Of a stretch of 64,000 nucleotides of DNA, positions 1 to 64,000 are shown piece by piece. The position numbers and the translations under genes were made by a program. Numbering within the stretch: the stretch's first letter is position 1; each line of letters starts with the position of its first letter. The notes below the pieces were generated by a model that was given only the letters and a program-made list of their open reading frames with translations, was not told the origin of the DNA and ran no database searches. Source of the stretch: a virus; the IMG/VR virus record IMGVR_UViG_3300027712_001108, positions 93,924 to 157,923 of that record; one strand, 5' to 3'.

Positions 1-1
1 T

Positions 2-742
2 GGCATTAATCCCGACAATGTGCAAATACCTGTCAACATTTACAAAGACAAGACCCGTGCAGAAGTTCGTGAAAATTTTATCAGCTCTAACAGCGACGGC
101 AAATTGCAACTGGATGCATTTGATATCTACGAGCAAAAAATCTGCGGCGTTCGTGTAGACGGTAGCAAAAACCCGGACTGGCTGCAAACAGAACTCAAAC
201 AACGTCATATTGAAAACAATGGCATGTTTGTAACAGCTAAAAAGTTTGGCGATGCCGACGAACCGGGTGCAATTAGTCGTTTACACGAAATTAATAAAAT
301 GCAAGCTGTTGCGGTAAAGAACTGCTGCGAGTATCTTAAGATAGTAGGATGCAACAACCGTGCAGTAGAAGAAAAAGAAATGGTGATGATGGGTCAGTTT
401 TTTGATCGTTGTTATCATGCAGAACAAAACTACAAAACCAATAAGAAAGACCAATTACCAAATGTAGTTGTAACGCCATCTTTTATAAAAGATCTTGCAA
501 CTACTACTACAAAATTATGGAATGCAGATTTTAAACCAGACAGTAAGTTTTGGAAAAAAGGTGCAGTTGCATATGTTAATTGGCATACATCTGTAGACAT
601 TAAAACCAAAGCCAAGTTTATGCCTGAACCTGTACACGGTATGCCATTTATGTTAGCATGTCTAGATAAACATTTTTCATATGCTATTCCACTTAATAGC
701 AGCACATCAGAGTTTACCCCCGCAGAAAAGGATCTATTCTAA
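2..742 (+). CDS. hypothetical protein, 5'-truncated by window edge
   Basis: Frame is open from position 2; stop TAA overlaps the next ATG (TAATG). No recognised motif. Confidence 0.6.
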   Translation, partial: GINPDNVQIPVNIYKDKTRAEVRENFISSNSDGKLQLDAFDIYEQKICGVRVDGSKNPDWLQTELKQRHIENNGMFVTAKKFGDADEPGAISRLHEINKMQAVAVKNCCEYLKIVGCNNRAVEEKEMVMMGQFFDRCYHAEQNYKTNKKDQLPNVVVTPSFIKDLATTTTKLWNADFKPDSKFWKKGAVAYVNWHTSVDIKTKAKFMPEPVHGMPFMLACLDKHFSYAIPLNSSTSEFTPAEKDLF

Positions 743-1224
743 TGCTGTATGCAGAATATGACATTGTAAAATCCTCAGCAGTATTACGCACAGAAGTTGG
801 TAATGTTTGTACTGTACCAGGGTGTAAAGAGCATATTACCCAAATGCGAGGTCCAGGCAGTAGCGTGCTGTGCAGAAATCATCAACTCTATATGAGAGAG
901 TACGGCGGTATGGGACGTATAGATAGACCGTGGACGTTTCATCGTAAACGATTTTGTATCGAATGTGGATTTAATCCATACGAAGATACCAAAAATAAGT
1001 ATTTTTATTTAAAAGATATAAATCCAGATCTCTGGCACAGGTTATGCAGAGGTAAACTAGTTGGTGATCATATAATCAGACCATCAGAGGGCGGCACAGA
1101 TGAAGAGGATAATATACAAACATTGTGCAGACTTTGCGATAGTGATAAGACTACTATTAACGAAGACTGGCGTAAAGGCGACAAACGGCGACTAGACGAA
1201 GATAATAATGTAATAGACGATTGA
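742..1224 (+). CDS. HNH endonuclease
   Basis: CxxC ... DHI...GG.D..DNIQTLCRLCDSDKT HNH/zinc motif. Confidence 0.8.
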   Translation: MLYAEYDIVKSSAVLRTEVGNVCTVPGCKEHITQMRGPGSSVLCRNHQLYMREYGGMGRIDRPWTFHRKRFCIECGFNPYEDTKNKYFYLKDINPDLWHRLCRGKLVGDHIIRPSEGGTDEEDNIQTLCRLCDSDKTTINEDWRKGDKRRLDEDNNVIDD

Positions 1225-1303
1225 GTAAAATGTCTATATGACTACTTTTACTATTGATGTATATAGATACATCTTATATAATTAACACATACGGAGAAAT
1301 ATC

Positions 1304-1513
1304 ATGGCTAAAAAATCTATCACTAAAATCAGTGACAAGCTGGTCAAAGTAAACGAAAATTTCACTGTTAACATCTACGACAACGGTTTTATGATCGAAG
1401 TTGGTGGGCGTGACAGAGAAGACAACTGGACCGCGGTAAAACTTATGGTTAACAATATAGAAGAACTTGTTACACTTATCCGTGAAACAGTCGAAATGGA
1501 AATTAGTAACTAA
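1304..1513 (+). CDS. small hypothetical phage protein
   Basis: GGAG SD upstream; 69 aa. Confidence 0.7.
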   Translation: MAKKSITKISDKLVKVNENFTVNIYDNGFMIEVGGRDREDNWTAVKLMVNNIEELVTLIRETVEMEISN

Positions 1514-1521
1514 CACACACA

Positions 1522-1611
1522 GGAGGGATGGCCGAGAGGTTGATGGCTCTAGTCTTGAAAACTAGCGAGGGTGAAAGCCCTCCGTGGGTTCGAATCCCAC
1601 TCCCTCCGCCA
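1522..1611 (+). tRNA. tRNA-Ser(UGA)
   Basis: GGAGGGA/TCCCTCC acceptor stem, CTAGT-cTTGAaa-ACTAG anticodon arm, long variable arm, GTTCGAATC T-loop, encoded CCA. Confidence 0.95.
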
Positions 1612-1625
1612 ATAATAATGCCAGC

Positions 1626-2762
1626 ATGACAAAGTTTTGTATACACAGCAATGCTGGCATCAGTTTAGTATCTGCAACTGGTAAATTGATGCCGTGCTGT
1701 AAGTATAATGCAGATGACAATATCAGCAGCATTTACAACGTAACTACATTAAACGGGTTACATGACACGCCGCAATATAAGCAGATGCAAGCACAGCTAA
1801 ATGCTGGCATTTTTCCCACAGGTTGCAACTATTGCAAGACTACAGAAACTGCTGGTAGACAAAGTCGCAGACAACATACAAATCAAATGTATGACGATTT
1901 GAATATGTACGTACCAGGCCATGTGCAAGACATGGAAATTGCACTGGACTATACTTGTAACATGATGTGCAGAATGTGCAATCCAGGTGCTAGCAGCAAA
2001 TGGAATATTGCACAATCTGTAATAAAGCAATTTGCAGAGCAGAAGATTGAATTAGATGGCAATAACAAATACCGTTCATACCAAGATCAACTGCGCAGCG
2101 TATTAGACAATACTGATCTTAGCCATGCTAGAATAGTAAAAATAGAAGGCGGTGAACCGTTCTATGCTAAAAATTTAGAATGGTTCTTAGACAAACTAGA
2201 TAAAGAAGTACTTGATAAAAGCAAACTATACATAAACATATTCACCAATGGCAGCATATATCCATCTGTTACGGTGCTGGAAAAACTAGCAAAATTGAAC
2301 GCTGCAATCATATTCAGTATTGATGCAGTAGGTGAATTAGCTAGTACAATTCGCTGGGGTGTAGATTGGAACGTCATTGCTGACAACATAGGCAAATGGC
2401 GCAAATTTGTTGATGCAAATCCACAAATGTCATTGCAAACCAACATAACAGTAAGCTTGCTTAATGTTAATAGACTGTCACCACTGCTGGCATTTTGTAA
2501 AAAATTGAATATAGATATAAACTTCAGCGAGTTAACATTCCCACATTACCTTAGTATCTATCAGCTACCCAAATCTGTTAGACAGCGTTGGACATACGAT
2601 GACGAAACGCTAACTGGTATGATAATGGCAGATGTTGCGATTGAACCGGAATTTGCCAAGTTCATAGCCAGTGTAAATATACTAGATGCATATCAAGGCT
2701 ACAGTTTCGAAACTGTTAACAATGAGATGTATCAACTAATACAATCTCTATCCCCATGTTAA
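1626..2762 (+). CDS. radical SAM protein with N-terminal SPASM/twitch-like Cys domain
   Basis: CNMMCRMC (CxxxCxxC), GGEP, TNG motifs; N-terminal C..PCC..CxxC. Start moved to ATG 1626 because the track start lies inside the tRNA. Confidence 0.85.
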   Translation: MTKFCIHSNAGISLVSATGKLMPCCKYNADDNISSIYNVTTLNGLHDTPQYKQMQAQLNAGIFPTGCNYCKTTETAGRQSRRQHTNQMYDDLNMYVPGHVQDMEIALDYTCNMMCRMCNPGASSKWNIAQSVIKQFAEQKIELDGNNKYRSYQDQLRSVLDNTDLSHARIVKIEGGEPFYAKNLEWFLDKLDKEVLDKSKLYINIFTNGSIYPSVTVLEKLAKLNAAIIFSIDAVGELASTIRWGVDWNVIADNIGKWRKFVDANPQMSLQTNITVSLLNVNRLSPLLAFCKKLNIDINFSELTFPHYLSIYQLPKSVRQRWTYDDETLTGMIMADVAIEPEFAKFIASVNILDAYQGYSFETVNNEMYQLIQSLSPC

Positions 2763-3008
2763 CACATAGAGGGTCTTATCAACAAAGGTCGGATGTAACA
2801 ACAAGGTTCAATACAATAAATGACCCGTCTACCGAGATAAGCGTATGCTGAAGTACGTCAGCGTTCAGTAGGCTACATGATGTGAAGGTGGCAGTGTTGC
2901 TGGTAATGCTAAAGAGTTGATAACTCAAACCAGCGTTAAAAATGAAGATTTATTGGCATTTTTCCTTAGACAAATTCAAAAACAGACTATATATTAACAG
3001 TAAGATAT

Positions 3009-3083
3009 GCGGGTGTAGCTCAGGGGTAGAGCGTCTGGTTGCCAACCACAAGGTCGTGAGTTCGAATCTCATCACCCGCTCCA
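3009..3083 (+). tRNA. tRNA-Gly(GCC)
   Basis: GCGGGTG/CACCCGC acceptor, ttGCCaa loop, TTCGAAT T-loop, CCA; one C-C mismatch in the anticodon stem. Confidence 0.9.
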
Positions 3084-3260
3084 AAATTTAACTATATCTA
3101 TAACGGGCGTGTGGTCCAAGCACCATGTTGGGTATGTGATCAACAAACGAACAGTACAAGTTCAACCGTCGCATGTTGTAGAAAAGATTCGTGCTGCAAG
3201 TCGTTGACAACAGCTGGTATAATAGATTGTAGTGTGTATGCCGACTTTGATAAATAAAGT

Positions 3261-3887
3261 ATGGAAAACACAATTATACCAATAGATCGATACTGCGACA
3301 GTGGATGCGGCCATTTAGCACAATTTTTTAGTACTAACACTGGTCGATACAGGTGTACAAAGAGTGCAAGTAGCTGCCCTGCTAATAAAGCAAAAAATAG
3401 TAGTGCATTAAAACAAGCACATAAAGACGGTAAATTACCTAAATTTACCGACGACATGCGACTTAAAAGCCAAATAAGTTTTCGTCGAAATTTGGTAAAA
3501 GAACATGCATTTGAAGATCTCGGTCATACATTGCGCAAAAAAATTGTAATAGAAGATCAGGAATATAAATGTGCGCATTGCGAATTAGAAGAATGGATGG
3601 GATTACGTATAACATTAGAGCTTGACCATATAGACGGTAATCGATCTAATAATGTTAGAAATAATTTACGATGTTTATGTCCGAACTGCCATAGTATCAC
3701 CGATACATGGAAAATGGGACAACATAAAGGAAAGAAATCTAGAAAATGCAGCGATGATGAAATAATTGCAGCATTTAATAAAACCGGCAGTATAAATGCG
3801 GCCCTTAAAGCATTAAATATGAATTGGGGGTCAGTTAGTACTGTTAAAAAAGTGTTGTTTAAATATGGAATCATAAACGAAATTTAG
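3261..3887 (+). CDS. free-standing HNH homing endonuclease in tRNA cluster
   Basis: CAHC...LELDHIDGNRSNN..NNLRCLCPNCHS; late-type ATAAATA at 3250-3256; stop codon overlaps first base of tRNA-Leu. Confidence 0.85.
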   Translation: MENTIIPIDRYCDSGCGHLAQFFSTNTGRYRCTKSASSCPANKAKNSSALKQAHKDGKLPKFTDDMRLKSQISFRRNLVKEHAFEDLGHTLRKKIVIEDQEYKCAHCELEEWMGLRITLELDHIDGNRSNNVRNNLRCLCPNCHSITDTWKMGQHKGKKSRKCSDDEIIAAFNKTGSINAALKALNMNWGSVSTVKKVLFKYGIINEI

Positions 3888-3970
3888 CCTCTGTGGTGAA
3901 ACGGTAGACACACTGCGCTTAGGACGCAGCGCCGCAAGGTGTGGGGGTTCAAATCCCTCCAGAGGCACCA
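3887..3970 (+). tRNA. tRNA-Leu(UAG)
   Basis: GCCTCTG/CAGAGGC acceptor, CTGCG-ctTAGga-CGCAG, variable arm, CCA. Confidence 0.93.
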
Positions 3971-3987
3971 ATTTTAAAGGAAACAGT

Positions 3988-4227
3988 ATGAAGTGGCGAG
4001 ATTTAAAAGACGACCCACCAACTGGCAATGAATATGCTGTTTTACTTTTTCCTTGTAAAGCAGATTGCGGTGTACTTTACACAGTAAGTAATCCGCATTA
4101 TGCTAAAGGCCAGTATGCACTAGATGCCGGTTATACACACTGGTTTGAATTCGAACTAGCACCTGATCATAAAAAATGGCAGCAATGGCAAGACGAATTG
4201 TTGCCGATGGGATTGACTACACAGTAA
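3988..4227 (+). CDS. hypothetical protein
   Basis: AAGGA SD; 79 aa. Confidence 0.6.
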   Translation: MKWRDLKDDPPTGNEYAVLLFPCKADCGVLYTVSNPHYAKGQYALDAGYTHWFEFELAPDHKKWQQWQDELLPMGLTTQ

Positions 4228-4250
4228 TACTGTACTATAAATAAAAATAT

Positions 4251-4333
4251 GCGGGCGTGGTGTAACGGTAGCCACAGGAGACTTAAAATCTCCCGCCTAG
4301 TGCGTGTCGGTTCGATTCCGACCGCCCGCACCA
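4251..4333 (+). tRNA. tRNA-Leu(UAA)
   Basis: GCGGGCG/CGCCCGC acceptor, GGAGA-ctTAAaa-TCTCC, CCA; TATAAATA at 4236-4243. Confidence 0.93.
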
Positions 4334-4340
4334 AAATTCA

Positions 4341-4370
4341 AAAAGGCGCAACGCAAGTTGCGTCTTTTTT
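4341..4370 (+). terminator. intrinsic terminator
   Basis: AAAAGGCGCAAC-GCAA-GTTGCGTCTTTTTT hairpin plus U-tract. Confidence 0.8.
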
Positions 4371-4431
4371 GTCTATTGCATTTAAATAGTTGCGGCAATA
4401 TAGTTTAATTCTAGAATGGAATTTAAATGAA

Positions 4432-4674
4432 ATGACTCCTCAAGAAATCTCAGACTACAAACTAAAATGGCGTGCCAATGGTGTTGCTGTACCGTTACAC
4501 AGCGATCTCGATGTAGCTGGTAAAGACTGGTGCAGACGTCGTCTAGAACGTCATCAGTGGGCATTCAATCCACACACAGCAGTATATGCACACACGTTTT
4601 TGTTTGAAGATGCTGCAAATGCAGAAGCATTCGTCGAACATTTCAAGCTTGACAACCACATGGTCCAGTCTTAG
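4432..4674 (+). CDS. hypothetical phage protein
   Basis: ORF MTPQEISDYKLKW...; start refined to ATG 4432. Confidence 0.6.
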   Translation: MTPQEISDYKLKWRANGVAVPLHSDLDVAGKDWCRRRLERHQWAFNPHTAVYAHTFLFEDAANAEAFVEHFKLDNHMVQS

Positions 4675-4737
4675 ACAAAATAATATCTTGCATGTTCTAT
4701 CCTATGTAGGATAAAATATACGATAAGGAGATATTAT

Positions 4738-5355
4738 ATGTTTACAAACTTGTTTAAAGATCTGGACCGTAATTTACTTGTTAAATTAGTCATAATCCAG
4801 TCACTATTAATCACCATTAGCAACTATCTAGTACACTATAAGTTTGCCATTGCTGGTTTCCCACTGGCCTATAGCATCTGGTGCACGCCACTGTTCATGG
4901 TTATAACTGATCTCATCACACGCTTGAGTGGCAAGCCACTGGCACGCGGTGTGTTGGTAGCAGCACTGATCCCAGGTATGATAGGCACTGCGCTTGGTGC
5001 TTGGATATACGGCAGCGACTTACTAGGTGGCACACGACTCACAGTAGCCAGCGGCGTTTGCTACTTGTTGCCAATGTTGCTAGATGTCAGTATCTTTGCT
5101 TGGTTGCGCACACGCATCAAAGCTTGGTATGTAGCACCTGCTGTTAGCGGTATCATTACCACTATCATTATGACTTACTTGTTCTGGTTTGCTGCGTTTG
5201 CAGGAGATGGTGGACAGTTTAGCGATACTTGGCACATCATGGCTACCAACCAGATACTAGTCAAGTGTGTGCTTAATATACTGATACTGTTGCCGGCATA
5301 CAAGCTGCTGTTGGATTGGTTGCAAGGCGGTCTAGAGGACTCGCGAACAGCATGA
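4738..5355 (+). CDS. yhhQ: YhhQ/VUT-family 7-deazaguanine (preQ0/preQ1) transporter
   Basis: Multi-TM protein; 'ISNYLV...TDLITRLSGKPLAR' resembles the E. coli YhhQ SNYLV/TDLTVR.FG..LARR pattern. Confidence 0.75.
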   Translation: MFTNLFKDLDRNLLVKLVIIQSLLITISNYLVHYKFAIAGFPLAYSIWCTPLFMVITDLITRLSGKPLARGVLVAALIPGMIGTALGAWIYGSDLLGGTRLTVASGVCYLLPMLLDVSIFAWLRTRIKAWYVAPAVSGIITTIIMTYLFWFAAFAGDGGQFSDTWHIMATNQILVKCVLNILILLPAYKLLLDWLQGGLEDSRTA

Positions 5356-6137
5356 GTGAAACTCCCTGGCGAAACTATAGCACTTACTGGGATCATCTGC
5401 CTCCACCAATGAGGCCCACTCCCAGTATAATAGATGTGATGACGAGCAATAGCACACCGGGGCATGTGCTGTTGTTGGGAGTTACACCTGAGATACATGC
5501 TGCGTTTGATCACGTCACTGCGATAGATCGAGATTCCAGCATGATTGCTAATGTTTGGCCAGGGAACACCGATAACAAACAAGTACAGCAGGGTTCATGG
5601 ACAGAAATGGATTGGCCTGAGGCCACATTCGATACCATAATAGGTGACTGCGCTATACCCTTGCTTACAGATGTTGACAGCATTGCCGCATTTCAAACTC
5701 GTTGCCTCCATTGGCTTAAACCCGGCGGTAGCTTTGTGCATAGATTGATGCAGCGACCAGAAACGGCTGTGACCAGACATGATATTGCCCGTGAATTGTC
5801 TGGTCCGGCTACAATAAACTTCCATGCCATGCGGTGGCGCATGCAGCAGTGTATAGCTGCTGACAACAACGGTGTGGCACCTGCTATGAAAGTACGCGAA
5901 TTGTTTGAATCGCTAGTACCAGATAGAGATGCGCTATGTGACATCACTGGTTGGAAACGAATAGATGTAGACAGCATTGACCTTTATAAGGGCAATACCA
6001 ACCGTATATTCTTTGGTAGCCAACAACAGTGGCGCAATACAATCCCTGCTAACGCAGTGGACATACGCTGGACATATGTGTTTGATCATGATATCAGCGA
6101 AGATTTTCCTGTAATGCGTTGGAGAAAACCACTATGA
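5352..6137 (+). CDS. class I SAM-dependent methyltransferase-like protein
   Basis: VLLLGVTPE motif-I-like, FDTIIGD, LKPGG; ATGA-coupled to neighbours. Confidence 0.6.
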   Translation: MSETPWRNYSTYWDHLPPPMRPTPSIIDVMTSNSTPGHVLLLGVTPEIHAAFDHVTAIDRDSSMIANVWPGNTDNKQVQQGSWTEMDWPEATFDTIIGDCAIPLLTDVDSIAAFQTRCLHWLKPGGSFVHRLMQRPETAVTRHDIARELSGPATINFHAMRWRMQQCIAADNNGVAPAMKVRELFESLVPDRDALCDITGWKRIDVDSIDLYKGNTNRIFFGSQQQWRNTIPANAVDIRWTYVFDHDISEDFPVMRWRKPL

Positions 6138-7471
6138 ATTTAGAAGGTATTGTATGGCCGCGTATGTACCAAGGCCCTAACTTGGTACTAATGGCTATGC
6201 TGGCAGAGCTTGATCGTACCATGTGGTTAGATCCTGATGTGATAGAAGCCGAACAGTTTGGTCAGCTTCGTTTGATAATAGCGCATCACATGGCGCATAG
6301 CCCGCAGTTTGCCGCACGTATGTGTGCTGCGGGGTTAACAGCAACAGAAATTACAGATCCTGTCAGTTTTAGAAAACTACCTACTCTGACGCGATTGGAC
6401 ATACAACAAGCAGGCGACAGTTTCTACAGCAGATATATTCCTAAAAGTCACGGACAACCGGGCGAAACTCGCACCAGTGGTAGCACAGGCGAACCTGTAA
6501 GAATACGCAAGACACAGATTGATGCACTGTACTGGACTGCACATGCAATTAGAGATCACTTGTGGGCTCGTAGAGATTTTCGTCACAAGCTGTTAAGCAT
6601 ACGTGCTGACATCTTCAAGTACGGCGAGAACCCCAATTGGGGACAGCCTATGTCTGATATATGGCAAACAGGACTTAGCATAGGCATGCCTGCCACATTC
6701 GATATGCGTGAGCAATTAAAAATCATCAAAGAATTCCAGCCTGGTATACTATTGATCTATCCCAACAATCTCAGTATTATACTGGACGAAATGGAACTTG
6801 ATGGTGGTGACTTCAGCTACATCAAACATGTCAAAACCATAGGTGAAACTGTACATCAATGGCAGCGAGATAAGACACAGCGTGTTTTGGGATTAAAGAT
6901 AGAAGACAACTACAGCAGCAATGAAATGGGCTGTATGGCTATACAGTGTCCTACAACTGACAACTATCATGTGATGACTGAAACTGTTATAGTAGAAATA
7001 CTGAATGATGACAACCAACCCTGCGCACCGGGTGAAGTTGGACGTTTGGTAGTTACAGATCTGCATAATCATGCTAGCCCACTAATACGTTATGATATCG
7101 GCGACTGGGCAGAAGCAGGCGAACGCTGTAGCTGCGGACGTGGATTGCCAACTATTAGACGCTTTATAGGTCGTGAACACAGCATATTGACTCGACCGGA
7201 TGGTACACGTATATGGCCTATATTCTATGGTGCCAAAATGAATGACATAGCACCGGTACGTCAATATCAGTTCCGTCAAAAGACTCTCACCGGCATGGAG
7301 TTCCGTTGCTTTACAGAAGAGCCACTAACTGAAGCACAGCGTTCAGGATTGATAGCATTGGTGCAGGATGCACTGGGCTATCCATATGAAATGGATCTTG
7401 TTGAATACAGACAACCTTTGCCAACTACTGGCAGAGGCAAGTTCCAAGAATTTATACGTGAAATTCCCTAA
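6134..7471 (+). CDS. phenylacetate-CoA ligase (PaaK/CapK)-like adenylate-forming enzyme
   Basis: TSGSTGEP P-loop, YSSNEMG, PLIRYDIGD, CSCGRGLP...GR. Confidence 0.85.
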   Translation: MNLEGIVWPRMYQGPNLVLMAMLAELDRTMWLDPDVIEAEQFGQLRLIIAHHMAHSPQFAARMCAAGLTATEITDPVSFRKLPTLTRLDIQQAGDSFYSRYIPKSHGQPGETRTSGSTGEPVRIRKTQIDALYWTAHAIRDHLWARRDFRHKLLSIRADIFKYGENPNWGQPMSDIWQTGLSIGMPATFDMREQLKIIKEFQPGILLIYPNNLSIILDEMELDGGDFSYIKHVKTIGETVHQWQRDKTQRVLGLKIEDNYSSNEMGCMAIQCPTTDNYHVMTETVIVEILNDDNQPCAPGEVGRLVVTDLHNHASPLIRYDIGDWAEAGERCSCGRGLPTIRRFIGREHSILTRPDGTRIWPIFYGAKMNDIAPVRQYQFRQKTLTGMEFRCFTEEPLTEAQRSGLIALVQDALGYPYEMDLVEYRQPLPTTGRGKFQEFIREIP

Positions 7472-7487
7472 TATAGGCATTAACTCC

Positions 7488-7841
7488 ATGAGCGAACTAA
7501 AACAGATGATTGTCATGCGCAAGGATCTAAACATGCGCAAAGGCAAGATGGTGGCACAGGGTGCGCATGCCAGCATGAAAGCACTGCTGGAAAACATGGA
7601 GCACCCTAGCATCAAGCAATGGTTAAGCGGCCCGTTTGCCAAAATTGCTGTAACTGTGGACAGCGAAGAAGAACTGTTTGCAGTGATGAATAACGCCAAA
7701 GCAGCAGGATTGATTACCACCCTGATTACAGATGCAGGACGCACTGAGTTTAACGGTGTGGCAACCAATACCTGCATTGCAGTAGGACCTGCATCCAATG
7801 AAGACCTTGCACCTATCACCGGACATCTAAAACTGCTGTGA
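7488..7841 (+). CDS. pth2: peptidyl-tRNA hydrolase, Pth2 family
   Basis: KQMIVMRKDLNMRKGKMVAQGAHA, DAGRTEF, GP, ITGHLKLL. Confidence 0.92.
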   Translation: MSELKQMIVMRKDLNMRKGKMVAQGAHASMKALLENMEHPSIKQWLSGPFAKIAVTVDSEEELFAVMNNAKAAGLITTLITDAGRTEFNGVATNTCIAVGPASNEDLAPITGHLKLL

Positions 7842-7884
7842 ATTAACGGTTGCATTTTCTACAATTGTATGTTACAGTGACTAT

Positions 7885-8085
7885 GCGAAAAAAGGTTTGT
7901 AGTAGCGGTTGGTAATCCTGAAACCCTGAGACAAGTGAGGTGAGAACGCCCGTCTCACACACCAGCAATGGTAAAGTAGCGCAAGCGAAGAGATGCAGGA
8001 ATCCTGTCTGTATGGCAGGTTGAAAACTGGGAACCTGCCACTTGTCAATACCCATTAAGATCGGCAGTAGGCCAACCACATTAAC
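7885..8085 (+). ncRNA. candidate structured ncRNA (unassigned family)
   Basis: Nested stems GGTTGG/CCAACC, GACAAGT/ACTTGTC, GTGAGA/TCTCAC, ACCA-GCAA-TGGT, GGCAGGTT/AACCTGCC; promoter-like TTGCAT...TGTTACAGT upstream. Confidence 0.55.
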
Positions 8086-8100
8086 CACAAGGCACGCAAA

Positions 8101-8658
8101 ATGAATAGATATAAAGAATCCTTCAACGTAGGCGATATTGTAATTGCTGTAAATGGCAAAAGACCCTACCGTGTTACCAGCATATGGGGCAATCGTGTAG
8201 AAGGTCGTTATCTACACAGCGAGAATCCTGCAAGGTTTACACAAGGCCAGGTAAAACACTACGATGAAAACGAAAAATCTCAAAAAGACAAGGGGAAAGA
8301 AATGAGTCAATCCATTTACCAAGTAACGCTAGAAGATGGTACTACTACATTCGGTACCAAAGCCGGTGCAACTGCACAAGGCAAAATCCTTATTGAAGAA
8401 AAAGGCACTGGCAAAATTATTATTGTAGACGAGGCTATGCTCGAAGAACAACTGCCTTACACGTTTGCAGTTCGTACTCAAGGCAACACTCAACACTACA
8501 TCGGCAAGCCAGGCGCTGTTGAAAAAGGCGACATCGTTATCGTAATGGATGGCGGCGTTGACAAGTTTACAGTGGGTATGGTGTCTGCTGTTGACACTAA
8601 GAACAAAACTGCTACAAAGCCGTTCAATGGCCGCAAGCTGATTACTGAAGCTATCTAA
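8101..8658 (+). CDS. hypothetical protein (possible internal start at 8302)
   Basis: ORF with phage-like codon use; second ATG preceded by AGGGG. Confidence 0.65.
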   Translation: MNRYKESFNVGDIVIAVNGKRPYRVTSIWGNRVEGRYLHSENPARFTQGQVKHYDENEKSQKDKGKEMSQSIYQVTLEDGTTTFGTKAGATAQGKILIEEKGTGKIIIVDEAMLEEQLPYTFAVRTQGNTQHYIGKPGAVEKGDIVIVMDGGVDKFTVGMVSAVDTKNKTATKPFNGRKLITEAI

Positions 8659-8676
8659 CACAACAAGGATCAAACT

Positions 8677-8937
8677 ATGAACAGCGAACAAGAACACAAA
8701 GTTGTCTTTGCACCCGGCTGCTTTGATGATTTTGAAGGTACACAAGAAGAACTCGATGCATTTATGGCAGAGATTTTAGAAATGCTAAAATCTGAAGACA
8801 TTCGAGAACATGCATCAACGGATGGCAATATCATTGCAATCCCACATGTGTATGACAACGAAGATGAGGACGATGTGGCAGCAGTAGAAGCATACACTGC
8901 ACAGCTAAATGCAGCAAGAAAGCGTATGCTCAACTAA
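8677..8937 (+). CDS. acidic hypothetical protein
   Basis: AAGGA SD; VVFAPGCFDDFEGTQEELD. Confidence 0.7.
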   Translation: MNSEQEHKVVFAPGCFDDFEGTQEELDAFMAEILEMLKSEDIREHASTDGNIIAIPHVYDNEDEDDVAAVEAYTAQLNAARKRMLN

Positions 8938-8945
8938 ATAGTTTC

Positions 8946-9092
8946 ATGAGATTACATGAAATTGCAAAAAAGCCGCAGACTATAAAATCTGCAACCACAA
9001 AAAGTGGCATGATCAACCGCAAAAAAGCCAATGCTGCGGTTGATCCTCACGGCTATTTTAAATCAACCAGCGCATACAAGAACGTGCGCTAA
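8946..9092 (+). CDS. small basic protein (48 aa) with capsid-targeting-like N-terminus MRLHEI
   Basis: Hand-translated, below the track cut-off; CTAAATA late promoter at 8934-8940. Confidence 0.5.
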   Translation: MRLHEIAKKPQTIKSATTKSGMINRKKANAAVDPHGYFKSTSAYKNVR

Positions 9093-9097
9093 CGCAA

Positions 9098-9382
9098 TTA
9101 TAGCATTGGATCGTCTAACCAACGTATAATTGCAAACTTCAACATAGATACAGCACGTTCGGGTGTAAGGTTGAACCATTCACCTTTCAATCGCAAGTAT
9201 CCCAACTCTGTATGCAGCTTCTTTTCTAGTATACGCACACGATGTTCTGGCACAGGTTCTGTGTGATGAATCTTTAACGGTGCAGGATTGCCTGTTTGCA
9301 GTGTAGACAAGCGTTTAGCAACATCTTTGCTAAAGCCTATCTTCTGTCTGTCAGTGTCTGTTCCAATGATATACAAATACAT
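9098..9382 (-). CDS. GIY-YIG nuclease (T5orf172/Mug113-like)
   Basis: YLYII...KIGFS....RL..LQTGNP...E..LH......GEWF. Confidence 0.85.
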   Translation of the reverse strand: MYLYIIGTDTDRQKIGFSKDVAKRLSTLQTGNPAPLKIHHTEPVPEHRVRILEKKLHTELGYLRLKGEWFNLTPERAVSMLKFAIIRWLDDPML

Positions 9383-9495
9383 GAAGATACTTAGTTGCAA
9401 TTTTGCACAGATAGTCAACTATTTCTGCTTGACACTGCTCAACGACTTGTTTATACACAGCACAACGAACACACAGACATCGAAAGGACTATCTT

Positions 9496-10479
9496 ATGCA
9501 AGACGTTACTATTATGGCAGGCAGCTACCGCAATCAATCTCTTAACGACGTGCGCTGCATGTTGGTGCAGCCTATTAAGATGGGTAGCCGCGGATGGTAC
9601 GGCAACTTCCAAGTGCCTGGCTTGGGCAGCATTCGTGTGCAATTGCCCAACGAATCCAGTTTGACCTATCACGGCACACTGAAGTCGCCAGAGTTGGTTG
9701 CAGCAGAAGAAATTACCGACGAACAAATTGCCAAGCGTATTGAGGATCGTTTCAAAATCCTTGATGAAATTACCGCAGGTGTTGCATCTGACACTGTGCG
9801 CAGTTTGATTGTCAGCGGTGCACCCGGCATGGGTAAGAGCGTTGGTATCCAGAACATCTTGGATCGCGAAATGTCGTTGAACGGCATTGAATACAACAAG
9901 ATCAGCGGTAGCATTGTCAGTGCGTTTCAACTGTATCAAGTGTTGTTTGACAATGCAGAGCCCAACAGCGTGTTGATTTTGGATGACTGCGACAGCCTGC
10001 TGTTTGACTCGGACTGTGTTAACTTGCTGAAAGCTGCGCTGGAAAGCGGCGACCGTCCTCGTATGGTCAGCTATAACAGCGAAAGCGTTGTTAAACTGGG
10101 CATGCCTAAAACGTTTGAATTCAATGGGCGTGTGATTTTTATCACCAACTTGGACTTCCAACAGATCATTGACAAGGATCGCGGCGCTGCTAAACACATC
10201 TCTGCACTGGTTGACCGTAGCTTGTATTTGGATCTTAGCATGCACACCCGTCGTGAGATTTGGTGCAGGGTTGAGACCATGGTTCGCCGGCATCGCATGC
10301 TTAAATCGTTTTACTTTGACGAGCACGTCATTGACATGCTGTTGGAATACATCAAAGAACGCCGCGATGACTTCCGTCGGCTCAGCTTGCGGACTGTGGT
10401 TCAGCTGGCACAGTTTGCTAAAACCAGCCCCGACGGTTGGCGCCGAATGAGCGAAGCATTCCAGATCCGGCCGCGCTAA
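9496..10479 (+). CDS. AAA+ ATPase
   Basis: Walker A GAPGMGKS, Walker B LILDDCD, sensor FITN; TTGACA promoter at 9429. Confidence 0.85.
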   Translation: MQDVTIMAGSYRNQSLNDVRCMLVQPIKMGSRGWYGNFQVPGLGSIRVQLPNESSLTYHGTLKSPELVAAEEITDEQIAKRIEDRFKILDEITAGVASDTVRSLIVSGAPGMGKSVGIQNILDREMSLNGIEYNKISGSIVSAFQLYQVLFDNAEPNSVLILDDCDSLLFDSDCVNLLKAALESGDRPRMVSYNSESVVKLGMPKTFEFNGRVIFITNLDFQQIIDKDRGAAKHISALVDRSLYLDLSMHTRREIWCRVETMVRRHRMLKSFYFDEHVIDMLLEYIKERRDDFRRLSLRTVVQLAQFAKTSPDGWRRMSEAFQIRPR

Positions 10480-10721
10480 TGGCAACCAAGTTAAGAACAA
10501 TTGAGGAAACAATACGTTTGTTTCCTCATCATGTGCGGATTAAACCTGTAAAGGTCGCTGGCGGCAGACGTTCGCAAATGCGCGAGTGGCTGTCTGAACA
10601 GCAAATACGAGTACATCACTTATACGGCGATGCAGCAGATGTATATTGGGATACAGGTTGGGTCAACTTCTATTTCAAGCATGATACACAAGCAATGCTG
10701 TTCAAATTGAAGTGGTTATAA
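10479..10721 (+). CDS. hypothetical protein
   Basis: TAATG-coupled to the ATPase. Confidence 0.6.
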   Translation: MATKLRTIEETIRLFPHHVRIKPVKVAGGRRSQMREWLSEQQIRVHHLYGDAADVYWDTGWVNFYFKHDTQAMLFKLKWL

Positions 10722-10748
10722 ACCTATGGCATATCAATGGAGTCGCAA

Positions 10749-11408
10749 ATGTCAGATGTTGAACTAGTAATGCAGCCAGCTAGATACTGGCGTATCAAGT
10801 TGTATGGTTATGGCGGTGAATTGGTATTTGGTACCAGTTCCAAAGAAGAAATGGAATACTGGGAAAGTGAACAAGCTCGTATTGACACCGACTGCCCCGA
10901 AGATGAAACTCCATTTGAACATTATATGTGGGAACAGGACAGCGAAGGTGCAGATTTTCCTAATGTACCAGAGAAGTTTCGCAGAGACGGTGGGTGGTAT
11001 GACCAAGATGATCTGGCCCATTCGAATGGAGTAGAGTATTCTGCTGCCTACATTGCCATTGAAGAAGTAGAAAGTGCAACCTGGGATGCAGAAGCTATCA
11101 GAGAAGTGATTGAAGATGCAAGTCTGCCCGACTTTGTTGCAGCCAATTCAATCTCTGTAGGATCAGAAGAGTTCTACCCCGATGTTACTCACGTGTTCTG
11201 CGGCACCAGCGACGAAAAAGGCATGTTTTTCGAAGGTATTTTTGAAACACATGGTCCACTGGATTTATTCAAACTCAGCTTTAAGACCACTGAATTTCCC
11301 AATGGATATGAAATTGTCGATTGGGTACAGTACGATGGTGCTGATATCGAAAGTTATAATAGCGATACCAACGGTAAAAGCATGGATATTGGTTTTATCG
11401 AACTATAA
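10749..11408 (+). CDS. acidic hypothetical phage protein
   Basis: GGAG SD; long ORF. Confidence 0.7.
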   Translation: MSDVELVMQPARYWRIKLYGYGGELVFGTSSKEEMEYWESEQARIDTDCPEDETPFEHYMWEQDSEGADFPNVPEKFRRDGGWYDQDDLAHSNGVEYSAAYIAIEEVESATWDAEAIREVIEDASLPDFVAANSISVGSEEFYPDVTHVFCGTSDEKGMFFEGIFETHGPLDLFKLSFKTTEFPNGYEIVDWVQYDGADIESYNSDTNGKSMDIGFIEL

Positions 11409-11581
11409 AAACAAAGGGTTATCTATCAACTTTGCCGCAGCATACACCTAGTGTGCTGCGGCTTTTCAATGACCAATTTTCAACGATTGCGGGCAATGCA
11501 TAGCAGTTATGCAATTGCAGCAATTGCTTTTTGCACCGCAGCATGCTATATAGTATGTACACAGAGAGAAGGGAAAACATC

Positions 11582-11806
11582 ATGTTTATTACTATGATCA
11601 CACGAATCATTACCGACGCTATACACGCAATTGCAGTGTATAAGATGAAACAACGCACTATCAAAGAGCTTAATATGCTGTCAGACAGGGATCTGTTGGA
11701 TATTGGCATCACTCGTTATGACATTGCTGATATTGCAAAATACGATGCCAGTATGAAAATGTTTGCCAAAAGCAATGTATCTAGCTGGAATGTTGAAAAT
11801 GCCTAA
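11582..11806 (+). CDS. DUF1127 (YjiS-like) small protein
   Basis: RTIKELNMLSDRDLLDIGITRYDI signature. Confidence 0.85.
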   Translation: MFITMITRIITDAIHAIAVYKMKQRTIKELNMLSDRDLLDIGITRYDIADIAKYDASMKMFAKSNVSSWNVENA

Positions 11807-11981
11807 CAAATTTTTAACAATGATCATGGGTTTAAAGAATTTATTTAAACCTGATCCCTATCGTGAATATACCATGGAACAGCGTAGGTTGAATCGGTAT
11901 CTCAGTCAGGCCACTGACAGATACCATTTAGAACAACTGGAACGCGAATACATGAAAGACCATAAAACAGCTTGGCGCTAA
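11799..11981 (+). CDS. DUF3563-like small protein
   Basis: YLSQATDRYHLEQLER pattern. Confidence 0.6.
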   Translation: MPNKFLTMIMGLKNLFKPDPYREYTMEQRRLNRYLSQATDRYHLEQLEREYMKDHKTAWR

Positions 11982-12012
11982 TCTAGCGCCAACTGCTGCA
12001 ACGGAGAATATT

Positions 12013-12072
12013 ATGTGCCACTGGCCTTACACAGATGAAGAATTAGATTTCATCAATGGGAAAAAACGTTAA
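12013..12072 (+). CDS. 19-aa micro-ORF MCHWPYTDEELDFINGKKR
   Basis: GGAG SD 6 nt upstream of the ATG; hand-translated. Confidence 0.4.
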   Translation: MCHWPYTDEELDFINGKKR

Positions 12073-12232
12073 TCTGTTGTTATGTTACAATTATGCAACA
12101 TATCGTGTTGCAAATTAAACATAACTTATACAGTAAGAGTTGACATTACCCGATAAATTATGTAATATATACATACGAAAAGAACGCAAAGTCGACTCAC
12201 GTTCTTATATGTATCAAACAAAGGAAAATCAA

Positions 12233-12790
12233 ATGAAAAAGACTATTTTTGCACTGGCAGCTATTGCGGCACTTGCTGGAACTGCTGCGGTTGCTAACAC
12301 TACAGTTGCGCTGACTTACGGCCAGGATTATACTGCGGCTGGCTTCGGTGAGAAGACCAGCGAAACTACTGGTATTGCTATTTCGCAGTCATACGGTGAT
12401 TACAAAGTTGGCGTTTCTTACAGCGGCAACACCGATGCACAAAATCTAGAAGCAACTATTGGACATCGATTCGCACTTAACGATCAAGTAAGCGTGGGTG
12501 CTAAACTTGGTTTGGGTGAACGTTTTGACACTGCTGATTTTGCATACTACACACTGAGCGGCGATGTAGGTGTTAAAGTCAACGACAAGCTGACTTGGAC
12601 TGCAATCAACTATCGCTATCGCAATGCATTTGACACTGCGAACGATTACGAATCCCATCGTGTAGGCACTGGTGTTAGCTATGCACTGACTGATGCGGTT
12701 GCAGTCAATGCAACTGTTTATCGCAAATTCGATAACAACTTCGATGCCACTGGCAACACTGCTGAAATTGGTCTTGCATACCGATTCTAA
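12233..12790 (+). CDS. outer-membrane beta-barrel (porin-like) protein
   Basis: Sec signal peptide MKKTIFALAAIAALAGTAAVA, alternating beta-strand pattern, C-terminal LAYRF (BAM-type signal). Confidence 0.8.
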   Translation: MKKTIFALAAIAALAGTAAVANTTVALTYGQDYTAAGFGEKTSETTGIAISQSYGDYKVGVSYSGNTDAQNLEATIGHRFALNDQVSVGAKLGLGERFDTADFAYYTLSGDVGVKVNDKLTWTAINYRYRNAFDTANDYESHRVGTGVSYALTDAVAVNATVYRKFDNNFDATGNTAEIGLAYRF

Positions 12791-12812
12791 TAGTTTAAAC
12801 TCGCTCCTTTAC

Positions 12813-12849
12813 AAAAGACCCTGGGTGTAAAAACTCAGGGTTTCTTTTT
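12813..12849 (+). terminator. intrinsic terminator
   Basis: GACCCTGGGT...ACTCAGGGTT followed by T-run. Confidence 0.7.
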
Positions 12850-12910
12850 GACTATTGACGACTCTTATAACCTCTGCTATTATTACAGTATGATAATATG
12901 GAGAACGGCA

Positions 12911-13120
12911 ATGAATCGTGTGATTGATGTTGTAGCGTATATGGCACCTGCTGTATTCGTTGTGTTTTTGCTATATGATATTGTTGCATATCAAGAACAT
13001 CTGGCGATAGATGTCATTGGACTGGGCGGATGGCTCAGCTATGTATATGAACGCAGAGACAATACAGTGTTGAAACTGCGTATGATAAAACTGATTAATG
13101 AGGTAACAAAAAAAGCATAA
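12911..13120 (+). CDS. small membrane protein
   Basis: GGAG SD, hydrophobic segments. Confidence 0.6.
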   Translation: MNRVIDVVAYMAPAVFVVFLLYDIVAYQEHLAIDVIGLGGWLSYVYERRDNTVLKLRMIKLINEVTKKA

Positions 13121-13197
13121 TGCTTGACATAATCACAAACCCTGCTAAGGACATTTGGTTCATCAGCGACACACATTTTGGCCATTATACTAAATAA
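13120..13197 (+). pseudogene. orphaned 5' fragment of metallophosphoesterase (MLDIITNPAKDIWFISDTHFGHYTK*)
   Basis: Contains calcineurin-like motif I (SDTHFGH); cut off where the endonuclease cassette begins. Confidence 0.7.
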
Positions 13198-13226
13198 AAT
13201 ACAGATTGTATTTTATAAGGAATATC

Positions 13227-14078
13227 ATGCCTAAAATTAAATTTGAATGTGCAACATGTGGTAATCAAGGTGAAAAATATAAATCACAGTTAAAAAATAA
13301 AAACTATTGTTCATCTCAATGTGGTAATAAAGCTAAATCATTAAAAGGCCCTTTAAACGGTAACTATGGTAAAAACTGGTCATATGATCAAAAATTAAAA
13401 CAATCGATTTTAATAAAATCTAAAGTGGATGATGATTATAGATCCGCAGCAGGAAGTGCAAATAAAGGCAAACACTTTTCACAAGAACGGATTGCAGCAA
13501 TGCATTCCCACAGAAGTCCCGATAGTTACAGGCATTACCCATCTGAAGAAGTACGAATTAAAATAGGTATAAAATCCGCTGAAAAATTCAACGAACAATA
13601 TAACATAAATTTTCGTAATATAATGGAAACATCAGGACATTGGATTCCATTAGAAAATGTTTCAGACTATAATCTATATAAAAAAGAAGCCCATTGGATA
13701 AGTCATATGTGGGATTTAATTGTAGATATCAACCAAGTAACTCTGCTGAATACACATAAAGTATTTCATCCTATTAATAACAAAACAGGTTGTGTACGAG
13801 ATCATATGTATTCTAAATTAGACGGGTTTAATGCAGGTGTACCACCTGAAATATTACGTCATCCTGCTAATTGCATGATAATAACACATAGTCAAAATGC
13901 TAGTAAAGGGCACCATTCATTGATATCCATTGACAAACTGTTTGAATTAATACACAGTTATACTGGTAATTGGAACGAACATACAATTGCGTTAAATAAA
14001 ATTAACAATTACAACAACGGATTTAGATGGTCTAAATCCTATTATATAAACAAAATGAAAGGAGGTTGTCATGGATAA
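13227..14078 (+). mobile_element. homing endonuclease (Zn-finger + NUMOD-like + His-Me/HNH-like domain) inserted in the phosphoesterase gene
   Basis: CATC/YCSSQC, NGNYGK, RDHMYS..GF..GVPPEILRHPANC...N..KG; AT-richer than flanks; own CTAAATA promoter at 13190. Confidence 0.75.
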
Positions 14079-14614
14079 AAATATTTGGTTTATCAGTGAC
14101 ACACACTTTTGGCCACGCCAATTTTCTTAACTTCAAACACACAGACGGAGAATATATTCGCAAGTTTGACAACGTTCAAGCCATGGACGACTGCATGACT
14201 ACTCATTGGAATGAAAATATCAAGCCGGGTGATAAAGTATATCACCTCGGTGATGTTGCAATGGGCGGCCCTGCTGTAGTCAAAAGCATAGGTAGGCTCA
14301 ATGGACATAAACGTCTCATTGTTGGCAATCACGATGTACTCAAAGGCGAACTGCTGAATCAATTCCACAAAATTTCAATGTGGCGTGTATTCCGCGAACA
14401 TGACTTTATTTGCAGCCATGTGCCGTTGCGTGAAGATTCAATGATGACCACGTTCAATCTGCATGGTCATATACACAAACATCCTAGCCCTAGCAATCGG
14501 CATATGAACATCTGTGTGGAACATCATGACTACAAGCCTGTGCATTTGGATACAATCCTTGCAGAACTGGCACGGCGCAAGTCAACGATTGGAGAAATTC
14601 CTCGTGCGTATTGA
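14071..14614 (+). CDS. calcineurin-like metallophosphoesterase, with +1 frameshift near 14110
   Basis: ATG 14071 frame gives MDKNIWFISDTHF; the +1 frame continues GHANF...YHLGD...GNHD...SH.P...HGHIH. GGAGG SD. Confidence 0.75.
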
Positions 14615-14864
14615 GTTGTTAATCAGATCGGGCAAGTTGGTTGCACGGCTGATCGACAGTAGCTTTAGACCCAACGATGTAGTAAGTGAAAGCAGCATAG
14701 ATTTAAAAGATCTTGCTGCTGCATTGCCACAACACACACTTGCACCCACTATAGACGGGGACATGTATGTGCATTCGCCGCATAAAACAAGTCCGCAAGT
14801 GATAACCAGAGAAGAAAACGAAGCACAGGTATTGGCTGAACGAAAAAACACAGATACCCGTTGA
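14604..14864 (+). CDS. hypothetical protein
   Basis: GTG start after GGAG. Confidence 0.45.
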   Translation: MRIELLIRSGKLVARLIDSSFRPNDVVSESSIDLKDLAAALPQHTLAPTIDGDMYVHSPHKTSPQVITREENEAQVLAERKNTDTR

Positions 14865-14917
14865 CAACGGCATTATATATGTTATTGTGCAGTTGTAGAT
14901 AGCAACAGGAGACAGAC

Positions 14918-15358
14918 ATGAGCAAGGTAATTGTATTCGACATCGATGGAACCATTGCTGACATGGAGCACCGTCGGCATTGGGTTGCAACTAAACCCAA
15001 GAACTGGCCCGCATTCAATGCAGGCATGGCACGCGATACTGTGCATAAAGACATTGCTGGCCTCATGGACATGTTTGCTGACCTGGATTACACTATCCTG
15101 CTGTGCAGCGGCCGTGGCGAAGAATCTCGTGCAGTTACCGAGCAGTGGCTGGCAGATAACGACCTGCCTTACCGGCAACTGTACATGCGCGGTCTGCAAG
15201 ACTATCGCCAGGACAGCATTGTCAAAGTAGAACTGCTGGCACAGATCCGTGTTCAGCATGGCAATCCTTGGCTGTGGTTTGACGATCGTAACCAAGTCGT
15301 AGATGCGATCCGTGCAGAAGGCGTTCGTGTTCTGCAAGTAGCCCCCGGAAACTTTTAA
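14918..15358 (+). CDS. HAD-family polynucleotide 3'-phosphatase (PseT/Pnkp phosphatase domain)
   Basis: FDIDGTIAD, SGR, LYMR...D.R.D..VK, FDDR..VV. Confidence 0.88.
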   Translation: MSKVIVFDIDGTIADMEHRRHWVATKPKNWPAFNAGMARDTVHKDIAGLMDMFADLDYTILLCSGRGEESRAVTEQWLADNDLPYRQLYMRGLQDYRQDSIVKVELLAQIRVQHGNPWLWFDDRNQVVDAIRAEGVRVLQVAPGNF

Positions 15359-15736
15359 ATGACTTACAAAATGTTTCTGGACGACGAGCGTGTACCCAAT
15401 TTCCTTGGCCTCAAGGGATATGACTATCCCACCAAAGGAAATTGGGTCATCGTGCGCAGCATGCAAGCTGCCATTGACTGCATCAAGGAAAACGGCATCC
15501 CGTTCTTCATTGCATTCGACCATGATTTGGAAGATGCGCACTATGATGGCAAGGAAGGTCACGAACGTACTGGCTATGAGTTTGCCAAATGGTTCTGGGA
15601 TTATGTTTTGGACAACAACATTGTGTTGCCTGACAACTTTGATTGGGTTGTTCACAGTATGAATCCCACTGGTGCAGAAAACATACGCCGTTATATGGCA
15701 AACTATATGCGTCATTACAAGAGCGAACACCCGTGA
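15359..15736 (+). CDS. cyclic-phosphate-processing receiver-domain protein
   Basis: FLDDER.P ... FDHDL ... TGYE ... HSMNP.G signature. Confidence 0.8.
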   Translation: MTYKMFLDDERVPNFLGLKGYDYPTKGNWVIVRSMQAAIDCIKENGIPFFIAFDHDLEDAHYDGKEGHERTGYEFAKWFWDYVLDNNIVLPDNFDWVVHSMNPTGAENIRRYMANYMRHYKSEHP

Positions 15737-15930
15737 AGCTGTCAGAACGAAATCAAGACAGACTACAACTACTAAAACTCTGGGTCCGACTACATTCGTA
15801 TCATACGTCTGGCGTGTTGACACTTACATATTTGGACCCAGAGTACCCTGCTTGGTTCAAAGCAGCAGTGGAAGAATATATCACAGCGTTAGAACAATAT
15901 AAAGACAAATATTCTAAAAAATCCCGTTGA
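15733..15930 (+). CDS. hypothetical protein
   Basis: GTGA overlap with the upstream stop. Confidence 0.45.
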   Translation: MKLSERNQDRLQLLKLWVRLHSYHTSGVLTLTYLDPEYPAWFKAAVEEYITALEQYKDKYSKKSR

Positions 15931-15992
15931 CACTGTCTGCTGTGATGTTATTGTCACTGTACAGAGACACACAATACACGCTGGAGCACACT

Positions 15993-16406
15993 ATGTCTTA
16001 CACGTTTGACGCCAACATTGTTTCCGACTTGCACAAAGATGCATACGGTTATCGTCCTACCAGCGTGTTCTGGATCGACTGGAACAACGGCTCCGATAGC
16101 TACAAACAGAAAATGTGGGACTACTTGCTTGAAGATCTCGATGCCGAACTGGCTCGCGAGCGTGACGAGCAAGCGTTGGCTGTGTTCAGCTATGAAACAC
16201 AGATCGCAAATAACATTGCTCTAGGCGCAGCAGACCGTGCTACTGCTATCCGTTGGATGATGCAGTCCATGGAACTCGGCGAGAATGATCTCTACTACGG
16301 CGGCTCGTTGGTTTGCTACAAGTTGGGCTTGCCTTACCACATGGAGACTGAGTTCGACGACATCTGCAAGCAGATGCTTGCTGCCTTTCAAAAAGAAGCA
16401 GCATGA
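15993..16406 (+). CDS. hypothetical early protein
   Basis: SDLHKDAYGYRP motif; TTGACA promoter at 15927; GGAG SD. Confidence 0.7.
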   Translation: MSYTFDANIVSDLHKDAYGYRPTSVFWIDWNNGSDSYKQKMWDYLLEDLDAELARERDEQALAVFSYETQIANNIALGAADRATAIRWMMQSMELGENDLYYGGSLVCYKLGLPYHMETEFDDICKQMLAAFQKEAA

Positions 16407-16497
16407 AAACATTGACAGCGAGCATGACTACTGCTATGCTCACTGAGTTAAACAAAATACGAACACACACTTATCATACAAGCACACAGAGGCAACA

Positions 16498-17556
16498 ATG
16501 ACCCACTATCTCAAAGACGGCAACTCTTTCCGAGTGGCAGACGACAACAGTCTTGACATTCACAATCTGTTGCCTGCTGGCAACTATATTGTCAAGACGG
16601 ATATGTTCGGCAACTTCTTCCTTGAACAGGTAGAATCGTTTACAGCACCTAGCAAAATCTACGGCGACACACTGAAGTTGGCAGATCGTATGCTGAATAC
16701 CTATCACAATCGTCCTGCTAGCACCGGTGTGTTGCTGACTGGTGAAAAAGGTTCGGGTAAAACGCTGCTCAGCAAGATGCTCAGCATCAAAGCTGCCGAA
16801 ACAGGTGTTCCCACTATCATTATCAACAGCCCGTGGAAAGGCGACGGGTTCAACAAGCTGATGCAAGATATCAGCCAGCCGTGCATTGTGCTGTTTGACG
16901 AGTTTGAAAAAGTCTATGACGGCGATGACCAAGAAGCTATCCTCACGCTGTTGGATGGTGTGTTCATTACCAAGAAACTGTTTGTGTTGACCTGCAACGA
17001 CAAATGGCGTATTGACTCGCACATGCGCAACCGTCCGGGCCGTATCTATTACATGCTGGACTATGTTGGGCTTAGCACTGCATTTGTTCGTGAATACTGC
17101 GAAGACAACCTACTTGACAAGACGCAAGTTGATTCAGTATGCAATGCATCAAGCCTGTTTACCAGCTTCAACTTTGACATGCTCAAAGCCATGGTTGAAG
17201 AAATGAACCGCTACGGCGAAACTCCGCAAGAAGTGTTGAAGTTCCTCAACGCGAAGCCTGAGTTCATGGCAGCAGACACTTTTAATGTAGAAGCCATCAT
17301 TGACCATGAAACTGTTAAAGCAGACGACCTGGGTAACAATCAATGGCGCGGCAATCCGCTGCGTGAAGAAGTGGAAATCAGCGTTCGCACTGTCGACGAA
17401 GATGATGACACTGAGTGGGTAGAATACACGTTCACTGCGGACAATCTCAAAAAGGTCGATGGTACCAAAGGTCGCTTTGTGTTTACCACGGACAAGGGAA
17501 CTGTTATCCTTACTCGTGTTAAACCCCCGTCGTTTGACTACTGGGCTGCAATGTAA
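16498..17556 (+). CDS. AAA+ ATPase
   Basis: GEKGSGKT, VLFDEFEK, RPGRI arginine finger. Confidence 0.9.
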   Translation: MTHYLKDGNSFRVADDNSLDIHNLLPAGNYIVKTDMFGNFFLEQVESFTAPSKIYGDTLKLADRMLNTYHNRPASTGVLLTGEKGSGKTLLSKMLSIKAAETGVPTIIINSPWKGDGFNKLMQDISQPCIVLFDEFEKVYDGDDQEAILTLLDGVFITKKLFVLTCNDKWRIDSHMRNRPGRIYYMLDYVGLSTAFVREYCEDNLLDKTQVDSVCNASSLFTSFNFDMLKAMVEEMNRYGETPQEVLKFLNAKPEFMAADTFNVEAIIDHETVKADDLGNNQWRGNPLREEVEISVRTVDEDDDTEWVEYTFTADNLKKVDGTKGRFVFTTDKGTVILTRVKPPSFDYWAAM

Positions 17557-17570
17557 GCTACTATACTACC

Positions 17571-17604
17571 GGAATAGGGCGCTACGGCGTCCTATTCTAT
17601 TTTT
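17571..17604 (+). terminator. intrinsic terminator
   Basis: GGAATAGGGCGC-TACG-GCGTCCTATTCT plus T-run. Confidence 0.75.
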
Positions 17605-17621
17605 CAATATAAAGGCATCAC

Positions 17622-18263
17622 ATGATAAGACCATTTATACACTCAACAGATTTGCCTATTATAGACAGGCTGTGCAATGTTAGATCTAAATTTTGGATAG
17701 CAGGTGGTACTGTGCTGAATTGGTACCAGCATAAGCCTGCGGATAGTGATATCGATTTGTTTTTTCACAGCGAAAAAGATTTCGATAAAATGAACAAGTT
17801 GTTCACCAATGCATATGAAATTGCCACGTCTATAGATAGTGTGTTACCTAAATTTGCAGTAAAAAAAACTTACGAAACCATAGACAGCGACATCTTTATA
17901 ACTGACAGGCATGCGTCTGATAATGCTGTAACTTACTCTGTAACTATAAGTGGCGCATCGCATCCGTTGTGGAAAGTGCAGTTAATCAAACGTCGATTCT
18001 ATAAAAACATTGAAGACGTTATTGACGATTTTGATATTACTGTGTGTCAAATTGCAACGGACAGTTACAACAAAATCGTCACTAGCAAGCACTTTGCAGA
18101 AGATGTTGCAGCCAAGCGATTGCGATTTGTAAACATGACACCCAGCAGTGCCAAACGTTTGATAAAATATTGGGCATATGGCTTTACTCCCACGGATGAT
18201 GATATACAATCAGTAATAGACTATCTAGATTTAGACTTGACTCGCAGAGAGGATGATTATTAA
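17622..18263 (+). CDS. nucleotidyltransferase (Pol-beta superfamily, poly(A) polymerase/CCA head-like)
   Basis: IAGG ... DIDLF ... FDITVCQ. Confidence 0.7.
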   Translation: MIRPFIHSTDLPIIDRLCNVRSKFWIAGGTVLNWYQHKPADSDIDLFFHSEKDFDKMNKLFTNAYEIATSIDSVLPKFAVKKTYETIDSDIFITDRHASDNAVTYSVTISGASHPLWKVQLIKRRFYKNIEDVIDDFDITVCQIATDSYNKIVTSKHFAEDVAAKRLRFVNMTPSSAKRLIKYWAYGFTPTDDDIQSVIDYLDLDLTRREDDY

Positions 18264-18670
18264 TGAATAACAATCAACGTCACCAAGCTACGTGGAGCAA
18301 GCTCAGCCCTGTTCCATCTATGCATTATCATCCACACAGTGCCAGTCATATTGTGTATTGGAATGGAGTAGGCATGACCCGTAGCACTGCACTTATGCTT
18401 GTAGGTGCATGGTGGAACTTTATGTGGCCTACTCCCAAAATGAAAACCAAATCCTATGAGGAGTTCGTCAATGCATACAGACTGGGTGCATTTGGCAATG
18501 TAAACTGGGATGATATGATCAAAAGCGATCCGCAACAATACTTTACACAAATTACCAAGCTGGTTGTCAATTCTAAAACTCATTCTATTCAGGACTTGGT
18601 AAAGCAATACACTGTGCAAGAAGCATTGTCGTGGTTTAAAACCGAAAATGAATCTGTGATAGAAGACTAA
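18263..18670 (+). CDS. hypothetical protein
   Basis: TAATG-coupled ORF. Confidence 0.6.
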   Translation: MNNNQRHQATWSKLSPVPSMHYHPHSASHIVYWNGVGMTRSTALMLVGAWWNFMWPTPKMKTKSYEEFVNAYRLGAFGNVNWDDMIKSDPQQYFTQITKLVVNSKTHSIQDLVKQYTVQEALSWFKTENESVIED

Positions 18671-18711
18671 TCCGCAGTATAGTAGCATGTAATATCAAAA
18701 TAGGAACACAA

Positions 18712-19803
18712 ATGTCATATCTTTTTACAAGCGAAAGTGTCAGTGAAGGACACCCTGACAAAGTAGCAGATGCTATTAGCGATGCTGTGCTAGACATGGT
18801 TATGTCGCATTATGATTCAAGTATGCGATGTGCATGTGAAACACTGGTAACTACCAATCAAGTTGTGCTAGCAGGCGAATACAAAGGTATTCTCGGCACC
18901 AGTGCAGTAGATGATACTGTGCGAAGTGTTATACGCAACATCGGCTATGAGCAAACTGGATTTGACTGGCGTACCGTTAACATTCTCAATTTGATGCATG
19001 GACAAAGCGCAGACATTGCATTGGGTACAGACGACTTTGGCGCAGGTGATCAGGGGCTGATGTTTGGCTATGCTACTACCGAAACTGAAAGCTATATGCC
19101 CAGTGCTATCTATTGGAGCCACGAGATTCTACGCAAGCTAACTGCTGCTCGCAAAGACGGTACTATGCCTTGGCTAGGACCTGATGCAAAAAGCCAAGTT
19201 ACGTTTGAATACGATAACAATAACAAGCCTGTAGGCATTGCCAAAGTTGTTTGCAGTACACAGCACAATGAACACATTACCATACAGGAAGTTCGTGAAA
19301 CTGTTGAACTGCTTATTCGTTCTGTACTGCCGCAACAGTATTTGACCAACACTGAATTCTACATCAATCCCACTGGACGTTTTGTAATTGGCGGTCCTGA
19401 TGGCGATACCGGACTAACTGGACGCAAGATCATCGTGGACAGCTACGGTGGGTATGCTCCTCACGGTGGCGGTGCGTTCTCAGGCAAGGATCCTACCAAA
19501 GTTGACCGCAGTGCAGCTTATATGATGCGTTATATTGCTAAAAACATTGTAGCAAGTGGTAAGGCTGATTGGGCAACTGTGCAAGTAAGCTATGCAATCG
19601 GTCTTAAAGATCCCATGAGCTTCTATGTGGAAAGCAACGGCGACAGCAGAAATCTTACCAATTGGGTCCGAGACAACGTTGACTTAACTCCTGCAGGCAT
19701 TATAAATCGTTTCAAGTTGTTCAGTCCGATATACAGTTCAACTACCAATTATGGACATTTTGGCAAGACTGACTTGCCGTGGGAAAAGGTAGACCTATTC
19801 TAA
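18712..19803 (+). CDS. metK: S-adenosylmethionine synthetase
   Basis: FTSESVSEGHPDK, GAGDQG, GGGAFSGKDPTKVDRS, YGHFG. Confidence 0.97.
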   Translation: MSYLFTSESVSEGHPDKVADAISDAVLDMVMSHYDSSMRCACETLVTTNQVVLAGEYKGILGTSAVDDTVRSVIRNIGYEQTGFDWRTVNILNLMHGQSADIALGTDDFGAGDQGLMFGYATTETESYMPSAIYWSHEILRKLTAARKDGTMPWLGPDAKSQVTFEYDNNNKPVGIAKVVCSTQHNEHITIQEVRETVELLIRSVLPQQYLTNTEFYINPTGRFVIGGPDGDTGLTGRKIIVDSYGGYAPHGGGAFSGKDPTKVDRSAAYMMRYIAKNIVASGKADWATVQVSYAIGLKDPMSFYVESNGDSRNLTNWVRDNVDLTPAGIINRFKLFSPIYSSTTNYGHFGKTDLPWEKVDLF

Positions 19804-20828
19804 TGGAACACACTGCAACTAAGAAGCTGGGCTTTGCTTGCAAATGGTTGGATGACCCCAGTGAAGCTGGTATGAAAATCAATGCTCGTAACCGAGAAAT
19901 TAACACCAGCACAACCACTGTTACATGGCTGAATCGCCAAACTCGCGAAGTGGCTGAGCAGCGACTGTGGGATCTTATGGTCCATAATATCGCTGCTAAT
20001 AGACTGCTGGTATCAGCAGTTGCAAAGCTGCCAGAGTCTCAGCGTATGGTGCGACTGGGCAGTGATATGCTGCCTGTTTACACAGAAGCATCGTGGCGGT
20101 ATTTTTGGCAGAAAACAGACGTTAAAAGGTATGCGGAACAAGAGTTTATCAAAGTAGGAGATGTGGCTCGCGACGCTGGTGTGCGACTCAGTATGCATCC
20201 AGGGCAGTACTGTGTTCTTGCCAGTACCACAGATACTATTGTAGAGCGCAGCATTGAAGAATTTGAATACCATGCCGATATGGCACGTTGGATGGGGTAT
20301 GGACAGCAGTTCCAAGACTTTAAAATCAATGTGCATATCAGCGGCCGTCAAGGTCCTGACGGCATCAGAAAAGTTTTGCCTCGACTGTCCACAGAAGCAC
20401 GTAACTGCATTACTATTGAGAATGACGAGAACAGTTGGGGTCTTGATGCCAGTTTGGAATTGGAAAAAGATGTGCCGCTTGTACTTGATATTCATCACCA
20501 TTGGATTCGCACAGGCGAGTATATTCAAGCCAACGACGACCGAGTCAAACGTGTTGCCGACAGCTGGCGCGGTGTACGCCCTGCCATGCACTACAGCGTT
20601 AGCCGAGAAGACTATCTTGTGGGATTTGACCACACGGTGCTACCTGATATGACAACACTGCTAGCAGCAGGTTACAAGAAAGGCAAGCTGCGTGCGCACA
20701 GTGATTTCTATTGGAATACTGCTGCCAATGATTGGGCGCTTAGCTTTAACCATGACTTTGATATTATGCTAGAAAGTAAAGGAAAGAATCTTTCAAGCAC
20801 GCGGCTGTTTGAATATCTCACAGCTTAA
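19803..20828 (+). CDS. uvsE: UV-damage endonuclease (UvdE)
   Basis: GFACK, RLSMHPGQY, IENDE, LDIHHH, HYS, RAHSD, MLESK.K. Confidence 0.92.
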   Translation: MEHTATKKLGFACKWLDDPSEAGMKINARNREINTSTTTVTWLNRQTREVAEQRLWDLMVHNIAANRLLVSAVAKLPESQRMVRLGSDMLPVYTEASWRYFWQKTDVKRYAEQEFIKVGDVARDAGVRLSMHPGQYCVLASTTDTIVERSIEEFEYHADMARWMGYGQQFQDFKINVHISGRQGPDGIRKVLPRLSTEARNCITIENDENSWGLDASLELEKDVPLVLDIHHHWIRTGEYIQANDDRVKRVADSWRGVRPAMHYSVSREDYLVGFDHTVLPDMTTLLAAGYKKGKLRAHSDFYWNTAANDWALSFNHDFDIMLESKGKNLSSTRLFEYLTA

Positions 20829-20834
20829 CTAGAC

Positions 20835-21400
20835 TATACACTGTCGATAGCCTGTCCAGGCGGTTGAATTGGACTGCTCACCTTCTACGGGGAGGGATGC
20901 ACGTGGGCGACAGCACGGCTAATGCGCACTAACCCATTGATGGTGGGATGCGAAGCTTCCGGACATACCTCCGGTTCTGCAATATAAATCAAAAGCTCTG
21001 CGCACTAGGATAAAAACAACAGCAGTACGACAAGTTAAAAACTATTTTTGACACTTGGGATAGCGACGGTAATCCCACATCTATGAAATCCAGTGGTAGT
21101 GTTAGTCCGTAGGCCATTGGACGAGATGGGCAAGCATTTAGCGTAAAAGGGAGGCAATCGTAACAGCCCCTTGCTTATAGCAATATAAGTTGCAAACAGA
21201 TGGACAGGTGAAAAGACTCAGCGAAAAGCTCTACCTTTTTAGCCACATGATGACATGCTACAGTCGTCTTGTGGCTATGGATCTAGCGAAAATAAAAGAA
21301 GATATGATAATAATCCATCATCCAATAAGTATCAGAATTGGCGATTGAGTTGATGAATAGAGCCTGCGATATGAAAGCAACGACAGTCGCAGTGTGTTGA
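20835..21400 (+). ncRNA. candidate large structured ncRNA or cis-element (~560 nt, unassigned)
   Basis: No ORF >=60 aa on either strand; long-range CCTGTCCA/TGGACAGG, many hairpins, UACG and GCAA tetraloops. Confidence 0.55.
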
Positions 21401-21510
21401 AGACACACTTGGTAGGATTGAAAAATATTATGGCATTTAAGGCAAATTCAGATTAACAATCTGTACATGCGAATGTATATTGCGCATAATTGGTATATCA
21501 GGGACACAGA

Positions 21511-21753
21511 ATGTTTTGGGATCAAGAATCAAGTGGTGGCGCAATAGCATTGGGTGTGCATCCCAGTCATGTAACACAATATAGTTTAGATAGCTATTTC
21601 GAATTCTGCATACATTGTGGTAACACTGATCTTGCACCGGGAGGTTGGGATGCATGGGAAGCAGAATGTACTAAAGAACCTGAACAACATCGCGTGGCAA
21701 GACTGCTGGGTGCTACTACTGAATTCGTCAATTCAACATTGGATAATATATGA
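21511..21753 (+). CDS. hypothetical protein
   Basis: Short ORF with CxxC. Confidence 0.45.
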   Translation: MFWDQESSGGAIALGVHPSHVTQYSLDSYFEFCIHCGNTDLAPGGWDAWEAECTKEPEQHRVARLLGATTEFVNSTLDNI

Positions 21754-21856
21754 TAGATTATGGATTAATCTAGATGCCGTACCCAAGCGCAGTTGACATA
21801 CTGTAATCAGTATGTTATGTGATTACATCAATAACTGAATATAGGGGATATTCGAA

Positions 21857-22444
21857 ATGTTTAAAAATAGGTTAGTATGGATGGTACTGGTTCTTTTGCT
21901 TGTACTGTTTACAGCCAGTCAGGTGTTTGCAGGGTCATGTGATCAACTACAAGTACCAGGCATGACTGACAGTCAGTTGATTGACCTAAAGAAGAAGTGT
22001 GTTGATATGGCAGGTAACATTTCTTCTGTTGGTAATACTAGTGTAACCGACCTGTCGCAGTATGCAGAGCTAGGACAGAAATACGGCATTGCTCTTAGCG
22101 AAGTTGCCAAGAGTATTGGCGTTACTGTTAACGAACTTGCACAAACACCTGTTGGACAGTTTATGCTGGTTATGGTTGCATACAAGGTCATGGGTAACGA
22201 CTTGCTGGGTATTGTTGGCAGCTTCCTGTGGTTTACAATTATGATCCCGCTGTGGGTATACATGTTTCATCGCATGGTACTGAGCACTCGCAGTATTAAA
22301 GAAACGTTTGATAACACGGGAAAATTAGCCAGTCGTGTTGTAAATCCCACAGATTGGGGCGATGCACCTGGTGTGATTGCGATTATCATGATGTTTGTGA
22401 TGTTGTTTATCTGTATCAGCGGCTTTATTATGGCATTTGGTTGA
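21857..22444 (+). CDS. membrane protein with signal peptide
   Basis: N-terminal signal, two C-terminal TM segments; TTGACA promoter at 21793. Confidence 0.7.
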   Translation: MFKNRLVWMVLVLLLVLFTASQVFAGSCDQLQVPGMTDSQLIDLKKKCVDMAGNISSVGNTSVTDLSQYAELGQKYGIALSEVAKSIGVTVNELAQTPVGQFMLVMVAYKVMGNDLLGIVGSFLWFTIMIPLWVYMFHRMVLSTRSIKETFDNTGKLASRVVNPTDWGDAPGVIAIIMMFVMLFICISGFIMAFG

Positions 22445-22451
22445 TAGGTGT

Positions 22452-22910
22452 ATGATGAAAGAAGAACTTGAAAAACAGCTGGTTGAAAAGTATCCGTTGA
22501 TTTTCAACCAGCGTTTCGAAATTTCCTGTGGCGATGGGTGGTATCAGCTAATCGATACACTGTGCGGTACCATCCAAGGTCATGTCAACAGTGTTGAACG
22601 GCAGCGTACCTGGGCATTGGAAAAAAATGCCAAAGGTATAGATATAGATAATCCCTATGAAGTACCCGAACCTGTTGTGCAAGTGAATGTACAACAGATT
22701 AAAGAAAAGTTTGGCACTCTGCGATTCTATACTACCGGCGGTGATGCATATATTCATGGTGCCATAAACATGGCAGATACTATGAGTGAACACATTTGCG
22801 AAGAATGTGGTAATGTGGGCAAACGGCGATCTGGTACTTGGATCAGAACACTGTGCGATCAACACTTTGTTGCAACAGCACTGGGTGCAGCAGATGAATT
22901 TCTTGATTGA
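22452..22910 (+). CDS. conserved phage hypothetical protein
   Basis: CGDGW, QIKEKFGTLRFY, CEECG, WIRTLC. Confidence 0.75.
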   Translation: MMKEELEKQLVEKYPLIFNQRFEISCGDGWYQLIDTLCGTIQGHVNSVERQRTWALEKNAKGIDIDNPYEVPEPVVQVNVQQIKEKFGTLRFYTTGGDAYIHGAINMADTMSEHICEECGNVGKRRSGTWIRTLCDQHFVATALGAADEFLD

Positions 22911-22990
22911 CATCTGCTGCACCCCACACTATAAATAGACATGTGATGGGATAGACCTGTCGCGCTAACATCAATAGTAGGATTTACTAT
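22907..22990 (+). promoter_or_regulatory. dual promoter (TTGACA-17-TATAAA plus late TATAAATA) and GAUAGAC-loop leader of nadM
   Basis: -35 at 22907, TATAAATA 22930-22937, hairpins 22943-22963 and 22974-22990. Confidence 0.65.
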
Positions 22991-24044
22991 GTCATACGAA
23001 TTCGATATGGCCGTATTCATCGGTCGATTTGAGCCTTTTACTATCGCACATGCAACAGTTGTGCAAAAAGCTCTTAACAGTGCCAAAAAAGTAACAGTTG
23101 TTATTGGTTCTGCAAATACTCCCAGAAATCATCGAAACCCCTGGACATATGAAGAACGTGCTGCAATAATCAAAGCAGCCTTTCCCAATGATGCTGATCG
23201 CATTATTACTACTCCTTTGGAAGATACTATCTACAACGATGAAAAGTGGACCAAGGACGTTCAAGCTGCTGTTAATGATGCATTTACTGAAGCGTTTGGT
23301 GCATGGCATCCACTGGCCAAAGTTGCGCTGATTGGGCACGGCAAAGACAATACCAGTTTTTATCTTAGCTTGTTCCCGCAATGGGGTAGCATCAATGTTG
23401 AGAACATCGGTGGTATTTCTGCAACTGATGTACGCGATTGGTATTTTGGCAGCGACAGCGAATATTTTCAACGTATTAATAGTGCAGTGTTGCCTGCTAG
23501 CACAGATGCATTCTTGACTGAGTTTCGAAAAACACCAGACTTTGAAAACATCCGTGATGAATATGAGTTTGTTGCCAAGTACAAGCGTGCCTGGGATGCT
23601 GCGCCATTCAAGCCCACATTTGTCACAGTAGATACAGTTGTTGTGCAAAGCGGTCATGTGCTGCTAGTGCAACGTGGTGCTCGTCCTGGTAAAGGCTTGT
23701 GGGCATTGCCTGGTGGATTTCTTGAACAGGGCGAATGGATACAAGACGGTGCTATTCGTGAACTGCGTGAAGAAACCAAAATCAAAGTACCTGAGCCTGT
23801 GCTGCGCGGTAACATCAAAGCAAGTCGTGTGTTTGACGATCCCAATCGCAGCGCCCGTGGACGTACTATTACACATGCATACTTGATTCACTTGCCTCCT
23901 GCAACTGCACTGCCTAAGATCAAAGGCAGTGACGATGCAGTAAAAGCAAAATGGATGCCTATTGCAGATGTCAAACGCAGCATGATGTTTGAAGATCACT
24001 ATGATATCGTTCAAACAATGATTGACATGCTCAAACTCAAGTGA
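22989..24044 (+). CDS. nadM: bifunctional NMN adenylyltransferase / ADP-ribose Nudix hydrolase
   Basis: FIGRFEPFTIAH (HIGH-like), RNPW, ISATDVR, Nudix box GGFLEQGE....AIRELREET. Confidence 0.93.
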   Translation: MSYEFDMAVFIGRFEPFTIAHATVVQKALNSAKKVTVVIGSANTPRNHRNPWTYEERAAIIKAAFPNDADRIITTPLEDTIYNDEKWTKDVQAAVNDAFTEAFGAWHPLAKVALIGHGKDNTSFYLSLFPQWGSINVENIGGISATDVRDWYFGSDSEYFQRINSAVLPASTDAFLTEFRKTPDFENIRDEYEFVAKYKRAWDAAPFKPTFVTVDTVVVQSGHVLLVQRGARPGKGLWALPGGFLEQGEWIQDGAIRELREETKIKVPEPVLRGNIKASRVFDDPNRSARGRTITHAYLIHLPPATALPKIKGSDDAVKAKWMPIADVKRSMMFEDHYDIVQTMIDMLKLK

Positions 24045-24053
24045 GGAATCTAA

Positions 24054-24455
24054 ATGAAAATCGGTGTAACCGGTACCCGTAGTGGTATGAACGAAATACA
24101 ATTTGCAGCAGTTCAAGATTACCTGTCTCAATTTGTGCCAGCTGATACAGAATTACATCATGGCGATTGTGTGGGAGTAGATGTTGAAGTTGCAATCCTT
24201 GCACAGTTACTTGGTATGCGTACAGTCTGTCATCCACCTAGCAATGACGAATTACGTGCTAACCATGCTAGCGACGAGATCCGAGAACCTCTCAGCTACT
24301 TTGCTCGCAATCGCAACATTGTAGACGATACAGATGTGCTGATAGTTGTACCTTATCAAGATGTCCATCAAACGAACGGCGGTACATGGTATACACATGA
24401 TTACGCCAAGAAGAAGGGTAAGGCTCTGGTTGTGTTCTTTCCTGGGAGATGCTAA
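24054..24455 (+). CDS. SLOG-superfamily (YspA/DprA-like) protein
   Basis: IGVTGTR, HGDCVGVD, RNRNIV, GGTW.T. Confidence 0.7.
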   Translation: MKIGVTGTRSGMNEIQFAAVQDYLSQFVPADTELHHGDCVGVDVEVAILAQLLGMRTVCHPPSNDELRANHASDEIREPLSYFARNRNIVDDTDVLIVVPYQDVHQTNGGTWYTHDYAKKKGKALVVFFPGRC

Positions 24456-24484
24456 TGTCACAATATAATAAAGGAGATCTAAAA

Positions 24485-24793
24485 ATGGTTAAGCCAATTG
24501 CACCATCTGATGTATCTGCTTTACAAGTAGAACTGTTTCCAGATTTTGTAATAGAAACATGGAACACTGTTATTGCTAAAAAATGGTCAGGCACACAAAG
24601 TCGTATTCTGCAAGATGATATAGTGCTGAAATTAATTGCTGCATCGCCTATGTTGATTACCAGAGGTGACGTATTTGCCCGACATTGGCTTGACATTGAA
24701 GATCTGTACCGTGCCGAAGGCTGGGTAGTCGAATACGATACGCCCGCATATAGTGAAGGCTACGATGCTTACTTTGTGTTCAAAAAGAAGTAA
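24485..24793 (+). CDS. hypothetical protein
   Basis: GGAG SD; WLDIEDLYR..GW.VEYD.P. Confidence 0.65.
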   Translation: MVKPIAPSDVSALQVELFPDFVIETWNTVIAKKWSGTQSRILQDDIVLKLIAASPMLITRGDVFARHWLDIEDLYRAEGWVVEYDTPAYSEGYDAYFVFKKK

Positions 24794-24809
24794 ACCGCAC
24801 TACCAAAGT

Positions 24810-24851
24810 CCAACTGATAGACAGTTGGCATCTAACTCAAGGGAGACTTGA
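24810..24851 (+). promoter_or_regulatory. GAUAGAC-loop leader of nadV
   Basis: CCAACT-GATAGAC-AGTTGG, CTAAC, TCAAG-GGAGA-CTTGA (SD in the loop). Confidence 0.6.
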
Positions 24852-24855
24852 AAAA

Positions 24856-26238
24856 ATGACTAACTTAATTCTCAATACAGACAGCTACAAAGCCAGCCAT
24901 TGGGGCCAATACCCTGCTGGCACCGAGCGAGTATACAGCTACATTGAAAGCCGAGGCGGGCGATTTGATCGCACTGTGGTATTTGGTCCGCAGATGTTTA
25001 TCAAGAACACGCTGATGAAAGGCGTTACAGTTGATGACGTTAAAGAAGCCAAAGAGATGTGGCCTGCACATGGTGAACCTTTCAACGAAGAAGGTTGGAT
25101 GGACATTGCTGTTCGACTCAAAGGCAAGCTGCCGTTGCTGATCAAAGCAGTACCGGAAGGTACTGTATTGCCTACGCACAACGCTATGGTTACACTGGAA
25201 AACACTGACCACAAGCATTTTTGGTTGACCAGCTACATCGAAACTGCACTGCTTCGTGCTGTTTGGTACCCGACCACTGTTGCTACGCTCAGCTGGCACA
25301 TCAAGCAGATGATCAAAGCTGCAATCGATAAGACCAGCGATGTGCCTGAGCAGATTGCATTCAAGCTGCACGACTTTGGTGCTAGAGGTGTAAGCAGCGA
25401 AGAGACTGCCGGCATTGGCGGCGCTGCACACCTTGTGAACTTTATGGGTACTGATACCATGAGTGGTGTTGTTGCTGCCAAGCGTTATTACAACGAGCCA
25501 ATGGCAGGCTTTAGTATTCCTGCTGCTGAACACAGCACTATGACCAGCTGGGGTCGTGATCACGAAGCAGACGCATATTCTAACATGATTGACCGTTACG
25601 GCAAGCCGGGTGCTGTGTTTGCCGTAGTCAGCGACAGCTATGACTTTTGGCATGCAGTAAGTAGCATCTGGGGAGAACAACTACGCCAGCGTGTGATAGA
25701 CAGTGGTGCTACACTAGTTGTGCGTCCCGACAGCGGTGATCCTACCACTGTGCCAGTTAAAGCAATTGAACTACTGGCAGAGAAGTTTGGCTACACTGTG
25801 AACAGCAAAGGCTACAAGGTACTGCCTAACTGTGTGCGAGTGATCCAAGGTGACGGCATCACAATCGAAAGCATCGTTACACTGCTTGCCAACTTGGAAA
25901 CTGCTGGATTTGCCATCGACAACCTTGCGTTTGGTATGGGCGGCGGACTTGGACAGATGGTCAACCGCGACACGCAGAAGTTTGCCATGAAAGCCAGTGC
26001 TGCTATGGTTAACGGCGAATGGCGCGATGTTTACAAAGATCCTGTCACTGACCACGGCAAGCAAAGCAAGCGTGGACGACTGGCACTGATCCGTGAAAAC
26101 GGCAAGTGGGAGACTGTTGGCGAAAGCGGCTGGGCGTGGGCCAATTACCTAGAACCTGTATTCCGCGATGGTGAACTGCTGCGTGACCAGACATTTGCAG
26201 ACGTTCGTGCGCACAGCAACCGTACTGCATTGGACTAA
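24856..26238 (+). CDS. nadV: nicotinamide phosphoribosyltransferase
   Basis: LNTDSYKASH, LHDFGARG, SIPAAEHS, VSDSYD, RPDSGDP, IQGDG, KSKRG-like motif. Confidence 0.95.
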   Translation: MTNLILNTDSYKASHWGQYPAGTERVYSYIESRGGRFDRTVVFGPQMFIKNTLMKGVTVDDVKEAKEMWPAHGEPFNEEGWMDIAVRLKGKLPLLIKAVPEGTVLPTHNAMVTLENTDHKHFWLTSYIETALLRAVWYPTTVATLSWHIKQMIKAAIDKTSDVPEQIAFKLHDFGARGVSSEETAGIGGAAHLVNFMGTDTMSGVVAAKRYYNEPMAGFSIPAAEHSTMTSWGRDHEADAYSNMIDRYGKPGAVFAVVSDSYDFWHAVSSIWGEQLRQRVIDSGATLVVRPDSGDPTTVPVKAIELLAEKFGYTVNSKGYKVLPNCVRVIQGDGITIESIVTLLANLETAGFAIDNLAFGMGGGLGQMVNRDTQKFAMKASAAMVNGEWRDVYKDPVTDHGKQSKRGRLALIRENGKWETVGESGWAWANYLEPVFRDGELLRDQTFADVRAHSNRTALD

Positions 26239-26259
26239 CCGGTTATTTAATATAAAAGA

Positions 26260-26284
26260 TAAAAGCGGGCAATGCTCGCTTTTA
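26260..26284. terminator. bidirectional terminator
   Basis: TAAAAGCGGGC-AAT-GCTCGCTTTTA between convergent genes. Confidence 0.7.
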
Positions 26285-26854
26285 TACAACTAACGGATCT
26301 GTAATCACAGGTGTACCATCTGCACGTTGCATGATATTTTCGTCATGCAAATCTAAATAAAACTTACCATGTATGTTAGGTAAGTCTGCTAACACTCTAG
26401 CAACATCAGGCCAACGTGTTGCTATCTTATCTACAAATTCTTGGTATTCAGATAATCGTAAGCTTATTGGCGGATCAGTGAGTTCGTTTGGTAAATCACC
26501 ACTTAGCCTGTCCAATGGTTCTATACGTATAGCATATGTGGTTTTGTTGATACGAATAGGTCTGCCTTTTATTTTAGGCACTGCTGATAAATTTTGATGA
26601 TGTATTGCATAATTCAAATATGCCAGATATGCAGGATCATTGTTAAAAACTTTGAATACCCATGGATAGCCAGGTCGCTCGAATACTGTGCCAAATCCGC
26701 CGCTGCCTAATTCTTCAAACCCCAATTCTTCCAGTTCGAATTTGAACTTTTCCCATGCATTAGTTGGATCTACTCTATCACCGATTTCTTTGGCAGCAAT
26801 GCCCGCGGGCGACTGTTTGATAACCTGTGCACCTTTTAATTCTGCTATAAGCAT
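26282..26854 (-). CDS. protein kinase-like protein
   Basis: LGSGGFGTVF Gly-loop, VFKV Lys, DLHDENIM catalytic loop, ITDP. Confidence 0.8.
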   Translation of the reverse strand: MLIAELKGAQVIKQSPAGIAAKEIGDRVDPTNAWEKFKFELEELGFEELGSGGFGTVFERPGYPWVFKVFNNDPAYLAYLNYAIHHQNLSAVPKIKGRPIRINKTTYAIRIEPLDRLSGDLPNELTDPPISLRLSEYQEFVDKIATRWPDVARVLADLPNIHGKFYLDLHDENIMQRADGTPVITDPLVV

Positions 26855-27477
26855 CAGTCTTCTGGGCCTAATCCAGATTTACGCAGCATGTCTTTAAGTC
26901 CGGCAACATGATCAGCAGCAGATTTCTTTTCTTCGCCTTTTACTTTGTAACGGTCGTTGCCTATAGTAGCCAATGTACCGCCTATAAACTGTTTGATGAT
27001 GTGTTGTGCAAAAGCAACTGCACTGGATATAGGCATTCCTGATTTACGTGCAATAGCAGACGCAAGTTCTACTAGTGTAAATTCACCTAATTCACGTATG
27101 GTTTTCAATGCAATAGATGTAAGACGTACTTGATCTCCCATGGCATCTTGAACACCTTGTGGTACTGCTGCGCCTGCATCATTGTCTTTCTCTGACCAGC
27201 CATACCTTTTATCGCCCAGTCGTTCTATACAGCAACCAAACTTACCTACAACTGCTCGTAATAAATCGGCAACTGGATGGTCGTCATCTGGGTGTAACAT
27301 TCGTATTCTATCAGCCCATTCCTTAACACTGATACCTTCGTCACCTGCATCTTTAACAGCTTCCAATGCATCCAGTATGCGAGTTTGCATAGCAGGTGCA
27401 TGCTTTTTAAGTTCACGTTCTATTTGAAAGTTAATAGACGGTCTGTCAGATATTGATTCTCTTAGTTTTCTTTTCAT
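26854..27477 (-). CDS. hypothetical late protein
   Basis: ATAAATA on the minus strand at 27502-27508; N-terminus MKRKLRE. Confidence 0.7.
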   Translation of the reverse strand: MKRKLRESISDRPSINFQIERELKKHAPAMQTRILDALEAVKDAGDEGISVKEWADRIRMLHPDDDHPVADLLRAVVGKFGCCIERLGDKRYGWSEKDNDAGAAVPQGVQDAMGDQVRLTSIALKTIRELGEFTLVELASAIARKSGMPISSAVAFAQHIIKQFIGGTLATIGNDRYKVKGEEKKSAADHVAGLKDMLRKSGLGPED

Positions 27478-27581
27478 AGCATGCAGCCTTATATGGTCTA
27501 TTATTTATTGGAATTTTACCACTTGACAACAGTCAACTAACTGCTATATTACACACATACAAACACACACAGGAGAACTAG

Positions 27582-27977
27582 ATGAGTGTTACTAAAGGTG
27601 TACTTTATGTTGGAGGCGGACTGCTTGCAGTAGCAGTGTTGTTTGGTGTTGCCACACCCATTCTCAGCGTGCTAACTGCACCTGGGCGTGTGCTTACTGA
27701 AACCATGGGCACCACGAACATTATCAACAACTATGAAATGTTCTTTGATCTCAATGCAGGCTATCAACGTCGCATGGGCGACATTGCTGGTCATAAAGAT
27801 GCAGTTGCCACTGCCGCTGGCAATGAAAAGAATCGCTTGACAGTTGAACTGTTGGGTATGAAGAACACTTGCCGTGACTTGGTTACTCGCTACAATGCAG
27901 AAAGCGCCAAACAGAATCGTGCGCTGTTTAAAGCAGCCAATCTGCCTGGCGAACTTGACATCAACACTTGCAACTGA
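27582..27977 (+). CDS. membrane-anchored hypothetical protein
   Basis: N-terminal TM; TTGACA...GCTATATT promoter at 27523; AGGAG SD. Confidence 0.75.
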   Translation: MSVTKGVLYVGGGLLAVAVLFGVATPILSVLTAPGRVLTETMGTTNIINNYEMFFDLNAGYQRRMGDIAGHKDAVATAAGNEKNRLTVELLGMKNTCRDLVTRYNAESAKQNRALFKAANLPGELDINTCN

Positions 27978-27989
27978 TAGGATAATAAA

Positions 27990-28535
27990 ATGACAACGAA
28001 ACGGATTCTCACTAGCTTGGCACTTGTTGCTGGCCTTGGTTTGACATTGATGGCTGGTAGCTGTGATGTGCAGCCCAATACTTCAACAAAAAACAGTGAA
28101 GCCAGTAAAGCTGCTGCCGCTGCCAACTCTATTAGCTTTGCTGCTGGCAATGCTGAAATCGACAACATCAAGAAGCGTTTGCAATTGACAAGCGACCCTG
28201 CGCTGATGGGTTATATCGTTCTGTTCAATGACATGGGGCAACCCGTCATCTATACCACTGTCAAAGGCAAGGTTACTTCGGGTGGTAAGCGTCTGACTGC
28301 ACCTTTCCAAGAAACTGCTCTTACACGCGGCGGAGTTGGTGAAGTAAGTTCGAGTGACTTTACCGATGCACCCAGCGATGAAGGCACATGGGGTTCCAGC
28401 AATCCATACATTTACTTCTGGACTACCGAAGGTCAATACATCCAGTGGAGCGGTAATTACCTCTACAGCGACAAACCGTTCCGTTTGAACAGTACTCCGT
28501 CTGTGGTACTTGTACAACCTGTACCTGCTAACTAA
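27990..28535 (+). CDS. putative lipoprotein
   Basis: Signal peptide ending MAGS-C lipobox-like. Confidence 0.7.
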   Translation: MTTKRILTSLALVAGLGLTLMAGSCDVQPNTSTKNSEASKAAAAANSISFAAGNAEIDNIKKRLQLTSDPALMGYIVLFNDMGQPVIYTTVKGKVTSGGKRLTAPFQETALTRGGVGEVSSSDFTDAPSDEGTWGSSNPYIYFWTTEGQYIQWSGNYLYSDKPFRLNSTPSVVLVQPVPAN

Positions 28536-28558
28536 CTAAAATCTCACAATTGACACAG

Positions 28559-28587
28559 TGAGGCAGCATGCGATTACATGCTGCCTC
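28559..28587 (+). terminator. hairpin, probable terminator
   Basis: GAGGCAGCATG-cgatta-CATGCTGCCTC. Confidence 0.6.
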
Positions 28588-28645
28588 TATTCATATCATT
28601 GCTAAATATCTAGTACATGTTATCAAGTATCTGGAAATTCACACA

Positions 28646-31600
28646 ATGAAAATCAAAAATATCACATCGCGAATTAAGTTGGCAGAAGCACCTGGTACCG
28701 GACAAGCGACTCAGGTACGTCCTGCTACTAATGTGCCACGCGGTATGCGCAATTCTACAGGCAATGGTCCTAAAAAACCCACTAACTTTGCAGCAAACGA
28801 CAATATTGTTAAAAAAGCCGCTGACATGATTGGTAGTACAGGTGCATCAGCTGAAGAAATTGTAGCAAGTCCATGGTATGCAAGATGGTACGATACATTT
28901 GCAGATGGTGCAAAATTTGCGGGCAAAGGTGCCTGGAATGGTGTTAAGATTGCCGGTAAAGTTGCAAGCAAAGTTGCATTGCCATTGCTGGCGTGTGTGG
29001 CCATATATGACGGCTATACTCAAATAACTGCCATAGATAAAAATGATACCAATCGTAGAAATAAAATAATTGCTATAGTAACTAAACTTGTGGCAGATTA
29101 TGGATTTCCGGCAGTTGCAGGATATCTCGGTGCAATGGCAGGTGGTGCAGTTGGTGCATGGGTAGGCGGAGTAGGTGCGGCACCTGGTGCATTGATAGGA
29201 GGTATTGCCGGAGAAGCTGCTGCGTTTATTACACAATGGCAATATGGTGATAATATAGATCAAGCAATTGAAGATCTAGTAGATAATGTTCTTATGGATG
29301 CACCGCCATTGCGAAAAGCAACAGGTACATACACTGCACCGTATGATGTATCCAACGACGAACAAGGTGCACCGTTACCCTATGACGATATTGTGCCTAA
29401 TCCAATTGTCAATCCAAATTCGAATCCTGTTGTAGATCCTTCTACACCAGTTGTAACTAAACCTGCTGCTGTAACTGCATCACCCACTGCACAAAATACT
29501 GCTAAAAAACCTGAAAGTAAACCAAAAACTGCTGTAACACCAAGTGCTGCAAGTACTACTACAAGACCACCGACTGCTAAGTTGCCAGTTACAACATCTA
29601 CACCAACTGTGCCTCAAACTCCAAAGGTTACAATACCTAAAACTCCTACAACTGCAACACAGCCTAATTATGATGAGTTAACATTCAAGCAGGCATTTGC
29701 TCGTGCCAGAGAACGTGCAAGACAATTGTCACCTGATGATGCAGGCAAGTATACATTTACATGGCGTGGTAAACCATATCAAACAAATTACAAAGGCAGT
29801 GGCACTGCTGCCAGACCAAATGAGCCTTATATATCTCAGAAAAAGCAGCGCGGTATGATGAGTACTGCACCAATAAAAAATCCATACGAAAATCCAAAAA
29901 ACGAAAGCATGAATTTTGCTGTTGATGAAGGAGTGTTAGACGTACTTGGCAGACTTGGTACAGGTATCAAAGGGTTGTTTAAAGGCGGTAAAGCACTTAC
30001 CGCAGCAGAGAAAGCAGCAGCTGAAGCCGCCGAAGTCGCAGCAAAAGCTGCTAGAGCATTAGAGAAGACACTGTCTAACGGTAGGAAATATAGATACGAC
30101 GAACTTAAAAAAGTCTGGTATGATGTTGAAAAAGAAGCTACCATAGGTAAAAAAGCAGCACAAGTAAATTCTGCCAGTGTAGAAGGTCGTGAGCTATATG
30201 CTATACGATCTGCAAAAATAGATGCAGAGGCTGCGGCTTCGGCAGGTACCACTGCATCTAAAATTACACCAGAGGTTAAAGCATTATTACGCAAAAAGCC
30301 GCCAGAAAGTTGGACAGTTGCAGAACTTACAAGCTTGGGTCTTAAAATAGAGGATGTGCCATTTTTATCTGCTGCTAGATCAGTGGGGCTTGACATTGCT
30401 GCAACTGCTGACGAAATTGTCAAGGCGCCATGGTATAGTGCATGGAGCAAGCTTGTACATGTCACCGGAGTTGTTTCTAATAATCTATTAATGGCTGCAA
30501 TAAATGGTGCAGTGCCTGTATTTGAAGCAATTGGAAAACTACAACAACTTGATAAAAATGATCCAAATTATCAACGTAGACGAAACGAAATATGGGCAGA
30601 GTGTATTGCAAAAATTGGTGTACAGGCAACTGCTGCTATACTAGGTGCCGCAATTGCTCGTAAGTTAGTAGGTAAAGTCACAGCTAATAACAAAGCAAAA
30701 TGGGTAGCAACACTGGTTGGAGAGTTTGCAGGGTTGACTGCTGAACAAATTTTCATAGATCCAAGTATAGAATCTATAGTGCAAAAAGCCAGCGACGTTA
30801 TAACAGGAACTACAATACCCAGAGGGCAGGTGACTGATCCCACAACCGGTGAACCTCAGACAAACGCAGATGGCACACCTGCAAATTACGGCGATGTTAC
30901 AAATAATCCATTGTATAAGAAGGCATATAACTGGGCAGTAAAATCTGGATATACAGGTGATGGTCCTGCTAGATTTGCCATGATGATTTATAAACAAGGG
31001 CCAAATGGTCCTCTTGTTAATCAACTAAATGAAACTATTTTAGTTGGATGGCTCTACAAACAACTACAAGAGTCAACAGATGCACGACGCACTATTAACA
31101 TCCACAATAGTATTAGATCTATACTAGCAGAACGTACCAATGCCGATGCAATTGAACGTGTTGCATTCACATTGGTGGAATCTGGTATATTCAATGAAGA
31201 TGCCGATAGTGATAACTTTATGACCAATGTCACTGCTGCCATTGCAGCCAATACCAAAGGCGACAAAGTAGGCGCACAAAAAGCCCTTGATGCTGCAAAA
31301 TTGAATAACCCAGCCACAGGCACTGATCAAACCAATCAAAAGAAAATGCTGGATCAATTGACCAAAGCAAATCCCAGCCTGGCCGTACCCAATACCAATC
31401 CAAACTCTACTCAAAATCAAACACCAAATCCCAATGCCACACAGAGTAATGTTGAAGAAGCCGGCGGCATCGGCGGCGGCATGTCTGGTGGTGCAATACA
31501 CGGTCAGGCAGTTGGTGCTAATGCAACAGAAGTAATTCAAGCCTATAATGAATTTGCAGCACAATATCCCATTGCTAAATTCCTGCTAGATATTGCACCA

Positions 31601-33694
31601 ATAACTGGTACCGCAACAAGTATTATTGACGCATCGCAAGATCTTCGCGATGGCAAATATGGGCAGGCTGCATTAGATATGTTAGGTGCATTGCCTGGAT
31701 TTAAAATAGGCAAGTATCTGAGTCGTGGTTTGCAAAATGCAGTACATGCTATTAATAAAGGTGCACGAGCTGGCAATATAGGCAATGCCGCATCTAACCT
31801 GATTGGTAATACAATTGGATCTGCAAGTGAAAGCATTGCACCTAAGATGGGCGATCACGTCATGTTGGAATTGGCAGATGGTCGTATGATAGTTGCTCCT
31901 ATATCAGAGCTTCGCGGCAACAGTATGATTGTTACGCTGGATGAAACTGGACATCAATGGCTGGATGAAAGTCCAAGTCATGACGCACTTAAAATAGGTG
32001 ATGGCACACAGTCAATAAGCAGCACTGCACAGTTTTGGAACAGTATGATAGATACACTTGTGCATGATACTCCTTCAGGTTGGGCGCAGATGTTTGTCAA
32101 TTTGCAAAATACAACAGGTCATGCTGCAAGAACTATGCCAGCGCAATGGGCTAACATATGGAGACAACAACATATTGCACTGGGTGACGAAATTACTCGC
32201 GGTGATATGTTGACATGGGTAGACGAAGTTGAATCTGCAATAGACCGTAGCGGATTGACCGAATCATCACTGAATCCTGCAGGTGGTAGTAAACTGCGTG
32301 ACATGTTAGACAGCAAGGATGCTGCAATGCTGGCAGTTTGGATGTCTAGTCGTGCAGGTGGTAAAGGCATTAGTGTTGCAAAGTTTACCAAAGACAAAGC
32401 TGTACAGTGTGGATTGCCTGCCAATCATTGGTGGGGCAAAATCAAACACCTTGTAAACGAAACTGCTGATCCATATTCAATGGAAAAGCGTTACTACATT
32501 GTGCGTAAAACTTCATCCGCTGCACCTGTAGACGGCATCAGTGGATTCCATCGCAAGAGCCAAGCTGAGAAAAAGCTTGCCGCTATGAAGAATCCGGATC
32601 AGTATATGGTACGTGCAATAGACAGCACTAAACTGCCCAAAGATGAATTCGATGAAGCGGCAATACCTGGAATCAATACCAAAGACACACGCTACGACTA
32701 TTTTAAACATGGCAGATGGGTTATTATGGTCAGCAAGGAGCCGGTTCTGATGCCAGCACTAACTGGTCCTAATCCCAAGTACGTGGCCAAAGCAATACTA
32801 AGTGATGATCCGCGCAAGCAGCATATCAGTGTAGCAATGACACAGAATGGTGCGGTTGAAGCTGTGTCTAACAAGGCTATAGATGCCAATCGTGCTAGTT
32901 TAGATCCAAACGATTATGAAAACTACGTGATAGATTTTAACGTAGACTTCACTCGCGAATACATGGATCCAAAGACTGGACATTTCTTTAAGTTTACAAT
33001 TGGTGCAGATGGACAACCGCGACTAATCAGTGTAGGTCTAGAATGGTATCAAAAGTTTGGCACGGAGATGGATCAGTTGGGGTTCCGTCGTGCTAGCGAC
33101 AAGAGTTCGCGCAACATTGATACTCCTAATACCCCTACCTACAGCTTCCCAATAGGCAAGCCCATGGTCAAAAACTTGGGTCTCATACCAAACATGCGTT
33201 ACTCAGTTGAGTTAGAAAGCCAAGATGCCGATGGTAACGACGTGTTTATTATTAGCCCGCACAGCAGATATACAGGTGTGGGTACTCGCATGATGATGAG
33301 AACACCTGGCTTTATACTGGCTGCGGTGCCCAAGAATAAAACCGACACTCCCCCGAGCCAATATGTTAATGACATGCCTGGTCTTGCAAGTTCTGGACTT
33401 GACGAAGCAGAGTATAAAGGCAAAACTGTACCTCTTAGCAAACCCATACGTACCAGTCCCAGCGAAGGCGGCAAGTTCAAAGTCTATGTGAAAGATCCAA
33501 AAACTGGCAACATCAAAATGGTTCGCTTTGGTGATACAACTGGGCTCAGTATCAAGCGCGATGATCCCAAGCGCAGAAAAAACTATCGTGCTAGACATCA
33601 CTGCGAAAATCCAGGTCCTAAGACCAAAGCCAATTATTGGTCCTGTAAATTCTGGGCCAGTACACCTGTTAGTAAATTATTAAAGGGCAAATAA
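28646..33694 (+). CDS. large multidomain putative internal-head polyprotein (1682 aa)
   Basis: CTAAATA at 28602; many LxE linkers; internal duplication; pre-toxin-TG-like segment; C-terminal basic AEYKGK...RARHHC..YWSC domain. Confidence 0.75.
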   Translation: MKIKNITSRIKLAEAPGTGQATQVRPATNVPRGMRNSTGNGPKKPTNFAANDNIVKKAADMIGSTGASAEEIVASPWYARWYDTFADGAKFAGKGAWNGVKIAGKVASKVALPLLACVAIYDGYTQITAIDKNDTNRRNKIIAIVTKLVADYGFPAVAGYLGAMAGGAVGAWVGGVGAAPGALIGGIAGEAAAFITQWQYGDNIDQAIEDLVDNVLMDAPPLRKATGTYTAPYDVSNDEQGAPLPYDDIVPNPIVNPNSNPVVDPSTPVVTKPAAVTASPTAQNTAKKPESKPKTAVTPSAASTTTRPPTAKLPVTTSTPTVPQTPKVTIPKTPTTATQPNYDELTFKQAFARARERARQLSPDDAGKYTFTWRGKPYQTNYKGSGTAARPNEPYISQKKQRGMMSTAPIKNPYENPKNESMNFAVDEGVLDVLGRLGTGIKGLFKGGKALTAAEKAAAEAAEVAAKAARALEKTLSNGRKYRYDELKKVWYDVEKEATIGKKAAQVNSASVEGRELYAIRSAKIDAEAAASAGTTASKITPEVKALLRKKPPESWTVAELTSLGLKIEDVPFLSAARSVGLDIAATADEIVKAPWYSAWSKLVHVTGVVSNNLLMAAINGAVPVFEAIGKLQQLDKNDPNYQRRRNEIWAECIAKIGVQATAAILGAAIARKLVGKVTANNKAKWVATLVGEFAGLTAEQIFIDPSIESIVQKASDVITGTTIPRGQVTDPTTGEPQTNADGTPANYGDVTNNPLYKKAYNWAVKSGYTGDGPARFAMMIYKQGPNGPLVNQLNETILVGWLYKQLQESTDARRTINIHNSIRSILAERTNADAIERVAFTLVESGIFNEDADSDNFMTNVTAAIAANTKGDKVGAQKALDAAKLNNPATGTDQTNQKKMLDQLTKANPSLAVPNTNPNSTQNQTPNPNATQSNVEEAGGIGGGMSGGAIHGQAVGANATEVIQAYNEFAAQYPIAKFLLDIAPITGTATSIIDASQDLRDGKYGQAALDMLGALPGFKIGKYLSRGLQNAVHAINKGARAGNIGNAASNLIGNTIGSASESIAPKMGDHVMLELADGRMIVAPISELRGNSMIVTLDETGHQWLDESPSHDALKIGDGTQSISSTAQFWNSMIDTLVHDTPSGWAQMFVNLQNTTGHAARTMPAQWANIWRQQHIALGDEITRGDMLTWVDEVESAIDRSGLTESSLNPAGGSKLRDMLDSKDAAMLAVWMSSRAGGKGISVAKFTKDKAVQCGLPANHWWGKIKHLVNETADPYSMEKRYYIVRKTSSAAPVDGISGFHRKSQAEKKLAAMKNPDQYMVRAIDSTKLPKDEFDEAAIPGINTKDTRYDYFKHGRWVIMVSKEPVLMPALTGPNPKYVAKAILSDDPRKQHISVAMTQNGAVEAVSNKAIDANRASLDPNDYENYVIDFNVDFTREYMDPKTGHFFKFTIGADGQPRLISVGLEWYQKFGTEMDQLGFRRASDKSSRNIDTPNTPTYSFPIGKPMVKNLGLIPNMRYSVELESQDADGNDVFIISPHSRYTGVGTRMMMRTPGFILAAVPKNKTDTPPSQYVNDMPGLASSGLDEAEYKGKTVPLSKPIRTSPSEGGKFKVYVKDPKTGNIKMVRFGDTTGLSIKRDDPKRRKNYRARHHCENPGPKTKANYWSCKFWASTPVSKLLKGK

Positions 33695-34323
33695 TGTACT
33701 ATATCATTTATAAAATAACAAACCATATTAATGGACGTTATTACATAGGTCGTCATGCAACTGATAATTTAGATGATGGTTATATGGGTAGTGGTAAAGG
33801 TATAAAGAATGCCATTGCAAAGTATGGTCTTGATAATTTTACTAAAGATATCATTGCTACAGCAGAAACTGCCGTGGATCTATGGCAATTAGAAAAAGAT
33901 ATTGTTAACGAAACAGTAGTTAAAGATCCGTTATCTTATAATATGTCATATGGTGGAAAACATTATCTTGACGGTTTGAAAAAATATGACGAGCAAGCAT
34001 TTATTGAACATCAAAGACAAGCAGGATTGCGCGGCGGCAAAGTATCTATAGCTACTCGCAATTCAGCATGGCATGCAAAAGGCGGATCAGCATCTAGTCG
34101 TAAAAAAGCAGCACTATATAAGTATAAGCTTACTACATCATCTGGGGATGTATTTGATCTAGACGGTAATAGTCTTAAAGCAATGTGCAAAGAAAACAAT
34201 TGGAATTATGATACATTAATATGGACCAGGCATAAAGATCGACCAGTATTATCGGGCCCTCTTGCAGGATTCAGATTAGACCAAATAAGCAAGCCTGTGG
34301 GCAAAATACTCAAAGGCAAGTGA
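33694..34323 (+). mobile_element. GIY-YIG (Seg-like) homing endonuclease
   Basis: IIYKITNHINGRYYIGRH...YMGSG; its C-terminus duplicates that of the upstream gene. Confidence 0.85.
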
Positions 34324-35033
34324 TGCGCAGCAGCCAGTTTATAACAGACGCTGTTGCACCTCGTAATATAAATGCTGCAAGCGAAGAAGAACAGCTTGCC
34401 GCAGTTGCCGACGATTATGGTATAATACGTGACATTGATAATCCCAGTGAGGCAGTGCAGCTAGCAGCAATAAACGAATATCCAGGTTCTATAATAGCCA
34501 TAGACAATCCCACTGAGCGTGTTAAGATGGTGGCAATAGAAAACTCGCCACATCTTATCAAACACATACCAGACCCTAGCGAAGAATTGCAATTCGCAGC
34601 AGTTTCGCAAAACTACCGACTCATTCAACATATATACAGGCCTGCACCTGCTGTGCAACGTTATGTAGTAGAAGAAACGCCCGAGTACATACGTTACATT
34701 AACGCACCAACAGAAGAAGTTCAACTACTAGCAGTATCTGCATCTCCTTGGAATATACAAGATATATGGGAACCAACCGCAGCAGTACAAAAACTTGCAG
34801 TAATCAACAATGCTGCTACCATGTTAGAGATCAGATCTGATATTGATCGTGCAATATTCAATGACGGTAAAGTCAAACAATCTATCATACGATATATGTT
34901 GAAGCTGATAAAAGACTCTTATAAAGAACGTGTGGTACGATATATGAACATATTAGAATACTATGATGTCAAGTGGCCAGATTTAGATGTGATACGTGAC
35001 ACTGTGAACTCAATACCAGATGACGACTATTAA
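34323..35033 (+). CDS. ~23-aa tandem-repeat protein with C-terminal WPEL module
   Basis: Six (P)SE(A/E)VQLAAV-like repeats; ends VKWPDLDVIR. Confidence 0.75.
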   Translation: MRSSQFITDAVAPRNINAASEEEQLAAVADDYGIIRDIDNPSEAVQLAAINEYPGSIIAIDNPTERVKMVAIENSPHLIKHIPDPSEELQFAAVSQNYRLIQHIYRPAPAVQRYVVEETPEYIRYINAPTEEVQLLAVSASPWNIQDIWEPTAAVQKLAVINNAATMLEIRSDIDRAIFNDGKVKQSIIRYMLKLIKDSYKERVVRYMNILEYYDVKWPDLDVIRDTVNSIPDDDY

Positions 35034-35125
35034 TAGTAACATACAAAACCTGTATGTAACAACATGATCTATTAAGGACTGCTGTGTTGTGTAATTTCTT
35101 CCATAAATACCATGGGAGATTTGCA

Positions 35126-35590
35126 ATGAGACTAACAGACCTATACGGTGATCTTTTTGAGAACGCACCATCCATGGGCAAGATAGTGGCCGGATTGCCT
35201 CCCAGCTTTCAACATAGTATGCCTGCTACACATGCTTTTCCTGACATGGACAACTATTATGGATTTTATAGATTTGTTATAGCTATGGCAGGCGAATCGG
35301 GTGAACCGCACGAACCCGTCGATTATGAAATACCGTTACAAAGCAACATGCGAGACATACCCATTGCTGTTGCATATACAAAGCAAGAACACGAAATGAT
35401 ACACAGGACTGCCAGACGAATGGGCGCTAAACCAGATGAGCTTGCATATCATGGCAGTCAAGAACCACCTGACACATTTACAGTTAGTCCTGTTATAAAA
35501 TTTCAAATGAGTGAAGCTCAACAACGTAAGTTTAAAAGTCTATTGGCACTAAGCGAGGCAATGATTAATGCGTCTACTCGATCTGTTTGA
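35126..35590 (+). CDS. putative internal-head protein; paralog of the next gene's N-domain
   Basis: ATAAATA 35103; MRLTDLYGDLFE leader. Confidence 0.7.
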   Translation: MRLTDLYGDLFENAPSMGKIVAGLPPSFQHSMPATHAFPDMDNYYGFYRFVIAMAGESGEPHEPVDYEIPLQSNMRDIPIAVAYTKQEHEMIHRTARRMGAKPDELAYHGSQEPPDTFTVSPVIKFQMSEAQQRKFKSLLALSEAMINASTRSV

Positions 35591-37250
35591 AGAATTTGGA
35601 TCTGCAAAGATCGACCATGACATGGAAGCAACATTGCCGCCTGTTGCAATCATGCCAGAACTTAGCAACAGCAACAGCTATCTACAATATCGTTTTATGT
35701 CTGATATGGCTGCTGCAAGAGCAGTAGCAGCAGGCGAGGTTCAATTTAAGAAAATTGTACCATGGAGTCAGTATCTAACAGTAGTTGGGTATACACCAGA
35801 AGAACTTGAAACTGTGAGATTGGCATGTGAACAAAGTGGTATGAAGTTTGAAATGATCAATAACACAACAAGCCAAGAACCCAGTTGGGTTAATACTCTA
35901 AGCACTGTGATGCCGTTTCATATGAGTGAACACAAGCGTAGCAATAAAAAACTTGCAGGCTTATTTGAAAGTGACGGCAAGCAAGTACTAGTAATATACC
36001 CTGGGCATTTCCAGCCGTTACACCGTGGTCATCAAGCAGTATTTCAAAAACTACAAGAAGAATACGGTGACAATGTCTATATCGCAACCAGTGATAAAAC
36101 AAATAGTAATAATAGCCCATTTGACTACAATGACAAAACAGTTATGGCTCGTGCCGCCAATATACCACTTGATAAAGTTGTGCAGGTAAAATCCACTTAT
36201 AGCCCAGCTGAAATTACAAAATTATTCGATCCCAATAACACAGTGCTGATATTTGTAGTGGGTGTTAAGGATATGGAACTTGATCCGCGATTCAAGTTTG
36301 ATGATAAAAAAGACGGCACTAAATCATATTTGCAAAAGTTTAAAAACGAAGAAGTAGCTGAACCAATGAGCAAGCATGGTTATATCATGTCTGCACCTAC
36401 TGTTGAGTTTGAGTTGTTGGGCCAACCCGTCACCAGTGCTACACAAGTTAGAAAACTTTATGCTGCCAGCGACGATGCAAAGCGTGATAAAATACTGAAA
36501 GATCTCTATGGTAAACCCTCGTCTGAAATTAGAACCATGTTTGATCGCAAGTTGAGTCATTCGTCTACACAACTGAGCGAGTCTGTACATAGCGAAACTT
36601 TTATAGATAACATGCGCAAGTTTTTTGCAATTGCACAGCGTGACTTGGAACTGGATAGCTTGCCTAAGATAGTATGGACCAGTGACAGTACTGCCAAAGG
36701 CGAACGTCCTACCTTTGGTAAATTCCAAAACGACAATAACACAATCACTGTAAGCATTGTAAATCGCCATCCAATTGATATTATGCGCACATTGGCACAC
36801 GAACTTACACACTATAAACAACACATGACCAAAGGTTTAGATGCTAAAAGCGGCGATACAGGTAGTCCAGAAGAAGATGAAGCCAATGCCATTGCTGGAC
36901 AAATTATGCGTCACTTTGACGAAGAAAATCCAGACGCATTTGATATCAAGCCTGTTATAGCAGAACATATTGTTAGACACGGCAGTGGATATAGACTGCT
37001 TAGCAAAAAAACTGGCAAAAATCTCGGAGATTTCCCTACTAAAGCTGCGGCTGAAAAGCATGAACGTGAAGTACAATATTTCAAGCATGCATCTGAATCA
37101 GTCAATGAGGAAGTATGGGATCACCCTAATCCTGTTAAAAAGCATAAAAAGCTAAGCCCAGCTGACAAAGCTGCTGCCAAACGCAGAGCCGCAGCAGCAG
37201 GTAGAAAATATCCCAACATGGTAGATAATATCTGGGCTGCTAAACGATAA
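35568..37250 (+). CDS. putative polyprotein: N-domain + HIGH cytidylyltransferase-like + zincin (HExxH) + two small basic domains
   Basis: MRLLDLFE; YPGHFQPLHRGH, SATQVR; LAHELTH...EDEANA; domains bounded by LFE/LSE/IAE/VNE. Confidence 0.8.
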   Translation: MRLLDLFEEFGSAKIDHDMEATLPPVAIMPELSNSNSYLQYRFMSDMAAARAVAAGEVQFKKIVPWSQYLTVVGYTPEELETVRLACEQSGMKFEMINNTTSQEPSWVNTLSTVMPFHMSEHKRSNKKLAGLFESDGKQVLVIYPGHFQPLHRGHQAVFQKLQEEYGDNVYIATSDKTNSNNSPFDYNDKTVMARAANIPLDKVVQVKSTYSPAEITKLFDPNNTVLIFVVGVKDMELDPRFKFDDKKDGTKSYLQKFKNEEVAEPMSKHGYIMSAPTVEFELLGQPVTSATQVRKLYAASDDAKRDKILKDLYGKPSSEIRTMFDRKLSHSSTQLSESVHSETFIDNMRKFFAIAQRDLELDSLPKIVWTSDSTAKGERPTFGKFQNDNNTITVSIVNRHPIDIMRTLAHELTHYKQHMTKGLDAKSGDTGSPEEDEANAIAGQIMRHFDEENPDAFDIKPVIAEHIVRHGSGYRLLSKKTGKNLGDFPTKAAAEKHEREVQYFKHASESVNEEVWDHPNPVKKHKKLSPADKAAAKRRAAAAGRKYPNMVDNIWAAKR

Positions 37251-37281
37251 CTAATGCTGCAACAGCACAATGGAGAGTAAC

Positions 37282-37443
37282 GTGAATTTATCCAATGCAG
37301 ATAAAGAACATATTGCTCGCATATTGTACGAAACTGTCAATCCTCATGGAAATTGGCTAACTGTATTACCAATGGAACGCCGCAATTGGATAGCAGGCGC
37401 TGTTAAATTGTATACGCTGGATTACACACCTCACGTTCGTTAA
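37282..37443 (+). CDS. small hypothetical protein (53 aa)
   Basis: GGAG SD plus GTG; hand-translated. Confidence 0.4.
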   Translation: MNLSNADKEHIARILYETVNPHGNWLTVLPMERRNWIAGAVKLYTLDYTPHVR

Positions 37444-37454
37444 TAAATATCTAC

Positions 37455-40400
37455 ATGAAAATTATTAACATTATACCAAATACGCAATCTATATTTGAAG
37501 CAAAGGTTATCGGTGATTATCACCGAGGCATGTATAATGATGATGACGATGATGATGACGATAGCAGTTCATCGGGCTACAAACGTCGTATGCCACTCGG
37601 TAGTATACTGAATAAACATAAAAAATCTAGAAAAAAGAACGTTTCTTTACCCAGTAATACACCCCCAATCAGGTATGATTTGCCAGATTGGGACGCTGTG
37701 TTTGTTTTCACAGGGCATTTTAGAGATAGAATAGCAGAGCGCCATATCAATTATAATTTTATGGTAGATGAATTGTCTAACATTTTAGAAAAACACAAAG
37801 ATACTATTCAAAGTTTGCCAGATGATGAAGAATTCGTAATACGTGATAGATTCAGATTTAACAGTATAATTGTTGTACACCGTAATGATGATGGTAGTTC
37901 TACATATTATGCTGTAACTATGTTACCAGCCACCAAAGCACGTAGCACTTTTGAAAAATTCAAATATGTGTTTAACGAATCAGATGATAGACATCCAATT
38001 AAACTAGGTGATCTTGTTACTATGTCAAAAGGCATGGAAGATGCCGATTTTTGGATAGAATATCGCGGCAGTATTAATACAGTTGGTAAACCCAGTAAAG
38101 AATACGGTCCGCATAAACTTGGTATAAAAGTCACAGCAACTGATCGATTGGATCCAAAATATTTGTACTATATGTTTATGCATTTGCATAACCAAGGGCA
38201 GTTTGCAAAAATAGCCAACGGTACAACCAATCTAGTTAATATAAGAATACGCGACATTGCTAATATACCATTGGCAATGTCAGAATCTATTGCAGAAAAT
38301 GATGACGAACCGGTCAGGATAACGCTGCGAGGCTTTCCTAAAAGTCCAGACGATAGGCCGGAAGCAAGTGCTGCCAAGCGATGGATAGATCATCTGTATG
38401 CAACTCTGCCTACCAATCCGTTAAATCCAGACCAACTAGCACTGGTATACGGCGAAGGTGCAAATCAACAGATAGCACTGTTTGAGTTAGAACCAGTAAA
38501 GGGCGATCCAAAAACTGTCTATGTCAAGTGGTTCCAAGCATACCCAATGCGTCAGGGTGTAGGTACTAGAGCCATGAAAGAGTTGCAGGACATGGCAGGC
38601 AAAGCAGGTCTTAAACTGAACTTGATCAGCTGGAATCACGGTAAGGTACCAAGACGTGCGCTAGACAAGTTCTACAAAAAAGTGGGATTCAAACCCAGTT
38701 CTGGTAAACTAAGTGGTCTAACCTGGGATCCACTAAGTGAAACGGACGCTGTGACATTTGCAGGCAAAGATCCAAGAGAATTTACATCACCCAATGGTGG
38801 CAAAGCAGCAATGGTCATAGTTACTGCACAGGGATCGCGCTATCTTATAACAGATGATGGTATGGTGCTGCGCCATAAGTCTGCACATGCCAACACAGGC
38901 GGCGATGATCAAGGCCTTAAAAATTGGTCACAGCACATAGAATTTTATGATCCCAGTGAAAAAGTAGGCGGTACTACATTCCCGTTAGCAGTGTCTGCGT
39001 CTGTGAGTAAAAATCTACCAGTTGCATTAAGCAAAACACCCGATGGACTTCGTGCGCTGGCAATTTTAGACAATGGCAAGTGGCGTGTGGCTAAAATCAG
39101 TGATGTATTCAAACATGTTGCAAAAGATGATGTGCCGATTGCTGGCAAGTACAGCACAAGTCCCAAACTGCATTGGCATACCATGGATTACGATATCAAC
39201 AGCAAAGGTATGCTGTCTAGAGTACACCCTGGCAGTCCAGTGTCACACGGTGCTGTAATCAAGCATGCGGTAAACGAAAACGATGACGACTATGGTGTCG
39301 ATGACACACCCGACATAAAAGGTGCTAAAAAATGCATACAAGATGTCAAACGTGATTTTGATTCGTTGGGCGAATTGCCTGTTAATGGTTTACTAAGTGA
39401 TTTGCAATATCGTTACAATTTAGACAATGCAACTATCGGCAAGTTGATAGAACCTATTAAATCAGACATCGTTGTCTATATAAACACCATGTTAAATCAA
39501 GGCGGTCATCCTGTATACGGCGCAGTACGACGTATATATAAACTATTCCAATACGATATTGCGTGGCCGGAACTGTATAGTATACTGAATATGCATAGGC
39601 GGCATATTATAAAATACATGTTAGACAAAATTAAAGTCAATGACATTGGTGTAGTTCAAGAACAACTTCGACATTTAAAAGAAATGGGTATAGATTGGCC
39701 GGAACTAGTTACTATACGTAACAGCGTAGTACCCAACAACCTTATAGCAGAAGTAGGACCTGCCATTGACAATGTATACGGTCTTGGTGCAGTTGGCATA
39801 AGTGGTAATATCAACTATATGGGTCTTAGAGTATATGTAAAACCCAGTGTGTTTTTGAAACTTGCAGCCCGTCATCCTGATATGCAAACGGATTACATTC
39901 AGCAACACATGTCCGGCGGTAAAGCCATAGGTGCACCGTTTCTTGATATAAATATTCCCAGTGAATGGATAGATAAATCTTCTAGACATGATCAAGTGGC
40001 AGAAGGCGATTTGACCGAACCTGCCATGGTTATTGGGCATGAAGGTCGTCATCGCATGGCTGCTATCTTAAAAGACTATGGCGATGATCCCATTGAAACA
40101 CATTTGGTGTTTCGTGGACTGCGCCGCCGCCATATCACTGACAACATGATTGAACGACTGAACCAAGATATCGTCAATGAAAACGGTAGATTGTATCAAG
40201 GCTCGTGGTTTAATTTAACTGACGTAGTTACAGAAACTGATGATGACGATATTGATTTTGATACTAATTTTGTAGAACAGGACTTTTTAAAAGATCTACG
40301 TAACTATGGTATACTTGTTGCAATAACTGATATTTCAAATAAAGCCGAACGCGATGCCAGATTTTATCGCGATACTGCAATATATCATGACACTGTGATA

Positions 40401-40703
40401 GACCACAAATCATTAATAATCAGGGAACTACTAAAACGTATGAGTGCAGCAACAAGTCATACTGAGTTTCTTGTCATTGACGACTCTATTGCGTATCTAA
40501 CTAAAAAGCTAAAATTAAATTGGCCAGAGTTAAACATAATAAGACAGAGCTGCAAAGCTCATGTAGCAGCATTACCGGACGATCATCCAGGATACGACGA
40601 GTTAGATGAAAAATGGAGCAAAAAATACAAAAACAGTATAAACTGTTCCAATCCCAAGGGATTCAGTCAACGTGCGCATTGTGCTGGTAAGAAAAAAAGA
40701 TAA
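37455..40703 (+). CDS. putative polyprotein: RNase(BECR)-like, HsdS-TRD-like, GNAT, ParB-like, WPEL modules, small Cys domain
   Basis: ATAAATA 37443; HFRDRIAER; LDPKYLYY; RQGVGTRAM...FYKKVGF; EGRHRMAA; three WPEL motifs. Confidence 0.75.
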   Translation: MKIINIIPNTQSIFEAKVIGDYHRGMYNDDDDDDDDSSSSGYKRRMPLGSILNKHKKSRKKNVSLPSNTPPIRYDLPDWDAVFVFTGHFRDRIAERHINYNFMVDELSNILEKHKDTIQSLPDDEEFVIRDRFRFNSIIVVHRNDDGSSTYYAVTMLPATKARSTFEKFKYVFNESDDRHPIKLGDLVTMSKGMEDADFWIEYRGSINTVGKPSKEYGPHKLGIKVTATDRLDPKYLYYMFMHLHNQGQFAKIANGTTNLVNIRIRDIANIPLAMSESIAENDDEPVRITLRGFPKSPDDRPEASAAKRWIDHLYATLPTNPLNPDQLALVYGEGANQQIALFELEPVKGDPKTVYVKWFQAYPMRQGVGTRAMKELQDMAGKAGLKLNLISWNHGKVPRRALDKFYKKVGFKPSSGKLSGLTWDPLSETDAVTFAGKDPREFTSPNGGKAAMVIVTAQGSRYLITDDGMVLRHKSAHANTGGDDQGLKNWSQHIEFYDPSEKVGGTTFPLAVSASVSKNLPVALSKTPDGLRALAILDNGKWRVAKISDVFKHVAKDDVPIAGKYSTSPKLHWHTMDYDINSKGMLSRVHPGSPVSHGAVIKHAVNENDDDYGVDDTPDIKGAKKCIQDVKRDFDSLGELPVNGLLSDLQYRYNLDNATIGKLIEPIKSDIVVYINTMLNQGGHPVYGAVRRIYKLFQYDIAWPELYSILNMHRRHIIKYMLDKIKVNDIGVVQEQLRHLKEMGIDWPELVTIRNSVVPNNLIAEVGPAIDNVYGLGAVGISGNINYMGLRVYVKPSVFLKLAARHPDMQTDYIQQHMSGGKAIGAPFLDINIPSEWIDKSSRHDQVAEGDLTEPAMVIGHEGRHRMAAILKDYGDDPIETHLVFRGLRRRHITDNMIERLNQDIVNENGRLYQGSWFNLTDVVTETDDDDIDFDTNFVEQDFLKDLRNYGILVAITDISNKAERDARFYRDTAIYHDTVIDHKSLIIRELLKRMSAATSHTEFLVIDDSIAYLTKKLKLNWPELNIIRQSCKAHVAALPDDHPGYDELDEKWSKKYKNSINCSNPKGFSQRAHCAGKKKR

Positions 40704-40716
40704 AGGGAAAACAAAG

Positions 40717-41361
40717 ATGAAAATAAGTGATCTCGTTTACAATGCCAGCATCGACGATGTTAACGAAAGTAAATCTAAATCTATGAGTCGTGCTGCCAAA
40801 GGCAATGAGAAATACGGCAAAGACGGTATGAAAGCTTTGGCCAAAGCAGGACGTGACGGCGCCAGCGAAGAAAAGTTAGACGCAATACGCGACAAATATG
40901 ACAATTATAATGAAAGCACGGATGCACTGAATAGAATACTACAACTCAGCGGAGTAGAATTAACAGAATCATTGACGCCGGATCAGCAGTTCAATATGAT
41001 TGAAGAATTAGTAGAACATTTGGCCGCAGAACATGGCGTGGATCCAGATGCGATCTGGGAAGATTTCGAAACTGTAGATGACTATGAACTATATGAAAGT
41101 GCAGCATGGCATCGTAAAGAAGGCAAGAACAAAAAAGGCGGTTTAAATGCCAAAGGTGTAGCCAGCTATCGCAGAGAACACCCTGGTAGTAAATTACAAA
41201 CCGCAGTAACTACCAAACCTAGCAAATTAAAGAAAGGCAGCAAAGCTGCTAAACGTAGAAAAAGCTTTTGTGCTAGAATGTCCGGTGTTAAAGGACCAAT
41301 GAAAAAACCAAACGGTAAACCAACTCGCAAGGCGTTGGCCCTACGCAAATGGAACTGCTGA
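40717..41361 (+). CDS. putative polyprotein of small basic domains (C-terminal GGLNAKG...RRKSFCARM domain)
   Basis: MKISDL leader; VNE/YNE/LTE/LYE linkers. Confidence 0.75.
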   Translation: MKISDLVYNASIDDVNESKSKSMSRAAKGNEKYGKDGMKALAKAGRDGASEEKLDAIRDKYDNYNESTDALNRILQLSGVELTESLTPDQQFNMIEELVEHLAAEHGVDPDAIWEDFETVDDYELYESAAWHRKEGKNKKGGLNAKGVASYRREHPGSKLQTAVTTKPSKLKKGSKAAKRRKSFCARMSGVKGPMKKPNGKPTRKALALRKWNC

Positions 41362-41362
41362 T

Positions 41363-42094
41363 ATGAAAATTAATGAACTAGTAATAGAAGCTGTAAAGCA
41401 ACGTTTAGATCCAAAATGTTGGAAGGGCAAACACAAAGAAGGCACCAAAATCAAAGGCGGTGTTAGAGTTAATAACTGTGTGCCCAACGAAAGTATAGAA
41501 GAAAGCAAAGTTAAACCCAGTGCAAAATACTTAAAACTAGCTGATGCACTGGAAGATTATGCCAATAAGCATATTCCCAAGTCGCAGCCGGGCTTTGGCG
41601 ATTTCATGTACCATGCTGAATTAATACGCAAGGGCCATCAAGATGTGCATAAACAAGATTTAAACACTGTGCAACAGAAGTATCGCAAAACTATGGGCGA
41701 TATGATAAAACAACATCTTGATGAGACTCGTATCAGCGAAGGTCTTACTTACAATGATCCTGTATCAAAGTGGATAGCAGTGTTCAAAGCCAGCACACAT
41801 CCAAAGTTTAAAGGAAAGACAGCTGAGCAGCGTGAGAAGATGGCACGTATGGCACAGTACAAAGCTGTGCAAAACAAAAAACCGTTATCAGAAAGCAAGA
41901 AGCGTAAGGCTAAGACACTTATAGACGGTATGATTAAATCCCTAATCAAGCAAGGCCGCACACATGATGAAGCTGTAGCTGATCTCAAACGACAAGTTGA
42001 TTCACGTTTTTATGAGCATATAGATGCGTTAGCTGCTATGATAACAGAGCACGAATCTAATGCGGATTCTATTAACGATCAACGAGGTAGATAA
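41363..42094 (+). CDS. putative polyprotein of small domains
   Basis: MKINELVIE leader; CWKG...NNCV domain; IEE/LDE/ISE/LSE linkers. Confidence 0.75.
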   Translation: MKINELVIEAVKQRLDPKCWKGKHKEGTKIKGGVRVNNCVPNESIEESKVKPSAKYLKLADALEDYANKHIPKSQPGFGDFMYHAELIRKGHQDVHKQDLNTVQQKYRKTMGDMIKQHLDETRISEGLTYNDPVSKWIAVFKASTHPKFKGKTAEQREKMARMAQYKAVQNKKPLSESKKRKAKTLIDGMIKSLIKQGRTHDEAVADLKRQVDSRFYEHIDALAAMITEHESNADSINDQRGR

Positions 42095-43481
42095 CAACAT
42101 GTCTGGTCATGTGTATAAACCAAAACAACCTGTAACAGAAACATTTGATCAACCATACAAATCCAAATGGGAAAACAGTGAGTATGGCGATGTTGATCTG
42201 TTGACTAAGTTACCGGATGGCACAAATTTAAGTATCATGTTCAACCATGAAGGCGACGACGAATGGCAAGTTGAATTCTATAGAGACAACAGCCAAGCAG
42301 TAACCGGCCAAGGCGATGCACAGCGAATATTTGCCACTGTGATAAATGCTGTCCAGAAATTCGTTAAAAAACACAAACCACAGTTAGTGAGATTCTCTGC
42401 AAGCACAGAGTTAGATCCTGGACAGAATAGCGAAAGTAGAGCTAAATTATACGGTAGAATAATTCAGCGTTATGCTAGTGCAATGGGATATGAAGCGTAT
42501 CAAGAGGATCACGGCGATCAAGTTACATATGAATTGACACGATTAGAAAATGTAACGGAAAACAGTGCAGATGGCCTAATAAGTGGCAAAGAAATGCTAG
42601 ACATCTTTAAACGCATGCACCATGAACACGGCTTCAACAAGCAGATGGAACGTTGGATTGCCAAACAAACGTGGAGTCTTGATACAATTGAGCCAGAACA
42701 ATTGCAAGACATGTACAATGACGACGAAGACACTGATCCGTTTGATAGAACCGTTTGGTTAGACGATGCAGTGGTTACCAAATATGAGCGTATATTGAGT
42801 GCAGGACAATTGGTTAATCCCATCATAATGGGTCTGGATCGCACTGTGATAGATGGTAACCATCGTGCGCAGGCTGCAAAAAACTTGCATGTAAGCATAC
42901 CAGGTTATGTACCAGTTAAGAATGATGTAACAGAAAACTTTACAGATGGTAAAGGTCCTGGTCGCCCCGGAGACAGTCGACGCCACGGTATTCCCAAGCA
43001 CGCTACATTAGCGCAGCTAGACAAGATCTCACATCAAGGTGGCCGCAAAGGTCAGCTAGCACACTGGCAAGCCAACATGCGCAGAGGTCGTGCAAAGACC
43101 AATGAAGCCATTGCTCCGCATGGAGACAGTTGGAACGAATTGAATTTGATGAAGATTGGCCAAAAGCCAGCGGCACTGGTAGGCCCACATGAATTTGAAA
43201 AACTCTACAAGCCAATTATGCGCAAGTATAACTGGATATGGACACATGTCACGGTGCCCAACCCTGATTCGGGACCTCTTGTACTTGGATTTGAACGTTA
43301 TATAATTGGCCAACCTGGCGAACAAGCACGTATTGCTCGTATGCATCATTTGCTTGTACAAATGAACAAAAATCTTAAAAATGGTATCAGACCTGATGCA
43401 GACTATCATATAGAAATGGGTAGACTGCTGGGATACAGCGATGCTGATATTTCAGAGTTTCTCAAAAAAATAAATCTATAA
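42060..43481 (+). CDS. putative polyprotein including ParB/Srx-like domain (start may be 42099)
   Basis: VIDGNHRAQAA; three VTE linkers and one TNE. Confidence 0.75.
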   Translation: MRILLTINEVDNNMSGHVYKPKQPVTETFDQPYKSKWENSEYGDVDLLTKLPDGTNLSIMFNHEGDDEWQVEFYRDNSQAVTGQGDAQRIFATVINAVQKFVKKHKPQLVRFSASTELDPGQNSESRAKLYGRIIQRYASAMGYEAYQEDHGDQVTYELTRLENVTENSADGLISGKEMLDIFKRMHHEHGFNKQMERWIAKQTWSLDTIEPEQLQDMYNDDEDTDPFDRTVWLDDAVVTKYERILSAGQLVNPIIMGLDRTVIDGNHRAQAAKNLHVSIPGYVPVKNDVTENFTDGKGPGRPGDSRRHGIPKHATLAQLDKISHQGGRKGQLAHWQANMRRGRAKTNEAIAPHGDSWNELNLMKIGQKPAALVGPHEFEKLYKPIMRKYNWIWTHVTVPNPDSGPLVLGFERYIIGQPGEQARIARMHHLLVQMNKNLKNGIRPDADYHIEMGRLLGYSDADISEFLKKINL

Positions 43482-43519
43482 ATTATTGATACTATCAAAA
43501 TAGCAGAGTAAAATTCACT

Positions 43520-44362
43520 ATGACACAAGTACTATTCAGCATGCCATGCCATGAAAGCCATGAAGCAGTTAATATCAACATAGCCAATCTGCGACGATTC
43601 AACGGATTGCAGCATCAAATTTTGATACATGCAGACGCAGGTTGGAACGATTGGATGGAAGAACGTGTGGATTTTCCCAATGTCTACATCAATCCCATGC
43701 GTTATCGTACAAACCATGCACACAGCCAAATTGTCACACACATAAGCAACTACTTGAATGCAGTGGAGCGCGGTGTGGATTTTGATTATGTGGCAGTGTT
43801 TCATACCAGTGAGATGTTTATCAAACGAGGCATGCACGATCATATTGACAAATATGATCACAGCCTTTGGTTCACACCAGAAACACAACCGCATGATCTA
43901 AGTTGGCCACCCTTGGGCAAAGCAGTTGAAATGCGCATGTTCAAGGATCTATTTCCGGCTAATATACTCAGCAACTATCTGGGTAATTTGCTGGAAGGCA
44001 GTTGGTGGAAGCGCGAACTGTTTCAAGAAATTGTAGACTGGACACTGTATCACTATGATTTGGAAGATTTGCAATTGCCATGGGCAGCAGAAGAAGTGTT
44101 CTTTCCAACACTGAGTTGGCACTTGTCTGGTGGTAAAAACTTCACACACCCGTATTGTGCATTCCATCATGAAGATCATTTTATCAAAGATCGTATACTG
44201 ATAGATGGTATACGCAATGGCAAAGATGTGACATTCTGGCAACCTCAAAACTTTGTCTATGATTGGAAACCTGTGCCCAGCCAAGGCCTATTCTCTGTCA
44301 AACGCATCAGCAGAGATTTGGAAGATCCCATACGCATATATCTAAGTTGGCTCAAAGCCTAA
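43520..44362 (+). CDS. hypothetical protein, possibly glycosyltransferase-like
   Basis: Long ORF lacking the leader/linker pattern; functional guess is weak. Confidence 0.55.
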   Translation: MTQVLFSMPCHESHEAVNINIANLRRFNGLQHQILIHADAGWNDWMEERVDFPNVYINPMRYRTNHAHSQIVTHISNYLNAVERGVDFDYVAVFHTSEMFIKRGMHDHIDKYDHSLWFTPETQPHDLSWPPLGKAVEMRMFKDLFPANILSNYLGNLLEGSWWKRELFQEIVDWTLYHYDLEDLQLPWAAEEVFFPTLSWHLSGGKNFTHPYCAFHHEDHFIKDRILIDGIRNGKDVTFWQPQNFVYDWKPVPSQGLFSVKRISRDLEDPIRIYLSWLKA

Positions 44363-44459
44363 CACCATACGTTGATGTCTTCAATGTGAATTTCTTTAAT
44401 AAATACTGATAGACATTTTCAGCTTAGCTGCACACCTCTAATAAGGTAACGTATATACT

Positions 44460-45626
44460 ATGAGATTACTAGATATTTTTGAGTCGTTTTATTTGTTAGA
44501 AGACCTAGAAGGGCAAAAAGCTCAGCGTGGTCAGTTTCTCAAAGACAAGTATGGCAAAGATTTTAAAGGCTTGCCTGGCTATGGGCCGGACGACTTAGAC
44601 AAGCTGATTGAAAAGATCGGCGAAGTTGATCCCACTCGTAACGGTGCTTACATGCAGTGGATTGGACGATTGGCACTGACAAAGCCGGGTGAGAATCGCA
44701 CAGAAGATTTGGACCGTGTGGGACAGGACTTGCAGAACTTCGAACAGTTCAAAGCACGTATTGCCAACAAAGATATCAACGCTTACAAAAGCTTTAACCA
44801 GCTCTACGATATAACTGAGCCGTTTACTAGACCACAAGAAAAAACAAAAGACGACAAGGCCAAAGACAAAGAAGCGGCAGAAATTGCCAAGCTGAAAAAT
44901 GAAATCATCACAGTCTACAACGGCCCAGAAGGCTGGATACGTATTCCCAAAACACAAGCTGCTGCTACATACCTTGGCAAGGGTACACGTTGGTGTACTG
45001 CTGCTACTGGCAACAACATGTTCAACCATTATAACCGAGATGACAACCTATTTGTTGTACACGATAAAGCACAATCAAAAGTGTATAGAGAATTTATGGC
45101 GAACCCTGCCAATGCCGGTAAGCCAAAGCCTCACAACGGCATGTATCAGTTGCACATTGAAAGTGGTCAGTTTGCATCAGACGACGACCGCAATCAGGGT
45201 ACTAGCTCAGTGCCGCCGTGGGCAAGAACTCCTATACTTGAATATTACAAAGCCAACAATCCAAATCTATCATGGAAACAGATAATGACACTGAGTACAT
45301 TCGGCGATGAAAATCTCGCAGTTGGTACAAAGCATGAAGGTGTTATAAATCTGTTCAGCTTGTTTGATGCAATTGAACAACAAGATTATAAGAAAATACT
45401 GTACTGTGCAGCCAGCTTGCCTAATTTCAATATAGAATCTACACCAGACTATGCTGAAGAAATGGACAAATACAAAGCAAACTATATAAAAGACATGCTG
45501 ACCAATCTTAATAAAGGTCCAGACGGCTACGCAGATGTAAATGCCATGCTGTCGCAACTTGAAAGTTTTGGAATGCCATGGCCTGAACTAAAACCCATTC
45601 GCGCTAAATTAAACGCTGTAATTTAA
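44460..45626 (+). CDS. putative internal-head protein with GTRWCT motif and C-terminal WPEL module
   Basis: ATAAATA 44399; MRLLDIFESFYLLE; LGKGTRWCTA; GMPWPELKPIR. Confidence 0.75.
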   Translation: MRLLDIFESFYLLEDLEGQKAQRGQFLKDKYGKDFKGLPGYGPDDLDKLIEKIGEVDPTRNGAYMQWIGRLALTKPGENRTEDLDRVGQDLQNFEQFKARIANKDINAYKSFNQLYDITEPFTRPQEKTKDDKAKDKEAAEIAKLKNEIITVYNGPEGWIRIPKTQAAATYLGKGTRWCTAATGNNMFNHYNRDDNLFVVHDKAQSKVYREFMANPANAGKPKPHNGMYQLHIESGQFASDDDRNQGTSSVPPWARTPILEYYKANNPNLSWKQIMTLSTFGDENLAVGTKHEGVINLFSLFDAIEQQDYKKILYCAASLPNFNIESTPDYAEEMDKYKANYIKDMLTNLNKGPDGYADVNAMLSQLESFGMPWPELKPIRAKLNAVI

Positions 45627-45639
45627 TCGTACTGCAACA

Positions 45640-45666
45640 CGCCCTTGTATTAGTTTACAAGGGCGT
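45640..45666 (+). terminator. hairpin, probable terminator
   Basis: CGCCCTTGTA-ttagtt-TACAAGGGCG. Confidence 0.55.
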
Positions 45667-45720
45667 TGTCATGACATCTATATAGCGATAAATATCTTGC
45701 AATAACACAGGTATTTTCAC

Positions 45721-46194
45721 ATGCGACACTTTATATCATTAATAGAAAACATCAATGCTGAAAATTATACAGTACCGCAAGATGTAATAGATGCAATTGG
45801 AGAAACTCTAGATAATGGTTCTGCGTGGAGTTTGGAAAATGTGTACAGTTTAATGGATGAGCTTGACGTACCTGAAGATGCTACAACAGAAGTGCTTAAA
45901 CGTCTGTTGCCGAATATAAAAAATTGGCTAGACCTGATGATAAATGAATATACGTTGGTCGGTGCAATGGACAGCATAATGTATCTAATTGATGAAGAAG
46001 GCCTGGAAGAATTCAAACCTATTTTAATACAAACCATAAAACAAAATAGAAGCAAAGTAATTAAAGGGTTGCTGCGAAACCTGCAAGAAAGCGTTATGGG
46101 TATTGAACACGTTATTGATTATCTGATGTCGCTGGGATTTGAATGGACTGAATTACAAACGATATACGATAGTGTTCATACAGGTAGAAATTAA
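45721..46194 (+). CDS. WPEL-module protein (1 unit)
   Basis: ATAAATA 45688; MRHFISLIE; GFEWTELQTIYDS. Confidence 0.75.
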   Translation: MRHFISLIENINAENYTVPQDVIDAIGETLDNGSAWSLENVYSLMDELDVPEDATTEVLKRLLPNIKNWLDLMINEYTLVGAMDSIMYLIDEEGLEEFKPILIQTIKQNRSKVIKGLLRNLQESVMGIEHVIDYLMSLGFEWTELQTIYDSVHTGRN

Positions 46195-46197
46195 TCA

Positions 46198-48036
46198 ATG
46201 TCCACTACAAATATAGATACCAGCATAGACAAACTGCGAGACAGATTAGAAGCTATTAAAACAGCTGGCGAATACTATAAACTTACCCCAATATTATCTC
46301 AAATTTCTAGAGTAATAGACAGTAGGCGTGACAACACCGAAACCAATTTATATCTGTTTGAAAAACTTGATCAACTGCTGTTGCATTACAAACCAATAAT
46401 TCTAGAGTGGTTAAACGATCAATTTGAGCATGCTATATATGGCGGACTTGAAGGTCTAGAAATTTTAAAAAATGACATTGGACTTGATTGGCCAGAGTTA
46501 GGCAACTGGATTAATACGCATAAGCATACATTCGTTAAACAGCTTGTTTTAGGTATGAAGCAAAATGATTTCCATTCAGTTATATCTGACATTGAAGAAT
46601 TGCGTAGATTAAATGTGACTTGGCCAGAATTGGATATTTTTGAAAAACCTGCTCGCGAAGAACAACAACGCATAGACTTTCGTTATGTAGGCGATGACAA
46701 CGACGCCGATGATTATATAGATGATCACGATTTGCATGAGGATGATAGCGTGTCTCCTAAAATTAAAAAAACAGTACAATATTTGTTGAATACTGGCCAT
46801 GTGGATGTGTTTGTACGGCAGTTGGAAGATCAAGGACTAGACGATTCTAGAATCGTAGAAGTATTGTCACCGCATGCAAAACAAATAGTAGATAAAATAA
46901 CTGAAAACAAAAGAATGCCGCCTTATGCAGTATACGAACTGATATTGCTTTTACAACTTGGTGCAAAATGGCCTGTGTTATTAGATGCAATCTCAAATAA
47001 CAAGCATGCAGTTATCAAATATCTGTTAACCGACTTTAAAGAGAATTATGCAGATGACATCATGCTAGACAGTTTGAATAAAGATCTTGAACGCTTGAAA
47101 TCATTTGGTATAAACTGGAAAGAACTGGAGATACTTGAAACCAGCGTTGTCGATCAATTAAAAGATCGCGGGCTATACGATGATCGTACTCCATTGGCAG
47201 AAGCACAGCCTGTAATACCACCTAAAATAGTAAAACAGTTTGAACGTGAATACAGCAATATTCACCTGCGCGGTGTTACTGCTATATGGGAAACAGTGGT
47301 ACACTTGAAAGACATAGGTGCAACTGATCAACAAATTGCATCGCTGCTATCAGAACGTCGCGAGCAAGTTGCACAGGTAATTAGAAACAGCTTGCACAAT
47401 GAATCTCCTAAAAGTTTCAATCCCATTAACGAGGCCATGTACGCCATATACGAATTGCTAAGTGTAGGTATTAAATGGCCTTTGCTGTTACAGCTACTAG
47501 ACCGCTATAAAGACAAAGTCACAGCCTGGGCAATTGCAGGCGCTACTGATAGTCACTTTGGTTCAATTATTGCAGACAGATTAGTTGCCTTTGAAAAACT
47601 GGGATTTGACACTGCTGATATTAGACAGGAATTAAAAGCCAATGTATCGCCTGATTTATTAAAATCTCTATATAGGCAAGGGTTCGGTTGGCACGTACAA
47701 AATAAAATACAAACACTTGCTAAATTAAATCTCCTACCAATTGAATTCAATGACAGAGACATAGATGATATTTTATCTGTATTCATGGACTATGTTGCCA
47801 ATTACAGAATGTCTAAAGATGCATATAATGCATTGGTCGAGTTAATACCGCACGACATTGCTAAAATAAAACAGACGTTTGAGAAAAACAAAGCAACTAT
47901 AGTAAAATCCCTGCTTAAAAGCATAAAATCGCAATATTCACAGTCTATAGTAGACACATTGCATATACTACACAAGTTGAATATTAAATGGCCAGAAATG
48001 TCTGTTATTACAACTAGTCTGAAAGCAGGCAGATAA
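46198..48036 (+). CDS. WPEL-module repeat protein (6 motifs, 3 predicted units)
   Basis: WPEL, WPEL, WPVL, WKEL, WPLL, WPEM; LHE and LAE linkers. Confidence 0.8.
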   Translation: MSTTNIDTSIDKLRDRLEAIKTAGEYYKLTPILSQISRVIDSRRDNTETNLYLFEKLDQLLLHYKPIILEWLNDQFEHAIYGGLEGLEILKNDIGLDWPELGNWINTHKHTFVKQLVLGMKQNDFHSVISDIEELRRLNVTWPELDIFEKPAREEQQRIDFRYVGDDNDADDYIDDHDLHEDDSVSPKIKKTVQYLLNTGHVDVFVRQLEDQGLDDSRIVEVLSPHAKQIVDKITENKRMPPYAVYELILLLQLGAKWPVLLDAISNNKHAVIKYLLTDFKENYADDIMLDSLNKDLERLKSFGINWKELEILETSVVDQLKDRGLYDDRTPLAEAQPVIPPKIVKQFEREYSNIHLRGVTAIWETVVHLKDIGATDQQIASLLSERREQVAQVIRNSLHNESPKSFNPINEAMYAIYELLSVGIKWPLLLQLLDRYKDKVTAWAIAGATDSHFGSIIADRLVAFEKLGFDTADIRQELKANVSPDLLKSLYRQGFGWHVQNKIQTLAKLNLLPIEFNDRDIDDILSVFMDYVANYRMSKDAYNALVELIPHDIAKIKQTFEKNKATIVKSLLKSIKSQYSQSIVDTLHILHKLNIKWPEMSVITTSLKAGR

Positions 48037-49670
48037 TGCAGTATTATAATGAAGAAATATACAGATCACTGATAGAGGCTGTACGTCAGCGCCAGTACAA
48101 AGAAGTACCGTTTAAATTACGTAGACTTGGTGAAAATACAGAACCTTTTACACCTAGAAGCGGTATTGATCTGCTTAATAAAAACAAAACTGGCTGCATT
48201 CGTGGTATATTGTACATATATAAAAATCAAGATGATTATGGGTTAACCAACAATGATTTCCAAAATGCAGTAAAAGGTGCACGTAAAATAGGATTGGCCT
48301 GGCCTGAATTGGATATACTTGAAAACAGTATTGGCACTGATACAGTCACCGAAGCTGCAAAACAACTCACCGGTGACGACATAGCCAAAGATATCGAAGA
48401 CATATTCAGCGACACCGATTCAGGTTTTAGTTCTTCTAAACGTATGATATTGCAACGTCTGATATTATCCTATTCCGCATTGTTAGATGCAGTTAAAATA
48501 AAAGACATATCCAGCATAACAGCAGCGTTGACTAGATTAAAGCAACGTATTCTTCGAGACATGCTGTCTAATATGCAGCATGGCGATACCAAGGTGGATA
48601 TGCCCATTTATATTAAAACACTACAGCAGTTTGGTATCAATTGGCCGGAGTTATCTATTATAAACGACAGCACAGATAAAAAACTCAAAGAAACGCTGCG
48701 CATACATCCTCGGGATCCCAGAGATCGTATGCTGGATAGATTAGAAGACATATTCACTGATCCCGGCACAGATGTATTTGACCGAATCACTGAATTGGAT
48801 ATAGCCAGATCCATTTTACAACGTATCAGTCAAGACGATGTTGATGCAATATTGGCAAACTATAAAACCCACATTATAAAAGATACATTGAAACATTTGA
48901 TGCATGGTGCAGTAGATGTTGATGTACCTATCTTTTTAAGAACACTGCAAGGACTGGGTGCAAACTGGCGTGAATTAGACATAATCGAAAAAAGTGTTGG
49001 CGGCAATAGCCCGCAGTTGGATGAAGCACCCCGTACATCCGATGAAATAATTCGTGACGAATTTGACTATAATATATTTTATGGCATTGCAGCATTGCGC
49101 ATTTATAGCCGTCAACTTGCAGAATTTCCCGAATATGAACAGCTAGTGAATACACATAAAGCCAAGCTGATACGCTTGCTGTTGGAGTTGTGCAAAGACA
49201 ACGAGTTCGGTGTGGCCAAATTCAGAGCAGAGGATTTGCAAACTGCGGGTGTAGATTGGCCAGAGTTGGACATCATTATAGACAGCGCCACACATGAACT
49301 TGACAAGTTCTTTGGCATTGACTCAGCAGACCAGCTAGCAGAAGGAATTAGTCATGCTGCCAGATATAACATGAGTGGTGCGCTATCTAGCATAGAAGAC
49401 GACGAACCACGCGAAATGGTATTGTTTTTAAGCAATGCTGCATATGAAGATTCGTTGCCAACTATTGCTAAAAAACTGGCTCCACATAAACAGTTTATTG
49501 TACGAGCATTGCTGGACTTTTTAAGAGATGAAGAAGATGCAGCAGAGTCAGTTGATACTGTTAGGGATTGCCTAACAGTATTGGATAAAATAGGATTCTC
49601 CAGCCCAGAATTGTCTATACTACGAAATAGTTTAAACGTACCAAGCAAAGGTGATCAAAATGGCCAATGA
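48036..49670 (+). CDS. WPEL-module repeat protein (5 units of ~110 aa)
   Basis: Each unit ends G-h-x-WPEL-x-II-x-x-S; the first four are followed by VTE/LKE/LDE/LAE. Confidence 0.8.
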   Translation: MQYYNEEIYRSLIEAVRQRQYKEVPFKLRRLGENTEPFTPRSGIDLLNKNKTGCIRGILYIYKNQDDYGLTNNDFQNAVKGARKIGLAWPELDILENSIGTDTVTEAAKQLTGDDIAKDIEDIFSDTDSGFSSSKRMILQRLILSYSALLDAVKIKDISSITAALTRLKQRILRDMLSNMQHGDTKVDMPIYIKTLQQFGINWPELSIINDSTDKKLKETLRIHPRDPRDRMLDRLEDIFTDPGTDVFDRITELDIARSILQRISQDDVDAILANYKTHIIKDTLKHLMHGAVDVDVPIFLRTLQGLGANWRELDIIEKSVGGNSPQLDEAPRTSDEIIRDEFDYNIFYGIAALRIYSRQLAEFPEYEQLVNTHKAKLIRLLLELCKDNEFGVAKFRAEDLQTAGVDWPELDIIIDSATHELDKFFGIDSADQLAEGISHAARYNMSGALSSIEDDEPREMVLFLSNAAYEDSLPTIAKKLAPHKQFIVRALLDFLRDEEDAAESVDTVRDCLTVLDKIGFSSPELSILRNSLNVPSKGDQNGQ

Positions 49671-50844
49671 TGCAGATCAATTAATTGCCAGCCGAGTTGC
49701 AGGCATAATGATGAATGAACCACTGGCACTAAGAGCATTGATTCACCGACTAGAAACACCACCCTATGAATGGCCAGCAGACGATATATTAGCAGTGGTA
49801 CAAGATCACAAGACTGCTATTTTAAAATACATAGATAGAAAATTCAGGGTAGGTAATATATCATTGCCCATCAATGACATTAAAAAACTAATACACATTG
49901 ATGCGCCATGGCCAGAATTAAAAGACATGGTCATCAAATACAAATTTTCTATTGTAAAAAAACTGTTAGAGATGCTGCGAGCCGGCGATCATAGAACAGC
50001 TACAGATCCAATTAACACACTAACGTCGTTAAACATGCGCTGGCCGGAACTTGTTGTTATGCAAAAGAGTATAGATGAAAGAAATAAACAGCTACGCGAA
50101 TCATACACATTAGATGACCACGAAATGGCACAATACAAAGCTGATTTATTGTCTGACATCCACGGCAAGCATTATATTGCAGTATTAGATGCTGTACCCG
50201 ATATTACACAGTATACAAATTTAGGCAATGTAGATCGTATAACTCGCACATTGGAAGAACATAAACACGGTATAATGCGTGCATTGTTAGAAATGATAAA
50301 ATTGGGCAGCAGTAACGAATTGTCATTGTATGGCCCTACTCTTTTAAATGGATTTGCGAAACTGGGAATTGACTGGCCTGACCTTGACGTAATACGAACA
50401 TCAATTGCCAAGACTCCGCTGAAAGAGTTGAGTGAAAATCGCGACCATGCCAAATGGATAGCAGATGAATATAAAGACAGCATAATAATAGGTGTTTTGC
50501 GAAACGACATGGATTTGCTATTGCAATCACTGGCAGAATTCGGATGGACAGATTCTCAAGATAGAGGCGATGTCACAGATTTAACTACGCTTATGACGAA
50601 TCACAAGCAGAGAATAATGAAAGGCATACGCGAGTACATGCTGGAGTTGGACTCGGACGGCATATGCTACATTATGCCTCAAATATTAGATGGATTAGAT
50701 AATGCTGGTATAAAGTGGCCGGATTTACAAGTACTTGGCCAGAGCGTTGACCTTATACAACAAGAAAAAGACGAAGACAATGTAGAGTTGAATGAACGCC
50801 GAAAGTCTGTAAATAACATAACGTACAGGAATCCCAGGGCATGA
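49660..50844 (+). CDS. WPEL-module repeat protein (3 units)
   Basis: WPEL, WPEL, WPDL, WPDL; LRE/LSE/LNE linkers. Confidence 0.8.
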   Translation: MANDADQLIASRVAGIMMNEPLALRALIHRLETPPYEWPADDILAVVQDHKTAILKYIDRKFRVGNISLPINDIKKLIHIDAPWPELKDMVIKYKFSIVKKLLEMLRAGDHRTATDPINTLTSLNMRWPELVVMQKSIDERNKQLRESYTLDDHEMAQYKADLLSDIHGKHYIAVLDAVPDITQYTNLGNVDRITRTLEEHKHGIMRALLEMIKLGSSNELSLYGPTLLNGFAKLGIDWPDLDVIRTSIAKTPLKELSENRDHAKWIADEYKDSIIIGVLRNDMDLLLQSLAEFGWTDSQDRGDVTDLTTLMTNHKQRIMKGIREYMLELDSDGICYIMPQILDGLDNAGIKWPDLQVLGQSVDLIQQEKDEDNVELNERRKSVNNITYRNPRA

Positions 50845-52490
50845 TACCACGTGAAATCAGATACACTCTGACAATGTTCTACGAGGACATTGAGCAGGGT
50901 AGTTATATCGACGCTGTGGAGTGTCTAAATGAATTGTACCACTATAAGGTATATGAAACTGCTGAACGCAATAGAATCAATGCAGCATTGGTAGCCCATA
51001 AAAATGGTATCGTGAAACGACTGCTGCGCTATATGCGACGTTATCCATCAGATGAAGTTGCACACTTTATACCCAATACCATTGATGCATTGCGAGCATT
51101 TGATATTGATTGGCCTGATTTAAACGTTATTGCACGGTCTGTACCTAAAACGAAACCAGTGGCAGAAGCACTGGCATCGCCGCTGGGTAATATTGTATTT
51201 GGCATGCAAAATGCACTGCGACAGGGCAACGACCGTGTGGTAGCACACCGCGTAATTGATCTATGGCGTGGTAGTACATTGGAAAAACAGCGTGCAAGCG
51301 ACATGCTAGCAGATGTTGATAATTTGGTATTGAGTTATATAGAACGTCAGCTTGGATCTGATGATATGTTTGCAGTACAAGATGGATTAAATCTTGTACA
51401 AGTATTACCGCCGTCAGAAGACTGGGCAGATATAACAACGCTTCTCAACAAATACAAAAAAAACATAATAAAGTATTTGTTAAAATGCATGCAACATGGA
51501 GAATTTGATATCGTAGAATATCGCGTACCCATGTTACATGAATGGGGTATACACTGGCCCGACTTGGAAGTTTTAAAAATCAGTGCAGATGAAATGGAAC
51601 AGAACGACAGCAATGATTCCCAGCTGGATGAAGCAGATAGCCGCGCTGACTTTTCAACTGTGCATAGAAACAGATCAGACGCAGACGGCGGTCATAGATT
51701 TCTATTAAATGCAGATGAGTATGTGGAACATATCAGAGCTCTATTGCAAAATGGATATAAAAATAATGAAGCGGTGTCAGAGTTGTCCACTGTTGGCCGT
51801 AGACGCCGGGGCGCCATCAAAGACTGGCCTGAATTAGCTGCGGTAATCAACGAATATAAAAAACCATTATTAGATATTATATTGTTGCATTTTAATAAAG
51901 AACATTTCAGTCATCGACTTTTGGATTTTGCAGGTGCATTATACGCTATCGGGGTCCATTGGCCTGAAATTAAACCCATGATAGAAAAAAACAAATATAA
52001 GATCATGCAGATATTGCGTGGACTAATCGAAGACGAATCTGACATAGAGTTTATAGAATCTCAAATACATGCATTAAAAAGTTACGGTATTAAATGGCCT
52101 GATTTAGACATCATCGCCAAAAGTATTGCGCCCGATGATTTAGCAGAGGACGAAGATCAAGCAGCCGCGGTGCCAGACAATTCTATACGTTCAATGATAA
52201 TGGATATGCTAGAACGCGATGGGCTGGGTATTGCATTATATCATATAGAAGAATGGAATCTTGATGTTGAAAAGTTTCCAGAATTAGTAGACTTTCTTAA
52301 CAAGCGCAAACATCAATATATGAAAATCTTGATAAATGATCTAAAAGATGGACGCGACTGGAAGTATGGCGCAGTTGAACAATATCTAAGACGTCTAGAA
52401 AAGTCAAAAATAAATTGGCCCGAATTATCAATCATACGCGACAGCTTAAATACAGTACAACAGCAGGAAGACGATACCAATGACAATTGA
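50841..52490 (+). CDS. WPEL-module repeat protein (6 motifs, 4 units)
   Basis: WPDL x3, WPEL x2, WPEI; VAE/LDE/LAE linkers. Confidence 0.8.
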   Translation: MIPREIRYTLTMFYEDIEQGSYIDAVECLNELYHYKVYETAERNRINAALVAHKNGIVKRLLRYMRRYPSDEVAHFIPNTIDALRAFDIDWPDLNVIARSVPKTKPVAEALASPLGNIVFGMQNALRQGNDRVVAHRVIDLWRGSTLEKQRASDMLADVDNLVLSYIERQLGSDDMFAVQDGLNLVQVLPPSEDWADITTLLNKYKKNIIKYLLKCMQHGEFDIVEYRVPMLHEWGIHWPDLEVLKISADEMEQNDSNDSQLDEADSRADFSTVHRNRSDADGGHRFLLNADEYVEHIRALLQNGYKNNEAVSELSTVGRRRRGAIKDWPELAAVINEYKKPLLDIILLHFNKEHFSHRLLDFAGALYAIGVHWPEIKPMIEKNKYKIMQILRGLIEDESDIEFIESQIHALKSYGIKWPDLDIIAKSIAPDDLAEDEDQAAAVPDNSIRSMIMDMLERDGLGIALYHIEEWNLDVEKFPELVDFLNKRKHQYMKILINDLKDGRDWKYGAVEQYLRRLEKSKINWPELSIIRDSLNTVQQQEDDTNDN

Positions 52491-53721
52491 CCATTTGGAT
52501 TTATTAGAAGACCTTGGCAATCTTGCACAGCTCAATGCAGGTCCGCTGATAAATGTGCTTAAACAATATCCCGGACCTAGTGGTATTGGTCACGTCGAGA
52601 AGGCATTTCACCGAGAATGGGATATGGCAATTGGCAGTAACAGTCCTATACTTGATATCGGCAATCTCAAAGATGGTATAAAGACGCTTCGCAAAGCATT
52701 TAAAACACACGAAGCTGCTGCGGCATTTGTAGTATACATTGGCGGCAAAGCTGCTATGTTTGGCACAACAGACAGTTATACACTTGCTGGCGGTTCACGC
52801 GAAGGCAGATTAGCATATGATTTAAGACCCTGGGAAGCTGCTGTAAAAGCTGCACATGAACGAGAACATGGAACCAAGCCGTCTTGGTCAAGACCCAGTA
52901 CGCCCGCTCTCAGTACTGCTAAAGATGTAGAGTCGCGCAATTACAGTCATCCTGAAGACAAGTGGAATAACCCAGTAATGGTTACCAGACACTATGCAGG
53001 CGACATGGTCAGTACCGGTACGCTGTCTGGATTGTTTACTATTATGCAGAATATTGCTAAAGACACCGGAGAGCCTCTCACAGGCAAGCTGGTACTGCGC
53101 GATATGAAAGCCAGAGAAACTAGACGTGCAAGGCAGTTAACTAGACAAGAAATTAATGCTGGGGTGAAAGATCTCAAAACTAGATTGGCGATTTATAAGA
53201 ACAGCAAAAAGCCCAGTGTCGATACTGTTGAAGATTTCATTGCAATGAGTCTTAATAAGCCAGGTAGTATTGTACAGTTTGCAGGACGCCCATATCGACT
53301 AACTGCTAGCACCTACGACAAAATTGATCCGTTGAGTTTGTTAAAAGGCAAATCATTTACCACCAGGTATGCAACCAACGAACCTGGTGGGTATAATAGT
53401 ATGGAGTTGACATACAGGTTTGATGCAGATACTAACCAACTGTTACCTATATCAGCAACGTGGAGCGATAACACTGATCCTAATAAACCACGTAGTCAAA
53501 CAGCAGTGCTGGATCCCAAGGGTTATCTACAAAACGCATTGGGTATTAAAAAGCTAGAAAAGCCATATGTTATACCTAAACTATTGGAAAAAATAAAAAA
53601 CCAGCAATTCAAAGATGCATTACTGTATGCAACTGCATTGGAAAAATTAGGAATAGAATGGCCTGAAATCTCGCTTATCAAAGACAGTGCGCAACACGAA
53701 GTTGATTTAAAAAATAAATGA
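52480..53721 (+). CDS. hypothetical protein with single C-terminal WPEL module
   Basis: N-terminal LDLLE; ends LGIEWPEISLIKDS. Confidence 0.75.
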   Translation: MTIDHLDLLEDLGNLAQLNAGPLINVLKQYPGPSGIGHVEKAFHREWDMAIGSNSPILDIGNLKDGIKTLRKAFKTHEAAAAFVVYIGGKAAMFGTTDSYTLAGGSREGRLAYDLRPWEAAVKAAHEREHGTKPSWSRPSTPALSTAKDVESRNYSHPEDKWNNPVMVTRHYAGDMVSTGTLSGLFTIMQNIAKDTGEPLTGKLVLRDMKARETRRARQLTRQEINAGVKDLKTRLAIYKNSKKPSVDTVEDFIAMSLNKPGSIVQFAGRPYRLTASTYDKIDPLSLLKGKSFTTRYATNEPGGYNSMELTYRFDADTNQLLPISATWSDNTDPNKPRSQTAVLDPKGYLQNALGIKKLEKPYVIPKLLEKIKNQQFKDALLYATALEKLGIEWPEISLIKDSAQHEVDLKNK

Positions 53722-54131
53722 AATCCAGTGAATTCATAAACAAATCTATCAGGGATATTACAACAGACGTTGTGGCTATGTCGGTGAGCATTGGTAACTC
53801 TGTAACGGAATCTGATATAAGTCCTGAACTGTTATCACGTATGAGCAAGGCAGTTAAAAGCAAATTCTCAAAAGGCGATTATGCAGACGCACTTCGCTAC
53901 ATGGGCGATTACGGATTAACATATGCAGCAGCACCAAGTGAATTACAAGACCTTATCAACAGTAGACGAATGCAGATCATCAAAGATCTACTTGATATTG
54001 CAAGACATAATCCAGATGCATGGCGTGTATATAGATTGATGTCCTATGTAAAACTAGTAGAACTAGGTTGGCCTGAAATTGACACACTGTTCAACAGTGC
54101 CAAAGCTGCAAAAGAAGACGAGCGCATTTAA
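53718..54131 (+). CDS. WPEL-module protein (1 unit)
   Basis: MKSSEFI leader, VTE site, LGWPEIDTLFNS. Confidence 0.75.
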   Translation: MKSSEFINKSIRDITTDVVAMSVSIGNSVTESDISPELLSRMSKAVKSKFSKGDYADALRYMGDYGLTYAAAPSELQDLINSRRMQIIKDLLDIARHNPDAWRVYRLMSYVKLVELGWPEIDTLFNSAKAAKEDERI

Positions 54132-54138
54132 ATACAAT

Positions 54139-54717
54139 ATGTTTACAGAATCCGCACCCCTTACAGCAGATGGTAGTTTTGCTAAAAGCCTAAGCTACAG
54201 CAAGCTATGGATGTGTCTTGAACTAAAACGCCTAATGAGCGAATTAAACATCAAGCAATTCAATGTGGTATATAGTCTTGGTAGTTGGTACGGTAACATG
54301 GGTATATTCATGTTGTTTACGCATGTGCCATTCAAAGTACTAGTAGATGTTGATACAGATCCGGAACCATTAAAAGCCAGTCATATCATACTTAAACAGC
54401 TAGCACCCGACCGAAAAATAATAAGCATGTGCAAAGATGCCAACAAGCTGCAATACATAGTTGGTCAACCCAGTTTGGTAATCAATAACAGCACAAACAA
54501 CATGGCAAACCGCGGATGGCTAGAGCATGTGCCAGCTGGCACAGTTGTTGCAATTCAAGGTCGCAGTGACGAACCAGATAACAATTACAACACCTGCAAA
54601 ACCATAGACGATTTTGATAAACAATATCCATTACGAGATGTACAATTTTTAGGGCAAATGTCATTGAAAGATCCCGGTGACAAATACCAACGTTGGATGA
54701 AGATAGGTATAAAATGA
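54139..54717 (+). CDS. SAM-dependent methyltransferase-like protein
   Basis: SLGSWYG motif-I-like, VDVD, LVINNS; TTAAATA upstream. Confidence 0.6.
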   Translation: MFTESAPLTADGSFAKSLSYSKLWMCLELKRLMSELNIKQFNVVYSLGSWYGNMGIFMLFTHVPFKVLVDVDTDPEPLKASHIILKQLAPDRKIISMCKDANKLQYIVGQPSLVINNSTNNMANRGWLEHVPAGTVVAIQGRSDEPDNNYNTCKTIDDFDKQYPLRDVQFLGQMSLKDPGDKYQRWMKIGIK

Positions 54718-55760
54718 CAACAGTACTGGGCGCAGGTCAACGTTACGATAGAATAATCGGTGTAGGTGGCATCACTGCTAGCACAGACGGATATCTATGG
54801 AGTAGCGAATCAGAGATAACAGAACCATTTCCGCCACGTATGCGTGCGCAGGGCATAGCAGTCAACGGCAGCAGCAATGTCTGGGTAGCTATAAGCGACA
54901 ATGGCTATGCAGCGACGAGCTATGACTTGTCTACATGGGCAAATGTGCGACTGTTAGACTCTAACTTTTCTGCGCAGGGTATTAGTTGGAGTGTGAATGG
55001 CAGCGGTGCAAGACCCATATTCTGTGTTGCTGGCACACGCAAATACAATGATGACAATGTGTTGCCAGGTGAATACGAAAACAATACACAGATTGCCGAA
55101 ATACTGATAAACGAAACAGGCAGCATTTATACATGGGATCAAGCGTTTACCCATCCTGAAAACAACAGTTATTTCTTCAACGTAAAATACTTCACTGACA
55201 TATTGGTTAACGGTATATCTGTATCTGTTTGGGTAGCAGTGGGATCTGTAAATGGTCAGCCTGACATATGGTATAGTGAAAACATCAACTGGATAGGCGG
55301 CGGTTCTGTACCTGATACTGCCACTTGGCAACAAGTTAGTATACCCACTGCATTTGCAGATAGACCGCTATACGATGTAGCGGAATATCAAGGCACTCTG
55401 TATTTCAGCGGCCGCGGTGTTATTATCAACACAACTGATCTGGGTAGTCCTGTTTGGGGTACTAGCGATTTCTTTACCACTGCACGTTCATTGCCAGATT
55501 ATCGCAATATAGCTGTAAATCCAGATGGCCATCTTGTTGCAGTAAGCAGCGGCGATATACGCTACAGCTTGGACAGAGTTGGTTGGACCAGCTATGACCA
55601 ATTAGGTTACTTTTTCCAAAGCGTAATTTGGTTTCAAGACCATTGGATAGTGGGTGCATACAGTAATCTGACACAGTATACATATTTTACCAGTGCCAAT
55701 ACCACTGACTGGGTACCTCGTAATAATCTTGTACAAATATACGGTATGTGCGCTTATTGA
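54714..55760 (+). CDS. beta-propeller-like, probable virion structural protein
   Basis: Repeated W-V-A-V and S.D...W blades. Confidence 0.55.
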   Translation: MTTVLGAGQRYDRIIGVGGITASTDGYLWSSESEITEPFPPRMRAQGIAVNGSSNVWVAISDNGYAATSYDLSTWANVRLLDSNFSAQGISWSVNGSGARPIFCVAGTRKYNDDNVLPGEYENNTQIAEILINETGSIYTWDQAFTHPENNSYFFNVKYFTDILVNGISVSVWVAVGSVNGQPDIWYSENINWIGGGSVPDTATWQQVSIPTAFADRPLYDVAEYQGTLYFSGRGVIINTTDLGSPVWGTSDFFTTARSLPDYRNIAVNPDGHLVAVSSGDIRYSLDRVGWTSYDQLGYFFQSVIWFQDHWIVGAYSNLTQYTYFTSANTTDWVPRNNLVQIYGMCAY

Positions 55761-55816
55761 CAGAACACTGAGTCTGCGGCAAACTATGTTATCGCAAATA
55801 TACATAGGAGCATTAC

Positions 55817-56092
55817 ATGAGCATTGGAACGCTAAGCGAAGCAGATCGTCTTAAAATCAAAGAACTTATTGATCAAGGTGTCAGTGTTACTCGTGACATA
55901 GAAACTCTGAAAGAAGGTCTCAAAGAGACTGTTGCTGCTATTGCAGCTGAACTTGAAATTAAAAAGCCTGTTCTTAACAAAGCTATCCGTGTAGCATATA
56001 AGATGGCAGAGAACCGCGATGAATTGGCGGAAGGTCGCGAGATATTTGACGAAATCGAAGAACTGCTGGAAATTGCCAAAAAGCGCAAGTAA
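55817..56092 (+). CDS. small dsDNA-binding protein (T4 DsbA/GapR-like)
   Basis: Coiled-coil IETLKEGLKETV..IAAELEIK..VLNKAIRVAYK; lies before the polymerase. Confidence 0.6.
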   Translation: MSIGTLSEADRLKIKELIDQGVSVTRDIETLKEGLKETVAAIAAELEIKKPVLNKAIRVAYKMAENRDELAEGREIFDEIEELLEIAKKRK

Positions 56093-56239
56093 TACTGGCA
56101 TTGTTGCAGTGTATATAACGCTGTCGGATGATATATTCGGCAGCGTTATATTTTGGCGCAATAGGTTGGATAATAGAGTAGCTGCTGGTACAATAGTAAT
56201 AAGGTAAGGTTAACCGGCCACAAGCGGTAAGGAGAATAA

Positions 56240-59005
56240 ATGAGTTATGTAGACGCTATTATTGATAAAGATAAGAATACAATATTCGTAGCAGAACGGT
56301 CACAGGATGGCCAACGTGTTTTAACAGAACATCCAACAAAATATGTAGTGTACTGGCCCAGCGACAGGGGCAAATGGTCAAGCATTCACGGCGTTAAACT
56401 GGACCGTTTTCAAACTAACAAGGGGAAAGAGTTCCAACGTGAACTGGGTGTTATTCCCAAACCCAAGCAACATGAAAGTGATATCAACCCAATCTTCCGT
56501 TGCTTATACGACAATTATAGAGATGCACCAAGTCCCAATCTGCACGTAGGGCTATTCGACATTGAAACTGACTTTGATCCGCTAAGAGGATTCTCAAGTA
56601 CAGAAGATGCATTCTCACCAATCACTGCTATTTCAGTGTGGATGAATTGGTTGGATCGTTGTTTTACTCTGGCAATTAAACCAAAAACAATGAGTAAAGA
56701 AGCTGCACAGACAGTATGTAGCGAATTTCCAGATACCATGCTGTGCGATACTGAAAAAGAACTGCTAGACATATTTCTTACACTGATTGAAGACTGTGAT
56801 ATCCTTAGCGGTTGGAACTCAGAGGGCTACGATATTCCCTATATCTACAACAGGATTGTGCAAGTGCTTGGCAAAAGCGAAACTGCAAGACTGTGTTTGT
56901 GGGGCAAGTATCCCAAGAAGCGTGAATACGAAAGCTATGGACGTCAAACTATCACCTACGATTTGGTAGGGCGTGTACACTTGGACTATCTACAATTGTA
57001 TCGCAAACACACTTATCATGAAATGCACACATATCGACTGGATGCAATTGGTGAATATGAAGTAGGCGAACGTAAAACACAATACGAAGGCACACTGGAT
57101 CAACTTTATAACAATGACTTTAAAAAGTTCATTGAATACAACAGACAGGACGTTTTGCTGTTGGCTAAGATTGATGCCAAGCTGAAGTTTATCGAACTGG
57201 CAAACAACTTGGCACATACCAACTGTGTGCTTCTGCAAACAACGATGGGCGCTGTGGCATTGATTGACCAATCTATTGTCAATGCTGCTAGAGACTTGGA
57301 GTTGATTGTACCTGCGAGGATTCGAGAAACCGAAGCCGAAAAAGAAGAACGCTGGGCAGAAGAAACTGAAATGGGCGGCTCTGTGGTGGGTGCATATGTT
57401 GCTGATCCCAAGCCAGGCATGCACGACTGGATAGGCGGTGTTGACATTAACAGTCTGTATCCCAGTGTTATTCGTGCGCTGAACATGAGTCCAGAAACCA
57501 TTGTTGGACATATCAGACCCATTACAACTGAAGCGTTTATCAAAAACAGTGTTGCAAATAAGAAGTCATTTGCAGATTCGTGGAATGGTATTTTTGGCAC
57601 GCTGGAATATCAAGACGTTATGGAATTGAAACCCACTATTATGACAGTGGATTTTGAAGACGGCACCAGTGCCACTGTTACTGCAAAAGAAATACATGAC
57701 TTGGTATGGAAAAGCGGTAGGACATTAACACTGAGTGCAAACGGCACTATCTTTGATTACAGCAAGCCTGGATTGATACCCGGCGTTCTTACACGCTGGT
57801 TTGCAGAACGTAAACAACTGCAAGCAGAATATCGTAAATGGGCAAAGACAGCAGATGATGCCACTGATCCAGATGCCAAAGCAGCAGCTAAGAAACAGGC
57901 AGAGTTTCATGATCAACGACAATTGATCAAGAAGATTTTGCTTAACAGCTTGTACGGCGCTATTGGTAACCCTGGTAGTCGTTGGTATGATCCCCGTGTT
58001 GCACAGAGTACTACACTGTGTGGGCGTTGTATCGTTAAGCATATGAGCGGCAAGATCAACGAAATCATTGCAGGCGAATACAATCATGTGGGCAAAGCCA
58101 TTGTTTATGGTGATACAGACAGTGCATACTTCACTGCATACACAACTATGAAGGACAATCCGGAATTCGCTGACTATGAGTGGACCAAAGAAAATGTGAT
58201 TGACCTGTATGACAAGATTGCAGATATGACCAATGCCAGCTTTCCTGACTTTATGGCAAAGGCATTTGGTTGCCCTGAAGCGAATGGCAAGATTATCAAA
58301 GCAGCACGTGAACTCTGTGCAATCAAAGGCTTGTTTATTACCAAGAAGCGTTACGCAGTGCTTATCTATGACAAAGAAGGCAAGCGTAAAGATCAAAACG
58401 GCAAGCCAGGCGAAATCAAAGCCATGGGACTGGATCTCAAACGCAGTGATACGCCAAAGACAGTACAGGACTTTTTGCAAAACGTACTGGTTGGTGTGCT
58501 AACAGGCGCAGATAAAAATGCTGCACTAAAGATGATTATGGACTTCCGCAAGGAGTTTAGAAGCTGGGATGGCTGGCTAAAAGGATCACCCAAGCGTGCC
58601 AACAACATTACCAACCACGCGAAGAACCAAGAACTGATGGAGAAGGTAAACTTCAACAAAACGTCTGCGGTTACAAAGAAGGTGATGATCCCAGGCCATG
58701 TGCTTGCAAGCTTGAACTGGAACAAACTGAAAAAGATCTACGGCGATCATTACAGTATGCCAATTCAAGACGGACAAAAGGTAATTGTGTGTAAGCTCAA
58801 ACCCAATCCCAGCGGCATGACATCAGTGGCATATCCCACAGATGAACTCAAACTACCGCAGTGGTTTAAAGACTTGCCGTTTGACCACGATGCTATGGAA
58901 GAAGCACTTATCGACAAGAAGATAGACAACTTGTTGGGTGTGCTGAAATGGAACGTAAATGAAAACAAAGCCAACAGCAGTTTTGAAGACTTGTTTAGTT
59001 TTTAA
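56240..59005 (+). CDS. gp43: family B DNA polymerase (gp43-like)
   Basis: Exo DIET and WNSEGYD; Pol DINSLYPS, KILLNSLYG, YGDTDS, KKRY. Confidence 0.96.
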   Translation: MSYVDAIIDKDKNTIFVAERSQDGQRVLTEHPTKYVVYWPSDRGKWSSIHGVKLDRFQTNKGKEFQRELGVIPKPKQHESDINPIFRCLYDNYRDAPSPNLHVGLFDIETDFDPLRGFSSTEDAFSPITAISVWMNWLDRCFTLAIKPKTMSKEAAQTVCSEFPDTMLCDTEKELLDIFLTLIEDCDILSGWNSEGYDIPYIYNRIVQVLGKSETARLCLWGKYPKKREYESYGRQTITYDLVGRVHLDYLQLYRKHTYHEMHTYRLDAIGEYEVGERKTQYEGTLDQLYNNDFKKFIEYNRQDVLLLAKIDAKLKFIELANNLAHTNCVLLQTTMGAVALIDQSIVNAARDLELIVPARIRETEAEKEERWAEETEMGGSVVGAYVADPKPGMHDWIGGVDINSLYPSVIRALNMSPETIVGHIRPITTEAFIKNSVANKKSFADSWNGIFGTLEYQDVMELKPTIMTVDFEDGTSATVTAKEIHDLVWKSGRTLTLSANGTIFDYSKPGLIPGVLTRWFAERKQLQAEYRKWAKTADDATDPDAKAAAKKQAEFHDQRQLIKKILLNSLYGAIGNPGSRWYDPRVAQSTTLCGRCIVKHMSGKINEIIAGEYNHVGKAIVYGDTDSAYFTAYTTMKDNPEFADYEWTKENVIDLYDKIADMTNASFPDFMAKAFGCPEANGKIIKAARELCAIKGLFITKKRYAVLIYDKEGKRKDQNGKPGEIKAMGLDLKRSDTPKTVQDFLQNVLVGVLTGADKNAALKMIMDFRKEFRSWDGWLKGSPKRANNITNHAKNQELMEKVNFNKTSAVTKKVMIPGHVLASLNWNKLKKIYGDHYSMPIQDGQKVIVCKLKPNPSGMTSVAYPTDELKLPQWFKDLPFDHDAMEEALIDKKIDNLLGVLKWNVNENKANSSFEDLFSF

Positions 59006-59056
59006 TCCACGTTGACAGAACACACATGACAGACAATAATATATCAAGAGGATAGC

Positions 59057-59281
59057 ATGACAGACGAATCTACAGATAGCAGTGGCAGTATGGTACACAA
59101 TCCACAGGATCTAAAAACATTATTTGAAGCTATGCAGCTAGCACCTAGCTGGATGAGCAAACGATTTATTATGAAAGAACTATGCGGTTGGAACGATACT
59201 GCGATAGAGCTCAATGTTAAATTGATGACAGAAGAAAACGCACAAGTTACAAAAGGTAATAGGATAGGAGGCTACAAATGA
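59057..59281 (+). CDS. small hypothetical protein resembling a portal C-terminal segment
   Basis: WMSKRFIMKELCGW....IELN.KL..EEN; resemblance recalled from memory, not searched. Confidence 0.5.
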   Translation: MTDESTDSSGSMVHNPQDLKTLFEAMQLAPSWMSKRFIMKELCGWNDTAIELNVKLMTEENAQVTKGNRIGGYK

Positions 59282-60015
59282 AGGACTACATTCAGGATCT
59301 TACTAGGCACGTTGTTTCTACAGGATTCTTTGACAAGATTAAAATCACTGCTGATAAAAAAGGCGTGACGATTGAAGCACTTGAAAAAGAAAAAGAAGTA
59401 GTGCTAAAAGGTACATTTGCACAGCCTATTGCTGATATGGATGGTGAATTTGGACTTAGCAATCTCAGCTTGCTAGGGCACGTTGCCAACGACAGCGAAT
59501 TCAACAGCAAAGACAGCAAGCTTGAAATGGTTTATGAAACCAAGAACGGTGAAAAGACTGCGGTTGAATTGACCTATATCAACAAAAGCAAAAGCTATAT
59601 CAACTATCGCTTTATGAGCAAGCAGTTGATTCCTGATCAACCCAAGTTCATGGAACCGCAGTGGGACGTAAAGATCAAGCCCAGCAAAGCCAATATTCAA
59701 CAGTTTGCATGGGCCAGCAGCGGTCTTGGTGCATATGAGCAATACTTTATTCCCAAGATCCAAGATGGCGAACTACGCTTCTACATTGGTGAAGAAGGCA
59801 CTGCCAATCAGCGCGGCGGCGTCGTGTTCGCAACAGACCTGACTGAAAAGTTTGAAGCACAGCACAAATGGAAGATCCAACAACTGATGTCAGTTCTCAA
59901 ACTCAGCGAAGCCGCTGATTGTGAAATGGCATTCAGCAGCAAGGGTGTTATTCAAATAACTCTCAACACTGGGCTTGGTTCGTATCGCTACATCTTCCCG
60001 GCCAAGGTGCGCTGA
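59278..60015 (+). CDS. gp45: DNA polymerase sliding clamp (gp45-like)
   Basis: 245 aa next to PolB; GEFGLSNL..L, NYRFM, C-terminal Y.YI.PA. Confidence 0.7.
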   Translation: MKDYIQDLTRHVVSTGFFDKIKITADKKGVTIEALEKEKEVVLKGTFAQPIADMDGEFGLSNLSLLGHVANDSEFNSKDSKLEMVYETKNGEKTAVELTYINKSKSYINYRFMSKQLIPDQPKFMEPQWDVKIKPSKANIQQFAWASSGLGAYEQYFIPKIQDGELRFYIGEEGTANQRGGVVFATDLTEKFEAQHKWKIQQLMSVLKLSEAADCEMAFSSKGVIQITLNTGLGSYRYIFPAKVR

Positions 60016-60398
60016 TGCAGCATCCACATCATGCTGTAACTGAGTTTCATGAGGCGTTTGGCCTCATGATCAACTCCACGCCAACACTGCCTGACACTGC
60101 CACACGAGATCTACGTAAAAAGCTGCTGGCAGAAGAATACACTGAATACACCACTGCTGAAGCAGAAGATGACATTGTGGAGATTGCAGACGCACTGGCT
60201 GACCTTATCTACATTGCATGTGGCACAGCAGTGGCCTATGGTATTCCCTTGGATCGTGTATTTGCAGAAGTACACCGCAGCAATATGGCCAAATTGGTAG
60301 ACGGTAAAGTCATCCGCCGTGAAGATGGCAAAGTGCTCAAACCTGCCGGATGGACACCCCCTGATGTTGCAGGTATTCTTGGATTGCAAACAAATTGA
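60015..60398 (+). CDS. MazG-like / PRA-PH nucleotide pyrophosphohydrolase
   Basis: EEYTE...EIADALADLIY...EVHRSNMAK...REDGKVLKP. Confidence 0.88.
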   Translation: MQHPHHAVTEFHEAFGLMINSTPTLPDTATRDLRKKLLAEEYTEYTTAEAEDDIVEIADALADLIYIACGTAVAYGIPLDRVFAEVHRSNMAKLVDGKVIRREDGKVLKPAGWTPPDVAGILGLQTN

Positions 60399-60443
60399 TT
60401 TAGCAGCATAAATATCTCACATTACTCAACGTGAGATATTAAC

Positions 60444-61415
60444 ATGCTGCGAATCAAATTCTTTGAAGCCAAAGACGATGAACCTGAAAAGAAGAAGCAG
60501 GACAACAAGTCTGCTTCTTCTAAACCAGTCAAAGACAAGGAAGCTGATCCGTTTGATTCTTCCATGTTTAAACCACAAAAATCGCAGCCTGTTGCCAAAG
60601 TAGACAAGTCTGCTGATACTAAATCAAACACTCCCACTGCTGACAAATCCCAAGCAGACACTCCTGAAATCAAAAAAGCATCTGCTGCTGACACTGCAAA
60701 AGCTATGCGAGGTGTTAATGCCACTGATGACATGCGCGATATGATGAGCAGGATAAATGTGCCCGACGATATGGTGGCAAATGAACCAGAGCTCGATACA
60801 GATAATGCACCAAATGACGAAGCTCGTCCTGAACCTATTAATCCCGACAATGTTCCTGCACTGATTAGTAGAGAAATTGCAGCAGCGATGCCGGATACTG
60901 TAGATCCGCAATTCCATCAAGTTAAGAACTTGCCCGGTTATATGAGCCGTGCTATTCGTGCAATGGGCCGTGAAACATTCAAAAACTACACAGATACACC
61001 AATTGAAGATATTAGTGTAGTTGCTAATCTTGGCGGACAGGGTCCAAACAGCGAAAGAGAAATCAATGCTGTATCTTCATGGTTAAAACAAAATGGTACA
61101 AAGCTAGATGCGTCTGAGTTAGGTTTTGGTGACATGATACCTGGGTACAGTGCGCAGACAATGCTGTACTCAACTGCCGGTATGCGATTCTTAGTAGTTA
61201 AAGACTTTGCAGGCGGCTATATCTATGTATGGCCAGAGGGATCAAGCGGCAATGCATTGGGATCAGACAAAGGCAGTGCAAAAGCTTTGGCCGCACCTAA
61301 AGCTGAGCCGCGCAGTGCCAGATCACTTGCAGCGCCTCGCAGTGCAGAACCAGAAGAATATTCCGGCAATGTAGACGACGATTTGGCTGCATTGATGAAA
61401 AAATACGGAGTGTGA
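60444..61415 (+). CDS. late protein with MLRIKFFE leader (putative head-packaged)
   Basis: ATAAATA 60408; low-complexity N-half. Confidence 0.7.
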   Translation: MLRIKFFEAKDDEPEKKKQDNKSASSKPVKDKEADPFDSSMFKPQKSQPVAKVDKSADTKSNTPTADKSQADTPEIKKASAADTAKAMRGVNATDDMRDMMSRINVPDDMVANEPELDTDNAPNDEARPEPINPDNVPALISREIAAAMPDTVDPQFHQVKNLPGYMSRAIRAMGRETFKNYTDTPIEDISVVANLGGQGPNSEREINAVSSWLKQNGTKLDASELGFGDMIPGYSAQTMLYSTAGMRFLVVKDFAGGYIYVWPEGSSGNALGSDKGSAKALAAPKAEPRSARSLAAPRSAEPEEYSGNVDDDLAALMKKYGV

Positions 61416-61416
61416 T

Positions 61417-61446
61417 AAAAAAAGCCAGCTTGCGCTGGCTTTTTTA
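61417..61446. terminator. bidirectional terminator
   Basis: AAAAAAAGCCAGC-TTGC-GCTGGCTTTTTT. Confidence 0.85.
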
Positions 61447-62043
61447 TTATTTCTCACTGTCGACAATCATATGGTAGATTGTTTCCCAGTCCTTAACCAA
61501 ATATCCACCTGTAGTGTCTTTGTGCATATTGTGACCGTGTTCAACTAAGATTGATTTCATTCCCAGCGACTGGCCCAATTTAAAGTTTTCATACTTGTCT
61601 TCAATCCACCACAATCCGGAATCCTTGTATGGCAGCAGTGCATCGTCTTTGTCTGCACCAGTACCAAGAAATTTGAATTTGCGGAATGCAGTCTCACCAA
61701 ACAGTTTGCGCAGGTTCTTTTTACGCAGCTTTTGAGCATAGGTATTGGTGCTCAAGCTGGTTACAACATCAAACACATAGCCGTGCTTTTCATGCAACAG
61801 TTTAACATAGTACGTTGCATCACGTAGCGCAGGCAAGAAACCAATTGCTGCGCTTTCATTAAACAGCTTGATCAGTTTGCGACTGTCTTCTTTGGTGATG
61901 CCATATCGCAATCCCATGTCATAAGCCAAGGCATGATCTGGTACAACACGATGCCCGTGTTCCTCCATCCATATCTCAAATGCCCATTCCCAGTTGAGTA
62001 GAACACCATCGGCGTCCGTGACAATAACCTTTTGTTCTGACAT
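61447..62043 (-). CDS. HAD-superfamily 5'(3')-nucleotidase-like protein
   Basis: TDADGVLLNW, VTS, K, WIEDK. Confidence 0.8.
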   Translation of the reverse strand: MSEQKVIVTDADGVLLNWEWAFEIWMEEHGHRVVPDHALAYDMGLRYGITKEDSRKLIKLFNESAAIGFLPALRDATYYVKLLHEKHGYVFDVVTSLSTNTYAQKLRKKNLRKLFGETAFRKFKFLGTGADKDDALLPYKDSGLWWIEDKYENFKLGQSLGMKSILVEHGHNMHKDTTGGYLVKDWETIYHMIVDSEK

Positions 62044-62046
62044 TGT

Positions 62047-62754
62047 TTATCCTTTGATAACGTTGATAATTTTTGTGTAATTCAAGCGGTTTTCATTCAA
62101 TCCATGGTGTTTAAACGACGGACCGAACGCTTTAACTTTACCCGTAAGCTCAATCTTGTCATTAAAGGCATGCTGTGTTTTGTTGAAGAAACTTATCAAG
62201 TAACCGTCGTCGGTGACACCCACATGATTGTGGACACCAAACTCCTGCGAGTAACGGCAATTGGTTACAGTAATGGTTACTTTGACACTATGACCTTGCG
62301 GTGCCAGCTGCTCATTGTTGACATTCAGCAGCATTTCTTCAACTTTTTGAGCTTGCACCATCTGCAATGCAATGGTATGCATATAGCAAAGCCGCTTGAT
62401 ATTTTTGGGGTGGATTTCTTCGCTATTGAGGTCGTTATAAACCCCTTTGGTAAAGTCATCCAACTGGTCCTGCATGAACTTGAACAGTGCAGTCTGCAAA
62501 ATCAAATTGCGATTGGCTTCTGCTTGCTGACGAATTTCTGGTGTAATATCCAACACAATAGCAGCATTTGTACCATTGGGGATATTTTCAACAACAGTAT
62601 TGTACAGCGACGGTACAAACTTAGCATCGTCTCCCTCACCTACCCGAATGCCGTCATTGACAATCTCACGTTGGCTGCGATTACAAAATCCATGTGCTTG
62701 ATATACACTCCACGCAGCAGTGATAACTTCGGTGGCTGTCACAGTGTTGATCAT
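62047..62754 (-). CDS. hypothetical protein, C-terminal OB-fold-like
   Basis: TTGACA...TGCTATTGT promoter at 62819-62792 (minus strand). Confidence 0.65.
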   Translation of the reverse strand: MINTVTATEVITAAWSVYQAHGFCNRSQREIVNDGIRVGEGDDAKFVPSLYNTVVENIPNGTNAAIVLDITPEIRQQAEANRNLILQTALFKFMQDQLDDFTKGVYNDLNSEEIHPKNIKRLCYMHTIALQMVQAQKVEEMLLNVNNEQLAPQGHSVKVTITVTNCRYSQEFGVHNHVGVTDDGYLISFFNKTQHAFNDKIELTGKVKAFGPSFKHHGLNENRLNYTKIINVIKG

Positions 62755-62815
62755 TGCAGTCTATCCCATGTATGTTGCTGTCTACCCGCATACAATAGCA
62801 TAGACTGCAACTGTG

Positions 62816-63139
62816 TCAACACACAATACCGATATTGCCTAACATTTGTTGAGCAATATCTAGTTCGTTCACATCTTCTACTATTTCAAATCCGTCGTCG
62901 TAATCTGCAAACATTGCTTCGAATGCAGCATCGAATGCAACTTCGTTAAAGTCTCCATCCTTGTAAAATTCAGGAAACCTTGCGATTTCATAGGCATCCA
63001 TTAGACTTACTGCCGTGATTACAAGGGTAGGCTGATCCATTTCATCAAACCACGCACTTTTCTTACCTCCAAGATCCCAACTGTATGTTGCAGTAAGTGC
63101 TTTAATAGAGTACGGCGAGGTGATTGATATTGGGTACAT
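62816..63139 (-). CDS. acidic hypothetical protein
   Basis: AAGGA SD on the minus strand. Confidence 0.6.
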   Translation of the reverse strand: MYPISITSPYSIKALTATYSWDLGGKKSAWFDEMDQPTLVITAVSLMDAYEIARFPEFYKDGDFNEVAFDAAFEAMFADYDDGFEIVEDVNELDIAQQMLGNIGIVC

Positions 63140-63180
63140 TTGGCAGGTCCTTTTTTTATGTTTTTATAGTTATCGGTAAC

Positions 63181-63372
63181 TTAGCGTACTTCGCCAAGGA
63201 AGCCAATTTCAGCACCGTACTGACGATACTGGCTTTCCAACTGATTACGTGCTTCGGCCGAGTTACGTGCCTCAACAATACGCTCATGGTAATCAGACGT
63301 GTTGTATTTTATACCCTGCGGATTGGGAGCAAGGTACGGTTGCACTTTAAAACGATACTTGGTGAATTGCAT
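63181..63372 (-). CDS. small hypothetical protein
   Basis: AAGGAG SD. Confidence 0.65.
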   Translation of the reverse strand: MQFTKYRFKVQPYLAPNPQGIKYNTSDYHERIVEARNSAEARNQLESQYRQYGAEIGFLGEVR

Positions 63373-63383
63373 AATGATTCTCC

Positions 63384-63830
63384 TTATGCGTTGTTGATCA
63401 TTGACAGTTCGATGAAGAACCTGTGGTATTTTTCCATACGGTCTAGGTCTTTTTGATTAACACCCTTGAGGCGTCGCACATCTGTGTTGTGACGAAGGTC
63501 GCACAGTTTAACTTTGATAGCATCTGGATTACAGATAACTCGCACCTTGTAATCATCATAGCTTTCGCCGGGCATCTTGGTCAGCGCACGAATGCCTTCG
63601 ATGACGCGATCCGTAAAACCCATTTCTTTGAGTTCAGCAAACGTGGTAGGTGTATCTTCAATCAGGTCATGTGCGAGAGCAATACACTGAAGTTCTTCGT
63701 CGTCGCTTTTGAGGTAGTGCATGACTTTCAATGTATGCAAGATATAAGGATTGCCACCTTTGTCAGTTTGGCCGGCATGACGATTGGTGGTCAGTACCAG
63801 CATCTTCCCAAGTAGTTCACCTTTACGCAT
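63384..63830 (-). CDS. HD-domain (SpoT/Mesh1-like) hydrolase
   Basis: HAGQTDKGGNPYILH, ALAHDLIEDT, VKLCDLRHN. Confidence 0.85.
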   Translation of the reverse strand: MRKGELLGKMLVLTTNRHAGQTDKGGNPYILHTLKVMHYLKSDDEELQCIALAHDLIEDTPTTFAELKEMGFTDRVIEGIRALTKMPGESYDDYKVRVICNPDAIKVKLCDLRHNTDVRRLKGVNQKDLDRMEKYHRFFIELSMINNA

Positions 63831-63885
63831 CTTGTTCTCCTTTGTCTATACTATGACAATAGCATCGGCTACAGCAGTGTCAACC

Positions 63886-63922
63886 AAAAAGATAGGCAGC
63901 GATTACACTGCCTATCTTATTT
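63886..63922 (-). terminator. intrinsic terminator
   Basis: AAGATAGGCAG...CTGCCTATCTT with T-run on the minus strand. Confidence 0.7.
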
Positions 63923-63932
63923 TAGTGTCCCG

Positions 63933-64000
63933 TTACTTGATGCTGATAAAGGGTGTGGCTTGTCCGGGTACCATTGTGGTAGGCAGCTTGCCGTCCCACT
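63933..64000 (-). CDS. C-terminus of probable SPFH/band-7 protein (truncated by window)
   Basis: ...WDGKLPTTMVPGQATPFISIK*. Confidence 0.5.
   Translation of the reverse strand, partial: WDGKLPTTMVPGQATPFISIK

Follow-up and report, generated by a model that had tools for sequence, protein, structure and literature searches.

A hypervariable late-gene locus of a T4-core jumbo phage that probably encodes tagged, protease-cut head cargo

Genes and promoter-like elements of the locus

The DNA analysed here is a 64,000-nt window that forms the end of a 158-kb viral fragment (IMG/VR record IMGVR_UViG_3300027712_001108). The parent phage is a T4-core jumbo phage of roughly 500 kb, of which the contig represents ~30%, and its DNA polymerase shares 49-51% identity with the polymerases of Atu_ph07 and Phosso. 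A complete relative of 518,643 bp, called G001 here, is syntenic with the contig, and the DNA polymerases of both phages are 87% identical. The G001 genome encodes an S77 (gp21-type) prohead protease (PF03420, E 9e-26; 407489-408133, minus strand); profiles for this protease and for the capsid protein (PF07068) gave no match in the 158-kb contig, which at ~30% completeness is uninformative on the whole phage. The preliminary description of the window placed a set of cargo polyproteins at 28646-54717. The start was correct, but the block ends at 54131, and three segments of the proposed range have no leader or joint features (33694-34323, 43520-44362 and 54139-54717). Proteins of the cluster are mostly 28-65% identical to their G001 counterparts, as compared to 77-90% for the flanking genes. 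Megablast of a 12-kb piece of the block matched none of 50,697 phage records, and a search of the phage collection for homologues of the block proteins found nothing beyond small modules. When all contig proteins were compared to Atu_ph07 by tblastn, only DUF4116-like repeats and a DUF6934 piece matched from the block. The same tag and protease-type joints also occur in 153 homologues of one polyprotein from public metagenomes.

All genes described are on the plus strand, and a slash in the motifs given below follows the last residue of a leader or joint. The first gene (28646..33694) encodes a 1682-aa polyprotein with the leader MKIKNITSRIKLAE/A, two glycine-zipper or membrane-like regions, an internal module which is a stand-alone gene elsewhere and is preceded by FDE/A, and a C-terminal basic module of 85 aa (phrog_7595) after LDE/A. 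A GIY-YIG homing endonuclease gene (33694..34323; phrog_314, E 8e-36) is inserted at the 3' end of this polyprotein gene. Its final 9 codons reproduce the original terminus of the interrupted gene, and the endonuclease is an intruder and not cargo. The following 236-aa protein (34323..35033) has DUF4116-like repeats, a C-terminal WPEL module (see below) and the N-terminus MRSSQFITD, with Asp instead of the expected Glu. The 154-aa protein (35126..35590; leader MRLTDLYGDLFE/N) carries a widespread N-domain of ~110 aa that is paralogous to the N-domain of the next protein, and the two genes are fused in some metagenomic homologues.

This next gene (35568..37250) encodes a 560-aa polyprotein in which the leader MRLLDLFE/E is followed by the N-domain, the joints MSE/H and LFE/S, a cytidylyltransferase (PF01467), LSE/S, a zincin-like HExxH domain with a weak match to a generic metallo-protease family (phrog_87, E 1.6e-5), IAE/H, a beta mini-domain, VNE/E and a basic C-terminal module. 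Residues E8, M119 and E121 are invariant in one alignment of the protein (A2), and its homologues recombine the modules with chitinase, NT5C, deaminase and HD domains. The 1082-aa polyprotein (37455..40703; leader MKIINIIPNTQSIFE/A) comprises ~9 modules, three of them WPEL modules; one has a weak GNAT match, another exists in G001 as a gene of its own with a leader, and the protein ends with a basic CSNPKGFSQ tail after LDE/K. The 214-aa protein (40717..41361) starts with MKISDL and a leader end VNE/S, has the joints LTE/S and LYE/S, and carries a C-terminal basic DUF6321 module (PF19846, E 7e-22). The first module of the 243-aa protein (41363..42094; leader MKINELVIE/A) is internal to a big polyprotein in G001, where it follows FDE/E. 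A 473-aa polyprotein (42060..43481; leader MRILLTINE/V) contains DUF6934, the joints VTE/T, VTE/N, VTE/N and TNE/A, of which the last is conserved as VTE/A in G001, and a region that, as read from the sequence without a significant hit, may be ParB-like.

A 280-aa gene (43520..44362) is 78% identical to its G001 counterpart, lacks a leader, a WPEL module and any Pfam or PHROG family hit, and is probably not cargo. The 388-aa protein (44460..45626; leader MRLLDIFE/S) has a conserved body of 300 aa and a C-terminal WPEL module that is missing in the G001 orthologue, and the 157-aa protein (45721..46194; leader MRHFISLIE/N) also has a WPEL cap. Four proteins consisting of WPEL arrays follow (46198-48036, 48036-49670, 49660-50844 and 50841-52490), with 19 WPEL modules in total. 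Downstream of these, the 413-aa protein (52480..53721; leader MTIDHLDLLE/D) combines a body of 340 aa with a WPEL cap; its G001 counterpart is fused inside an 890-aa protein that retains an internal MKIDEVEQLDE/D. The last gene of the block (53718..54131) encodes a 137-aa protein with a WPEL cap and the degenerate leader MKSSEFINK. Searches of the block proteins against Pfam and PHROG profiles gave no match to T4 IPI, IPII, IPIII, Alt or internal head proteins, and phmmer searches with three polyproteins against PDB sequences returned nothing. Ten predicted fragments searched separately against Pfam (E<=1) added only the weak GNAT match, DUF6934 and DUF6943.

WPEL is a new helical module of ~55 residues which caps nearly every predicted product and is carried by 549 protein clusters in public metagenomes. 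Each non-tandem copy in the arrays is followed by Φ-x-E at 5-28 residues downstream or by the C-terminus within 3-30 residues. A similar arrangement is found in metagenomes, where 149 proteins hold 527 internal WPEL copies, 88% of which have Φ-x-E at most 18 residues downstream. The array proteins are acidic (pI 4.9-5.5). Their leaders are absent (46198), poor because of Pro at P1' (49660) or without K/R at position 2 (the two others). An exact-peptide-word search of viral contigs with the 48036 protein found no relative, Atu_ph07 was found to have no WPEL module, and a Foldseek search with an array model against the PDB gave generic helical-repeat matches, none at E<=1e-3.

The element TAAATA(T/C) precedes the genes starting at 28646, 35126, 37455, 44460, 45721 and 60444 by 5-54 nt. 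The first copy (28603..28608, context GCTAAATATCTAG) lies 37 nt upstream of the first gene and has an orthologous site in G001. Those at 35104..35109 and 44400..44405 precede their genes by 16 and 54 nt, respectively, and the copy at 37444..37449 is separated from the ATG at 37455 by only 5 nt, a spacing that is identical in the G001 orthologue. The copy at 45689..45694 heads the contiguous genes 45721-54131, and an outlying gene (60409..61415) combines the element TAAATATC at 60409-60414 with a start at 60444 and the leader MLRIKFFE/A. G001 has TAAATA(T/C) at places orthologous to the block sites as well. Its genome contains 92 copies of TAAATAT, of which 53 are intergenic as compared to 6.4 expected (8-fold enrichment), and 51 lie at most 80 nt upstream of a start on the same strand, including those of the prohead protease, the portal and tail-sized proteins. 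When counted genome-wide, TAAATA, ATAAATA and TATAAATA did not exceed expectation, and position alone is informative. The late TAAATA promoters proposed earlier are borne out as a positional signal, with the same element preceding the transcription units of the block and the head genes of G001. At the level of sequence, the shared element suggests that the transcription units of the cluster would be co-expressed with the head genes from late promoters.

N-terminal leader and glutamate joints

With a loose definition of the leader (M[KR]Φ and the first Φ-x-E by residue 17), 9 of the 19 ORFs at 28.6-54.1 kb were positive, as compared to 5 of 178 in the remaining contig (Fisher p 1.4e-7). Three further ORFs (48036, 50841 and 52480) have a Φ-x-E leader without K/R at position 2. 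A strict 8-mer derived from Atu_ph07, M[KRQ][WLIFYM]xx[LIVF]xE, matched just 2 of the 19 ORFs (p 0.047), as the leaders here have variable lengths between 8 and 17 residues; across the contig proteome of 48,222 aa this 8-mer was found at N-terminal positions only. Among the recurrent N-termini listed in the preliminary description, MRSSQFI and MKSSEFI lack the glutamate site (Asp and Lys, respectively). The G001 homologue of the latter protein starts with MKANEFINE, with Glu where the block protein has Lys. The same type of leader occurs on proteins of the G001 head module, namely the major capsid protein (MSKNLFE), the scaffold (MTNKIEELLE) and the product of the gene adjoining the major capsid gene (MRNFISIVE/A), in which the leader type of the 157-aa protein recurs. 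In dozens of homologues, leaders are attached directly to unrelated domains.

Virion membership can be predicted from the leader in Atu_ph07, a cultured relative. Of the 23 ORFs starting with the strict 8-mer, 21 are virion proteins, as compared to 108 of the 787 other ORFs (OR 66, p 8e-16), with virion proteins taken from the published ESI-MS/MS list (PMC6102473 Table S5); these are different proteins from those of the block. Several Atu_ph07 proteins with a leader migrate far below their predicted mass, for example gp53 (87 kDa), which is most abundant in a band of ~20 kDa (PMC6102473). Predicted fragment sizes of gp53 gave no convincing match to its gel band, and gp219, the DUF4116-like Atu_ph07 homologue of the 34323 protein, is absent from the virion list.

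The preliminary description had also noted [ILVF]-x-E followed by a small residue at domain boundaries. The motif [ILVF]-x-E-[SAGTND] occurs 72 times in the proteins of the region, as compared to 43.7 expected from shuffled sequences (z 4.8), and it is not enriched in the other contig proteins (175 versus 160 expected, z 1.2). Control motifs with D or Q in place of E showed no enrichment in the same shuffle test. Since Φ-x-E is short and common, with a background of ~1.4 per 100 aa even in unrelated genes, single sites are not callable with confidence. The P3 and P1 residues of the joints are jointly retained in G001 at 30 of 51 sites, as compared to 10 of 39 for an Asp control; within the four polyproteins, this holds for 20 of 24 sites. 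The proposed comparison of linkers with folded cores gave a result in the expected direction: in the AlphaFold model of the 560-aa protein, 6 of 11 motifs fall within the 18% of residues with pLDDT<50 (p 0.005), and in that of an array protein 4 of 12 motifs fall within its 10% low-pLDDT residues (p 0.03). In 13 orthologues of the array protein 49660-50844, E147 and E259 are invariant and both lie inside variable linkers; the AF2 model of this protein is all-helical, with pLDDT dips at both positions. E147 forms the end of a predicted helix (pLDDT 58) and is not clearly in a disordered loop.

Comparison of relatives showed that gene fusions and fissions break exactly at Φ-x-E motifs. For example, an internal NNLIAE/VGPAIDN of the block corresponds to the start of a G001 gene, MKLDDIFE/AGPKIDN, and five further cases of this kind were found. 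When 57 homologues were aligned with the 560-aa protein, their leader ends projected to its residue 8 (26 homologues), to residues 134-137 (19) and to residues 336-347 (11), and in 31 metagenomic homologues they fall on the internal joints E134 and E338. Internal joints are positionally equivalent to the leader ends of homologues, as judged from these alignments. The basic observation of late elements, recurrent leaders and Φ-x-E joints is confirmed, and the anatomy of a portable N-terminal tag with Glu joints delimiting shuffled modules in late-expressed genes passed every computational test run.

Proposed loading and cutting of the predicted cargo

The region at 28.6-54.1 kb is probably a hypervariable late-gene locus encoding tagged, protease-cut, head-internal cargo of the jumbo phage. 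The combination of a capsid-style tag with modules joined at head-protease motifs suggests that a shuffled set of proteins is probably taken up into the head, cut there and delivered. The tag, M-[KR]-Φ-x-x-Φ-(x)-x-E, would be a short amphipathic segment analogous to the T4 capsid targeting sequence (CTS) and, by this analogy and the Atu_ph07 virion data, may dock the protein onto the scaffolding core during prohead assembly. The S77 (gp21-type) prohead protease would then cut after the Glu of Φ-x-E, taking off the tag and splitting long proteins at their internal joints, as suggested by motif statistics, site conservation, location in modelled linkers and the fusion and fission breakpoints. 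Predicted products include enzymes (the cytidylyltransferase, the zincin-like domain and the weak GNAT match) as well as small basic modules and numerous helical units that end in WPEL. These may stay in the head, exit with the DNA and act early on host defences or metabolism, a delivery step for which the precedent of T4 IP and Alt proteins and the fast evolution of the locus are the arguments. Calling the products effectors is an assumption, since no function can be recognised for most of the modules.

An alternative that we consider unlikely is that some of the locus, chiefly the four WPEL arrays, provides auxiliary core, scaffold or inner-body material that is packaged and cleaved. The arrays would then build or fill the very large head, with pieces being expelled or organising the DNA, similar to T4 gp22, gp67 and gp68 or the phiKZ inner body. 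Acidic and all-helical, the arrays carry repeated cut motifs, resembling a multiply cut scaffolding protein, are leaderless or have weak leaders, and gave no enzymatic signature in profile and structure searches; T4 core proteins are cut to small peptides and the IPs are cut once (PMC8442874, PMC9958956). However, the array orthologues are only 32-50% identical to G001 despite the 87% identity of the DNA polymerases, and their copy number differs, which is atypical of essential structural parts. The WPEL cap is moreover also present on non-repeat bodies (44460, 52480 and 37455), and Atu_ph07 builds a comparable head without any WPEL module.

It is still less probable that these are polyvalent proteins which remain unprocessed or are cut by the embedded zincin-like peptidase, in which case Φ-x-E would reflect nothing but linker composition, and the similar N-termini would stem from a common ancestor of some few paralogues. 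Self-processing via MPTase domains has been proposed for polyvalent proteins (PMC5512222), the 560-aa protein does have an HExxH domain with the phrog_87 match, and the leader-bearing neighbours 35126 and 35568 are paralogous in their N-domain. A peptidase-like domain is, however, present in just one of roughly 17 proteins, and the signal is seen with Glu but not with Asp or Gln. Among the homologues there are dozens in which a leader directly precedes an unrelated domain, the leaders align with internal joints, and the motif fits both the T4 gp21 rule and the N-termini of the capsid protein and scaffold of this lineage.

The least probable reading, cytoplasmic late or host-takeover proteins that are not virion-associated and in which the N-terminal motif serves translation efficiency, localisation or turnover, could draw on the A-rich codons that are common after the ATG of highly expressed genes and on the Atu_ph07 homologue of the 34323 gene that went undetected in virions, but it is very improbable in view of the near-exclusive occurrence of the leader on virion proteins in Atu_ph07 (21 of 23), the promoter element common to block and head genes, and the recurrence of this leader type on proteins of the head module, next to the genes for protease and capsid.

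Relation to known packaged proteins and meaning

The reading of the locus as tagged and cut head cargo is not wholly new in kind: CTS-directed cargo of T4 and polyvalent proteins are already established, as is the processing of prohead proteins at several sites in giant phages. The earlier interpretation is partly supported, with the anatomy of tag, joint and module borne out and with cutting, packaging and effector delivery being predictions. The T4 CTS has the sequence MKTYQEFIAE (PMC8442874), in which residues 4 and 7 are involved in targeting and residues 8 and 10 direct processing, while Asp at position 10 blocks cutting (PMC9026906); the internal-protein cargo behind this conserved tag is diverse and fast-evolving (PMC3012670). 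The block resembles the T4 IPI/IPII/IPIII/Alt system in the N-terminal tag of ~10 residues ending in Φ-x-E, in predicted late expression and in the S77-family protease of the lineage, and the T4 rule (P3 and P1, no cut at Asp) matches the Glu-specific signal. Unlike the T4 cargo, which consists of single small proteins cut once (Alt at both ends), the block encodes many chains of unrelated modules, 400-1700 residues in length and with equivalent internal joints. Its proteins have no sequence homology to IPs or Alt, its ~17 genes span ~26 kb, and T4 has no equivalent of the WPEL cap.

Polyvalent proteins (Iyer, Burroughs, Anand, de Souza, Aravind 2017; PMC5512222) are likewise multidomain enzyme mosaics (NTase, GNAT, zincin peptidase, ParB-like) that are predicted to be packaged and injected, with extensive domain shuffling suggesting an arms race. 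The 560-aa protein has at least two unrelated domains (cytidylyltransferase, zincin-like, basic modules), in line with that class. The polyvalent signature domains MuF, ART, SNF2 helicase, DNA methylase and MPTase-PolyVal were not found in the block at E<=0.01, and the polyvalent model invokes self-processing by embedded peptidases without an address tag, whereas the block has joints following the prohead-protease rule and a CTS-like leader.

The giant phages phiKZ, 201phi2-1 and SPN3US contain tens of internal head proteins, including paralogue families, which an S77-family protease cuts after Glu, often multiply (PMC10052503, PMC5694885). The Glu-directed cutting predicted for several sites per block protein would be similar, but proteases of the phiKZ type prefer a small P3 (A/S/G-x-E) and remove long propeptides, whereas the block has hydrophobic P3 residues, as in T4, and short tags of 8-15 residues. 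In addition, the pieces between its joints look like independent modules and no homology to inner-body families was detected. The Dar proteins of phage P1 are also large anti-defence head proteins delivered with the DNA, of which some are processed (DdrB, PMC5512222). They differ in lineage, incorporation hierarchy, the lack of a Φ-x-E joint grammar and less module shuffling, and no homology was found. The P1 paper reportedly mentions a capsid targeting sequence.

Tentatively, T4-core jumbo phages might share a general cargo grammar that is readable from sequence and consists of an address tag, Glu joints and WPEL as a second signal, although we consider a grammar of such generality doubtful. 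Glu joints would let any module fuse, split or swap without loss of delivery, and the WPEL signal might tether the pieces to each other, to DNA or to the shell in an inner-body-like matrix, or escort them through the tail. To our knowledge, no rule is available so far on which proteins giant phages pack, or why, and 78% of the 131 virion proteins of Atu_ph07 have no assigned function. The N-terminal tag supplies a packing rule, as it predicted virion membership in a cultured jumbo phage with the odds ratio of 66 given above. If such a general grammar exists, the packaged proteome of uncultured giant phages would be predictable from sequence alone, and payloads of several proteins could be loaded with tag, joint and cap as a natural toolkit. 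The CTS concept of T4 would be widened from single small proteins to multi-module polyproteins, the polyvalent-protein idea would be tied to a concrete processing enzyme, and the payload of giant phages and its evolution would become a testable question.

Lineage and gene content of the candidate cargo block

The source contig is a 157,923-bp linear IMG/VR fragment with a CheckV completeness of ca. 30%; the window makes up its final 64 kb. Its DNA polymerase (56240-59005) shares 49-51% identity with the enzymes of Sinorhizobium phage Phosso and Agrobacterium phage Atu_ph07, which have genomes of ~470-490 kb, and 40-44% with those of other T4-core jumbo phages, among them Vibrio 2.275.O, Serratia BF and Salicola SCTP-2. 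No DNA-level match to 12 kb of the block (28646-54131) was found in the phage collection. One block protein led to G001, a complete (100%) IMG/VR UViG that spans 518,643 bp, has terminal repeats and is syntenic with the block; the flanks are 77-90% identical, most block proteins 28-65% identical and differently fused. In G001, a gene for an S77 (gp21-type) prohead protease (E 9e-26) adjoins the scaffold, major capsid protein (MCP) and portal genes. Searches of the window's contig gave no protease or capsid gene, as expected because this contig is a fragment.

All genes of the block lie on the + strand and mostly abut or overlap, ca. 17 genes encoding 8,400 residues. Pfam and PHROGs recognised very few families. 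The 560-aa protein (35568-37250) contains cytidylyltransferase and zincin-like HExxH domains; the other hits are a weak GNAT match, DUF6321, DUF6934 and phrog_7595 in small terminal modules, and a GIY-YIG homing endonuclease (33694-34323, + strand). All-against-all BLAST within the contig revealed that the block proteins are mosaics, and the number of predicted products is on the order of 50. Four distinct small, very basic terminal modules (phrog_7595, a VWDxPNPVKKHK…NMVDNIWAA tail, a KYKxSINCSNPKGFSQ tail and DUF6321) are each preceded by a Glu joint, at 33404-33694, 36963-37250, 40608-40703 and 41100-41361. Elsewhere, in pelagiphages, roseophages and many metagenomic phages, each is a stand-alone small gene or sits directly behind a leader; conceivably they bind packaged DNA.

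The endonuclease gene is located between the gene for the 1682-aa polyprotein (28646-33694) and the next gene; the segments 33660-33694 and 34290-34323 belong to the same observation. Its ORF ends in …PVGKILKGK, the native polyprotein C-terminus of relatives (…KPVGKILKGK in L029, …KPVGQVLKGK in G001), and the interrupted host gene ends in a diverged copy, …PVSKLLKGK, so the insertion seems to have given its target a substitute 3' end and to have taken the original end in frame.

Elsewhere in the contig, at least 10 paralogues (21-29% identical) of a Cys-rich protein of ca. 400 aa, whose N-terminal part has C…PW…C…CC motifs, occur, mostly in one minus-strand array (window 1584-2762, +; genome 34756-49518, -, 76766-77851 and 88809-89978); they look like a radical-SAM/SPASM-type expansion. 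From their N-terminal sequences, 18712-19803, 22989-24044 and 24856-26238 are candidates for MetK (SAM synthetase)-like, NMN adenylyltransferase-like and nicotinamide phosphoribosyltransferase-like proteins; a nicotinate phosphoribosyltransferase is annotated in a comparable neighbourhood of Atu_ph07.

Late-promoter element and N-terminal leaders

The preliminary description assigned late TAAATA promoters to the block, and the comparison with G001 agrees. TAAATA(T/C) stands upstream of 28646, 35126, 37455, 44460, 45721 and 60444, and also at the orthologous G001 positions. Counts of the bare hexamer were not above chance; TAAATAT is 8-fold enriched in G001 intergenic DNA (53 observed, 6.4 expected), where 51 same-strand gene starts have it within 80 nt upstream, including those of the prohead protease, the portal and several tail-sized proteins. 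This enrichment and the positions before head genes argue that TAAATAT behaves like a T4-type late promoter and that the block is wired like head genes. In G001 the spacing between TAAATAT and the start codon is bimodal: 11 genes have 3-6 nt, most others 13-33 nt; short spacing is found at window positions 37444-37457 and 54129-54141, and at G001 positions 63568, 151119, 203367 and 221435 among others. Should TAAATAT act as a -10-like late element, mRNAs of the 3-6 nt class would be (nearly) leaderless and have no space for a Shine-Dalgarno sequence.

Leaders are short N-terminal tags ending in Φ-x-E, with Φ a hydrophobic residue. An M[KR]Φ start with a first Φ-x-E by residue 17 occurs in 9 of 19 ORFs of the region versus 5 of the contig's 178 other ORFs (p 1.4e-7), and a strict 8-mer pattern has four occurrences in the 48,222-residue contig proteome, all N-terminal. 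The recurrent N-termini noticed earlier thus hold as a class, except that MRSSQFI and MKSSEFI lack the glutamate; comparable leaders without K/R at position 2 start array or body proteins at 48036, 50841 and 52480. Among the matches listed, 68 of 118 Met-starting homologues of the 560-aa protein have a P/G-free leader of at most 12 residues ending in Φ-x-E, and in some homologues the same domain starts at residue 2-4 without a leader, which indicates a portable add-on outside the fold.

A family of four paralogues of ca. 200 aa (38-47% identical) is encoded outside the block, at window 26282-26854 (-) and genome 5073-5681, 5681-6283 and 6287-7006 (+). Three members have cargo-type leaders (MRINELTGY, MQLRDLFE, MRLQQLFLNE); the member in the window begins MLIAELKG, and a G001 homologue begins MKLNDLFE. 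These are probably further cargo.

Internal joints and the WPEL module

The motif [ILVF]-x-E-[SAGTND] occurs 72 times in the block against 43.7 expected from shuffles (z 4.8), and 175 times against 160 in the other 136 contig proteins (z 1.2), as the suggested enrichment over other genes predicts; Asp or Gln at P1 gave no excess in either set. Four independent tests (conservation, structure, breakpoints, breakpoints at scale) show that the joints, i.e. the internal Φ-x-E sites, are more than linker composition. With a motif this short, no single site can be called. The P3-hydrophobic and P1-Glu pair is conserved with G001 orthologues at 30 of 51 sites versus 10 of 39 for an Asp control, and at 20 of 24 sites in four polyproteins, often within otherwise unalignable linkers. 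E147 and E259 of the array protein 49660-50844 are invariant in 13 orthologues (42-100% identity) despite indels in the surrounding linker, and so are E8, M119 and E121 of the 560-aa protein in 18 homologues.

The proposed location of the motif in linkers rather than folded cores is supported by two AlphaFold models. In that of the 560-aa protein (18-sequence alignment, pTM 0.37), pLDDT is below 50 at residues 1-16, 57-72, 108-135, 332-341, 463-465 and 503-527; this 18% of residues contains six of the 11 motifs (p 0.005), and a seventh (E466) abuts such a segment. In the all-helical model of 49660-50844 (pTM 0.36), pLDDT falls at the two invariant sites, to 58 over residues 141-150 and to less than 50 over 250-260, and the 10% of residues with low confidence include 4 of the 12 motifs (p 0.03).

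Some gene boundaries of one phage lie within a protein of its relative; at these internal sites the motif is present and aligns with the end of the leader in the other phage. Internal NNLIAE|VGPAIDN of the window phage corresponds to the G001 start MKLDDIFE|AGPKIDN, and internal DHDLHE|DD… to the start MQIQSLME|AKN. Conversely, the starts MTIDHLDLLE|DLGNL and MKINELVIE|AVKQRLDPKCW correspond to internal …MKIDEVEQLDE|DLGNL and RRQFDE|ESQRLDPKCW of G001. Internal KDEFDE|AAIPG matches both a stand-alone paralogue in the same contig (MRINEILNE|AETPK) and a G001 start (MRYNEIIAE|AEVPQ). At larger scale, 153 homologues of the 560-aa protein were found among 5.8 billion proteins; in these, its domains are shuffled with chitinase, 5'-nucleotidase, deaminase, HD, DUF6321 and further domains. 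For 57 of the leader-bearing homologues, the leader ends project onto residues 8 (26), 134-137 (19) and 336-347 (11), the latter two being the internal joints E134 and E338.

WPEL is a ca. 55-residue helical module ending W-P-E-L-x-x-I-x-x-S, with about 28 copies in the block. Four proteins (46198-52490) are largely WPEL arrays, and the module recurs in seven more, where it mostly caps the C-terminus. For non-tandem copies, Φ-x-E or the C-terminus follows within 18 residues in 19 of 22 cases (median distance 8, versus 46 for random positions; p 2e-7). Among 1.84 billion proteins, a 19-copy profile retrieved 549 representatives (E<=1e-3), which reach 16 copies and ca. 2,000 residues. In the best 149 of these 549, Φ-x-E follows 88% of 527 internal modules within 18 residues (random 24%, p 2e-113; Asp control 15% versus 24%), 86% of the proteins have a module at their end, and 45 of 149 have a leader at their start. 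Neither Pfam nor PHROGs has a name for WPEL, the PDB comparison gave no informative neighbour, and Atu_ph07 lacks the module. The rule that every predicted product ends in WPEL is, as read from these sequences, the most original feature of the locus. The arrays could alternatively be scaffold or inner-body-like material.

Virion membership in a cultured relative and the proposed route

In the T4 capsid targeting sequence (CTS), MKTYQEFIAE, residues 4 and 7 serve targeting and 8 and 10 processing, and Asp at 10 blocks cutting (PMC8442874, PMC9026906). Leader-like N-termini are present on head-module proteins of G001 (MCP MSKNLFE, scaffold MTNKIEELLE, and MRNFISIVE beside the MCP gene) and of Atu_ph07 (MCP MSKLFE; beside the protease, gp205 MDFRQIRALLE, gp206 MSIRKFLNIINE and gp213 MKSELHKALTLLINE). 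The published Atu_ph07 virion proteome lists 131 proteins (Table S5) and makes no mention of leaders or cleavage (PMC6102473). Table S5 was assigned to ORFs by exact molecular weight (114 unique, 21 with more than one candidate ORF, 5 with none).

The leader predicts virion detection in Atu_ph07: 21 of 23 ORFs with M[KRQ][WLIFYM]xx[LIVF]xE are virion proteins versus 108 of 787 others (odds ratio 66, p 8e-16), counting one spurious internal-Met match in ribonucleotide reductase among the 21 and scoring gp381, one more leader ORF beyond the position tolerance, as undetected. W at position 3 joined the pattern only after Atu_ph07 was inspected; when W is left out, virion proteins make up 8 or 9 of the 10 leader ORFs, still well over the base rate of 14-18%. 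Ten 29-31-kDa paralogues, the tandem gp54-gp62 (43318-49507 of the Atu_ph07 record) and gp408 (304780-305556), all start M[KR]W.QL.E and were all detected in virions; only hypothetical virion proteins in the original paper (PMC6102473), they would be the counterpart of a cargo family in that phage. The leader set also contains gp53 (87 kDa), with peptides most abundant in a ~20 kDa band, and gp63, gp482 and gp594, which migrate well below predicted mass, as multi-site processing would give. The virion list lacks the Atu_ph07 homologue of the 34323 gene.

Sequence comparison and the data on a relative thus provide a portable tag, Glu-specific, conserved and linker-located joints at evolutionary breakpoints, a shared late-promoter element, an S77 protease in the lineage and a strong tag-virion association in Atu_ph07. 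In the route that we propose, the S77 enzyme would cut these particular Φ-x-E sites, the cleaved pieces would stay in the head, and they would then pass into the cell and be active in it. Processing might also involve an embedded zincin, in line with the suggestion made for polyvalent proteins (PMC5512222).

Loading of diverse, fast-evolving anti-defence proteins by a conserved CTS is established for T4-like phages (PMC3012670, PMC9026906). The same is true of packaged polyvalent proteins as a concept (PMC5512222) and, for phiKZ-like giants, of head-protein processing at multiple sites (PMC10052503). Unlike these systems, the block combines CTS-type tags with equivalent internal joints that delimit swappable modules, is larger in scale (the ~17 genes and 8,400 residues) and has the WPEL cap; a description of the combination of tag, joint and WPEL was not found in the open-access papers searched. 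The reading of the block as head cargo is of high interest because it is directly testable.

Follow-up and report, generated by a model that had tools for sequence, protein, structure and literature searches.

The window, a 64,000-nucleotide stretch (positions 93,924 to 157,923 of the 157,923-bp contig G000, IMG/VR record IMGVR_UViG_3300027712_001108), belongs to a freshwater phage with a genome of approximately half a megabase. It carries a block of genes, the WPEL block, in which ten ORFs contain a 48-residue helical unit, the WPEL module; the phage encodes about 30 copies of it. The block adjoins DNA polymerase B and nucleotide-metabolism genes, and such replication or metabolism surroundings are repeated on other contigs. 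The polymerase is closest to those of the Atu_ph07/Phosso-type and Rak2-type jumbo phages. The features, in window positions, are:

34323-35033, plus strand: ORF 34323, DUF4116-like 23-aa repeats (phrog_17056, 3e-36) and one C-terminal module (34866-35006), with the stop 8 aa past it; the ORF opens at GTG 34320, the first ATG being the start taken in the sequence-only reading.
37443-37449, plus strand: ATAAATA, T4 late-promoter-like, 12 nt before the ATG of ORF 37455.
37455-40703, plus strand: ORF 37455, candidate polyprotein of 1082 aa; leader ending I-F-E at aa 15; modules 39447-39590 and 39585-39728 (tandem pair) and 40395-40553; predicted sites after aa 766 (I-A-E) and aa 1052 (L-D-E), then a basic, Cys-containing tail of 30 aa.
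44399-44405: motif similar to ATAAATA, 61 nt before ORF 44460.
44460-45626, plus strand: ORF 44460, 'GTRWCT'-domain protein (phrog_17056, phrog_28193); 8-aa leader ending I-F-E; terminal module 45462-45605.
45688-45694: motif similar to ATAAATA, 33 nt before ORF 45721.
45721-46194, plus strand: ORF 45721, single-unit protein of 157 aa; 9-aa leader ending L-I-E; terminal module 46036-46176 (W-T-E-L variant).
46198-48036, plus strand: ORF 46198, 612 aa; four HMM-supported modules (46378-46518, 46510-46653, 46990-47148, 47878-48021) and two degenerate W-P-x-L-L sites; predicted sites after aa 181 and 335.
48036-49670, plus strand: ORF 48036, 544 aa, a string of five units of about 110 aa; modules 48174-48332, 48528-48674, 48852-48998, 49146-49289 and 49476-49634; predicted sites after aa 14, 106, 219, 330 and 436.
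49651-50844, plus strand: ORF 49651, 397 aa, opening at GTG 49651 (first ATG 49660, the start used in the sequence-only reading); modules 49798-49929 and 49930-50073 (tandem), 50251-50406 and 50593-50748; predicted sites after aa 150, 259 and 382.
50841-52490, plus strand: ORF 50841, 549 aa; six modules (50988-51143, 51444-51587, 51705-51851, 51846-51986, 51981-52127, 52296-52448).
52480-53721, plus strand: ORF 52480, basic protein of 413 aa (pI 9.3); 10-aa leader ending L-L-E, then an N-domain of about 350 aa of no recognised family; terminal module 53551-53691.
53718-54131, plus strand: ORF 53718, single-unit protein of 137 aa; terminal module 53955-54101.

Three operon starts in the block are thus preceded by ATAAATA motifs. 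Since ATAAATA is also found upstream of two other genes, one for an HNH endonuclease and one for NAD salvage, late timing of the block is not established.

A seed alignment of 23 strict W-P-[ED]-[LIM] matches was converted into a profile HMM and iterated to convergence. The profile settled on 30 domains in 12 ORFs of the contig, all with an i-E of at most 2.4e-7, while the next-best match in the six-frame ORFs stood at 0.31. Twenty-seven copies lie in the ten ORFs above (1, 3, 1, 1, 4, 5, 4, 6, 1 and 1, respectively); the other three are on the minus strand upstream of the window, two in G000 13789-15036 and one in G000 17452-17745. The earlier estimate of about 29 copies in ten ORFs holds for nine of the individual counts, but ORF 46198 has four copies and not six, its extra W-P-x-L-L sites being at best degenerate (i-E 8.2, or no HMM match). 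Alignment A1 gave the same consensus as proposed before, K-x-x-I-x-K-x-L-L ... L-x-x-x-G-x-x-W-P-E-L-x-x-I-x-x-S, with the W of WPEL kept in at least 90% of the copies. Five copies are directly tandem with a W-to-W spacing of 44-45 aa, and the family-wide mode of this spacing is 44.

In metagenomic data, the family comprises 519 cluster representatives, none of them named, with up to 16 copies per protein. As anticipated from the letters, the module matches no Pfam, PHROG or PDB sequence family; a PDB sequence search returned only designed helical repeats, at 5e-5 and weaker. No cultured phage carrying the module was found, either by tblastn with ORF 50841, which returned nothing among 50,697 phage records, or by a profile search of Sinorhizobium phage Phosso. 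Based on these comparisons of sequence, the WPEL module is an undescribed but real family and not a named domain. It is appended to otherwise unrelated proteins, as had been noticed, namely to DUF4116-like repeats (ORF 34323), the GTRWCT domain (ORF 44460) and a large N-terminal part (ORF 52480); ORF 37455, like ORF 52480, has sizeable non-module parts. The DUF4116/phrog_17056 repeats co-occur with the module both in ORF 34323 and, again as DUF4116-like 23-aa repeats, in the upstream ORF G000 13789-15036. However, DUF4116 is a different, shorter repeat, to which the WPEL module has no match.

The module keeps a regular distance to what follows it. On the contig, eight copies end 5-13 aa before a stop codon and 14 internal ones have an [LIVM]-x-E motif beginning 5-28 aa past the module, precisely the roughly 22 copies said at the outset to be followed by an LxE site or a stop. 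Family-wide, 544 internal non-tandem modules from 148 database proteins were examined. Within 20 residues, 91% are followed by [LIVM]-x-E (expected 40%), the rate peaking at offsets 5-9 with 0.119 per position against a background of 0.025. The control motifs [LIVM]-x-D, E-x-[LIVM], [LIVM]-E, [AGS]-x-E and [LIVM]-x-[KR] were not enriched after modules. The Glu of internal copies lies at a median of 10 aa past the module; among 127 terminal modules the stop comes after a median of 8 aa, the motif occurring in just eight of these tails. In 136 of 160 proteins, no more than 20 aa separate the end of the last module from the C-terminus. Stop and [LIVM]-x-E site are therefore positionally equivalent relative to the module. 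Within the pattern, which allowed L, I, V and M, the P3 preference is L>I>V, and P1' is mainly S/A/D/N/T/G. Random placement of the module relative to the motif is at odds with these figures. Because a stop or a T4-type protease motif follows each module at about 10 residues, the genes probably encode polyproteins that are cut into many small capsid-internal proteins. This positional rule is the strongest result for a link with cleavage, from which we infer the cutting itself; in principle, the conserved [LIVM]-x-E might be a short motif that serves for binding and not for cutting.

The same motif recurs near the N-termini. Among 143 family proteins, 44 have their first [LIVM]-x-E ending at residue 5-9 (expected 16), and on the contig a site ends at residue 7-15 in 8 of 18 block genes versus 19 of 143 others (Fisher p 0.003). 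Leaders are clear in ORFs 37455, 44460, 45721, 48036 and 52480 as well as in the block genes 35568 and 41363, which have no module, while ORFs 34323, 46198, 49651, 50841 and 53718 lack a convincing short leader. The short leaders ending in [LIV]-x-E, present in many family proteins, resemble the T4 capsid targeting sequence.

ORF 50841 was compared to 12 orthologs. At its three linker sites (after aa 109, 264 and 436), [LIV] and E are conserved, in contrast to a variable middle residue and variable flanks. In more distant orthologs, the site linkers are the exact points of insertion of a basic peptide (about 40 aa) and a domain (about 185 aa), each inserted cassette being bounded by its own site. 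In the relative P0003, proteins like ORF 49651 and ORF 50841 are fused in frame, with an L-N-E site retained before the junction. The mean pairwise identity among the orthologs is 0.70 for the N-parts versus 0.67 for the modules. N-parts and modules are thus conserved to a similar degree, and the units, although different from paralog to paralog, show no visible rapid turnover from one ortholog to the next.

AlphaFold2 predicts four helical domains for ORF 50841, separated by low-pLDDT segments (103-112, 256-289 and 431-445) that each hold one of the sites; the pTM of 0.33 indicates no fixed packing between the domains. Three tandem copies were modelled as a compact solenoid of three helices per repeat (pLDDT 89, pTM 0.83). 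In structure comparisons, importins, transportin, beta-catenin and designed ARM or helical repeat proteins come out closest, with scores that are generic for helical repeats: the best VIA Z of 7.5 is below the tool's meaningful level for such repeats, Foldseek E values for the domain are 0.16 or higher, and TM scores in the Atlas are 0.46-0.65, to ARM, HEAT and RAP clusters. The ten ORFs have no Pfam ARM or HEAT match at E <= 0.1. With a repeat of 44-45 aa, three helices and a stacked solenoid in the AlphaFold2 model, tandem copies are predicted to fold as a short ARM/HEAT-like solenoid. They share period and helix number with ARM/HEAT solenoids but differ in the W-P-E-L turn signature, which is specific to the family, and in their short arrays. 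A continuous solenoid of a characterised family, the alternative named beforehand, does not agree with the lack of an HMM match, the arrays of one to three recognisable repeats and the disordered linkers in between. In the best explanation, small, all-helical ARM/HEAT-like domains end in the module, which is their most conserved repeat together with a capping helix. Its proposed position at the C-terminal end of the units is borne out by the family-wide comparison with control motifs, the ortholog alignments and the AlphaFold linkers.

A gp21-type protease was not found in the window's own contig. This contig covers about 30% of a genome, so the protease is seen in a relative only. The relative, G001, is complete (518,643 bp, with terminal repeats) and has 38 module matches. 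It encodes a Peptidase_S77 protease of the T4 gp21 family (88.8 bits) and a Gp23-family capsid protein (310 bits), with a 402-aa coiled-coil scaffold-like ORF between the two genes and TATAAATA after the terminator of the capsid gene. A 183-aa ORF beside the capsid gene has nearly the same leader as ORF 45721. The WPEL block of G001 lies about 190 kb from the head genes.

T4 head proteins carry N-terminal capsid targeting sequences of 10-20 aa, which are removed by gp21, a protease that cuts C-terminal to Glu, and the internal proteins bearing them are highly variable across T4-like phages (PMC9026906, PMC5694885). Some of the WPEL proteins resemble T4 IPI, IPII, IPIII and Alt in a short N-terminal leader ending [LI]-x-E, and the family does so in the predicted cut C-terminal to Glu, with a gp21-family Peptidase_S77 encoded in the complete relative. 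The WPEL genes also form a variable set with heterogeneous putative cargo away from the head gene cluster, as the T4 genes do (PMC9026906, PMC5694885). Nevertheless, the ten ORFs have no PHROG or Pfam internal-head-protein match that would indicate homology to IPI, IPII, IPIII or Alt; judged from the sequences, the likeness is one of mechanism and not of descent. T4 IPII and IPIII are basic proteins, whereas the predicted WPEL products are mostly acidic (pI 4.2-6). Unlike the T4 proteins, many WPEL units are concatenated in putative polyproteins with internal sites, approximately 30-38 units per genome, and share a conserved ARM/HEAT-like C-terminal module. Phages phiKZ, 201phi2-1 and SPN3US have paralogous head-internal proteins with multiple cuts after Glu (PMC9026906, PMC5694885, PMC10052503), and the present phage is likewise a giant with a family of paralogous, putatively Glu-cleaved proteins. 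However, the phiKZ-type proteases (gp175, gp245) use S/A/G-x-E or A-x-E, phiKZ-type proteins have long propeptides where the WPEL family has leaders of 8-15 aa, and the two groups share no domain and come from different phage lineages. Cleavage of the phiKZ inner-body type is not indicated, [AGS]-x-E being present within 20 aa of the module in 24% of cases versus 20% expected.

In the preferred reading, which has about as much for it as against it, the genes encode an enlarged repertoire of internal proteins like the T4 IPs, produced in the form of polyproteins. The system may then work as follows. Some 30 ARM/HEAT-like domains per genome would be strung into polyproteins, the last unit mostly ending the protein. 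The precursor would be directed into the prohead core by a leader of about 8-15 aa ending [LIV]-x-E, parallel to the T4 capsid targeting sequence. Cuts by the phage's prohead protease, of the T4 gp21 type, would then fall directly behind the leader's Glu and behind the [LIVM]-x-E that follows each unit at a distance of about 10 aa. The released products, mostly acidic and roughly 10-32 kDa (the majority 11-20 kDa), would each, where a module is present, end a few residues after it; cassettes without a module would be released likewise. Like the T4 IP and Alt proteins, the products would then be retained inside the capsid and pass into the host together with the DNA.

Alternatively, the module itself may be the signal, as a C-terminal handle docking to capsid, core or portal, or as an exosite for the prohead protease that presents the next site. 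Single copies attached to unrelated N-terminal domains, the module being the most recognisable part of every unit, and the constant distance of about 10 aa to site or stop, as expected of a protease-positioning element, are in line with this. A universal C-terminal address tag, as suggested earlier, is nevertheless unsupported: the same sites flank cassettes that lack the module and the same leaders occur on block genes that lack it, so the module is not the common denominator. Moreover, terminal copies present no site, and alignment A1, read with the secondary structure, has mainly hydrophobic or helix-capping conserved positions, which suggests a fold and not a shared surface. This explanation is considered unlikely. 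So, to the same degree, is one in which the proteins stay uncut inside the cell as ARM/HEAT-like beads on flexible acidic linkers, acting as scaffolds or binders, with [LIVM]-x-E in some other linker role. The fold class is typical of protein-binding scaffolds and the genes lie among replication and metabolism genes distant from the head genes. What it leaves unexplained is why a stop takes the place of the motif at an equal distance past the module, why whole cassettes are inserted with their own flanking motif, why the motif fits the specificity class to which the S77 protease encoded by the clade belongs, and why short leaders like the T4 targeting sequences are enriched.

The units might also be assembly-core or inner-body-like parts of a very large capsid, cut up like T4 gp22 or the phiKZ paralogs; cleaved units would then be largely discarded or kept as structure and would not be effectors. 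A capsid for about 0.5 Mb requires a large core, the units are acidic, all-helical and predicted to be multiply cleavable, and their paralogs are numerous, as are the inner-body proteins of phiKZ (PMC9026906). However, G001 already has its dedicated 402-aa scaffold-like gene, the units are well folded, distinct and each conserved among orthologs, enzyme-like and otherwise unrelated domains occur as fusions in these proteins, and the phiKZ-type [AGS]-x-E is not enriched. We regard this role as unlikely, slightly more so than the two alternatives above.

The previously suggested diversified library of binders or decoys is compatible with the predicted ARM/HEAT-like fold, which fits binding, but the orthologs of ORF 50841 show no rapid turnover of the N-parts. 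In a bolder and rather doubtful version, the WPEL system consists of modular 'cut-here' cassettes, in which any domain between a short [LIV]-x-E site, of the leader or the linker type, and a WPEL cap would become separately released capsid cargo, and of about 30 injected binders directed at different host proteins, e.g., defence systems. If so, the phage would carry a pre-packaged arsenal far larger than, and differently organised from, T4's handful of internal proteins.

The W-P-[ED]-[LIM] signature of the WPEL module, a helical repeat of about 48 residues, and its upstream K-x-x-I-I-K-x-L-L helix are visible in the translations of ten ORFs, named here by their start position in the window. 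A module HMM seeded from 23 strict hits converged in one round and detected 30 domains in 12 ORFs of the contig, all with i-E values of at most 2.4e-7, against 0.31 for the best hit outside these domains in six-frame ORFs. This gap shows that the boundary of the module family is sharp and excludes chance. The ten named ORFs hold 27 copies (in order 1, 3, 1, 1, 4, 5, 4, 6, 1 and 1), as counted by hand in the sequence-only reading for all ORFs but 46198, where two extra copies had been listed that are degenerate at best. Its estimate of about 22 copies with a site or stop nearby was matched, with a stop within 5–13 aa for 8 of the 27 and an [LIVM]-x-E motif starting at 5–28 aa for 14; the other 5 have a tandem neighbour. 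Three extra modules are located on the opposite strand of the same contig (G000), about 76–80 kb upstream of the window (G000 13789-15036 and 17452-17745, both minus strand). The G000 protein with two modules also carries an L-T-E site and DUF4116-like repeats.

In one freshwater DNA run, a contig joins window 48273 to 49878, passing from a module of ORF 48036 to one of ORF 49651, with the 1,604 nt in between missing. With only 22 letters on its shorter side, the joint reflects either recombination between module copies, giving a deletion variant, or chimeric assembly. Short contigs from one lake metatranscriptome library match ORFs 44460, 46198, 50841 and 52480. Expression of the WPEL genes is possible on this basis, but the matches are not counted as such because DNA may have been carried over.

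Metatranscriptome matches to WPEL genes (window positions)
44464-45226, 99–100% identity
46045-46273, 99–100% identity
51876-52072, 99–100% identity
52973-53737, 99–100% identity

Pfam and PHROG scans of the ten ORFs left the module uncovered by any family, and a PDB sequence search returned designed helical repeat proteins only, weakly, in line with the sequence-only reading, which did not recognise it as a named domain. A profile of the 27 copies was searched against 1.84 billion cluster representatives, yielding 519 proteins at E ≤ 1e-3, 95 of them at E ≤ 1e-30, with up to 16 copies per protein. All family members looked up are metagenomic and without a functional name, ‘hypothetical protein’ being the sole label; several are located on contigs of 313–519 kb. 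Neither megablast of window 44000-54200 nor tblastn of ORF 50841 gave a match in 50,697 GenBank phage records, and the module profile found no copy in Sinorhizobium phage Phosso, whose polymerase makes it the nearest cultured relative. An ESM Atlas feature search with ORF 48036 gave no usable match. Among 16 database relatives with long module-free parts, Pfam detected only DUF5661, a weak DUF4116 and one marginal match, leaving their cargo domains unnamed. A literature search found no description of the module, nor of polyprotein head-internal proteins in T4-related huge phages.

According to CheckV, the contig of 157,923 bp, of which the window forms the final 64 kb, is about 30% complete, implying a genome near 0.5 Mb. 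DNA runs containing more than half of the sampled words carry a freshwater metagenome label. The DNA polymerase B (window 56240-59005) shares 49–51% identity with those of Sinorhizobium phage Phosso (469 kb) and Agrobacterium phage Atu_ph07 (490 kb), and 42–44% with those of Rak2-type jumbo phages. A syntenic relative, G001 (IMGVR_UViG_3300017917_001342), is a complete genome of 518,643 bp bounded by direct terminal repeats. The WPEL block is headed by a 1708-aa protein (window 28568-33694) with a weakly lysin/transglycosylase-like N-terminal region (phrog_1047, phrog_10341) and an internal Met followed by a leader with an L-A-E end; it is plausibly an ejected cell-wall-degrading protein. Between it and the first WPEL ORF lies a GIY-YIG homing endonuclease gene (window 33694-34323; phrog_314, 7.6e-36), with overlapping stop and start codons at both gene junctions.

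The AlphaFold2 model of ORF 50841, based on 12 homologs, is all-helical with four confident domains. The linkers (residues 103-112, 256-289 and 431-445) have a pLDDT below 50 and the pTM is 0.33, indicating domains without a fixed mutual arrangement. Modelled alone, three tandem copies (residues 288-432) reach a pLDDT of 89 and a pTM of 0.83, with three helices per repeat of 44–45 aa. Structural neighbours include importins, transportin, beta-catenin, designed armadillo proteins and similar solenoids. The module thus behaves in these models like an ARM/HEAT-type repeat, at match scores (VIA Z ≤ 7.5, Foldseek E ≥ 0.16 for the domain, Atlas TM 0.46–0.65) of a generic helical-repeat level that do not establish family membership. 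A homodimer co-fold of the three-repeat domain scored 0.00, which is uninformative on self-association either way. Across the family, successive modules are spaced at 44–49, 100–125 or 150–170 aa, which is consistent with units built of n repeats, each of about 45 aa, and a linker of some 20 aa, with only the last repeat recognisable. When the N-parts of ORF 50841 were aligned to the module profile with hhalign, one of the four showed a degenerate earlier repeat, weakly (P 7e-4, probability 26%), and the other three gave nothing significant. In our own reading of the module alignment and secondary structure, conserved positions are mainly core or capping residues. The module is best regarded as the last, conserved repeat, with its cap, of a small solenoid domain.

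The sequence following the module was analysed in 148 database proteins, excluding close relatives of ORF 50841, for the 544 internal modules that are not in direct tandem. Expected frequencies were taken from the non-module rate.

Motif frequency within 20 aa after the module
[LIVM]-x-E: 91%, expected 40%
[LIVM]-x-D: 30%, expected 42%
E-x-[LIVM]: 38%, expected 35%
[LIVM]-E: 22%, expected 28%
[AGS]-x-E: 24%, expected 20%
[LIVM]-x-[KR]: 39%, expected 52%

The [LIVM]-x-E rate per position peaks at 0.119 at offsets 5–9, with a background of 0.025. Its Glu lies a median of 10 aa past the module, P3 follows L>I>V, and P1' is mostly S, A, D, N, T or G. The last module ends at most 20 aa from the C-terminus in 136 of 160 proteins; for 127 protein-ending modules the median tail is 8 aa, and only 8 of these tails contain the motif. 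Stop codon and motif are therefore found at about the same place relative to the module. This is expected if the motif creates a C-terminus, as a predicted cut site would, and hard to explain if it is part of the fold.

In the 12 orthologs of ORF 50841, the [LIV] and E are kept at three linker sites, while the middle residue and flanks vary. More distant orthologs (database relatives P0009-P0011, including the one from the complete genome) carry a basic, Cys-containing peptide of about 40 aa inserted at linker 1 and a domain of about 185 aa inserted at linker 2, after the second module (about residues 262-445), each with its own [LIV]-x-E on both sides. The larger insert has no Pfam family, the only Pfam match being a marginal DHquinase_I in P0011 (472-582), mostly downstream of it. 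The same basic peptide (30 aa, two Cys) forms the tail of ORF 37455 (window 40611-40700), directly after an L-D-E site, and resembles a small cassette in its own right. Further basic C-terminal domains of short length are present in the block, namely DUF6321 (ORF 40672), phrog_34011 (ORF 35568) and phrog_7595 (ORF 28568). In another relative, P0003, proteins like ORFs 49651 and 50841 are fused in frame with an L-N-E site preserved before the junction. Together, the site-bounded inserts, the common tail peptide and this fusion indicate that units behave as motif-delimited cassettes, and that ORF boundaries move at unit ends between relatives. Mean pairwise identity among the ORF 50841 orthologs is 0.70 for N-parts, 0.67 for modules and 0.55 for linkers. 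Since N-parts are as conserved as modules, the diversity lies between paralogs and not in fast turnover between orthologs.

A candidate protease was found in the relative G001 only, as a Peptidase_S77 protein (T4 gp21 family, 88.8 bits); an HK97-type Peptidase_S78 protease is absent from both G000 and G001. At 403.6–409.6 kb of G001 (loci L018 and L012), the genes follow a T4-like order: one for a very acidic protein of 345 aa, the S77 protease gene (about 407.6 kb), one for a scaffold-like coiled-coil protein of 402 aa and one for a Gp23-family capsid protein (310 bits). Downstream of the capsid gene follow a terminator, TATAAATA, a 101-aa ORF and a 183-aa ORF. The leader of the latter resembles the T4 capsid targeting sequence, and the first nine residues of this ORF are nearly identical to those of window ORF 45721. 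The capsid protein contains L-F-E-S about 40 residues before the conserved G-V-Q-P-M motif; T4 gp23 undergoes maturation at roughly this position. In T4, the cleavage motif is L/I-x-E. The ‘LIE-9’ site quoted in PMC9026906 is consistent with this motif; all prohead proteases of the gp21 type and of giant phages cleave on the C-terminal side of Glu, and T4 head proteins have N-terminal capsid targeting sequences of 10–20 aa with residues 8 and 10 as processing determinants (PMC9026906, PMC5694885). Replacing the P1 Glu of the T4 targeting sequence by Asp prevents its processing (PMC9026906).

Of 143 family proteins, 44 (16 expected) have their first [LIVM]-x-E ending at residue 5–9, with M-[KR]-[LI]-x-[DE]-[LIV]-F-E as recurrent leader pattern. 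Such leaders are present in window ORFs 44460, 45721, 37455, 48036 and 52480, and in the module-free block genes 35568 and 41363. Across the contig, a site ends at residue 7–15 in 8 of 18 block genes vs 19 of 143 other genes (p 0.003).

The strict T4 late promoter TATAAATA is not enriched in the window (3 vs 4.5 expected). The shorter ATAAATA has 35 matches in 158 kb, many within 8–36 nt of ORF starts, and is found 12, 61 and 33 nt upstream of ORFs 37455, 44460 and 45721, respectively. As genes for an HNH endonuclease and for NAD salvage are preceded by it as well, late timing of the block is only hinted at. ATAAATA-N4-5-ATG, with the ATG opening a long ORF, is frequent, as at window 37443, 3250, 22931 and 35103 and at G000 52381, 72335, 90029 and others; this suggests T4-late-type promoters giving leaderless or near-leaderless mRNAs.

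The block is most economically read as encoding capsid cargo in polyprotein form, similar to the T4 internal proteins; we give this reading about even chances. Cuts at the leader and after each unit would release mostly acidic products (pI 4.2–6), most of 11–20 kDa and larger ones up to about 32 kDa, besides a few large, enzyme-like or repeat-bearing pieces of 43–85 kDa. Against capsid cargo stand the location of the block, which is surrounded by genes for replication and metabolism and, in G001, separated from the head genes by about 190 kb; several WPEL ORFs without a convincing leader; and an S77 protease documented in a relative only. The sequence-only reading had proposed the module as an address tag or the units as a library of binders. 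A universal address tag is not supported, as module-free cassettes and block genes have the same leaders and sites. A binder library would fit the modelled fold; the conservation of N-parts among orthologs, however, places the diversity between paralogs. A role of the module in positioning the protease is possible, because the distance from module to site is so constant.

Capsid targeting sequences with gp21-type processing are already known, as are families of paralogs in giant phages that are cleaved at several sites. What is new is the domain family, the strict grammar of module, linker and site, and the number of units, about 30–38 per genome. Almost all that is known of phages with genomes of about 0.5 Mb comes from metagenomes, and their genes mostly lack an assigned role. 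Should capsid cargo be the correct reading, about 20 kb per genome in this freshwater clade would become intelligible as a scheme of assembly and delivery with leader, unit and cut site, the 519 cluster representatives from the profile search would form a newly defined domain family, and the T4 capsid-targeting/gp21 paradigm would be widened from single small proteins to multi-unit polyproteins. It predicts semi-tryptic peptides that end at the Glu of the sites (aa 14, 106, 219, 330 and 436 of ORF 48036; aa 109, 264 and 436 of ORF 50841; aa 150, 259 and 382 of ORF 49651) or begin with the residue after it, and in vitro cutting by the S77 protease of the clade. The small, stable, naturally diversified helical-repeat units, with their leader and site grammar, may also be of use for packaging cargo in engineered phage capsids.
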